Positions 1 to 63,723 are shown, numbered from the whole stretch's first letter. The stretch: DNA of 63,723 bases, filler included, from Reclinomonas americana ATCC 50394 (GCA_048213135.1; 5 parts of 3 records of this genome joined end to end with filler, not necessarily neighbours in it); one strand, 5' to 3'. Program-made: numbers and translations. The notes: generated by a model not told the origin, from the sequence alone.

Positions 1-188
1 GGAGGAGGAGGAGGAGGAGGAGAGGCTCCTCCTCCTCCCAGTCGCCCACTCTTCCACAGATAAAACACAGCTGCTGCGGCTCCTCCTGCCGCGCCCACCA
101 GCGCCAAAACGCCCATCACAACACGCATGCTCCAGCCTCCTCCACTCTGTTGCACTTGACTACTGCTGCTCACATCCGACGATGACAT
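1..188 (-). CDS. 5' end of a gene with an N-terminal transmembrane anchor; runs off the window
   Basis: ATG at 188 reads MSSSDVSSSSQVQQSGGGWSMRVVMGVLALVGAAGGAAAAVFYLWKSGRLGGGGASPPPP: a hydrophobic helix followed by basic residues, open to the window edge. Confidence 0.5.
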   Translation of the reverse strand, partial: MSSSDVSSSSQVQQSGGGWSMRVVMGVLALVGAAGGAAAAVFYLWKSGRLGGGGASPPPPPP

Positions 189-621
189 TCTCTCTCACGT
201 GTCTACACAAAACACAAACACACACTCACTCACACTCACACGCATACACACACACGAATGTGTGCGTGCGGTGTGTATGTGTGTGTGAGAGAGAGTACAC
301 AGAGAGGTTTGTGTGTGATGTTTGGGCGACAAGTTCTCCCGCCGCGTGAGTGAGCTTTTTTTGAGTCCCACTCTTTATGTTTTCGCGCCTTTTGCGGAGA
401 TTTTCGTTTTGTTGGCTCTTTACACAAACAAGTCGCTGATTGTGTGAGGTATTTTATTGTTCGGCGTATGTGCGGAGGAGGAGCTGCGAGGAGAGCGTGT
501 GTGGGAAAGTGGGCTGCGGCGAGCGAGGGAGGAATGATACGTGTTGGAGAGGGTCGAGTTTGAGGATCTTTCTCTTTCTTTTTTTAGCGCAAAAACTGAT
601 TGGTTTGTTTCTTCCACATTT

Positions 622-2793
622 CTACTGGCGTTGTGTGGCCTGCAGTTGCGCCATCAGAGCTGCCAGGTCGGTCACTGGTGCTGCGGCAGCGGGTGCGGCA
701 GCGGCGGCCACGGTTTCCGACTCGGTCGGTCGGTATTGGAAGCGCAAACCGGAGGCGAGGCCGGCGGTCAGTGCCGCGTCGCTGCTCTTCACCGCCGGTG
801 CGCTCTCCTCTTCCACGCAAAAGCCGAACTCCTCAAAGAGAGCCTGCTCCTCGGCAGTGACCTTGGAGGGCTTGGCGGGCGCCGCGACGGCCGCCGCGGA
901 CGACGACGACGACGATCCCGACGCCGCCGCCTCCTCCGCCTTGCGTCTCTTGTAGTCCTCCTGACGGGCGCGGCATGACTTGCTGGAGCATGTCTCGGAC
1001 GGCCTGAGTACCATGGTCGGGAAGAAATCGCGCAGCGCATTGTAGCCAAGGTAGGCCGACACGGATCCGAAACCGAGCAGGTACCTGCGCACGCGTGGGA
1101 GTGAGTCAAAACGCAGTACTTTGTGTGCGAAAAACGGATCACACTCACTTGAGCGTATTCTGTGCCAGCAGACCGGCCGTGATGCCCATGGTGGTCGGCA
1201 GCGACGCTGCGCACACACCCTCACGCTTGATCTTGTGCTCGTCGCCGGCCTCGGCCACCACCAGCGGTGGGGCGCATTCGAAACACGCCGTGGCGCCGGG
1301 CACCAGCAACTGAATGTGGCCCGACACAGCATCCTCCGACACACCGCTCTCCATCCACGTCTGGTTGAGCTGATTGCAGGCCTGGTTGACGGCGAGTCGC
1401 GCATTGTAATTGTCGACGCACGACAGCACCAAGTCGAGCGGCTTGCCGTCCTTGCCGCCGGCACGCACAATCTCCACAAACTCGGCGAACGAGTCTACTG
1501 TGGTGATGTTTGCGTGGTGCGCAATAATGTCCACGTCGGGGTTGATGTCGTGCAGCGTGCGGCGCGCGGCCTCCACCTTGGACAGACCGGCCTGCTCCGG
1601 CCGGAAGAATAGTCGATTCATGTTGGCCATCTCCACCGTGTCGTAGTCCCACAGATGCAGGCGGCCTGTGGCGCGTGGCCCGCGGTAAGCGATGGGAGGG
1701 AGGGAGGGAGAGAGGAAAGGTGGAATTCTGCTTACCAATGCCACATCGGGTCAGCATTTCGGCGCACACCGAGCCGACGCCGCCGACGCCGACAATGCCG
1801 ACAGTGAATTTGCGAATGTCCTCGTAGTTCTCCACAATGCCCATGCGCTTGAGGGCCATGAGGCGGCTGAATTGGAAGGGGGGAAGAGAGGGGAAAGGAG
1901 GGGCATGAGAGGGGAAGGGAGGAACGGGGGGAAGGAGGCGGGAGGGCAGAGATGGGAACGAGAGGGGGAAAGGAGGAAAAGAAGTNNNNNNNNNNNNNNN
2001 NNNNNNNNNNNNNNNNNNNNNNNNNNNNNNNNNNNNNNNNNNNNNNNNNNNNNNNNNNNNNNNNNNNNNNNNNNNNNNNNNNNNNNNNNNNNNNNNNNNN
2101 NNNNNNNNNNNNNNNNNNNNNNNNNNNNNNNNNNNNNNNNNNNNNNNNNNNNNNNNNNNNNNNNNNNNNNNNNNNNNNNNNNNNNNNNNNNNNNNNNNNN
2201 NNNNNNNNNNNNNNNNNNNNNNNNNNNNNNNNNNNNNNNNNNNNNNNNNNNNNNNNNNNNNNNNNNNNNNNNNNNNNNNNNNNNNNNNNNNNNNNNNNNN
2301 NNNNNNNNNNNNNNNNNNNNNNNNNNNNNNNNNNNNNNNNNNNNNNNNNNNNNNNNNNNNNNNNNNNNNNNNNNNNNNNNNNNNNNNNNNNNNNNNNNNN
2401 NNNNNNNNNNNNNNNNNNNNNNNNNNNNNNNNNNNNNNNNNNNNNNNNNNNNNNNNNNNNNNNNNNNNNNNNNNNNNNNNNNNNNNNNNNNNNNNNNNNN
2501 NNNNNNNNNNNNNNNNNNNNNNNNNNNNNNNNNNNNNNNNNNNNNNNNNNNNNNNNNNNNNNNNNNNNNNNNNNNNNNNNNNNNNNNNNNNNNNNNNNNN
2601 NNNNNNNNNNNNNNNNNNNNNNNNNNNNNNNNNNNNNNNNNNNNNNNNNNNNNNNNNNNNNNNNNNNNNNNNNNNNNNNNNNNNNNNNNNNNNNNNNNNN
2701 NNNNNNNNNNNNNNNNNNNNNNNNNNNNNNNNNNNNNNNNNNNNNNNNNNNNNNNNNNNNNNNNNNNNTCCGTCGTCGTAGGACGACAACGAC

Positions 2794-2839
<46 letters not shown>

Positions 2840-3115
2840 TCATTCTCACTCTCTCTTTCTCACATTCGTTCTCTCACTTCTCCTCCCTTTCCTCTCCTCC
2901 TTCCACTCACCTATACGGATTCTCATCGACCACTTCCATGCTCATTTGCTCCACACGCTGTCGCCGAGGACCTACACACACACGCGCGTGAATGACTGCT
3001 CACATTCACACACACACACACATTCACACACACCTTGCACGCCCTCCAGCTCACGCACACGCGCCTCCAGCTCCGCCACTCGACGACGCAACACAGCAGA
3101 CTCCTCGTCAGCCAT
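622..3115 (-). CDS. UBA5: UFM1-activating E1 enzyme UBA5 (spliced, GT-AG introns, one spanning a gap)
   Basis: Spliced product contains [78 protein letters not shown] and [13 protein letters not shown]. All are hallmark UBA5 motifs. Confidence 0.95.
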
Positions 3116-3332
3116 TCTTACACACACACAAAAGAGAGAGAGTGTCCCGAGTTGCATGCAGGAGGACGCCATGTGACAACGTTGCTGTTTCATTCTTTCA
3201 CTCTCCTCCTTCTCCTTCCCTCTTCACACATAGAGAGAGAGACGCGGGCATGATATAATCACAGTGATCAGCGTCCCAACTCAAGCTGTCGCTGTCTGCA
3301 CTGCGCCTCGAGAACGTCGAGCTCGGCGCGCT

Positions 3333-4665
3333 TCAGAGCAATCGCCTAAGAGAGAGAGAGACACAACGTGAGATAACGCAGACAACAACAACAAGTAGAG
3401 AGAGATGCTGATAGAGGGAACGCACTCGGTCTAGCCGCGCCAGCTCATCGCGCTTGGCAGCAATGGAGCTGTCGATATCGGAGGAGCCGAATGCGGTCGG
3501 CTCGTCGGCACGTTTGGGTGGCGGTGGTGGCGGTGATGGGCGTGCCTTCTGTGACATGAGTATGGCGAGTTCAGTTGCACGTACACACGTGCAGAGGAAG
3601 AGGAGAGCGCGTGCGACGAACCGGGGGAGGTGGTGGCGGTGGCGGCGATGCAGCGACGGAGGGAGGAGGTGGTGGCGATCTCGCCGACGCTGCAGTGCAC
3701 AATGAGTGGCTTGCACGGTGGCGTGTGACTGACATAAGAGAGACGCACACAGCATGGGTGGCGGTGGGGGACCAGTGGGGGCGGCCAGTGGCGGCGGCTG
3801 CGGAACACGCGGCTTCTCGCGCGGCTTTGGTGCCTCCAGTCGCTCTTGAATGCCTGGTCGCTCAGAGACCACTGCCGTCTCCACTCGCCCGTAGTCGCCG
3901 CCGCCCTTGACCTGTCACTGCGCAGTCAGCAGCAGCAGCAGCAGGAGCACGACTGCACCACGTGGACGCAACTCGCACATGATCCATCGACCGCACCGCA
4001 TCCTCGCGCTTTGCTCGCACCGAGGCAATCACATCGTGGTAGTCCTTCTTTGGCTTCTCCTCCACTGGAGCAGCAGCCGCAGCAGCAGCGCCTGTGGGAT
4101 CCTCGGCAGCCGCTTTCTGCAAGCAGAGAGAAGGATGTGAGCAAAAGAGAGAGTGAGTGGAGGGAACAGGAGCAACGAAACCTCGCGTTTGGCCGCCAGC
4201 TGCTTGGCTGTGTCGCAAGAGAGGGGAGCAGCAGATAAAGTGAGCGTGTGCTTTCTCAAGGGTTCATAGAGTCTTTCTCTCTCTCTCTGCTCTCTCTCTC
4301 TCTCTCATTCCCTGAGGATCCTCTCAGACCTTCTGCTTCTACTATACCTCAGCTCCCAGCCTCTCTCTCTCTCTCTGAACAATCAGCGGAACAAATCAAT
4401 CACTCAATCACACACACACACACACATTCTCTCACACACACTCACACACACACTCACCAATATAGCTCGAGGCCTGCTGCGAAGCCATTCCAATAGCAAC
4501 TCCTTTCGCTCTTTGACACACCAATCAGACACTGACTGACTCTCACACACAGACACACACAGAGAGACGCAACACTTGACCAATAGAGGGACGAGTGATG
4601 GCAAGAGTGGTGGCAGTCACAATAGCTCCGGCAATCGCAAAGTCACGTGAGTTGGGCGCGCTCAT
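3333..4665 (-). CDS. Hypothetical proline-rich protein (multi-exon; 3' end uncertain)
   Basis: Phase-consistent chain MSAPNSRDFAIAGAIV...GQV|AKGVAIG...YI|AKQLAAKRE|KAAAEDP...MDHVR|VKGGGDYGRVETAVV...PPPP. No recognisable domain. Confidence 0.5.
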
Positions 4666-4747
4666 GCACCGACTTAGGTCGCCAGTCAGTCGATCCGAGC
4701 TCTCCTCTCAATCACAACGCTCACTGACTTCTGTGTGAGACAAAGCG

Positions 4748-6126
4748 ATGCCCTCTGTTCGTCTGCCCACATGTTGTCTCCTGCTCTCGCCTCTGGGAAA
4801 CCCGCTCGTGTGGTGGAGTGGCGTGTGTGAGCGCGCAGTGCTTGATGGAGACAACGATGAAGATGAAGATCAAGATGATGATGATGATGATGAAAGCAGC
4901 AGTGTTCAGGCAGCAGATGATGATGAAAGTGGTACGCGGTGCGAGTGGAATGTTCAGCACTTGGCGCAGCTGTTGGTCACGTTGCAGGATGTGTGCGCAC
5001 AGTTCAGTCGTCGTTATCGTTGTTGTCTTCTTTGTGCGTGCACGCTCTTATACGCACGCTGTGTGTGTCTATTCAGTCCTCTGTGTGCGGCGGTCACGTT
5101 GAACGGGTGGACGTTTACGATTTTCGATCATAAGAGTGTCATGACGGCGATTGGATCGCGTGTGCCTCCCGGGGCGGTGATGTTGCCTGCGGATGATAGA
5201 CTAGTTGAGTGGCGCTCTCTTTTGCCTCGCGCGTCTCTCCTTGCTGACGGATTTGTTGGTAGAGATGCATGCAGATAGGCAATGCGTTTTCGCGTGCGTT
5301 TCGTCGTGTGCTGGACGAGCACTTTGGGCAGGAGAAGGTAGCGAGTGGCGTGTGCATGCACGTGTGTGTGTGTGTTCATGTGTCGTCGCCTTGTGGGTTG
5401 ACTGCGAGCCGTGCGTGCAGGATGCGTGGGATATGTCGATGCGATCGTATACGAGTCGGACAGAGTTGTCGGCGAGGGAGGCTGGTGGCAGCATTCGCGC
5501 GTGGTCGCAGCACACGTTGCCGAATTTCGGTGCGTTTCGGCAGACGTATTTGCGTCATGTGCTGGGAGTGCGTGCGTATCCCGCCAAGTGGTTGTCACCG
5601 GTGTTGGAGGAGGACGCGGTAATTGGTGCTCGCGTGGTCGATTTGCGTGCCGATGCCGTGTCGGTGGCCGCCCTCTTCCGTTCGCAGGTTCGCATGGAAG
5701 AAACAAACAGCCTACTGTGTGTCCGCCCTTTGTGCTAACTGCGGTGTTCTGCTGCCAGTGCCGCCGTCGTCGCGCGTCGACAGCACTGGATCGCCGCCTG
5801 GAGAGTGTGTGTTCGCGCACCGACGGATCGCTGTGGAGCACGGTGATCAAGCACATGAACGAGATGGCGAATGTGTTTCAGGCCCCCGAGGTTCACCATC
5901 TTTCGATGCGCCACGCATGCATGCGCACCCTGCTGACGGTCTGCGTGTCGCACAGGGTGGTGGTGCTAGTGCAGCAGCAACAGCGGTGGCCGGACCAAAA
6001 GTGGGTGCTCTGCGATTAGCGGTGACCACTTCGGTGATCCTCACTGTGCTGATGCGCGTGGTGCGACTGACCTCGGCCGCCGGCTTGCTCGTGTTTGTGC
6101 TGGAGACCACGGTAGGCTATAAATGA
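4748..6126 (+). CDS. Hypothetical multi-exon protein with an acidic N-terminal tract
   Basis: Consecutive coding-like segments (DGDNDEDEDQDDDDDD; DAWDMSMRSYTSRTEL...; WSTVIKHMNEMANVF) separated by (GT)n-rich intron-like stretches. No family recognised. Confidence 0.45.
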
Positions 6127-6289
6127 TCGAACAGAACCACACTCCACGCATCTCACTTTGATTGCACTCTCAGTCTCCACCACCACCACCACCACCACCA
6201 CCACCATCATCGTATACGGGATTGGCAGGTGCGTGTGCGCGAGCGCATCTGTGTGTGTGTTTGCGTTCGTCTGATTCGTGTCAGCTGCA

Positions 6290-9166
6290 GAAATGCATAC
6301 GGCGCCCCAGTTCGTGACCAACCCGACTCACTTGTCGGCCTCGTTGATGGCGCGCATCGACGCTTGTGGTACGCCATCGACATTACACTCTCATCCTTTT
6401 TTAATCTTGCGTCGCGTCTCATTCGTCTCCCCACCTGCGCCAGGCAAGACCATCTCTCTTGCGTTTCCCAAACGCATCACTGCCGACCTCTTTGACGAGA
6501 TGCACTCGAAGCGCCCTCCAGCTCCCGCCGACACACTGCGTGTCAGCGTACCGCTGCTGCTGCCGCCACCACCACTTCCCGAACAGCCGCCTGTGCGACC
6601 GCCCAGTGCTGCACGTGCTGGCCGCTTCCGGCAATCGTCGAGCGGAGAGGTTTCCGCGGCTCCACCNNNNNNNNNNNNNNNNNNNNNNNNNNNNNNNNNN
6701 NNNNNNNNNNNNNNNNNNNNNNNNNNNNNNNNNNNNNNNNNNNNNNNNNNNNNNNNNNNNNNNNNNNNNNNNNNNNNNNNNNNNNNNNNNNNNNNNNNNN
6801 NNNNNNNNNNNNNNNNNNNNNNNNNNNNNNNNNNNNNNNNNNNNNNNNNNNNNNNNNNNNNNNNNNNNNNNNNNNNNNNNNNNNNNNNNNNNNNNNNNNN
6901 NNNNNNNNNNNNNNNNNNNNNNNNNNNNNNNNNNNNNNNNNNNNNNNNNNNNNNNNNNNNNNNNNNNNNNNNNNNNNNNNNNNNNNNNNNNNNNNNNNNN
7001 NNNNNNNNNNNNNNNNNNNNNNNNNNNNNNNNNNNNNNNNNNNNNNNNNNNNNNNNNNNNNNNNNNNNNNNNNNNNNNNNNNNNNNNNNNNNNNNNNNNN
7101 NNNNNNNNNNNNNNNNNNNNNNNNNNNNNNNNNNNNNNNNNNNNNNNNNNNNNNNNNNNNNNNNNNNNNNNNNNNNNNNNNNNNNNNNNNNNNNNNNNNN
7201 NNNNNNNNNNNNNNNNNNNNNNNNNNNNNNNNNNNNNNNNNNNNNNNNNNNNNNNNNNNNNNNNNNNNNNNNNNNNNNNNNNNNNNNNNNNNNNNNNNNN
7301 NNNNNNNNNNNNNNNNNNNNNNNNNNNNNNNNNNNNNNNNNNNNNNNNNNNNNNNNNNNNNNNNNNNNNNNNNNNNNNNNNNNNNNNNNNNNNNNNNNNN
7401 NNNNNNNNNNNNNNNNNNNNNNNNNNNNNNNNNNNNNNNNNNNNNNNNNNNNNNNNNNNNNNNNNNNNNNNNNNNNNNNNNNNNNNNNNNNNNNNNNNNN
7501 NNNNNNNNNNNNNNNNNNNNNNNNNNNNNNNNNNNNNNNNNNNNNNNNNNNNNNNNNNNNNNNNNNNNNNNNNNNNNNNNNNNNNNNNNNGGTGTGCGTG
7601 GCATGTGCATGTCCACCTGGTGGCTCGCCCCCGTCACCTCGCGCAGCCGCTCCGGTGACAGTAATGTCGACGGCACATCCGTATCGCTGTGTGTGCGCTG
7701 ATGCTTGCGCCGCCGTGGCCGACTGCCGTCAGCTGCGGCGCCGCCGCCGCCGCCGCCGCCGCCACCCTGCTTCACGCGCTGCTTGCTCAGCGGATCCAGC
7801 GGCGGCAACGCGCTCACCGGAATGCGCAACACTGCCGCGGTTGGTGGACCACTCGGCGGGAGAGGAGGAGGCGGAGGAGGAGGGGGCGGTGGTGGTGGTG
7901 GTGGTGGTGGTGGTGGTGGTNNNNNNNNNNNNNNNNNNNNNNNNNNNNNNNNNNNNNNNNNNNNNNNNNNNNNNNNNNNNNNNNNNNNNNNNNNNNNNNN
8001 NNNNNNNNNNNNNNNNNNNNNNNNNNNNNNNNNNNNNNNNNNNNNNNNNNNNNNNNNNNNNNNNNNNNNNNNNNNNNNNNNNNNNNNNNNNNNNNNNNNN
8101 NNNNNNNNNNNNNNNNNNNNNNNNNNNNNNNNNNNNNNNNNNNNNNNNNNNNNNNNNNNNNNNNNNNNNNNNNNNNNNNNNNNNNNNNNNNNNNNNNNNN
8201 NNNNNNNNNNNNNNNNNNNNNNNNNNNNNNNNNNNNNNNNNNNNNNNNNNNNNNNNNNNNNNNNNNNNNNNNNNNNNNNNNNNNNNNNNNNNNNNNNNNN
8301 NNNNNNNNNNNNNNNNNNNNNNNNNNNNNNNNNNNNNNNNNNNNNNNNNNNNNNNNNNNNNNNNNNNNNNNNNNNNNNNNNNNNNNNNNNNNNNNNNNNN
8401 NNNNNNNNNNNNNNNNNNNNNNNNNNNNNNNNNNNNNNNNNNNNNNNNNNNNNNNNNNTTCACCGCCACCCTTGACGCCGCCCGCGTCGGCGAGATTGCC
8501 GCCTCCGGAAATCACGGCCAGTCCGCAGACGCCAAAGAATGCGCGTGCGCTGAAGAATATGATGCTGTTGCGTGGCTCGGTGCACGAAGGAAGATGATGG
8601 GCGGCGCTGAAGTGTGTTTTCTCGATCGTAGAATGGAGGGCGCCGGCGCTGCGCATGTACTGGAGGGCAAGGCCACGTTTGTGGCAACACCACGTCGTCG
8701 CACGTCGTTTGATTATGCCAGTGATCGTGAGGTGCGTGCGTGGGCCACGTGGGGTATGTACGCTGGAGAGCAACAGGCTGATTTGCACGCGTGGTAGAGT
8801 GTCTTGTCGCTGCGGTTCATCGATGGTTTGTGTTTGGACGCCACACCGCGCGTCAAGGCCACCCCGCGTCGGTTTGTGTGTGTGTGTTTGCCTCGACGTC
8901 GTGTGTGTTTGTGTTGACGGCGTCGGGTTTGCGCAGACGACCATCATTCGAGGCCGTCACCAGGGACATTTTCGAAAACGTGCGCACCAAGATGGTACAC
9001 AGTGCAGTGCGCCTGTAGTGCAGCGATCACTCTGAGTCTCACTCGCCTCTCACAGAGTCCACGGTATCCGTCGCGGATGCCATCGCTGACGGCCAACGTG
9101 CCCTCGCCAAAGCTGCCGGCGCCCAAGTCGCCGCCACCAAGGGCACTCTTCGTGGGCGATGATTAA
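6290..9166 (+). CDS. Fragmentary hypothetical gene(s), proline-rich, broken by two gaps
   Basis: Coding-like pieces, including ...RRPSFEAVTRDIFENVRTKM and SPRYPSRMPSLTANVPSPKLPAPKSPPPRALFVGDD* ending at 9166. The structure cannot be resolved. Confidence 0.3.
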
Positions 9167-9990
9167 TGAGTGCGGGGAGGAAGGAGAAGGAGAGAAAAGA
9201 TGAAGAAACAGTTCGAGGAAGGCGGTTGTTCAAGTGACAACAACCACAATGACTGCGCTTGCAATGCAGCATCGGCCGCGACAGTAGAGTAAAAGTCGCC
9301 CCTGTCAGCCCAAAGCACACAAGGGCTTTTCAGATGCATTCCTCCTTCCGACGTCGTGTGACGGTCCTTGAGTCCTTCGTCCTTGGACGTTTCCGTCCCA
9401 CACCGACGGCCCCTCTCACGACGGANNNNNNNNNNNNNNNNNNNNNNNNNNNNNNNNNNNNNNNNNNNNNNNNNNNNNNNNNNNNNNNNNNNNNNNNNNN
9501 NNNNNNNNNNNNNNNNNNNNNNNNNNNNNNNNNNNNNNNNNNNNNNNNNNNNNNNNNNNNNNNNNNNNNNNNNNNNNNNNNNNNNNNNNNNNNNNNNNNN
9601 NNNNNNNNNNNNNNNNNNNNNNNNNNNNNNNNNNNNNNNNNNNNNNNNNNNNNNNNNNNNNNNNNNNNNNNNNNNNNNNNNNNNNNNNNNNNNNNNNNNN
9701 NNNNNNNNNNNNNNNNNNNNNNNNNNNNNNNNNNNNNNNNNNNNNNNNNNNNNNNNNNNNNNNNNNNNNNNNNNNNNNNNNNNNNNNNNNNNNNNNNNNN
9801 NNNNNNNNNNNNNNNNNNNNNNNNNNNNNNNNNNNNNNNNNNNNNNNNNNNNNNNNNNNNNNNNNNNNNNNNNNNNNNNNNNNNNNNNNNNNNNNNNNNN
9901 NNNNNNNNNNNNNNNNNNNNNNNNNNNNNNNNNNNNNNNNNNNNNNNNNNNNNNNNNNNNNNNNNNNNNNNNNNNNNNNNNNNNNNNNNC

Positions 9991-10645
9991 GCTCCCGCTG
10001 ACGATGTGCTGACCATCGGGGGTGACGGCGACACACACCAACACTCCGGTGTGTCCCTCCAACCGGCGCACTTCCTCGCCGCTGGCCAGCGACCACACCC
10101 GCAAAGTCCGGTCATAGCTCGCACTCACAGCATGCTGACCGTCGACAGTGACCGCGACAGACGCCACCCAGTCCGTGTGGCCTTCCATTCGTCGCACCTC
10201 CTCTCCACTCGCCAGTGACCACAGTCGCACAGTCATGTCCACGCACCCGCTGACGATGTGCTGACTGTCGGGAGTGACGGCGAGAGACCACACTGTTCCA
10301 GAGTGTCCGTCCAACCGTCGCCCCACGGCACCACTCGCCAGGGGCCATGATCGCACGCTGCCATCATCCCCGCCACTCACAACGTGCTGGCTGTCGGGAG
10401 TGACGGCAACGCAGAACACTATCCCCGAGTGCCCTTTGAATTGTTGCACTTGGCGTCCGCTCGCCAGTGACCACACGCGCACCGTCTTGTCCTCACTGCC
10501 ACTCACAATATGCTGGCCATCGGGGGTGACGGCAACACAAAACACCCGCCTCAAGTGGCCTTTGAAGATCTGTGCGTGCGCATGGTGGTGAGGAACAGGA
10601 GAGTCAAGCGAGCGCGCGTACGCACGCACGTACTCTTGCGGTCAT
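9991..10645 (-). CDS. WD40-repeat family gene, 5' part
   Basis: 12-nt first exon MTAR (10634-10645), intron 10570-10633, then 42-aa repeats (GH..V..VAVTPDGQHIVSGS.D.TVRVWSLASGEEV) running into a gap. Confidence 0.85.
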
Positions 10646-11109
10646 GGTGTTCNNNNNNNNNNNNNNNNNNNNNNNNNNNNNNNNNNNNNNNNNNNNNNNN
10701 NNNNNNNNNNNNNNNNNNNNNNNNNNNNNNNNNNNNNNNNNNNNNNNNNNNNNNNNNNNNNNNNNNNNNNNNNNNNNNNNNNNNNNNNNNNNNNNNNNNN
10801 NNNNNNNNNNNNNNNNNNNNNNNNNNNNNNNNNNNNNNNNNNNNNNNNNNNNNNNNNNNNNNNNNNNNNNNNNNNNNNNNNNNNNNNNNNNNNNNNNNNN
10901 NNNNNNNNNNNNNNNNNNNNNNNNNNNNNNNNNNNNNNNNNNNNNNNNNNNNNNNNNNNNNNNNNNNNNNNNNNNNNNNNNNNNNNNNNNNNNNNNNNNN
11001 NNNNNNNNNNNNNNNNNNNNNNNNNNNNNNNNNNNNNNNNNNNNNNNNNNNNNNNNNNNNNNNNNNNNNNNNNNNNNNNNNNNNNNNNNNNNNNNNNNNN
11101 NNNNNNNNN

Positions 11110-11561
11110 TGGACACTACAGTGAGAGTGTGGTCGCTGGCGAGCGGAGAGGAGGTGCGACGGCTGGAGGGCCTCTCTGCAGTGGTGAACGCTGTCGCCGT
11201 CACTTTCGATGGTCAGCGCTTTGTGAATGGGAGCGGAGACGGCACGGTGTGTGTGCGGTCACTGGAGGATGGAGAGGAGTTGCGACGGTTGGTGGGACAC
11301 TCGGGAGTGGTGAACTCCGTCGCCGTCTCTCCTGACGGTCAGTGGGTTGTGAGTGGGAGTGACGACAAGACTGTGCGGGTGTGGCCCACGTCGCGCGGGC
11401 TTGCCGTGCAAGAGCTTGCAGCCGCTCGTTCGGCCGTGCAGGCCATCGACGAGCTGTTCGGCGAGGAGGCTGACGGCGACTGGGTTCTCGTCGATGTCGT
11501 GTTGCGGTGCTTTGTGTTGGAGGATGCAGAGGTGCTTGCGCGCCGTGCGCTTCCGTGGTGA
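11110..11561 (+). CDS. WD40-repeat family gene, 3' part with the conserved tail; probably the same gene as 9991-10645 on a flipped contig
   Basis: Last repeats, then RGLAVQELAAARSAVQAIDEL...DWVLVDVVLRCFVLEDAEVLARRALPW*. Confidence 0.85.
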
Positions 11562-11779
11562 ACTGTGAATAAACAAGTGACTGACTGTAGGTCGTATCGG
11601 ATGTCAAATCTCCCAATGGTGTACTCGCAGACAGAAGGTGCGCCTGTCTAGTTGCAACCAGACACGAGCACAATCACAAGAAGTCACAGAACACAGCAGT
11701 TGCGGAGAGGAAGGGCGAGAGGAAGAACGGCGGGGACAAAGCAATGGTCACCGCCGTAGCTAGGTAAGCGACATGCATG

Positions 11780-12946
11780 TCACTTGGTGTCGTCGAGCTG
11801 GGCGAACAGATGCACCCGCTTCGCCTCAAGCTCACGCAGACGCTGTCGCACAAGAGCGAGGTCGGCCTCGTACGTCTCGTCGCGCTTTCCGCGCGCCAGT
11901 GTCGCCTCCTGCACAAGACGCTCGCTGATCTGGGCCTGAACGTCGTGGATGTGGGTGTGGAGTATTTCGCGCTCCACAGCAACAAGCATGTCAGTACGTC
12001 ACTTTAGTGCAGCGAGCATTGACCTGTACGTGGTTTTACAAACTATGATGAGCTTCTGCTCGCGCAGCTTGGCCAGTGCCTGCAACTCCTGCTCGCGCAG
12101 CTTGGCCTCGAGCTCCTGCAGGCGCAGCTTGGCCTCGAGCTCCTGTATGCGCAGCTTGGCCATCAACAGTTCCTGCACTTGACGTAGGGCGCACACAGCG
12201 ATCATCGACAATGAGTGCCTCCATATCACACAAAGAGTGCACATCAAGTCTCCCACTTACATGGTTGCGATCGCTCAGCTGTGCACATGCACAGAAAGGG
12301 TGGTGCGAGTCAGCAATGTATCCATCCATCAAATAACCACGCCAGCGCCACCGACTCACCATCTTGGTCAACTCCTGCCAGACGCACGCGTTGCAAAACT
12401 CCATATTCAAAAAAACGAAGGCACTGATACATGCAGGCGTGAGCTAAGCGCAACCTATCACTCACTTGCACACGGGCAGCATTGACCTTAGCCTTGGCCA
12501 GCTGCATCACACCCCAGGAAGAAAGTAAAGGCCAGTGAGAACACTCAACAATATCTCTGCATGTCATTCAGATGGGAACCTCCTCACACCCTGCATGCGA
12601 GCACCTCTCTCCCCCTCTGACGAGTGATAATAGAGCCATGGAAGTCATAGAAAAGTGTGAAAAAAGTGCTCTTATGGGGTCTACATAACGCACTCACACT
12701 AGAGTCAGTTCGTCGAGCAAGTCGCCGTCGCTTACCACGCTCCGACTCTCCAGCAGCTACGAGCGCACTCTCGTCGAAACGCACTCGCCGAACTGCAGTC
12801 ACGCACAGACAAACACAAGCGAGGTCGAGGTCGACGGCAACCATTGCTTTTGACTCCACTGCAGCTGCCTCATCAGTTGCAATTGCAGTCGAGTCGCCGC
12901 TATCTTCTGCTTCCAGCACTGCAATCTGCTTCTCGCTGTCACTCAT
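11780..12946 (-). CDS. Possible coiled-coil protein or degenerate gene with 27-bp tandem units
   Basis: AKLRIQELE/AKLRLQELE/AKLREQELQ units at about 12055-12178 and further heptad-like segments. The exon chain is not resolved. Confidence 0.35.
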
Positions 12947-13897
12947 GGCTCATCGGTCTTCTATATTCGAACGATGTCTGTTTAGTTGATTCGAATGCCT
13001 CGCGACTCCACCTCACGACAAATAGGAAAGAGAGGGAGAGAGGCCTTGGGAGAGAGAAACAAAGGACTCACTCGCCATCTCCTTCTTCCCTCCTCATGTT
13101 CACACATACCTCGGTGCACGATCCGAGTCTCATCCACAGTCGCCATCGGCACCATACCAACACTCAACAATCCACTTCCACTCTCCCCGTCGTCAGTCTC
13201 GCCGTCACAACCTTGCCGATTGCTTCGCACACTCTCCACCATCATCACCACTCGAACTCCCGATAATGACACATCATCATCACCACCACCGGCTCCACCA
13301 GCATCAGTCTTCTCGTCGCGCCCACCTCTCCTTCCGCCTTCTCCTCCTGCTCCTTCTCCACAACCCTCACCATCGCAAACACTGAAACGTGATGAATGGT
13401 GGCCACCTCTGCCGCCATTATACTCGCTACGAGGAGCAGCACACACGCCGACTGATGGCAACACGCGCTGAAGCAATGGATGCAGAATGCCCTCACAACA
13501 CACAGCAGAAACAACCAATGATCGCGCTCTCTCAGGCTGGATGTATGGAGGAAGTGATTTGAGAAGGACGGCGAGGACGGAAGTGATGTCACGGGGTGCG
13601 TCGTTGTTATAAGGCCTTGTGCAGCATAGTAGCTTATGGGGAGGAGCAACGCGTGCTTGGACGCCCTGACAAGGAAAATCAGCCGATCGCAGAAGCTTGT
13701 CATCACTGTTCACGCGTACGTACGTCGACGTCGATAAATACCGCGTACGACAGTGCGCGCTCTGTCGTGTAAGTGTGTGGTAGTCATCTTATTAAACAAC
13801 CGTGTTGACTCTACATGCGCTTCTGCCAATGGAAGGCACTCTTCACGTCGCTGTGTCCTGCTGCAGTGCATTTCGCATCGTAATCGTCGTGCAGAAG

Positions 13898-26944: not shown

Positions 26945-29900
26945 CTACGCCATGCCTCTCCCACAAAAGGCTTCCAGCAGATCGGGGCTGAGGCCAATGG
27001 CCCCGTCGTACACCACACCGCTGACGTCGAGACTGTTGCCACCCACACTCCATCGCAAGCGCGGCATGTCGAGTACCGACAGCTCGGCCACAGCCTGCGA
27101 GTCGTCCGCTTGTTGCGCTCGCTGCACGTCCCACGCACGAAGCGAGCAATCTGCGCCGCAAAGCCATCATCGGCGACATGAGAGAGAGAGAGAGAGAGAG
27201 CACATCGGGCGGTGTGTCGGGACAGACCGTCAGCTGCGGTGAACAGCAGTCGATCGTCTTCCGAAAACAGCAAATCGTTGACCGTGGACGACACCTGGAG
27301 AAGGACGCGACTCCACAGGCGACCAACGCGCGCATTTGAGGTGCTCCACTGGCGCACGGTGTTGTCTTGCGAAGCGGAAAGGAGCCATCGCTGATCGTTG
27401 CTGAAGCGAAGCGACTGCATCGGGCACAACAAACACCAAACACAATTAAGCATCTTATAACAAAAGGATGCGAAAGAACACGCTGTGCAACTTTGATCGG
27501 CCGTGTGTGACCAAACAGCGACGCCAAGCACGTGCCATCCGCCACGCGCCACAAACGAACCGAAGCGTCCATACTGCAGCGCGTGTAAGAGCGCAATCAT
27601 CCAACTGCGCATAATACGTGAATGCTCACCTGCCCGACGCCAACAGCTGACCATTGCTCGGTGAAAACGCCAGCGACGTGATCCAATTGGCATGCCCACG
27701 AAGCTTGGACAGGCAACGCCCGGCGGCGACGTCCCACAACGCCACCAGTGTGTCGTCGCCACCGGTGGCCAACAGCGCACCCGCCGGAGCAAAACACACA
27801 CAGTTGACCACATCGTCGTGCGAGCCGGACAGCGAGCGTACGTCGCCGCTCTCGCGGTCCAGCACCAACACAATGCCGGAGAAATCCTCGCTTGCGGCCG
27901 ACGCCACGTATCTGCCATCGGCAGACACCGACACGGCTTGCACACCACTGCCGGTGCTGTGCGTCCACTCCTCTCGCACGCTGCCAGTCGTCGGATCGCG
28001 CACCGTAGCTGTCAGGCTACGCGCGCAGGCCACCACCAGCGAGGAGGTGCCACCAACCGTCATGGCCGCAATGTCGTCCACTGGCCCGTCGGACACGGTG
28101 AGCACATTGCGCGACTGGCCGTCAAAGGCGCCCCAGAAGCGCATCACTCCATCGTAGCCGGCGGAGACCAGTGTGTCGGAGTCGATGAGTACCATACATG
28201 TGACACGGTCGGTGTGACCGCCAGCGGCACGTGTCTCGGCCGTCACACTGGCCAACGGAGCAAGCACAGCGCCATTGGCACCAACAACACCGTCACCTGC
28301 CGACCGCAGCGACATGCCCTCCACATGCGCACCCCGGAAGGAGGCACGTCGCAACACAGCACCGGCCAGTGACACATTCCGCAAATCAGCGTCGTCCAGA
28401 ATGCACGACTCCATCACGGCCTGCGCGACACAGGTGAGGCGTGAATGGGAGAAAGGGGAAGAGCAAGGGGAAGAGGAAAGAGCAAGGGTAAAGAAGAATG
28501 AGCAATGCGGGCAAGAACAAGGCGGAATGTAAGGGGAAACGAAAAGAGAGACAGATAGAACGGGATGCCACTCACCTGCGTGAGACGGGCTCCGGGAATG
28601 CGCACGCCGCGCAAATTCATGTTGATGAACGAGAAGCGGCACAAGTTGAGGGCTGGATGCAGAAACGTGAACACCACAGAAGAATGACATGGAAAGGGGA
28701 GGAGACAGCAATATCAACACAGACCAGTGATTGCGTTGGCAGCAGCGGCGGCCAACTCTGCACGAGTGCGAGTTTCGAGTACCAGCGCCAAGAGGGCGGC
28801 TTGCACGCCGTCGCTCAACATGGCACGATCTGCAATGAGCTCCAGAATGTCGCTCTGTGACAAGAGAGAGACAGAATGAGTGTGGAAGCGACAGCAACGT
28901 GTGTGCGCGCGCGCATGTGACAATCACCTCACGATATCCGGTCAACACATGCATGTTGAGCAAGTGATGTGCAAGGTCGTGCATAGCGACCTGATCCAGC
29001 TCGGCGTCAGCCAACTGCGGAATGGAGCGCGGATTGATGGCGTCGCTGCGGACGCCGAGTGGATTCACGACAGGTGCACTGCCGAGGCCGATGGGGGCGG
29101 CCAGTAGTGTCTCCACAAAGTCGAACGCTGTGAAAAACTGCCACCACAGCGGATGCAGAAAGGCTGTGCCGGTCGGCAGCAGCAGCAGGGTGCGTCGGAA
29201 GGCGCCAGCTTTGGCCACAACCGAGGCGGTGGGTGGCGGAGTGGCGGCCACTTTGCGCGAGGCCAAGCGGCACTGCATGAAACAGTCGGCCACAGTGCGG
29301 ACCTCCTGTGCGTCAAGAACTGTATTGAGTGTGCGAGTGAGTCAGTGTTTCGCGAGCTTGCGCCAAGTACCGGCGCAAAGGAGGCAGCATCGGGCGACTG
29401 CAGCTGCTTCTCGAACCACCAGTGCGCCACATGATACAGCAAGCGATATCGTGTCATGCGGCCTGCGCGGGGTGTGAGCACCAACACAGAGAGAGGCATG
29501 TGGCGCATTGGAGACAAGCAACGCAACGTGACGAGTGCGACGAGGTGCGCGTGAAATCGGCAAACGCCGGCAGCGCCGTCGTCAGCATGTGCAAGAAGAG
29601 TGGCTGCCGAGGGACGTGAGCAAAACAAGCAGAACTTGACTGACAATCACCACGGACGCACAGTCTTGGTCAGGCGTCCCACGCCAGGAATGCTGGCCAC
29701 GTGCTGCGCCAAGAACTGGCGCGACTCGCCCGAGTACCCGCTGGTGTCTTGGTCCACGACTCTGCAGAATAGAGAGCGGAGTGAACAAAAGCGGCGAGGG
29801 CAACAGATCATCCACACACGCACGCACTTGGCGAAATACAGGCGCAGATCGTCGGGTCCCGGCGGTACCAACTCGCACTCCACTAATCGCTGCGACAGGA

Positions 29901-32073
29901 ACGAGGGCGGCGACAGGCTGCCCGAGCGCGACCGACTGCCACTGCGTGCACGATTATCCCGCAGACTCCCACTCCGGCTGCGCCCACCGCCTCCAGCACC
30001 TCCACCGCCGCCGCCCACACCAATGCCAGTTCCTGTAATGTTGAGTTGAGTCCCTTTGCGCCACACAACATGGGGATGTGCAGGGGAACAGGACTGTGGA
30101 CCTTCCAACGGCGACGTCCGACGCGGTGACAAGGCCGGGCTGATGGGACTCGTTTCGGCTTCGGGGTCCACCAGATTTGCGACGCCGAGGCCCAACTGCT
30201 TCACGGCGGCTCGGCGGCAGGTGAGAATGATCTTTACATTCCAGTCCTGCACAACGACGCTTGACTGTGTCACCGTCAAGAAAATATCGACTGCGTCATA
30301 CACACACATACCGACAAGTGGTTGACGACCCAGAAGTTCTTCTCGCGAATGGACGACGCACGCAGATCATCGTAGTTGTCGAGCAGCAGCAGAATTTGAC
30401 GACCCTCCAGCTTGATGTCCTCGATCTGTGGACCGCACGCGGTGAGTTGCCACCACCATCACATCACATGCTGTCGTTCGCGGGGTGACGGAACCTGCTC
30501 CAGAGAAAATCCGCGCGTCTTGAGCACGTGAAACATGAACTCTCCACCGAAAGCCAGAATATCTGAGACGGTTTGCATGGCCACAAAGATCGGAATCGGC
30601 GGGTGCGGCAAGCTGCCAGAGCCCCACGATTTCCACACATCGCGCTCCAGGTGATGCAGCAGCGCCGTCTTGCCAGCTCCCGGCAGGCCGCTCACCAGCA
30701 GCACCTACAGGCGAACCCAAGTCACACACACGCGTGCTGCAAGTGAACCTCCATGACAACAACTGCTGCGCACCTGGTCCACGGCGTCCTCCAGAAAGGT
30801 GTTGATGATGGTGAGTACGGGCACCGCGCGTGTGACAGGCTGCACAATGTTGCTGGTGGTACGCAGCGGGATGGATGGGTACCCGTGAAACATGTCTTGC
30901 CGGTCGTCGCCATCCAGCACCGCCACGCGCTTCGCTCGCAGCACGATCGAGGCGTGCACAATCGGGTCGTCGGTGGCAATGGTCGACACTGTGACACGCC
31001 CAGCGTGTGTGTGTGTGTGAGAGAGAGAGAGAGCCACGCATCTTCAAACAGAGACAGTCACCAACCATCGATAGTGGCGACCTCGGGCACTGGTGACTCC
31101 AACGCCGGAACCACAGCAGCTGAAGAAGCAGCAGCAGCAGCAGCAGCAGGAGACATCGGTGCTGGTGCCGACACCTCCAGCGTCGATGGCGGCGGTGGCG
31201 GCGATACCACCGCCGCTGCAGGCTCCGCTGCCTCTGCGACCGCCTCCGGCATGGCCGGGGTGGCCTGTGCGGCAGCCGACGACGAATCGTCGCCCATGTC
31301 AATGTACACGTCGCTCGAGTCGGCCGAGTCCACGTCGGCCTCCACCGCATTGGCCACCGCAGCCGGCTCTGCACCAGTGGTGCTGTCAGCGGGAGTGCCA
31401 CCATCACCAAAAAACAGAGAGATAAGAATAGTGCGCAAACCGACAGCGGCAGCCTCGACGGCCTCCGGGGAAACCCCACCCTCTGCGACCGCAGCCGTCG
31501 ACGACGTTGCTGCTGACGCTGTGCTCACATCATCGGCAGCATTGTCTGCATGCTCGTCAACGCGGTCGGGCATGAGTGCCGAAGGCTCCGGCAGTGTCGA
31601 CGGTGGTGGTGGGGGCGAGGCGGGTGGTGGCGGTGGCGACACCAGCAGTGATGTCGGTGGCGAGTAACCATCGCGCGTATCAGCACCCAGTGGAAGTGGA
31701 GGTGGCAGCGCCAGAAGCAGGGCAGCATCAACGCCGTCGGCGTTGGCGCCGGCGATGTTGTTGCTGAGATTGCGATGCACCGGCGACGAATCATCCAATC
31801 TCACTGTGCGTGCGTGTGCGTGCATGGCATTCAGCATGCAGACATACACACATAGGCGGAGATTGTGCTGTGCGGGGAGGAGGAGACAAGCATGTACGCA
31901 CACGAGGGAGTGTCGCGGAATGGTGACTCGGCGGGCGTGGTGGCCGAGACCACTGCAGTTTCGTGCACTTTTGCTGCGGCCTGCGTCTCGTGCTGCAACG
32001 GTGCGCGACGCACATCGACGGGTCGCGAGGCGCAGCAGCCACCACCGACCAGTGGTTGTCGTCGCGCGAACAT
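26945..32073 (-). CDS. NLR-like STAND protein: low-complexity N-terminus, NACHT-type NTPase, pentapeptide repeats, WD40 repeats
   Basis: Walker A VLLVSGLPGAGKT, Walker B ILLLLDNYDDL, KIILTCR, TPLFLHML, FLHPLWWQFF, AAANAITALNLCRFSFINMNLRGVRIPGARL, ADLRNVSLAGAVLRRASF, WD40 blades and a C-terminal LRWSVG...GAIGLS segment. Confidence 0.85.
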
Positions 32074-32633
32074 TGGCGGCGGCAGTGAAAAAGCCGATTN
32101 NNNNNNNNNNNNNNNNNNNNNNNNNNNNNNNNNNNNNNNNNNNNNNNNNNNNNNNNNNNNNNNNNNNNNNNNNNNNNNNNNNNNNNNNNNNNNNNNNNNN
32201 NNNNNNNNNNNNNNNNNNNNNNNNNNNNNNNNNNNNNNNNNNNNNNNNNNNNNNNNNNNNNNNNNNNNNNNNNNNNNNNNNNNNNNNNNNNNNNNNNNNN
32301 NNNNNNNNNNNNNNNNNNNNNNNNNNNNNNNNNNNNNNNNNNNNNNNNNNNNNNNNNNNNNNNNNNNNNNNNNNNNNNNNNNNNNNNNNNNNNNNNNNNN
32401 NNNNNNNNNNNNNNNNNNNNNNNNNNNNNNNNNNNNNNNNNNNNNNNNNNNNNNNNNNNNNNNNNNNNNNNNNNNNNNNNNNNNNNNNNNNNNNNNNNNN
32501 NNNNNNNNNNNNNNNNNNNNNNNNNNNNNNNNNNNNNNNNNNNNNNNNNNNNNNNNNNNNNNNNNNNNNNNNNNNNNNNNNNNNNNNNNNNNNNNNNNNN
32601 NNNNNNNNNNNNNNNNNNNAACCACCACCACAG

Positions 32634-34811
32634 GGCACCGTGTCCTTCGCCTCCGGCCTGATGGGCTGGGGCTTTGGTCTGAAGCAGTTTGCTCGCACCT
32701 ACTCGCGCAAGTTCGGCGTGGAGGAATCCAAGCTGGTCGAGCGCCTGTGGGGCGACAACTTCTTCGACGGCAAGGCCAAGACGTGGAAGAAGTCCAGCGA
32801 CGGCTCGGACGGCACCTCGCTCAAGCGCGCCTTCTGCCAGTTCGTGCTGGACCCGATCTACCAGCTCTTCGACGCTGTCATGAACGAGAAGACTGCCGTG
32901 ACGGAGAAGATGCTCACCTCGCTCAACATCCGCCTGACGGTGGAGGAGCGCGGCCAGCAGCCCAAGCGCCTGCTCAAGGCCATCATGCAGAAGTTCCTGC
33001 CGGCTGCCGACGCTCTGCTGGAGATGATTGTCGTCCACCTGCCGTCCCCGGCCACCGCGCAGCGCTACCGTGCCGAGCTGCTGTACAACGGCCCCAAGGA
33101 TGACCGCGTTGCGTCTCCCCTTATCCTCTCCTCCCCAGTTTTAAGATGACAAGATGCTGACTTTGCTTGCGCCTTCCACAGTACTGCCAGTCGATCCGCG
33201 ACTGCAACCCCGACGGCCCGCTGATCATGTACGTGTCCAAGATGGTGCCGACGTCCGACAAGGGCCGCTTCTACGCCTTCGGTCGTGTGTTCTCTGGCAA
33301 GATCCGCACTGGCCAGAAGTGCCGCATCATGGGCTCCAACTACGAGCCTGGCAAGAAGGTTTGTTGTGTTCTGCCCTTCTCTTCGCGTTTTCTTTCCCTC
33401 TGTCCCCCCTCTCCCCTTCTCCTCTCCCCTCCCCTTTCCCCATTCCTCATCCCTTCCCCTTCCCTCTCCACCCCAGGACGACCTGTACGTCAAGAACGTG
33501 CAGCGCACCGTGCTCATGATGGGCCGCTACACTGAGGCCGTGGAGGACGTGCCTTGCGGCAACGTCGTGGGTCTGGTCGGTGTCGATCAGTACCTGGTCA
33601 AGACCGGCACCCTCACCGACGAGGACTGCGTCGATGCCTGCCCGCTGGTGGACATGAAGTACTCCGTGTCGCCTGTCGTGCGTGTCGCCGTCGAGGCCAA
33701 GAACCCGGCCGATCTGCCCAAGCTGGTCGAGGGTCTGAAGCGTCTGGCCAAGTCCGACCCGCTGGTGCAGTGCACCATTGAGGAGAGCGGCGAGCACATT
33801 ATTGCCGGCGCCGGCGAGCTCCACCTCGAGATTTGCTTGAAGGATCTGCAGGACGACTTCACTGGCGTGCCGCTCCGCATCTCGGAGCCCGTCGTGTCGT
33901 TCCGCGAGACGGTGTCGGAGGAGGGCCAGGAGGACTGCCTCTCCAAGTCGCCGAACAAGCACAACCGTATCTACATGCGCGCGCAGCCGCTGACGGAGGA
34001 GCTGGCCCTCGACATTGAGGCCAAGAACCTCAACCCGCGTGATGACGCCAAGGTCCGCGCTCGCTTCCTGGCCGACAACTACGGCTGGGACGCTGGTGAT
34101 GCCCGCAAGATCTGGGCCTTGGCCCCGATGGCCTCGGCCCCAACCTCGTGATGGACGCCACCAAGGTGAATACTTTTCTATCGCAGTCTGCCTTTTTGCA
34201 ACCTTTTCCTCACCTCGACTTGCGCGCGCGCACAGGCCGTGCAATACCTCAATGAGGTCAAGGAGCACATCACCGCCGCTTTCCAGATCGCCTCCCGCGA
34301 GGGTGTGTTGGCCGACGAGCACATGCGTGGTGTGCGCTTCAACGTCATGGACGTGACGCTCCACCCCGATGCCGTGCATCGCGGTGCCGGTCAGGTCATG
34401 CCGCCGGCTAAGCGCGCCATGCAGGGCGCCGCCTACATGGCTGCCCCGCGCCTCATGGAGCCCATCTACCTGGTCGACATCCAGTGCCCCGAGCACGCCA
34501 TGGGTGGCATCTACGGTGTGATGAACCGCCGCCGTGGTCAGGTCATTGGCGAGGAGAACCGCCTCGGCACGCCGCTGTACCAAGTCAAGGCTCACTTGCC
34601 TGTGGCTGACTCGTTCGGCTTCACTGCCGACCTGCGCTCCAACACTGGTGGCCAGGCCTTCCCGCAGATGATGTTCGACCACTGGGCGATTGTCAATGGC
34701 GATCCCCTCGAGGAGGGCAGCAAGCCCAACGAGTTCGTCAAGGCAACACGCAAGCGCAAGGGCCTGGCGGAGAACATCCCGGGTCTGGACCGCTACCGCG
34801 ACAAGCTCTAA
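32634..34811 (+). CDS. EEF2: Translation elongation factor 2, 3' part (apparent 1-nt frameshift at about 34119)
   Basis: [71 protein letters not shown], diphthamide loop DAVHRGAGQ, ends YRDKL*. Confidence 0.97.
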
Positions 34812-36291
34812 ACAGGGCACACTTTCCCCTTCGCGTGGTGGAGGGTGGAAGGAGAAGGAGGAGGTTGAGTGGGTGAGAAGCAGGCGGTGTCGATTCCAGT
34901 TTTTTTGCTGGTGTCGCTGCCACTGCCTTTGGCTCATTTTTCATCTCCCTTTCTCTTCTCTTTCTCTTACTGCGTCACATCTTAATCCCCCCTGTTCCTT
35001 GTCCATTCCCTGTCTTGTGTTGTGCTTTTTCCCCATACCTGTTTGCTTCGAGCTCCGCCTTCTTCTTTTTGTGTGCGTGTGTGGTCTTGTCTGTTTGGTC
35101 GGTGGTGTGGTTTGTCGCTCGCTCGCGCACACTCTTGCTTGCACCCGTGGTCTTGTGTCCGCTTTGGAGGTAGCACAACACTGCCACTTGTGTGCTTTGT
35201 GTATGACTGTGTGTCGTGTGTGTGTGTGTCTCGTAAGTGCGTGTGATGTACCGAAACAAAGAATGAAACACTGTCGAGAGAGAAACTTAAAAGAAAAAAT
35301 GCGGGAAATAATCNNNNNNNNNNNNNNNNNNNNNNNNNNNNNNNNNNNNNNNNNNNNNNNNNNNNNNNNNNNNNNNNNNNNNNNNNNNNNNNNNNNNNNN
35401 NNNNNNNNNNNNNNNNNNNNNNNNNNNNNNNNNNNNNNNNNNNNNNNNNNNNNNNNNNNNNNNNNNNNNNNNNNNNNNNNNNNNNNNNNNNNNNNNNNNN
35501 NNNNNNNNNNNNNNNNNNNNNNNNNNNNNNNNNNNNNNNNNNNNNNNNNNNNNNNNNNNNNNNNNNNNNNNNNNNNNNNNNNNNNNNNNNNNNNNNNNNN
35601 NNNNNNNNNNNNNNNNNNNNNNNNNNNNNNNNNNNNNNNNNNNNNNNNNNNNNNNNNNNNNNNNNNNNNNNNNNNNNNNNNNNNNNNNNNNNNNNNNNNN
35701 NNNNNNNNNNNNNNNNNNNNNNNNNNNNNNNNNNNNNNNNNNNNNNNNNNNNNNNNNNNNNNNNNNNNNNNNNNNNNNNNNNNNNNNNNNNNNNNNNNNN
35801 NNNNNNNNNNNNNNNNNNNNNNNNNNNNNNNNNNNNNNNNNNNNNNNNNNNNNNNNNNNNNNNNNNNNNNNNNNNNNNNNNNNNNNNNNNNNNNNNNNNN
35901 NNNNNNNNNNNNNNNNNNNNNNNNNNNNNNNNNNNNNNNNNNNNNNNNNNNNNNNNNNNNNNNNNNNNNNNNNNNNNNNNNNNNNNNNNNNNNNNNNNNN
36001 NNNNNNNNNNNNNNNNNNNNNNNNNNNNNNNNNNNNNNNNNNNNNNNNNNNNNNNNNNNNNNNNNNNNNNNNNNNNNNNNNNNNNNNNNNNNNNNNNNNN
36101 NNNNNNNNNNNNNNNNNNNNNNNNNNNNNNNNNNNNNNNNNNNNNNNNNNNNNNNNNNNNNNNNNNNNNNNNNNNNNNNNNNNNAGTGAAAAGGGGTGAA
36201 GAGGGAAAAGGGGGGAGAGAGACAGGCAAGACAAAGAACGCAAACGCCGCACACAATAGAAAAGACACACACTCCTCTTCTTCTCTCTCAC

Positions 36292-37952
36292 CTTGTCGGG
36301 GTACACCTGCACGTCGCCAAGACCCTCATCGCGGTAGGTCTCAATGACCACGTTGACGGACTCGATCGACTTCGAGAAGCTCTGGTACGCGGCCTCAGGC
36401 TGCAGCTGGAGCTCCAGAATGGCGCGGTCGAGCTTGTTGACGACAAGCACCGGCTTGATGCGCTCCGACAGAGCCTGGCGCAGCACGGTCTCGGTCTGCA
36501 CGCACACGCCCTCGACGCAATCGACGACGACCAAAGCGCCGTCAGTCACACGCAGAGCGGCAGTCACCTGTGTTAAAAAAGCAAAGGGTGTGAGGGGATA
36601 CAAGCGATGGATGAGGAGGACGGGAGAACAAACCTCCGAGCTGAAGTCGACGTGACCGGGGGAGTCGATGAGGTTGATCAGGTACGACTCCTTCTCGCCC
36701 TCAGGGGCGTCGAGCTTCTGCATGGCGAAGAAGAGCGAGATCGAGGTGGCCTTGATGGTAATGCAGCGATCCTGCTCGTCCTGGCGGGTATCTAATGGGA
36801 GGGAGAAGGGAGGTGAGAAGGGGGGCAAGATGGAGGGACAGAGAAAGGAAGGAGGAAGAACACCCAAAGCCAGAGATGACATGACGCGTCGGCAACATGA
36901 CAGGAAAAGCGTGGCCGACATGGCGCGGACATGTCGAGGCGCCACGAGAAGCACGCACCACGCCAGCACAGCGACGCACAAGACGAAACAGGTAGACGTG
37001 GCAAGAGGCGAGGGCGAGAGAGACAGGGGGATGAAAGAAGGGGAGAAGCGGAGGAGTGGGTTGCGAAGCGTGTGCATGTTGCACCGCCAAGACGACGAGT
37101 GACGATGCCAGGCACCCAAGTACTGCAGCACCTCTCTTATTGTCCTCGCAGGGCACGACAATGAAGCGAACGCAAAGAAAAAGAGTGCGGTGGTTTGGTG
37201 CAACAAAAGCACAAGTGCAGATGCACATGGCCAAACTCACACGCGCCGAATCTTTTCGCTTCTCTCCACTCATCTCGCTCTCTCCCCTTGTCCCTCTCTC
37301 CGCCCAACAACAATGCGACAAGAAGAGAGAGAGAGACTGACACGCAAAGAGAACATGATATTCAAGTGTGCGCGGGAGCGCGGAATCCTCAAACGCACTC
37401 CGATCCCACCACCACAACAACAGCAACAACACTCACCAGTGATGCGCTTGTCACCGGCATCGGCAATGGCGATGATACCGGCGGCGGCGACCAGACTGTG
37501 CCAAGGGGAGAGAGAATGCGTGTGAGCACGCCGACAAGCACGCGCCAAAATACATCACCACGCACAAACGCACCTGTCGGTCAGGGTGGACTTGCCGTGA
37601 TCGACGTGAGCAATCACAGACTGTGCGCGACAAAGTGGCGATGAGCAACACGGTGAGCGGCACGGAAAGGGGGCGAGAGCGTGTGACAAGAGCGACATGG
37701 CGCATCATGTGGAGCTAAACATGGCTCCCTCCCCTTTTGCCCCTCCCCCCACCGCCCCAAGCACCCACTCACCATGTTACGAATGCTCGTCTTGATGTCC
37801 ATGATGCGGCGGACTTCGTCTACGCTGAAGTTCACCTGTGGGGAGCGAGGAAGAGAAGCGGAGCGCAGAGTGAGTCTTCCGATGGCAAACCCCCGACGAC
37901 ACATGAAGATTGCTGCGCAATGAGCGAGAGTGGACGGGTGTGTGCGCACCAT
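36292..37952 (-). CDS. EEF2: Translation elongation factor 2, 5' part (G domain)
   Basis: [14 protein letters not shown]...[22 protein letters not shown]..., [40 protein letters not shown]. Ends GDVQVYPDK|gt, exactly where the + strand part begins. Confidence 0.97.
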
Positions 37953-38558
37953 GGTGATAACTGGTTGGTTAACAGGGGGGAGGTAGCACGGATAACGAGA
38001 GAGAAGGGTGAGGGAGCTTTGCGCAACACCACACCGAATATAACTAAGAGGCGATCCGTCGGTCGAGCCAACGTCCCAACTTCCTGCAACTTCTGCCGAT
38101 CAGGCGTATTGAGAGGCTCTATTGCCGTGTACAAGGTTCGCTCTCGACGAAACTGCCAGGAGGAGGGCCGCTCTCAGGCGTGCATGTGGTCTGCGTGCCG
38201 GAAATTCGAAAAGAATATTCTCTCGCGATCGGGAGAGAGAAAAGAGAAGAGAAGAGAAAGCGCAACACTCTCCCGAATGCTGTACATTGCCTTGGTCGTT
38301 TAACATGACTGTGCTGCTGTGAGTGGGTTGAAGAAGTCGTCGCCCTTTGCGATCACATGCTCGGCAAAGCATCTATGTGCCGCCCTCTCCGCCTACTGGA
38401 TGGTGCGCCACTCGTTGTTCCCATTGGTGTTCACACAGATTGGTCAGTGACAGTGCATGCCAGAGAGAGGAAGCGATGGAGACGAGGAGAAAGTGGAATT
38501 GACCGTCGGTTTTCGCCAACAGAAACCATGGACATCACACGCATGACTCTCCACGCAT

Positions 38559-40550
38559 TCAGTCGGCGTGCCACTTGAGGCGACCAAAGTTGCACTCGTC
38601 GAGCACCGGGCGCCAGAGTGCACTGTGGCGACGGATCGCCAACATGTCGTTTCCGCACCAATCGGCCGGATTACGATCTTGCCATGCAACGTGCATGCCG
38701 CACACTTCGTGCACATCCTGCCATCGTAATGGTCAGACACTGGGAAGAGAAAGGAAAACTGGGACTTGCAGACGAACCTGCCACCAGAGTCCGCTGACTG
38801 GAATGCACAAGCCCACGGCCACAATGAACACATCGAAATCGCGCTCGTCAAGCCACGCCACGAACTCGCGCAGTGTCGGCGACGGCATCGTGCCGACGGC
38901 GCGTGCCGCTCGGAAAGACTTGTCTTGCGTCATTTTGGTCAGGGTGGTGAAGTCTGCACAGACACGCCAGAAAGCACACGTTCAGTGACAACTGCTCGCG
39001 ACAGCAAACTGCGAGATGCGGGGCGCACCGTCGTTCCAGAAGAGACCGTACTCGAAGGAGAACAAGTCGACCTTGCGCTGTTGCAGCAGTCGTTCCATTC
39101 CCTTGATCACGTACGAGTCCCAGCCCTCCACATCGATCTGTGTGCGTGCATTGGTACAATACTGGTACCAAAACCTGTTCTTGTGCACAGCGCACCTTGA
39201 TGTAAAAAATTTTCCGCCCCTCTGTCAACACCGCCTTGGCCTCCGGGTCGTTCTCCATGAACCAGTCGAGGCGCATCGTGGGAATCGTGTCTACTGGCTC
39301 CTGACTCACGCCGAGCATCTCCACTTCACGCACAGTCGGCTGTCGCAGCCTATAGCACACAGCGCATTGTTGTGAGTGCTGTGCGCGATACGCCACCCGT
39401 GCGACATGTGCAACAAGAACAAACCCGTAGAGATTGCCAGCTTCCCTCCACTGCAAACACACAGGCATGTCAGAATCTGCGCATGCGTCTATCCACTCCC
39501 CCGAAGCGCACACGCAGTAATCACCTGGCTCATCGCGTACAATGGCTGCGCCTCCACATTCTGATCGCTCAGTCCCACACGGTGCGGCATAAGCGTGCCG
39601 GGCGGGAGCTCGGCGGCCGAAGACACCAGTCCATTAAATGCCGTCTCACCCGGTTCAAACGCGAACACCCGTGCGCCGTACTTTCCCAGTCGCTGGCCGA
39701 ACAGAACGGCATCGGAGTGACAGGCGATTTCACTCGCAAAGTCACCGGCACCTGCGCGCATGCCACGTGAGTGCGGCCAGCGAGAGAGTGGACGCATGCA
39801 CTTCTTGCGCGATGTGCAACAAACGCAACCAACATCCACCAGGATTGGCGGGTCGAAAGCCGCTCTCTCTTCGTCGCTCACATTGAGAGATTTGTCCTTT
39901 TGCACGCGGTGCCACAAGAGACCAAGCTTGGTGTGCAGCGTCTTCAACGGTCCACCAAACACACTTGCAGTGCGAGTGAAATTCAGGCACCAGTGGTGCA
40001 AATGGTCCAACAGCCAATCAGAGAGCGCATTCCGCCAGCGCATGACTCGTTGCTGCTGGCGATGCGCCTCCAGACCGGCACGAAGCTCTGCCGCGATGGT
40101 CGGAGGTGTTTGCTGCAATACTACAAGAGTGTGTGAGTGATCATGAGAGAGAGAGCGAGACGACACCGCGTGTCAGCAAAGCGGACGTGCCTTGCTCGGC
40201 TCCCGCCGACCAGTCTCCCACAGTGTGGCCCACTGGCGGCGGCAGCTCATGCGGCGCTCCCCTCACAGTACAGTCGGCAACGTGCTGCGCACCAGCACAA
40301 CAAGCGTCATTCGAGAAAAAACCATTGTCGAGTGGGAACAAAACTGCTCAGAGCGAACGCACATCCTCGATCGACTCTAGTAGAATGCGTTCGACGCGCT
40401 CCACAAACGCCTCCTCAGTGGTCGCCCGTTGCACGTCATGGTGCTTGGCGTAAAAGTCCTTGGCTGTCGACATGACACCTCGTCAATGGCAAAGTGCGGA
40501 AGGCAGAATTTCTCTCTCTCTCTCCCACCCTCCCTATCCCTCTCTCTTCT

Positions 40551-40606
<56 letters not shown>

Positions 40607-40895
40607 NNNNNNNNNNNNNNNNNNNNNNNNNNNNNNNNNNNNNNNNNNNNNNNNNNNNNNNNNNNNNNNNNNNNNNNNNNNNNNNNNNCACAAGACACTA
40701 GACACACACAAAGACTGACTGACCAGCTCCATGCAAGGATGATGATGATGGTGCGGGTGGATGAGGAGGAGGAGGAGGATGTTGATGACGATGATCGTCG
40801 GTGGAGGGTGTATTGTCGATGAGGTGGTGTGATGATCCGTCGCGACGCAATGGCTGGAGAGAGGGGCGACGCTGAGCGGGTTCGTCGGCGGGCAT
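38559..40895 (-). CDS. FkbM-family SAM-dependent methyltransferase (5' exons uncertain)
   Basis: Spliced ILVDVG|AG, RVFAFEP, VGLSD, TMRLDWF and IFYIK|IDVEGWDSYVIKGMERLL...FEY are the FkbM signature motifs. Confidence 0.85.
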
Positions 40896-41316
40896 TGGTG
40901 TGACGAGAAAGGGGGAGAGAGGTGAGAGGTGAGAGGAGGGAGGAGGGAGAGATGAGTGCGTCCGATTGTGTTCGATTTTGTTCGTCACACCGCGTCCCGT
41001 TACAAAACGGACTGCGGTCGACGTTTGCCCTCCCAAGAACAGAGAGGCGCGCGATGGATACGAGACCATGTCAATGATCGTCCAGAAACGGGGAGCAGGG
41101 CGCGTGGAAGAGAAAGTCGAATTCGTGAATTACCGATATCGCGAAGTTTGAAAGTTCGTCGTCGTTAACTCGTGTCACCATCCAACAGACATCGAGGAAC
41201 AGAGAAACCACTTCAACGGAGTCAGTGAAGTTCTGAAGAATTACGAGACACGGCGTCGCTGCGTTCGCAAACGCGGTCCTTCGACGTGCGTCGACGTCGC
41301 TCAATTTCGCTCTCGC

Positions 41317-41616
41317 ATGCGCCTCGTCGTCTTCCTCCTCGTCTCCATTGCTTTGCTCTCCGTGGCATGCACTGCCGTCGACGACCACATTCTCGTGGAC
41401 AACAATGGGAATGTCTCTCACACGGACGGGAACGAAGAGTGGCGACTCATTCAGCAGCAGGAGGAGGCGGTGCTGGAGGCTGAATGGCGCGGGCGACGCC
41501 AGCAGGTCGGCGATCGAGCGGGAGTGTTCTTTGAGTTGCATTTCCCGGAGAGTGAACACTGAAAAGCTGACGGTAATGTTCAATGGCTTGTGTCCGCGAG
41601 ATGCTGGTGAGTTGAG

Positions 41617-41653
<37 letters not shown>

Positions 41654-42480
41654 GGAGGGGAGNNNNNNNNNNNNNNNNNNNNNNNNNNNNNNNNNNNNNN
41701 NNNNNNNNNNNNNNNNNNNNNNNNNNNNNNNNNNNNNNNNNNNNNNNNNNNNNNNNNNNNNNNNNNNNNNNNNNNNNNNNNNNNNNNNNNNNNNNNNNNN
41801 NNNNNNNNNNNNNNNNNNNNNNNNNNNNNNNNNNNNNNNNNNNNNNNNNNNNNNNNNNNNNNNNNNNNNNNNNNNNNNNNNNNNNNNNNNNNNNNNNNNN
41901 NNNNNNNNNNNNNNNNNNNNNNNNNNNNNNNNNNNNNNNNNNNNNNNNNNNNNNNNNNNNNNNNNNNNNNNNNNNNNNNNNNNNNNNNNNNNNNNNNNNN
42001 NNNNNNNNNNNNNNNNNNNNNNNNNNNNNNNNNNNNNNNNNNNNNNNNNNNNNNNNNNNNNNNNNNNNNNNNNNNNNNNNNNNNNNNNNNNNNNNNNNNN
42101 NNNNNNNNNNNNNNNNNNNNNNNNNNNNNNNNNNNNNNNNNNNNNNNNNNNNNNNNNNNNNNNNNNNNNNNNNNNNNNNNNNNNNNNNNNNNNNNNNNNN
42201 NNNNNNNNNNNNNNNNNNNNNNNNNNNNNNNNNNNNNNNNNNNNNNNNNNNNNNNNNNNNNNNTGAATGTGATCTCCGTTTTTTTCTCAAATGCGGTCTT
42301 TTGGCAGCGGCGTCGCGGCTTGGTCCACTGATGAATCCGCGACAGCAGCGTGCGGCGGCCGAAGAGAAGCAGTTTATCCGCGAAGTGGTGGGCACACAGA
42401 GACCGACACTGGGGTCGCGCAAGTTCAGCGACGATCACAAGATCTTTGGCATGGCCTCGTCTGGCGCAGCAGCTGTGGTG
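41317..42480 (+). CDS. Putative secreted protein, fragmentary
   Basis: MRLVVFLLVSIALLSVACTA is a signal-peptide-like start. The remainder is interrupted by a gap. Confidence 0.45.
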
Positions 42481-42601
42481 CGCACCTCCCTTTTCTCCAC
42501 GNNNNNNNNNNNNNNNNNNNNNNNNNNNNNNNNNNNNNNNNNNNNTTAATTAATTAANNNNNNNNNNNNNNNNNNNNNNNNNNNNNNNNNNNNNNNNNNN
42601 N

Positions 42602-43084
42602 ACGGGAAGGGGGGGTGGGGAGTGTGCGAGTGGTGTGTGTTTCGACTCTAGTGCCGTTACTGCCGTTTCTCTCTGTGTGATCAATTCCCGCGCTCATTTG
42701 CTCTCTCGTAACACTTCCATGAGTGGTCGTGAAAGCACTCTGTTGATAGGGACGACGAGGCGGGGTGGCAGGCGGTTGGGTTGTTGTGGGGGCAATGGCA
42801 CCTCGTTGTTGTTGGATCTCGCGCTCGAGTCTCGCGATTCTGGCCTCACGAGGCTCATCAATGCCACGGAAAAGTGGGCTCTGTTGCCTGTTGCGGGTGG
42901 CCACTGGCGGCGGTGGACGGGGAGGTGGAGCAGGAGGTGGAGGCGGGCGTGACGCAGGGGGGGTTGATGCGGAACGCACAGGTGGTGTTGACGTTGGTGG
43001 TGGTGCCATCGTCGGGGTCGCCGGTGATTCTGGCAAAGGCGTGACGTGCCATGTAGTGGGGAGTTTACGTCCACCGCCTGACAT
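42602..43084 (-). CDS. 5' part of a proline-rich protein
   Basis: MSGGGRKLPTTWHVTPLPESPATP...PPPPPAPPPRPPPP...ARIARLEREIQQQ is open to the scaffold end. Confidence 0.5.
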
Positions 43085-43599
43085 GTTGTCGACGCCGCTG
43101 GGCCAGGTGCTTGATAGACTGTCGAGAGTTAACAGTGGGTTTTCTTTGCTCTCAACAAAGCACGAAATTGCNNNNNNNNNNNNNNNNNNNNCGCGATCGA
43201 TCAGGAATTCGATATCGCGATATCGATTTGCCGTTCTTTCGTACCTCACAAGAACACAAACAAAACGAGGCCGAAAAGCGAATGACAATGAGCGAGTACA
43301 CTTCAGACTCGCAATATCCATGTTGCTGACGCAAAATGGAGGATATCGATCGCGAAGTGCAGTCGAAGTGACCCATGTTGACGAGGTTCGCCCGGACAGA
43401 GAGAAAGAGAGTGAGAGCGCGATCATCTGGAAAGAGAAGCCCCGAGCAGCGACTCGAGACGTACCTGCGACGTTGCGGAGGACAAGTGTTCGGAAAAACG
43501 AGATTCGCAGAATCGAACACGCACACACCACCACTCCACACACACACGCAGCAGTCAAAGAAGCACCGCCACCCTTCCAACCCCGTGTACTAAACATCA

Positions 43600-46500
43600 A
43601 TGTCCACCAAACTTGGTGAGTGGTGCCGTGCTGGCTTCAGCTTCATACTCTCCTTTGTTGTATGTCTGATAATTTCTCCGCCTCCCTCTTCGCAGTCACC
43701 TCTCGTCTCCTTGTGACGCTGTTGTGCGTCATCATCATGCTCGTCGGCGTCTCGCATGGTGAGTCGCACGACGTGTGTGGATGTACTCGCGTGTTGTGGG
43801 CGCTGTTGTTGAGAGTGTGTGTGTGTAAATGGCGGACGGAGCCACGCGCGCGCACCATCACGTCGCGCGCCCGATCTTAAACTGTTTTCTGTGTAACCAG
43901 GTGTGCCTCTGCCGGTCAGGCAAATCTCCACCGGCTTCAAGGGGACGTCCATTCCGCCGCCGGTGGGTTCTGGCGTCACGTTCTCGCAAGACGATCACTG
44001 GAGTGTCGCAGTGAACGGCCAGACCACCAAGGCCTTCGTTAGCAACCCTTCGCTGTGCTACTTTGACGGCTCGAGCACCATTTGCTGGGACGCTCCCTCC
44101 ACGGCCTCTGCGTGGGTGACTCCATGTGAGTAGCGATCGGATTCTGTGCTCTCTCTCGATCTCGCACTCTCTCTCCCTTCGGCTGTGTGTCTCTCTGTAA
44201 GTACCAGTCTTCCCGTCTGTCTTTGTATACGTCTCTCTGTGCTCTTCCTTCTCTTTGTCTTTCTCGATCTCTTCTTAACCATTCTCCCTCTCTTTCCCAT
44301 CGATATCCCTTCGCCTCTCTTCGCACAGCCAGCAGCAGCACTGCTGCGCTCGTGTGGAACGACAAGACGTTGCAGTTCACCACCAGCTTTGACATGACGG
44401 GCTACGATCCGAGCAAGGCAATGCTGCAGATTCGACTGGAGGGAGATTTTGCTCCCGCCGAGCCGACCACCGCCTTTGTGCAAGTGACGCCTGCCGGCAC
44501 CACCGACCTAATTACAGTGCCCTATCCCGCGTGGTCGCCCACCAACTCGTACTCGCTGTCCAACCATCCGTGGGTGACCGTGCCGGCGACCGGCTGGCTT
44601 CCCAAGGCCGGCAATGTGCTGTCGGTGAAAATCCAGAATGTCGCCGACGTCACCGGACTCCGAGTGGAGGCGCAGTGTGAGTGTGCAGCGTCATGACTGG
44701 CTGTGCACTCTTACTAACTTCCCAAACCGTGCATGCAGTGCTCTGCAAAACAAGCGCCTGCGCGGCGCCCTTCACGTGCTGCGTCGGTCTATGCCAGGAC
44801 CTCCTCCACGATGTCAACAACTGCGGCACGTGCGATAAAGTGTGCCCCGTTGCGTTGACTGTGATCACGAGACAAACTCTCTCCCATGACCATAATCTCA
44901 TTCATCTCTGCCGTACATTGCCCCTTCCTTCCCTTCTTCTTCTTCTTCTTCTTCATTTCCCCACAGAACCCTCAAGCATGCTGCCGAGGCGCATGTACAG
45001 ATCTGACTTCGAGTCTCAACAACTGCGGCGCGTGTGGCAAGATTTGCGGTCCGGCAGATGCCTGTTGCGCTGGTGTGTGCACCAGTGTGCTCAGCATGCA
45101 GACGGATCCCAAGAACTGCGGCAAATGCGGCAACGTGTGCCCCACTGGCCAGTCGTGCTGCGCTGGCAAGTGCGTCAACCTCGGCAACAATCCATTCAAC
45201 TGTGGCACGTGCGGCAAGTCGTGCGCCGCCGGTCAGGACTGCTGCAACGGTGTGTGTTACACCATCAGCAACTACGCCACCGACGCCAAGAACTGCGGCA
45301 AATGCGGCAACGTGTGCCCCACTGGCCAGTCGTGCTGCAACGGCGTCTGCACCAACCTCAGCAACAACGCCACCAACTGCGGCACCTGCGGCAAGTCGTG
45401 CGCCGCCGGCCAGGTCTGCTGCAACGGCTTGTGTGTCTTCCCCAGCGCCTTTACATTTGACAGCAAGAACTGCGGCTCGTGTGGCAATGTGTGCCCCACT
45501 GGCCAGTCATGCTGCTACGGCAAGTGTGTCTCCACGAGCAGCGATTCAAGCAACTGCGGCACCTGTGGCAAGACGTGCGCCACCGGTCAGTCGTGCTGCA
45601 ACGGCGTCTGCGTCAGCACCCAGAGCTTCGCCACGGACGCCAAGAATTGTGGCACGTGCGGACATGTGTGCCCGCTGATGGCACCCAATTGCTGCAGTGG
45701 ATCGTGTGTGGCACCGACCAATGATCCGCTGAAATGCGGTCCGTGCGCCAATGTGCAGTGTCTTCCCGGTCGCGCCTGCTGCAGCGGCGTCTGCACCAAT
45801 CTCAGCAACGACGCCAGCAACTGTGGTACTTGTGGAAAGCCGTGCACCGCCGGTCAGGACTGCTGCAACGGTGTGTGCTACGCCATCAGCAACTACGCCA
45901 CCGACGTCAAGAACTGCGGCTCGTGCGGCAACGTGTGCCCCACTGGCCAGCCGTGCTGCGCTGGCAAGTGCGCCAACCTCAGCAACAATCCATTCAACTG
46001 TGGCACATGTGGCAAGTCGTGCGCCGCCGGTCAGGACTGCTGCAACGGTGTGTGCTACGCCATCAGCAACTACGCCACCGACGCCAAGAACTGCGGCAAA
46101 TGCGGCAACGTGTGCCCCACTGGCCAGTCGTGCTGCGCTGGCAAGTGCGTCAGCCTCAGCAACAACGCCAGCAACTGCGGCACCTGTGGCAAGACGTGCG
46201 CCACCGGTCAAGTCTGCTGCAACGGATTGTGCGTCCTGCCCAGCAGTTTCACCAACGACAAGAACAATTGTGGCTCCTGCGGCTTTGTGTGCCCCGCCGC
46301 TGGCCAGTCATGCTGCAACAGCAAGTGCGTCATGTTGAGCAGCGATCCGAGCAACTGTGGCACCTGTGGCAAGACGTGCCCCACTGGCCAGTCGTGCTGC
46401 AACAGCGTCTGCGTCAATACCCAGAGCTTCGCCACGGACGCCAAGAATTGTGGAACGTGCGGACATGTGTGCCCGCTGACGGCACCCAATTGTTGCAACG

Positions 46501-46610
46501 GATCGTGTGTGGCACCGACCAATGATCCGCTGAAATGTGGTCCGTGCGCCAATGTGCAGTGCCTTCCGAATCTCAAGTGCTGCACGGGAGTGTGCAAGAC
46601 CGCCTGCTGA
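43600..46610 (+). CDS. Secreted protein with an N-terminal beta-rich domain and 19 STIG1-like Cys-rich repeats
   Basis: Spliced signal peptide MSTKL|VTSRLLVTLLCVIIMLVGVSH|G. The repeat unit is D..NCG.CG..C..GQ.CC.G.C, and 18 units lie in one exon (44967-46610). No TM or GPI-type tail. Confidence 0.85.
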
Positions 46611-46765
46611 TCTGCACCATCCAAGTGAAAACGGGCGCAAGGTGAGGATTGTTAATGTAACGAAGCTCTGGCCTTGGAACAGTATTGTCAATGCGAAACA
46701 GCCAGCTGGAGGGGAAGGCGATAAAGTACCAGTCATCCATCTCGTGCTGACCATGGTTCATTGCG

Positions 46766-46935
46766 CTACCAAAGCGCGCGACGCTCAATCACCTCTGCAT
46801 CCTCCAGCACGAAACACCGCAGCACGACATCCACGAGAATCCAGTCACAGCCATCGCCATCATCTTCGGCAAGGAGCTCATCAACAGCCAGCACTCGGGG
46901 GAGCAAGTCCTGCCTGGCGAGCCCACGCGCTGCGG
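46766..46935 (-). pseudogene. Relic of a WD40-family gene retaining only the C-terminal tail
   Basis: RGLARQDLL...AVDELLAEDDGDGCDWILVDVVLRCFVLEDAEVIERRALW* is homologous to the tail at 58771. No WD40 repeats lie upstream. Confidence 0.75.
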
Positions 46936-47368
46936 AGTTGACTACGCACTCGAATCGCAGCGCAGCGTACGCGCGTACTCCCACTGACATGTACAATGAG
47001 GCCACCATCGGGGGCGATCGCGACAGCAACTACAGTACTCAAGATGGTGATCATCATGCAGCTGTATTGCTGTTTGGATTAGTAAAGTTGTTGTTGTTGT
47101 TAACCTGGCGTTGTCGCCCAATTGCAATGAGTGCACGCAGCGCGCACGTGCTAGCTATAGTGTGCCCACCCAACCGCCGCGTATCGTGAGTCGCAGCGTA
47201 TTATGCGTGCGCGCGCTCCATCGCACATTGCATGCATGCGCAACAATAACGTCGTCGTTCACCAACAAGCCAGCGCACACAAAGCTTTTCTGCGCGGCGG
47301 TGGTCAAAGGACATCGTATCATGTAATGCATTCACTCGTCACCTTGCGTTGGAGCACACACAGAGGCC

Positions 47369-50300
47369 ATGCACACTGCGCTCTTGCTTGTGCTTGTGGC
47401 AGCATGCTGGTTGTGCACCCTGTTTGTTACCGCGGAGCCAATGCTTGAGCAGCGCAATGGTGCGTTCAGTGTCTTTTCAGCGCACTCCGCTGCGTGTGCA
47501 CGCTGCGCGTTATCCGTTCGAACTCTGCGTCTCCTTCACTCTTTATCTCGAGCCTTCTCTCTCTCTCTCTCTCTCTCNNNNNNNNNNNNNNNNNNNNCCT
47601 CCTCGCGACGACGGTAGTACTCATCGTGTTCGCTGTCAGACGCCAAGTCACGTTGTTCGACGGCTGTCGTTGGTGGACGGCTCTCTTGATGTAGTCGCCG
47701 GCTTGCCTGGTACAAGTGGGTTGGTAGATGGCACTGTCAGCGATTCGCGGCTGTCGTCTCCGGTGTGTGCGCGCAGTGCTGTCCTTTCGCTGCCCACGTT
47801 CCTCATTCAGTCCCTCATCGTTCACTCCAAACTCTGCTAGCGTGGCCTTGCTTTTGACTTGATGCGTGGACGACTGCTTGTTGCTGGTGCGTGTATCCTT
47901 TTCCGTCGCGCCTCGTTTGGTCGTCGTCGAGACTGACTTGCTGCTCCATCAGACACAGGAAATGCGAAACTGCGGCGAGTCGCGCTCCCAGCAACCACGG
48001 TCGCTGCCTCTCCGTCCACAGCAGCAGGCGATTCGCAGCTGGTGACGTTTTCTGCGACAGTTTCGCAGTTGATGCCGGCGACGATATACTACGTGCGTGC
48101 GACGGCATCCACACCCGCACTCTCCGGCACCGTGGCTTCCATGACCACCGCCACAGGTATTCCCTCGCGCTGTGAAGATGAGGTACTCAGTTGAGCTCGC
48201 TCTCTCACTGCGGCTTACTCCATCAGCACCCACTTGGATCGCACCCACGGTCACGCTGTTGAACAACTCGCTGACTTTTGCGCTTACGACCGCTTCCTTC
48301 AGAGCGCTTGTGAATCCTCGAAACGGATTCCCTGTTCGGGGCACCGTGCAGGTGTCAATGTCGCCAGATGCGTTTGGTGATGCTCCGCTGGTGTCGACCT
48401 TGAAAACTGTCCCGCGAGCCCCGGCACCTCCGTCGGATCCCGCTGCAGTAATCGGCTTTATGGTTGGTGGTCGAATTATCTCGACTGCCGTTGAGACTGT
48501 GTGTGCCAACCTCTCGGTGCTACCTGCAGGGTTTGACTGTGGACGGGAGCGGTAACGTCCTTGTGGCTGATGCGAGGTGATTCCCGAGTTGACTCGCTCA
48601 CACTTCACGCGAAGCTGGCAGATTTCTTTGTGTGTGTGTGTGTGTGTGTGTGCGCGCGCAGCATGTTGTACTCATCTCACTTATCTCTGTTCTCGCCTCT
48701 CAGGGACCACGTTGTTCGATCCGTTTCGGCCATCGGAGTTGAGACGATTCTCGTCGGTCAGATTGGCGTTGCCGGCTTTGTCGAAGGCGCGCCGACCAGT
48801 GCTCTCTTATCCAGGTCTGTGATTCACTCTGTGCGCGCGAAGCAAAGCTAAAGGACACTGCTGACTTTGGGTCTCCCACCCAGTCCGACTTCTGTTGGGA
48901 TCGACCGCGAGACAGGAGATGTTTTCATTGTTGATGTATGTAGCAGTTGTTTGTCTCTCATCTGGGTGCCATACATGCGCGCCTCTCAACCCTGAGCACA
49001 GAGCGGCAACAATGCCATCCGCAAGCTATCCGCTGGTGTGCTTTCTACCCTGGCGGGCTCTATTGTCGGCACAGCTGGTCACAATGACGGCATTCGCAAC
49101 AACGCGCGATTCACGCAGCCACGTGGTATCGCTGTGGATTCGCTCGCCGATCGTGAATGCCTGTTTGTCACCGACTCTTTGCATACTGTGCGGTTAGTTG
49201 TTGGCGTCCGTTCGTGCAGACCTCTTGTTGCATGCATTCACTCGCACTGATCGCTGCTGTTTGTTTATTTGCTTGTTTCAGTCGTGTGTCATTCCGAGGA
49301 CTTGTGGCCACCATCGCCGGCTCGGTCGGTGTTCCGGGCAGTACAGACGCTGCAGGCACCGGCGCCTCATTCCGCTCACCGATCGGTCTCGCCCTGGACT
49401 CGAATCAGAAAGTGCTCTATGTGGCCGACACTGGCAATCACATCGTGCGCAAAATTGTGCTGGCCAGCTTGGCGGTCACAACAGTGGCCGGTCAGTTGTC
49501 GTCGCCCGGATATACTGATGGTGCTCCGGGTGTTGCCTTGTTCCGCGATCCGATAGGAGTGGCATTCGATCATCTCTCTGGCTCTCTGTTTGTTGTGGAG
49601 GTGAGCTGGTTTGGTGTGCTGGAGGCGCTCGTCAACAAGCGTGAAGATTTACGTCGTTTTCGAATTCTGTCGTGCCAGGCCGGCAACCACACGGTGCGGG
49701 TCGTTGCGGCATCCGGGAGTGTGAGCACACTTGCAGGTTCACCAGCTTGGTCCACCGCCACCGACGGGTCACTCACCTCTGCGTCGTTTCCAACTCCGGT
49801 ACAATCTGGCGTGCAGTCTTTCAGAAGCCTACGATGAAACTGTGTAATCCTCACTACGATTTCCACTCTGCAGCACGGCGTAGTTGTCGAGGGCTCCACC
49901 ATGACACTGACGACGAACGATGTTGTCACTGGTGACAGTGCCATCCGAATTATCACGCTGCCACCGACCCCATTTGTCACCTCACCCGCCACTGCCACTG
50001 GATCCTCTACGCGCTCCCTGCCAGCTAGCGTCGCGCTAGTTTCGGGCTTGTCGTACACATATCGCGGAGTGGACCTGAACTCGCCTTTTCGGTCGTCTAC
50101 TGCCTCGGTCACCACGAATTTCGGTGGGCCAATTTAGTATTGTGACCGTGGAAGCCTTCTGACTGCTAACTTTCGAGGGCCCATCTCAGTGACTTCGTTG
50201 ACCACCGATACCGCCACCAGTGTCGATGAAAATTCGGCCACGTTGACAGGCGCTGCCACACGCACAAATCTTTCGGCCAGCTCTTTTAAATTCGAGGTGG

Positions 50301-52072
50301 CCACGTCAGCTGATTATTTTGGTAGTGGTGTGGCCACTGTGTCCACTCTAGCTGGGCCATCGGCAGTGGACAGCAGCCTGTCATTATCGTCGCCCATGGT
50401 CTGTTGTTCTTTGTTTTCTATTGTGGCCAGGCTCGCGACTTACCCGAATTGTGATTGCCAATCACAAAAAGGGCGTGGTCGTGGACTGGACCTCAGGTCG
50501 CATTGTCGTCTGTGATACGGGGTGCATTTCTGCGTGTATTCTGCCCCTTGCGCTGTTGCCGAGTCGGACTCATTCTCCTTTNNNNNNNNNNNNNNNNNNN
50601 NATCGACTCCGCCTGTCGTCGGTTCGCTGCTGTTGCTCATTCGATGCGCAGCAACCACAAGATTCGACGAATGAGTGTGAGTGGCCTGGTGTCGAGGTCA
50701 GCCCGGAGCCTTGGATGGATCCGTTTCATCAGCCATGTTTTCGAGGTATGCCGAGATTCCTCGAGGGCATTTCAGTTGTTACCACTCTTAAACCCGTGCG
50801 GCACGAGCAGTCCCACAACCGTTGCCGTGCACCAAGCCACCGGCGACATTTTTGTCGTGGAGGTTTGATGGCTCGATCTCTCACAGCGTGCATCATCATC
50901 ATCGTCTCATGAGATGTGCCTCCAGGACGGTAACGGGGATGTGAGGCGCATTAGCGGCGCCGTAGTAGATACCCTGTCGATGGATCTACATTTGTCTGCA
51001 CCTCGCGGATTGGCCATCACCGCAAGCCAGCTGATGTACGTGGCCGACAGCGGCCACCACACTATTCTGTACGTACTGTCCTGTCCGCACACACGCAATT
51101 TGTGGACATCTCGCCGTGGAACTAATTCGTTACGACGCTGCACTCCTCAGGGAAGTAGACATAGGTGGTGCTGTGCAGTCCGTGGCTGGCGCGTTTGGTT
51201 CAGCTGGTAGCGCAAATGGAACGGGCTCCAATGCACTTTTCAATACGCCAAGCGCAGTGGCACTGGCGAGTGCAGACACGCTACTGTACGTTGCAGACAC
51301 TGGTAACCACACTATTCGAAAAATCGAGCTGGCCTCCACCTCCGCCGTTGTTTCTACACTTGCTGGGTCCCCTGGCAGCGCCGGCTCTGTGGATGGGGCG
51401 GCGACCAGTGTGGCACGATTCAGCAGTCCGGCGGGTATCACCGTCGGTTATGATGGCGTGGTTTACGTTGCAGATGTTGCGTCGCCGTTCGAGCCATTTC
51501 CTGCAGTAGAGCCGAGAGACTCAGCCGAGTGCTGTCGCAGACAAATAATTCCACCATTCGGCAAATCGACGTCACCGGAGCGCAAGTCAGCACCTTGGCC
51601 GGCTTGGCTACTGTACCAGGCGCCGCTGATGGATATGCTGGGTCATCGCGACTCAATTTGCCGGTATGCATGATCAATGTCTTGCCTGAGGCCTTCCCGC
51701 AGAATTGCTAACCAGGGTGCTCACTCACAGAATGGCGTGGCCTGGATTCGAGGGGGCCTGTTCGTGGCTGGTGCTGCTCGTTGGTGTCGACGCTCTGCAT
51801 GCACTAGCGTTCATTCTCACCCTCTCCTCCGCCTTCGGGCAGATTCGGGCAATCACACCATCCGCCTTCTCGCATTCCCCTCCTGGCGACTAAGTGCCAT
51901 GCCTCCCAGCAGCTCTGTTCGACGCGCATCGCATCGCTTACCACGTCGCTGTTTCCATCTGCAACGTACTACTTCCGTGCCACCAACATTGTATCAGCAC
52001 GAGGCTTGATTGTTGCCTTTTCCACTCGCTCGCCGCTCCAGCCTGTCAGTTGCGCACAATGGCCACCCCCCC
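47369..52072 (+). CDS. Large surface protein, 5' part: signal peptide, NHL repeats and FN3-like segments
   Basis: MHTALLLVLVAACWLCTLFVTA signal peptide. Many NHL units, e.g. STLAGSPGSAGSVDG...ARFSSPAGITV...VYVAD|TNNSTIRQI and LYVADTGNHTIRKI. Confidence 0.85.
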
Positions 52073-52172
52073 NNNNNNNNNNNNNNNNNNNNNNNNNNNN
52101 NNNNNNNNNNNNNNNNTTAATTAATTAANNNNNNNNNNNNNNNNNNNNNNNNNNNNNNNNNNNNNNNNNNNN

Positions 52173-55100
52173 TGCCCGCGCTGAGCACCGCAGGTACGTC
52201 CGTGTTATGCATGCAGGTGTTATAGATGTGCCTGACGACGTGCATCGCGCACCGCTAGTTATTCCCTCCATCACACTCGACATCAATGATTTGCCGACTG
52301 CTGGCACTCTCACCATCACACCGCTGAGTGGCGTGGCCCGAATCACGGCCTTTGCTTTCACGATGACTGACTTTGTGGATAAGGATCAACCTCGTGCGTC
52401 GCCTGTTGTTCTCGTGCTCATCGGATGGAACCGTATCTCACCTGCTTTTGTGTGTACGTGCGCGCGCGTCCAGTGTCCTATCTCCCGTTCTACGTGCACC
52501 CGTCACTTGGCACCAAGGTCGGTCTCGAAAAGAACCGATGTGTCCCCAGAATGCCGCACTTCTTTTCACGCTGACCGCCCTTCTCCTTTCTCGTCCACAG
52601 GTCTTTATCACGGCCAGTACGATTTCTGTTATCCGGGGCGTTGTGTTCCCGCTGGCTGGTAGCACCTCCACCGGCAATCAACTGCAAGTCGGTGTCACGG
52701 TTCGCGATGTATGCGGCGCGTCTGTCGATGTCTACTCCACCATTGTAGTTCTCGAGTCGACCGCACCGTCCACAACCGCGAGCAATGGAGCATTTCTCCG
52801 CGGCAGCTTTGACCGAGCGCAGCAGCTTGACCTGACCGACTTTACCGACAGTGAGGTGGGGGATGCCATGGGCTCGCTGAGTGCCGGCGTATCGGCGTTG
52901 ACTGTGGGTGACCAGTCTGCGCTGCTCGATGGTGAGACACTCTGTTACTTGTGGAGCGTTATTTGATTCTCACACATAGGGCCCTTGCGACGATGCAGTT
53001 GCTTCTAATCGAGCAGCCGTTCGTGATGCCTCAATGTTGTTGTCTGCGACTGCTACGAAAATCGACTTGTCACTCTCTCCCGAAACCACCACCACCATGC
53101 TTCTTGTGGCTAGAGAGCTCGCGAGGTGCTGTTGTCTGCACCTTTTTAAGCGCGCTTTCTCCCGTTTACTCACTGGCGCATTCGCGTGTCAGCTCATTGC
53201 GTGATATGGGCAAGAGCGGTGACTCTGCGGCCGTTGCCACAACCGCGAGTTCCCTGATGCAAACAGCTGTGCACATGGCGACGATCGGCAGTTACCTTCC
53301 AGTATCCTCCGTGCAGGTGAGAGAAATGGGGAAAGTGAGAGGAAAAGGAGAAGGAGAGTGGGAGGAAGGGGAGAGAGAGGGAAGAAGAACGAAGAGAGGG
53401 CAAGGCGAGAGAGAGAGAGAGAAGAGAAGGAGAGAGGGAGTTAGAAGGAGAGGAGTAGACACACTTCTCTCTTGCGTGCACTCACCGATTGCTGGAATCT
53501 TGTTGGTGAGGGAGAGGGCGGGNNNNNNNNNNNNNNNNNNNNTTCCCGCGCTGAGCACCGCAGGTACGTCCGTGTCTTGCAGGGCTGTACCCGTGCTGTT
53601 TTAGATGTGCCTGACGACGTGCATCGCGCACCGCTAGTTATTCCCTCCATCACACTCGACATCAATGATTTGCCGACTGCCGGCACTCTCACCATCACAC
53701 CGCTGAGTGGCGTGGCCCGAATCACGGCCTTTGCTTTCACGATGACTGACTTTGTGGATAAGGATCAACCTCGTGCGTCGCCTGTTGTTCTCGTGCTCAT
53801 CGGATGGAACCGTATCTCACCTGCTTTTGTGTGTGCGTGCACGCGTGCAGTGTCCTACCTTCCGTTCTACGTGCACCCGTCACTTGGCACCAAGGTCGGT
53901 CTCGAAAAGTACCAATGTGTCCCCAGAATGCCGCACTTCTTTTCACGCTGACCGCCCTTCTCCTTTCTCGCCCACAGGTCTTTATCACGGCCAGTACGAT
54001 TTCTGTTATCCGGGGCGTTGTGTTCCCGCTAGCTGGTAGCACCTCCACCGGCAATCAACTGCAAGTCGGTGTCACGGTTCGCGATGTATGCGGCGCGTCT
54101 GTCGATGTCTACTCCACCATTGTAGTTCTCGAGTCGACCGCACCGTCCACAACCGCGAGCAATGGAGCATTTCTCCGCGGCAGCTTTGACCGAGCGCAGC
54201 AGCTTGACCTGACCGACTTTACCGACAGTGAGGTGGGGGATGCCATGGGCTCGCTGAGTGCCGGCGTGTCGGCATTGACTGTGGGTGACCAGTCTGCGCT
54301 GCTCGATGGTGAGACACTCTGTTACTTGTGGAGCGTTATTTGATTCTCACACATAGGGCTTTTTCGACGATGCAGTTGCTTCTAATCGAGCAGCCGTTCG
54401 TGACGCCTCCATGTTGTTGTCGGCGACCGCTGCGAAAATCGACTTGTCACTCTCTCCCGAAACCACCACCACCATGCTTTTTGTGGCTAGAGATTTGGCC
54501 AGGTGCTGTTGTCTGCACCTTTTTAAGCGCGTCTTCTCCCGTTCACTCACTGGCGCATTCGCGTGTTAGCTCATTGCGTGATATGGGCAAGAGCGGTGAC
54601 TCTGCGGCCGTTGCCACAACTGCGAGTTCCCTGATGCAAACAGCTGTGCACATGGCGACGATTGGCAGCTATCTACCAGTATCCTCCGTGCAGGTGAGAG
54701 AAATNNNNNNNNNNNNNNNNNNNNNNNNNNNNNNNNNNNNNNNNNNNNNNNNNNNNNNNNNNNNNNNNNNNNNNNNNNNNNNNNNNNNNNNNNNNNNNNN
54801 NNNNNNNNNNNNNNNNNNNNNNNNNNNNNNNNNNNNNNNNNNNNNNNNNNNNNNNNNNNNNNNNNNNNNNNNNNNNNNNNNNNNNNNNNNNNNNNNNNNN
54901 NNNNNNNNNNNNNNNNNNNNNNNNNNNNNNNNNNNNNNNNNNNNNNNNNNNNNNNNNNNNNNNNNNNNNNNNNNNNNNNNNNNNNNNNNNNNNNNNNNNN
55001 NNNNNNNNNNNNNNNNNNNNNNNNNNNNNNNNNNNNNNNNNNNNNNNNNNNNNNNNNNNNNNNNNNNNNNNNNNNNNNNNNNNNNNNNNNNNNNNNNNNN

Positions 55101-55400
55101 NNNNNNNNNNNNNNNNNNNNNNNNNNNNNNNNNNNNNNNNNNNNNNNNNNNNNNNNNNNNNNNNNNNNNNNNNNNNNNNNNNNNNNNNNNNNNNNNNNNG
55201 GGGAAAGTGAGAGGAAAAGGAGAAGGAGAGTGGGAGGAAGGGGAGAGAGAGGGAAGGAGAACGAAGAGAGGGCAAGGCGAGAGAGAGAGAGAGAGATAGA
55301 AGAGAAGGAGAGAGGGAGGGAGAAGGAGAGGAGTGGACACACTTCTCTCTTGCGTGTCACTCACCGATTGCTGGAATCTTGTTGGTGAGGGAGAGGGCGG
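52173..55400 (+). repeat. Near-identical direct duplication of an about 1.35-kb exon/intron block (52173-53522 vs 53543-55400)
   Basis: Both copies start ...cccgcgctgagcaccgcaggtacgtccgtg and stay collinear, with scattered substitutions and small indels. Confidence 0.9.
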
Positions 55401-58092
55401 NNNNNNNNNNNNNNNNNNNNNNNNNNNNNNNNNNNNNNNNNNNNNNNNNNNNNNNNNNNNNNNNNNNNNNNNNNNNNNNNNNNNNNNNNNNNNNNNNNNN
55501 NNNNNNNNNNNNNNNNNNNNNNNNNNNNNNNNNNNNNNNNNNNNNNNNNNNNNNNNNNNNNNNNNNNNNNNNNNNNNNNNNNNNNNNNNNNNNNNNNNNN
55601 NNNNNNNNNNNNNNNNNNNNNNNNNNNNNNNNNNNNNNNNNNNNNNNNNNNNNNNNNNNNNNNNNNNNNNNNNNNNNNNNNNNNNNNNNNNNNNNNNNNN
55701 NNNNNNNNNNNNNNNNNNNNNNNNNNNNNNNNNNNNNNNNNNNNNNNNNNNNNNNNNNNNNNNNNNNNNNNNNNNNNNNNNNNNNNNNNNNNNNNNNNNN
55801 NNNNNNNNNNNNNNNNNNNNNNNNNNNNNNNNNNNNNNNNNNNNNNNNNNNNNNNNNNNNNNNNNNNNNNNNNNNNNNNNNNNNNNNNNNNNNNNNNNNN
55901 NNNNNNNNNNNNNNNNNNNNNNNNNNNNNNNNNNNNNNNNNNNNNNNNNNNNNNNNNNNNNNNNNNNNNNNNNNNNNNNNNNNNNNNNNNNNNNNNNNNN
56001 NNNNNNNNNNNNNNNNNNNNNNNNNNNNNNNNNNNNNNNNNNNNNNNNNNNNNNNNNNNNNNNNNNNNNNNNNNNNNNNNNNNNNNNNNNNNNNNNNNNN
56101 NNNNNNNNNNNNNNNNNNNNNNNNNNNNNNNNNNNNNNNNNNNNNNNNNNNNNNNNNNNNNNNNNNNNNNNNNNNNNNNNNNNNNNNNNNNNNNNNNNNN
56201 CTATGCGCTCTCACTGATTGCTGCATTTTGGCGGCGAGGGAGAGAATGAGAGGATAAGGAGAAGGATGAATGAGAGGAGCAGATAAGCCTCTCACTTGTT
56301 TCTTGTTGCATCTCGGTGGCGAATCTCTCGGCGGAGAGAGCGGAGAATGAAGAGGGGACTCGAAGTGCACAAAGGGGGGCATGGTCGGGGAAGTCTTTAT
56401 GAAGGTTGTGAGCAGATACTTGTGCTCAATCCCTGGCTCACTGTGCAGCTGCTGGTGTCGACGGTGGATACGGTGTTTGGAGCCACGCGGGGCACAGTGC
56501 TGGACGGACAGATGGCGAGTAATGGTATCACGGCGCTGTCCACTGTCGGATTTCATGCTGTCAACACCAAGACCGCCGGCGATCCTGCTATTGCCATCAT
56601 TGGCACCAACATACAGCTGGTGTCCGCGTACCTTTCGCCGTCGGCAACGGCGCCCGGCATCCAGGTCTGTGCTGCCCGCCTGCTCACGTCACTCGGAAAC
56701 TACTTACAAAAAATATTCTTAATGTTGCGCACCCAGTTCTCCGACAGCTCCACGTTCACTGTGCCCCCGACGGATGATGTTGCCTCTTCCATGGTCACGC
56801 AGTACCAGTTCCCGTTGGGCCTGACTGAGCGCCTGCAAGGTGTCTATCCGATCATCACCTCAACGCTTATCGACAATGGTTGGTCACCTGATGTCGTGCC
56901 TGCCGTGGTTTGCTTTCTTATCGCTTTTTACATGGCTGCCGCAGATCTGCTGCCCTACGCGGACAGTCGCAACTCCACTACCGTGTTCCTGGGTCCTGTC
57001 CAGCGAGTGTTTCTGCAAACAGCAAACGGAGTACCCATCGCTCTGAATGCCACTGCGGGTGAAGCGTTCACATTCGAGATTGCTCGTCAAGATAGCGCGC
57101 TCCTTGCCGCCGTTGCGCCGCAGCTGGTACGTCCTATTTGTATGCCAACTTGCCTGCGAATGTGTCGTGCCTAATACCTGCTGGCGAAGCGAGATGTGTT
57201 GGAGTACATTGCTGGATGTGGAGTGCGTGGCTTGCACTTACCTGAAGCAGATGACGATGGCGACACGACGCTGGTGGCCCTGGACGACAGTCGTTGCGCT
57301 TTGCATTGCAATTATGTGTGTCAGCTGACGAATAGGCGCATGTGCTTACGTGTCTGCACAGATTGCAACCGGACCGTGTACCGCAGTGACAATCGTGCGT
57401 GCGAACGATGGCATTCGCGCAAGGCGAGGGTTGTTCACGGCGCTTTCTGTTGTTTGTTTGTTTCTACAGCGACTGCTGCCGATTTCGGCAAGCTGTGTGT
57501 GTTCTGGAATGAGACCAGGCAGCAGTGGGTATCGGACGGATGCAAAACGTTGCGCCGTCGCACGGCGCATTGTGCAGTTCCTTTGTGCTCTGTCCTGACG
57601 AATGCACACACGTGACAGATTTGTGCGAGTGACGCGCGGAACTCACGACGTGCAGTCGTTTGTGTGTCGTTGTAATCACATGACGGATTTTAGCGTGAAT
57701 TGTGCGTCCTTTGGGTGGCGACGCGTGAAGGTTATCGCGTGTTGATTCGCCTTGCTCTCTCTCTCTGTGCAGTGCACGATATCTTTAACATTCACTTTAC
57801 CTTTGTCTCGTTGCGTCTGTACTCGGCGGTGTTGTTGAGTCGCAAGTGAGCTAAAGTCGTGATTTTCAGTCCTGCCGACTTGCTGTCACTCTTCACGGGC
57901 CAGCTGCTGAGGAGCTCGACATTTTCGATTGTCATTGGTAAGCACTCGCCGACCTGCTGTCACCACGAGTCTGCTCACCACTCACCACCACCCGGCGCGC
58001 ACCAGTGATTCAAGTCATCTATCTCATCCAGCTGTACATTGGCTACAAGATGGACCAGGCGAGCGACAAGCAGCTGGTCCGATGTGTCACCA
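52173..58092 (+). CDS. REJ-like and GAIN/GPS region of a polycystin-1/adhesion-receptor-like protein; probably continues 47369-52072
   Basis: NDLPTAGTLTITPLSGVARITAFAFTMTDFVDKDQP|LSY is REJ-like. CVFWNETRQQWVSDGC...CRCNHMTDFSV is a GPS motif (57496-57700), followed by a hydrophobic segment before the scaffold end. Confidence 0.75.
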
Positions 58093-58192
58093 NNNNNNNN
58101 NNNNNNNNNNNNNNNNNNNNNNNNNNNNNNNNNNNNTTAATTAATTAANNNNNNNNNNNNNNNNNNNNNNNNNNNNNNNNNNNNNNNNNNNN

Positions 58193-58593
58193 AGGTCTGC
58201 TGCAACGGATTGTGCGTCCTGCCCAGCAGCTTCACCAACGACAGGAACAACTGTGGCTCTTGCGGCTTTGTGTGCCCCGCCACTAGCCAGTCGTGCTGCA
58301 ACAGCAAGTGCGTCGTGATGAGCAGCGATCCGAGCAACTGTGGCACCTGCGGCAAGACGTGCGCCACCGGTCAGTCGTGCTGCAATAGTGTCTGCGTCAA
58401 TACCCAGAGCTTCGCCACGGACGCCAAGAATTGTGGCACGTGCGGACACGTGTGCCCGCTGACGGCACCCAATTGCTGCAGCGGATCGTGTGTGGCACCG
58501 ACCAATGATCCGCTGAAATGCGGTCCGTGCGCCAATATACAGTGCCTGCCCAATCTCAAGTGCTGCACGAGAGTGTGCAAGTCCGCCTGCTGA
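58193..58593 (+). CDS. 3' end of a second STIG1-like Cys-rich repeat gene
   Basis: Collinear with 46210-46610, with several substitutions (ends CCTRVCKSAC* vs CCTGVCKTAC*). Confidence 0.9.
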
Positions 58594-58770
58594 TCTGCAC
58601 CACCCAGGTGACACCAGGCGCAAGCTGAGGATTGTGGAAGTGAAGAAGGACCTCTGGCCTTGAAACAATATAACTGACAAGGGTGGGGCAACGAGGGGCA
58701 CAAACAGGCAGCTGAGGGGACAGCGATCAGGTACCTGACATCCATCTCGTGCAGGGCATGGTTCATTGCG

Positions 58771-59802
58771 CTACCACCAAAGCACGCGACGCTTAATCAC
58801 CTCTGCATCCTCCAGCACGAAACAACGCAGCACGGCATCCACGAGAATCCAGTCACAGCCATCGTCCCTCTCGTCGAACAGCAGCTCGTCGGCGGCCAGC
58901 GCGGCCGATCGCACGGCCGCAAGTTCCTGACCGGCAAGTCCACGCGGCGTGGTCCACACTCGGATCGTCTTGTCTCCGCCCGCGCTCACAATGTGGTGAC
59001 CATTGGAAGTGATGGCAACGCTCACCACTGAGTGAGTGTACATGTGTCCCTCCAACCGTCGCACCTCCTCACCGCTCGCCAGCGACCACACACGCACTGT
59101 GGTGTCATCACTTCCGCTGATGATGTGTGGCCGTCGGGAGTGAGAGCGACGGACAGCACTGCACTGCTGTGCCCCTCCAATCGCCGTACTTCCTCGCCGC
59201 TCGCCAGAGACCACACACGTACCGTATGATCATCGCCCCCGCTCACAATGCGCTCGCCATCGGGAGCGACAGCAGAAGACCACACCAATTCAGCGTGCCC
59301 ATCCAGTCGTCGTACTTCTTCTCCACTCGCGAGGGACCACACTCGCATTGTAGCATCCTCACACCCGGAAATAATATGCTGACCATCTGGAGTGATGGCG
59401 ACACAATACACCCCGCCAGAGTGCCCCGACAGGCGTCACACTTGTTCTCCACCGGCCAGTGACCACACCCGCACTGTCTTGTCATGGCCGCCGCTCACAA
59501 CGTGCTGACCATCGGGAGTGACAGCGACAGACCACACCCATGCAGTGTCCCTCCAACCGCCGCTCTTCCTCGCCGCTTTACACTCGCAATGTCTTGTCGA
59601 AACTGCCGCTGACAATGTGGTGGCCGTCGGGAGTGACAGCGACGGAGGCAACCCATCCAGTGTGTCCCTCCAACCGTCGCACTTCTTCTCCACTCGTGAG
59701 CGTCCACACTCGCACTGACTCGGCGCCACAGCCGCTCACAATGTGCAGTCCGTCGGGAGAGATGGCGAGCAAGTACACCGCGTAGGTGTAGCCGTCCAGG
59801 AT
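58771..59802 (-). pseudogene. Disrupted 7-repeat WD40-family gene with the conserved tail
   Basis: In-frame TAA with a short deletion at 59578, plus frame changes near 59545, 59436 and 59127. No ATG micro-exon found. Confidence 0.8.
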
Positions 59803-59941
59803 CTGTGTGAAGCGCAGAAGGTGAGGCGATAAGGGCAGACACATTTACGGATGCACAAGCACACGGTAACCACGCACGACGAGAAAAAAACAACTCACAA
59901 TCACCCGTAGCCACCGCTCTTCCTCCCTTCGACTCACCGAC

Positions 59942-61116
59942 TCAGCACCGGAAAAGGACGACCGCGGCATCCTCGGCGATGAAACAACGCAGAACCAGCT
60001 CGGGAAGGCACCGTGAATCTCGTTCCTCCTCCGCAGCCCTCCTCTCATCTTGCATCTCCTGCACAGTGCGCATGGCCGAGCGCGCAGCGTCGAGTTCAAG
60101 GCGAGCAAGGCCGCGCGGCGTGGACCACACTCGTATCGTCCCGTCAATGCCACCCGCACTCACAATGCGTTCACCGTCAGGAGAGACGGCCACACACGAC
60201 ACCCATCCAGTGTGTCTCTCTAACCGTCGCACTTCCTCGCCGCTCGCCAGAGACCACACCCGCACGGTGCTGTCCCCACTCCCGCTCACGATGTGCTGAC
60301 CATCAGAGGTGACGGCGACAGACGTCACCATACTGGCGTGTCCCTCCAACTGTCGCATTAGCTCCCCACTTGCCAGAGACCACACTCTCACCGTGTTGTC
60401 CCTACTGCCACTCACGATGTGCTGACCATCAGGTGTGACAGCGACTGACATCACCCAGTCAGCGTGTTCGTCCAACCGTCGCACCTCTTCCCCGCTCGCC
60501 AGCAACCACACTCGCACGGTGTTGTCCCCACCGCCACTCACAATGTGCTGACCATCGGGGGTGACTGTGACACAATACACCCCTCCAGCGCCACCTTCCA
60601 ACCGTCGCACCTCCTCCCCACTCACCAGTGACCACACCCGCACTGTGTTGTCATAGCCGCCGCTGATGATGTACTGCCCATCAGGCGAGACGGCGACTGA
60701 CATCACCTTACTGGCGTGTCCCTCTAACCGTCGCACCTCTTCTCCACTCGCCAGCGACCACACACGTACTGTGTTGTCTCGACCCCCACTCACAATGTGC
60801 AGGCCATCAGGAGTGACGGCGACACAAAGCACCCACGCAGTGTGTCCCTCCAACCGTCGCACTTCTTCTCCACTCGCCAGAGACCACACTCGCACTGTCT
60901 TGTCCATACACCCACCGACAATGTGCTTGCCGTCGGGAGTACAGGTGACTGATCGCACCGAAGAAGCGCGACTCTGAATGATCTGTGTCGATCACTCGCG
61001 ATGAGACGCACATGCACAAACACACAAACAACAACCGCACACATGCACGAGCACACGCATGCGTGCACAGACACCAACCACGCAAAGTGCGCACACATTC
61101 ACACCTTGGTTGCCAT
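59942..61116 (-). CDS. Intact WD40-family gene: 7 repeats of about 42 aa plus the conserved tail
   Basis: First exon MATK (61105-61116), intron 60983-61104, then one exon IIQSRASSVRSV...RCLPELVLRCFIAEDAAVVLFRC*. Confidence 0.9.
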
Positions 61117-63152
61117 TCTCCGTGTGCGTGTGTATGATTTGCTCGCTCGGGATTCTCACCGTTTCCCGCCTTTCTTCTCCCGCCTTGCTCCGAGACGTCC
61201 CGCATCCCTCGCCAGGCTGCAACCAGCACCCCACACAGCATGCGGTAGTGTGTGAACGATGTGACTCCGATGATGCGTGTGGGCTTTCGACGACCGACAT
61301 GGGACCCGTCGATGAGAAATCGGCAGAATGGACGCGCAAGGCGGTGACACGAGGTGGCGCTCCGCTGCATCGCGCTGCTGACCAGCGACACTCCCTTTTG
61401 ACTGGCCTGCATTCTCTATCAACGAGGACTGGCATGTCGTGCTGCTTGGATGTGCAGTTGCGGCCCTGTTGTGCTGGTGCTACTGCATTCCCGAGAATCC
61501 AAGTCATGGATACCTCACCCCGTCTTGGATCGATCCACAGCAAGGTTAACGAGGGCACGATGAAGAAAGAGAGCCACGCGGAACAGGAGAGGAGCAACCA
61601 GCGCAGCAGCTCAGCGACGGAAGAGGCAGCTGCGTCGTGAGACTTGCTTCCCCTCCCCCAAGTCACAATCAATGCCTCGGGCCTTCAATCACACTCACAG
61701 TCGGTCGATAAATCGTCTTATGCAAGTACTGTGGCACGGAACCACGTGTCTTCGCATGCCAGTCACTTGCCAGCACGCCTGCAGCTGTGCTCTGGTCACA
61801 CACTGAACTGCGTCAGTCAATCTTCATGTCTCACCAACTTGTTCCTCAACGCAAATGCAGAACGCACACGCACCATGAGTTGCTGGCCTCGCACGTGTCT
61901 GCAGTCTCCCATGACCACCACATGGTCACTCGGCAGTGACAGCAGCAACCAAGGTGCGCACACCATCGATCCGCCCCGACTTGCCAGCCGGGATCGAAAA
62001 CAATCCACCGACCAGGCCACCATCGCCCAGCACGGCACGCGCGCATACGTACACCCACCCAGCCACGCACCTCATAGCGTGCACGGCCTGCACGAATGAA
62101 GTGAGTGGGAGGAAAGGAGGAAAGAGAGATCAAGACGAACAAGGTCATGCACCTGCTTCGTGCAGGGAGGGATGCGAGTGGGGAGCCGAGTGAGTGAGGT
62201 GACAGCCGGCAACGGGCGATGCACGACACGCCAGTCAGCATCGCGGCCACCGAGGAGCACGTGCTTCCAAGGTGTCTGCATATTGGTGTGCTGTGAGCGA
62301 AAGAATGAGGAAGGAGAGAGATATCTGCTCTGTCTCGCTGACAAACACACCGATCAGCACCTGATGCCAACACGCGTTTGGTCAAGAGGCAAGCCGAGGG
62401 AAGCTTCTGCACACACAACCATCCTTCAATAGGGGGAGAGCGGAGTCAGTCTGCAGTCATGTCACCTCACACACTTCGGTGTCGAGATGCTCACCATGAT
62501 GGACTGACCAACTCGACGGCAGAATGGCAGTCGGAAAACGGTGAGCAGACCAGCATGCTCGGCCTCGAGCTTGTGCGGCAAGGAGGGGTGGATGGCTGGG
62601 GAAGCAGATAAGCGCACAAAGGAGGGAGACGGTGGAGAAAGAGAGAGACTCTGCAAGGGAGAAAAAGGGGGAGAGCTGAAAGACAGGCATTCTTCAGAGC
62701 CGGAAGGAGAATGCCCACGGCGCACGTGCAGCAGAGTATGGCGGTGCCAAGGAGGTGCGAAAAACAAGACGCGAGGGAAACAGACAATGGTGACTCGCTC
62801 TCATGAGGCACGTATATCAGCGACGAAAGATGCACGCACAACAGACATCACAACGAGGAGAAATGAAATCACAGACTCCAATTGATTCATCTCGCTCGCA
62901 TACACAAACGGAGGTGAGAAAGAGGCACGCCTACAGAGGGAGACGTGCTTCACTACCTCTCTCTCACTCACATGATAGGGCAACAAGCACGGGAGAACAG
63001 TTCTGCATCATCCACGTCGACTTCTCTCCTCTCGTCAGTCGTCCTCTCTTCCCCCACCTCCATCCCGCATGATTACCCGCACCCCCGCACAAGACACGAA
63101 AAAACAACTCACAATCACCAGCAGCCACCGCTCTCCCTTCCGACTCACCAAC

Positions 63153-63723
63153 TCAGCACCAAAAAAGGACGACCTCGGCATCTTCGACGATGAAACAGCG
63201 CAGAACCAGCTCAGGAAGGCATCGTGAATCTACTTCCTCCTCCAGCATCTCCTGCATAGCATGCATGGCCGACCGCGTGGCGTCGAGTTCGAGACGAGCG
63301 AGGCCACGCGGCGTGGACCACACTCGCACGGTCTTGTCGTATACGTAGCCGTCGGCACTCACAATGTGGAGACCATTGGGAGAGACGGCCACACACGACA
63401 CCCATCCAGTGTGTCCCTCCAACCGTCGTACTTCCTCGCCACTTGTCAGAGACCACACCCGAATTGTGCTGTCCCCACTCCCACTGATGATGTGCTGACC
63501 ATCAGAAGTGACGGCGACAGACCACACCGCACCAGTGTGTCCCTCCAATCGTCGCACTTGGTCTCCACTCGCCAGCATCCATACTCGCACGGTGTTGTCC
63601 CCACTCCCACCCACAATGTAATGACCATCGGGAGTGACAGCGACAGACATCACCCAGTTAGTGTGTCCTTCCAACCGTCGTACCTCCTCCCCACTCGCCA
63701 GAGACCACACTCGCACTGTGTTC
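63153..63723 (-). CDS. WD40-family gene, 3' part (runs off the window)
   Basis: Three repeats plus the tail RGLARLELDATRSAM...RCLPELVLRCFIVEDAEVVLFWC*. Its 3' flank is homologous to that of 59942. Confidence 0.9.
   Translation of the reverse strand, partial: NTVRVWSLASGEEVRRLEGHTNWVMSVAVTPDGHYIVGGSGDNTVRVWMLASGDQVRRLEGHTGAVWSVAVTSDGQHIISGSGDSTIRVWSLTSGEEVRRLEGHTGWVSCVAVSPNGLHIVSADGYVYDKTVRVWSTPRGLARLELDATRSAMHAMQEMLEEEVDSRCLPELVLRCFIVEDAEVVLFWC

Follow-up and report, generated by a model that had tools for sequence, protein, structure and literature searches.

A second class of GT-AG introns, beginning GTTGCGT, in Reclinomonas americana

Few rules of pre-mRNA splicing are as well conserved as the G at position +5 of the intron and the U1 pairing that it supports. 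An earlier note on DNA of Reclinomonas americana ATCC 50394 (GCA_048213135.1) described 18 introns that begin with GTTGCG, with C at +5 and G at +6. Are these the starts of real introns, and if they are, what reads them? The sequence studied (hereafter the window: the whole stretch of 63,723 nt, filler included) consists of five parts of three records joined with filler, not necessarily neighbours in the genome; the DNA is gene-dense, eukaryotic and 58% G+C. On the evidence set out below, the organism does have a second class of GT-AG spliceosomal introns, those that begin with GTTGCG(T).

All 18 words are found where they were claimed, 10 on the plus strand and 8 on the minus strand as CGCAAC, and the last exonic base is G in 3 of the 18, matching the earlier count. 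As introns, 15 of the 18 stand: frame and homologous protein are restored by their removal. Two (4568 and 57810) are without support, and one (3967) fits the reading frame only. A script assertion established that all 16 modelled introns start with GT and end with AG. In the following list, positions are those of the window, the heptamer is the first seven bases of the intron, and a slash marks a junction.

17619..17690, plus strand: coiled-coil gene intron, 72 nt, GTTGCGC, phase 1
17796..17867, plus strand: coiled-coil gene intron, 72 nt, GTTGCGT; branch-like CTCAC
17979..18054, plus strand: coiled-coil gene intron, 76 nt, GTTGCGT, phase 1
24929..24992, plus strand: LRR gene intron, 64 nt, GTTGCGC; no other in-frame GT
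25278..25346, plus strand: LRR gene intron, 69 nt, GTTGCGT; junction ...LRMLWIQ/GNPMS...
33108..33181, plus strand: EF2 intron, 74 nt, GTTGCGT, phase 0; skipped in a spliced contig
44849..44966, plus strand: Stig1-like cysteine-repeat gene intron, 118 nt, GTTGCGT
51476..51540, plus strand: NHL-repeat gene intron, 65 nt, GTTGCGT; junction ...VVYVAD/TNNSTIRQID...
57549..57618, plus strand: GPS-motif gene intron, 70 nt, GTTGCGC, phase 2
57810..57815, plus strand: claimed donor, unsupported, GTTGCGT
3912..3972, minus strand: intron candidate (donor at 3967), 61 nt, GTTGCGT; frame-consistent only
4568..4573, minus strand: claimed donor, unsupported, GTTGCGT; upstream of the likely start codon
20337..20419, minus strand: DUF4200 ciliary coiled-coil gene intron, 83 nt, GTTGCGT; gap-free alignment across the junction
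20578..20633, minus strand: DUF4200 gene intron, 56 nt, GTTGCGC; homologue alignment
20700..20775, minus strand: DUF4200 gene intron, 76 nt, GTTGCGG; placed by frame
21272..21526, minus strand: DUF4200 gene intron, 255 nt, CTT-rich, GTTGCGT
29463..29527, minus strand: NACHT-WD40 gene intron, 65 nt, GTTGCGT; alternative in-frame GT at +12
39752..39829, minus strand: FkbM-type methyltransferase gene intron (donor at 39824), 78 nt, GTTGCGT, phase 1

One of the 15 accepted starts is defined by a spliced contig, and the other 14 by homologue alignment, domain motifs or multi-intron frames, support that is independent of the hexamer itself. The contig (run X1) is transcript-like and joins 33107 to 33182 in the EF2 gene, GT..AG, at an unambiguous position; it provides the only transcript-type evidence among the 18 junctions, and at about 95% identity it derives from a relative or paralogue, the RNA nature of the run being a guess. 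The junction, ...PKDDR/YCQSIR..., presumably leaves a protein equal in length here to EF2 of other eukaryotes. A seven-intron model of the LRR gene, including the introns at 24929 and 25278, yields a single open frame with a terminal stop only, and the leucine-rich repeat runs on across the junction at 25278-25346. At 39824 splicing gives ...PPILVDV/GAGDFASEIA..., restoring the motif VDVG/AGD, which we take to be the nucleotide-binding motif of a methyltransferase; the same gene has a weak Pfam match to Methyltransf_21 (E=0.009) on a later exon. The splice at 51476 completes an NHL repeat between ORFs that match Pfam NHL, and upstream alternative in-frame GTs would cost repeat residues. The junction at 44849 (...NCGTCDKVCP/NPQACCRGAC...) preserves the period of the 11 Pfam Stig1 repeats that follow; that at 57549 (...WVSDGCK/TFVRV...VCRCNHMTDF) makes a complete GPS motif, both flanking ORFs matching Pfam GPS and read-through meeting a stop after 66 nt.

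The DUF4200 gene carries four of the introns, all inside one alignment: the spliced model matches the homologue P0275 in a single HSP over query residues 38-323 (286 residues, E=7e-43). Within it the placement varies in precision. Downstream of the 20578 intron the exon begins six residues ahead of a conserved ...PE.LL..F..LE..NLFL.Q block; at 21272-21526 splicing gives ...LLSIRKH/LARPDKERMSDF..., and homologues align from there onward, with a variable region just before; the 20700 intron adjoins a 66-nt exon whose linker sequence differs from homologue to homologue, and it is placed by the frame and not by individual residues. Two further genes are held together by frame. In the coiled-coil gene, for which a homologue search found none, the introns at 17619, 17796 and 17979 follow one another in phase 1, separated by exons of 105 and 111 nt: upstream of the first the frame is open for 348 codons, read-through hits a stop after 27 nt and no other in-frame GT is nearby; the second is preceded by the 105-nt exon, which keeps phase 1, again with no other in-frame GT; the third follows the 111-nt exon, with 110 open codons upstream, 72 downstream and an alternative in-frame GT at +12. 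In the NACHT-WD40 gene a chain of three introns (GTGCGT at 29604-29661, GTTGCGT at 29463-29527 and GTACTT at 29306-29370, with exons of 76 and 92 nt between them) holds the frame into a Pfam-supported WD40 ORF. Of the 16 GTTGCG introns checked, 7 have no rival in-frame GT within 15 nt of the junction.

The three remaining candidates are of a different kind. The one at 3967 has 97 open codons upstream, 192 downstream and an alternative in-frame GT at -6; a Pfam search with its gene returned no family. The donor at 4568 probably sits in a 5' UTR, in repeat-rich sequence without coding constraint. For 57810 acceptor and frame evidence was sought and none was found; the sequence upstream is pyrimidine-rich and short-framed.

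Counted simply as a word, GTTGCG is no commoner than chance would have it, with 50 copies in the window vs 44.8 expected under an order-2 Markov model and 52.3 under order 4, and the heptamer GTTGCGT occurs 15 times vs 12.5 +/- 3.4 expected. What sets the class apart is placement. Curated intron starts take up 15 of the 50 GTTGCG copies vs 17 of about 6,850 other GT sites, a comparison that leans on curation. The base at +7, which played no part in the earlier reader's selection of donors, is T in 13 of the 18 claimed donors vs 2 of the 32 other copies (p=1.9e-6), so that the claimed donors account for 13 of the 15 GTTGCGT heptamers in the window. The fixed positions are seven, all in the intron (G, T, T, G, C, G and mostly T), with the exon side carrying no signal. 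Canonical introns of the window use both GTGAGT and GTGCGT, words that are themselves over-represented (131 vs 51 and 90 vs 59 expected); the corresponding GTTGAGT, present as seven words, is in no instance a claimed or curated donor (4:3 vs 0:15, p=0.005). The heptamer is not sufficient as a donor, because one copy, on the minus strand at 3086-3092, is part of UBA5 exon 1 and in frame there, so that splicing from it would break the reading frame. Three mechanical, annotation-free tests separated neither GTTGCG nor GTGAGT from background, and are therefore underpowered.

GTTGCG, or better GTTGCGT, is a discrete and sharply fixed donor class that occurs beside canonical donors in the same genes, as the earlier note had it. 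That it is a major class holds within this window, but in EF2 and UBA5, whose introns were mapped independently of the claim, it supplies 1 of 11. The companion statement that other donors are ordinary +5G types applies to GTGAGT and GTGCGT, which are present, but GTGAAT, GTACTT, GTTACA and GTAAGC are also found, together with one GC-AG intron (GCGCGT).

How do the two classes compare? In the curated set of 31 introns (15 GTTGCG and 16 with other donors, chosen partly because of the claim), G at -1 precedes 3 of 15 GTTGCG donors vs 13 of 16 others (p=0.001). Beyond the donor the classes converge. A YT[CG]AY branch motif is present in 13 of 15 GTTGCG introns (the 3' ends at 57549 and 44849 being slightly off) and in 13 of 16 others; CTCAC, CTGAC or CTCAT lies about 10-30 nt ahead of the acceptor in most introns of both; C+T-rich composition is similar and a CAG acceptor common to both; 13 of the 15 GTTGCG introns measure 56-83 nt, and canonical introns are equally long. 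The shared CTCAC-like branch motif and CAG acceptor suggest that one U2-type machinery probably handles the branch and 3' end of GTTGCG introns and of canonical introns alike. By eye, CGCAG is a frequent ending in both classes and might pair with the UGCG at +3 to +6; roughly half of the GTTGCG introns have this ending, and it occurs with GTGAGT donors too. Euglenid non-conventional introns, which have non-GT-AG borders and stem-paired ends, were considered and rejected: the GTTGCG borders are GT-AG.

One way to understand these features is to suppose that GTTGCG introns differ from canonical ones in how the 5' end is recognised, and that a guide RNA is dedicated to them. Such an RNA, whose existence we infer, would carry ACGCAAC and base-pair with GTTGCGT donors over +1 to +7; its likeliest identity would be a variant U1-type snRNA, with the ordinary U1 still attending to canonical donors. 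This reading of a second intron class with its own guide is the one we favour, tentatively and with rather less than even confidence. The fuller version, a two-guide system in one U2-type spliceosome, with ordinary U1 for AG/GTGAGT-like donors and a U1-like or recruited U11-like snRNA with an ACGCAAC 5' end for GTTGCGT, is possible and more doubtful. An Rfam search of the window matched no family, and found no snRNA gene of any kind.

A second perspective supposes that GTTGCGT is recognised by a single ordinary U1 pairing out of its usual register, with proteins and a strong branch site and acceptor compensating. The register might be a one-base shift (+1G-C9, +3U-A7, +6G-C4, +7U-A3) or contain a small asymmetric loop spanning +3 to +5. 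For human 5' splice sites, Roca & Krainer (2009) and later Roca et al. (2012) reportedly described U1 registers with shifts, bulges or asymmetric loops; the part available of Tan et al. 2016 (PMC4856993) and of a review (PMC9311317) presents shifted or bulged registers as validated in human cells. The donor itself invites the idea: GTTGCGT is the common canonical GTGCGT with one T added, +6G (18 of 18) and +7T (13 of 18) are the bases needed to pair with C4 and A3 of U1 in the shifted register, and +1G would there replace -1G, which would account for the unfavoured -1G. The pairing energies point the other way. When ViennaRNA duplexfold (bulges and loops allowed) was run against the standard U1 5' end, with 1,500 random GT sites for comparison, 8 of the 15 curated GTTGCG donors gave +0.5 to +0.7 kcal/mol, essentially no duplex; the best gave -4.8, and as a group they had no advantage over the random GT sites (one-sided p=0.998), whereas the 16 other donors, with a median of about -6.5 kcal/mol, paired much better than those sites (p=9e-6). 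These energies assume the host U1 5' end, and pseudouridines and the U1-C and U1-70K proteins are outside the model. Moreover, the base facing U1 position 5 is a mismatch in the shifted register, yet C is invariant there. A reading shifted by one T would lead one to expect GTTGAGT donors, since GTGAGT and GTGCGT are both common; this better-pairing word is unused. A bulged register would still gain from -1G, and the low count of G there therefore tells against it. The scale is also far from human, where, in the accessible text of PMC4856993, validated non-canonical registers make up 1.5% of 201,541 donors and a +2/+3 bulge is predicted at 68. The routine bulged register on ordinary U1 that the earlier note had put forward thus fares badly and, on duplex modelling, is unlikely; the wider notion of ordinary U1 in some non-canonical register, with compensation, is possible though doubtful.

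It may also be supposed that GTTGCGT introns are served by a transformed U12-type spliceosome, the 5' signal and U11/U6atac having co-evolved away from RTATCCTT. Like minor introns, the class has a long 5' signal that hardly varies, and it does not favour -1G, which minor-dependent introns avoid according to the portion of PMC11347168 available; large-scale transformation of the minor system has a precedent in Physarum, as given in the available part of bioRxiv 10.1101/2020.10.12.336362. Yet the donor (GTTGCGY) is unlike RTATCCTT, and of five RTATCCTY copies in the window none is at a GTTGCG donor site. The TTCCTTRAC-type branch site is absent from GTTGCG introns, which have CTCAC, CTGAC or CTCAT instead, and their branch-like motif, acceptor distance and base composition are those of canonical introns; nor did Rfam, in the window, reveal a minor snRNA. 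We consider this account improbable.

Introner elements are transposon-derived intron families, and the sharp 5' end could be inherited and unselected if these were young introns from one such insertion process. The uniform lengths agree, as does the rarity of the class in two old housekeeping genes (the 1 of 11 above) relative to lineage-typical repeat-protein genes. Against this, canonical introns are of the same length; the cores of GTTGCG introns resemble one another in composition only, with a mean pairwise local score of 7.84 vs 7.49 +/- 0.16 shuffled and other introns at 8.77; flanking duplications were not seen by eye; and such an origin would leave donor recognition unexplained. This makes it quite improbable. 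Could hand-splicing have produced the pattern, by taking a common GC-rich word as donor wherever it lay near a frame change? The word is at chance frequency, and in 58% G+C DNA open frames are too common for frame by itself to tell true introns from false: when the sequence was reversed as a decoy, 70 to 145 false introns came out and one hexamer rose to 8, and a mechanical ORF test let through 12.6% of all GT sites. Such an artefact is nevertheless scarcely credible: the EF2 intron is skipped exactly in the spliced contig, homologue alignment spans four introns, domain motifs are restored at five, 7 of 16 checked introns offer no nearby in-frame GT, and the +7T bias was unused in selection.

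A fixed +5C/+6G heptamer in a sizeable share of introns, without exon-side help and with almost no predicted affinity for standard U1, implies a second guide RNA, routine non-canonical registers, or another route; any of the three would bear on the flexibility of 5' splice-site definition and on the origin of new intron classes. A two-guide system, if true, would add a third mode of defining the intron start to those of the major and minor systems, while sharing the other machinery; the only precedents we know of are the minor spliceosome and its expansion in Physarum. There is a practical implication as well. Genes that contain GTTGCG introns would come out wrongly modelled from gene finders that had learned canonical donors; the EF2 found here is absent from the protein collections searched (best match 82% identical), which agrees with such mis-modelling.

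Among known systems, one comparison is with the canonical donors of the same DNA. GTGCGT and GTGAGT, GC-rich forms that occur in GC-rich protists, algae and fungi, share with GTTGCG the GT-AG borders, the short introns, the branch motif and acceptor, and the very genes; they differ in their -1G, in good pairing with standard U1 and in being over-represented as words. Human variant U1 (vU1) genes exist, and a U1 paralogue whose 5' end has changed might suit other donors, as would the RNA favoured here; the variant U1 of R. americana is hypothetical, and we know of no organism with a variant U1 devoted to a donor class that is both large and sharply defined. Introners resemble the GTTGCG class in being many short introns of the same size with a fixed end sequence, but their copies are alike over the full length, and GTTGCG introns are not. 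Human non-canonical U1 registers also keep the GT, have the +5/+6 G and U one base further in, and give donors that look like a canonical one with an inserted nucleotide; they are, as far as the available part of PMC4856993 goes, scattered, heterogeneous, usually paired on the exon side and predicted better in the alternative register, whereas GTTGCGT is one recurring heptamer with no exon-side signal, an invariant mismatching C and almost no predicted duplex. U12-type introns, including those of Physarum polycephalum (bioRxiv 10.1101/2020.10.12.336362, in the part available), likewise form a second class within genes that also have ordinary introns, and likewise have a long, near-invariant 5' signal and do not favour -1G; the GTTGCGT class departs from them in its unrelated 5' motif and in a canonical branch motif where theirs is TTCCTTRAC.

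Each of the 18 words that an earlier note read as intron starts is present at its position, with G as the last exon base (-1G) in three of them, as it had said, and GTTGCG is rated here as a class of spliceosomal donors whose consensus is non-canonical. The bare word is unremarkable in number: the window holds 50 copies on both strands, where 44.8 (order-2 Markov) or 52.3 (order-4) are expected (rank 1,102 of 4,096 hexamers), and 15 copies of GTTGCGT against 12.5 +/- 3.4; GTGAGT (131 against 51 expected) and GTGCGT (90 against 59) are over-represented, unlike GTTGCG. The claim of a class must therefore rest on the placement of the copies. The claimed donors had been picked on six bases, and base +7 thus offers an independent internal check. 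Among the 18 claimed donors, 13 have T there, 4 have C and 1 has G; the 32 other copies have C in 15 cases, A in 9, G in 6 and T in 2 (Fisher p=1.9e-6). Thirteen of the 15 GTTGCGT heptamers are claimed donors; the remaining two are a copy in UBA5 exon 1 and one at 8567. The UBA5 copy (3086-3092, minus strand) was considered as a 19th donor and rejected: it lies in frame within the exon, its use would break the frame, and the true exon 1 donor is GTGTGT, about 60 nt beyond. The heptamer alone is thus not sufficient to make a donor.

The window (63,723 bases, 27 runs of N comprising 9,436 N, about 58% G+C in called bases) is gene-dense, and its introns are short. The genes are:

1148-3174, minus strand: UBA5 (ThiF)
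14.6-18.3 kb: long coiled-coil gene
19.8-22.2 kb, minus strand: DUF4200 ciliary coiled-coil gene
24.6-26.5 kb: LRR gene
26.5-31.5 kb, minus strand: NACHT-WD40 gene
32632-34700, plus strand, and 36294-37977, minus strand: EF2 gene
in the window: WD40-repeat genes
in the window: LYR protein gene
in the window: FkbM-type methyltransferase gene
in the window: Stig1-like cysteine-repeat gene
in the window: NHL-repeat genes
in the window: GPS-motif gene

An Rfam scan of the window gave no family at threshold. EF2 reaches only 82% identity with its top match in the protein collection, and the named protist matches near the top are all discobids (the jakobid Stygiella, 78%; a trypanosomatid, 76%; heteroloboseans, 71-74%); a discobid affinity is conjectured. 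UBA5, about 70% identical to everything, is uninformative on lineage. The source is not Andalucia godoyi, which is intron-poor according to the accessible portion of PMC7050145, and the short introns here do not fit Diplonema papillatum, whose introns are long according to that of PMC10161547. A metagenome scan with an EF2 exon returned 48 loci, mostly transcript-length contigs, with a top identity of 68% and no close relative.

Several kinds of evidence bear on whether the claimed sites begin introns. The only public sequencing run with part of the stretch, run X1 (putative RNA, share 0.06), covers EF2 and little else within 20000-39999. A 2,339-nt contig from it, about 95% identical to the window, tracks EF2 and exactly skips seven GT..AG segments; the first is the GTTGCG intron at 33108-33181, whose position is unambiguous, and the other six have the donors GTTTGT (twice), GTGAAT, GTGAGT (twice) and GTGCGT. 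Either a relative or a paralogue is the source of the contig, which might in theory be a processed DNA copy; the exon junctions are fixed in any case. In the LRR gene, a seven-intron model (donors GTTGCG, GTGCGT, GTTGCG, GTCTGT, GTTACA, GTGTGT and GTGCGC) gives a single open frame with a terminal stop only and continuous leucine-rich repeats. The spliced DUF4200 model matches a 423-residue homologue in one segment (query 38-323, E=7e-43) that spans all four GTTGCG junctions; in the same gene, splicing of a GC-AG intron (20969-21039, minus strand, donor GCGCGT) gives ...DEIKR|ADAAARNK..., which aligns without gaps with five homologues. A recognisable motif or repeat period is restored upon splicing at each of the GPS, NHL, Stig1 and FkbM junctions. 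The site at 29522 in the NACHT-WD40 gene belongs to a chain of three introns of 58-65 nt, with exons of 76 and 92 nt, leading into a Pfam-supported WD40 frame. In the coiled-coil gene, three GTTGCG sites make introns of phase 1, separated by exons of 105 and 111 nt, in a chain read as open-framed (348 codons lead up to the first intron and 72 follow the last) and lacking a homologue as a check: ORF 16574-17644 matched nothing among solved structures, nor did frame 16574-17617 among longer proteins. Seven of the 16 modelled GTTGCG introns have no alternative GT in frame within 15 nt of the junction.

Altogether 15 of the 18 claimed introns are supported; 3967 is frame-consistent only, and 4568 and 57810 are unsupported. 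Of the variant donors proposed alongside them, GTTACA (25715-25782, plus strand) lies within the validated LRR model, and GTTCCG (30426-30494, minus strand) is predicted only, as is a second GTTCCG donor at 30989-31111 (minus strand), both in the region of the NACHT-WD40 gene; all three have T at +3. Since GTTCCGT retains G at +6 and T at +7, a change at +4 may be tolerated within the class.

Run X1 also bears on the quality of the draft. EF2 is split: its middle and C-terminal part lies at 32632-34700 (plus strand), and its N-terminal part at 36294-37977 (minus strand), inverted, 1.6 kb downstream past a gap at 35314-36184. One contig of the run connects 32632 to 36294, on opposite strands; the split probably reflects a contig misoriented in the scaffold, not biology. 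At 34120 the window lacks one C that the transcript-like contig has, which shifts the EF2 frame; the draft thus carries indel errors able to mimic frame changes elsewhere, a possible case lying between ORFs 15882-16757 and 16574-17644.

Other features concern gene content. A 581-codon exon (44865-46607, plus strand) codes for 11 cysteine-rich repeats like those of Stig1 (Pfam E=1.9e-92), unusual outside plants. Two introns predicted by an unreliable gene finder (52405-52600 and 53784-53977, plus strand), 1,379 bases apart, have identical ends, GTTGTTCTC ... CCACAG, a hint of recent duplication in tandem, perhaps of a gene unit. WD40 genes at 9991-10641 (minus strand), 11112-11558 (plus strand) and 59945-60991 (minus strand) have near-identical repeat peptides in common (TVRVWSLASG...), one motif being identical between the latter two; their presence on both strands points to a recently expanded family, in addition to the NACHT-WD40 gene.

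Probably a tenth to a third of introns truly have GTTGCG donors. They make up 15 of 31 introns in the curated set, which was assembled around the claim. The earlier note's 'major class' shrinks where introns were mapped independently of it: one of 11 in EF2 (seven, by contig) and UBA5 (four, by homologues). Per gene, the LRR gene has two of seven and the DUF4200 gene four of five modelled introns; outside those five, an extra GTGCGT donor follows ...ESLLG (at about 20232-20237, minus strand). Old genes and lineage-specific ones may not have the same share. A dynamic-programming gene finder that is donor-agnostic gave GTTGCG as the donor of 5 of its 91 introns, and of 17 of 95 once EM had been applied to the donor hexamers; on a reversed-sequence decoy it called 70, then 145 'introns', with a highest hexamer count of 8, and it was therefore discarded as evidence for the class. 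Codon-usage scores separate EF2 alone from background. Three annotation-free tests, the gene finder with its decoy among them, cannot measure the share: in DNA this rich in G+C, open frames and branch-like motifs arise too often by chance. In the second test, 22 of 48 GTTGCG copies have a branch plus YAG signal 45-130 nt downstream; the base rate is 0.288, and p=0.009, uncorrected for 174 hexamers, is not significant. The third, a mechanical test that asks for an open frame, a signal at the 3' end and a stop on read-through, passes 8 of about 45 GTTGCG sites, where the base rate is 0.126; 12 of 105 GTGAGT sites pass, so the test lacks power. Automatic phase picking chose the wrong frame for several introns of known frame.

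In the curated set, built around the claim (15 GTTGCG introns and 16 others), both classes are alike in length, in C+T-rich composition and in a CTCAC/CTGAC/CTCAT motif ahead of the CAG acceptor. The donors differ. G stands at -1 in 13 of the 16 others against 3 of the 15 GTTGCG donors (p=0.001). Pairing was computed with ViennaRNA duplexfold, bulges and loops allowed, on the assumption that the host has a standard U1 5' end (string as printed in PMC9311317 and PMC4856993). The other donors reach a median of about -6.5 kcal/mol against -2.3 for 1,500 random GT sites (p=9e-6); ordinary U1 thus fits them. GTTGCG donors are not above random GT sites (one-sided p=0.998): 8 of 15 lie at +0.5 to +0.7 kcal/mol, and the strongest at -4.8. 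Window-wide, the branch-like consensus is (T)GCTCAC, as at 37496-37573 and 20578-20633 (both minus strand), in which a pyrimidine precedes the branch A, in contrast to the purine of most eukaryotes. In most introns of both classes the motif stands about 10-30 nt ahead of the acceptor, and a CGCAG end is shared by many introns. The U12-like word RTATCCTY has five copies (25479, 43339, 47893, 53302 and 54679) against 1.17 expected, five being reached in 1 of 100 shuffles; the copy at 47893 directly follows GTGCGT at 47887, the likelier donor.

The reading that we tentatively place first, at rather less than an even chance, is a dedicated RNA carrying ACGCAAC. This hypothetical guide would pair with GTTGCGT donors, would most simply be a variant U1, and would leave a U2-type back end common to both intron classes. 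It is favoured because an invariant G+C-rich 7-mer is the trace that a perfectly complementary guide would leave. Next, and somewhat unlikely, comes the routine bulged or shifted register (the pairing of donor with U1 5' end) that the earlier note proposed, its description of GTTGCGT as GTGCGT plus one T being apt. Ordinary U1 would pair one base out of step or across an asymmetric loop; such pairing needs G at +6 and T at +7, both fixed here, and the accessible portion of PMC4856993 presents the mechanism as validated in human cells. Against it stand the near-zero predicted affinity, the invariant C where the mismatch would fall (A:C is 4:3 at the matching position in canonical donors and 0:15 in the GTTGCG class, p=0.005) and the absence of exon-side compensation; GTTGAGT, a better-pairing shifted analogue, has seven copies in the window, none a claimed or curated donor. 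A transformed minor spliceosome, which we think improbable, would explain why the motif is extended and -1G is missing, but not why both classes have the same branch motif. An introner-type origin, slightly less probable again, would offer a source for the introns, but their cores lack sequence similarity and it leaves donor recognition unexplained.

No prior description of a GTTGCG donor class was found in the full-text literature, where the matches were primers and unrelated sequences; figure logos, bioRxiv and closed supplements are unsearchable in this way, so the class may be described in a genome paper. Its novelty would rise if a dedicated guide RNA were found. The nearest known counterparts, the non-canonical registers of human donors, differ: in the accessible portion of PMC4856993 they amount to 1.5% of donors and take many different forms.
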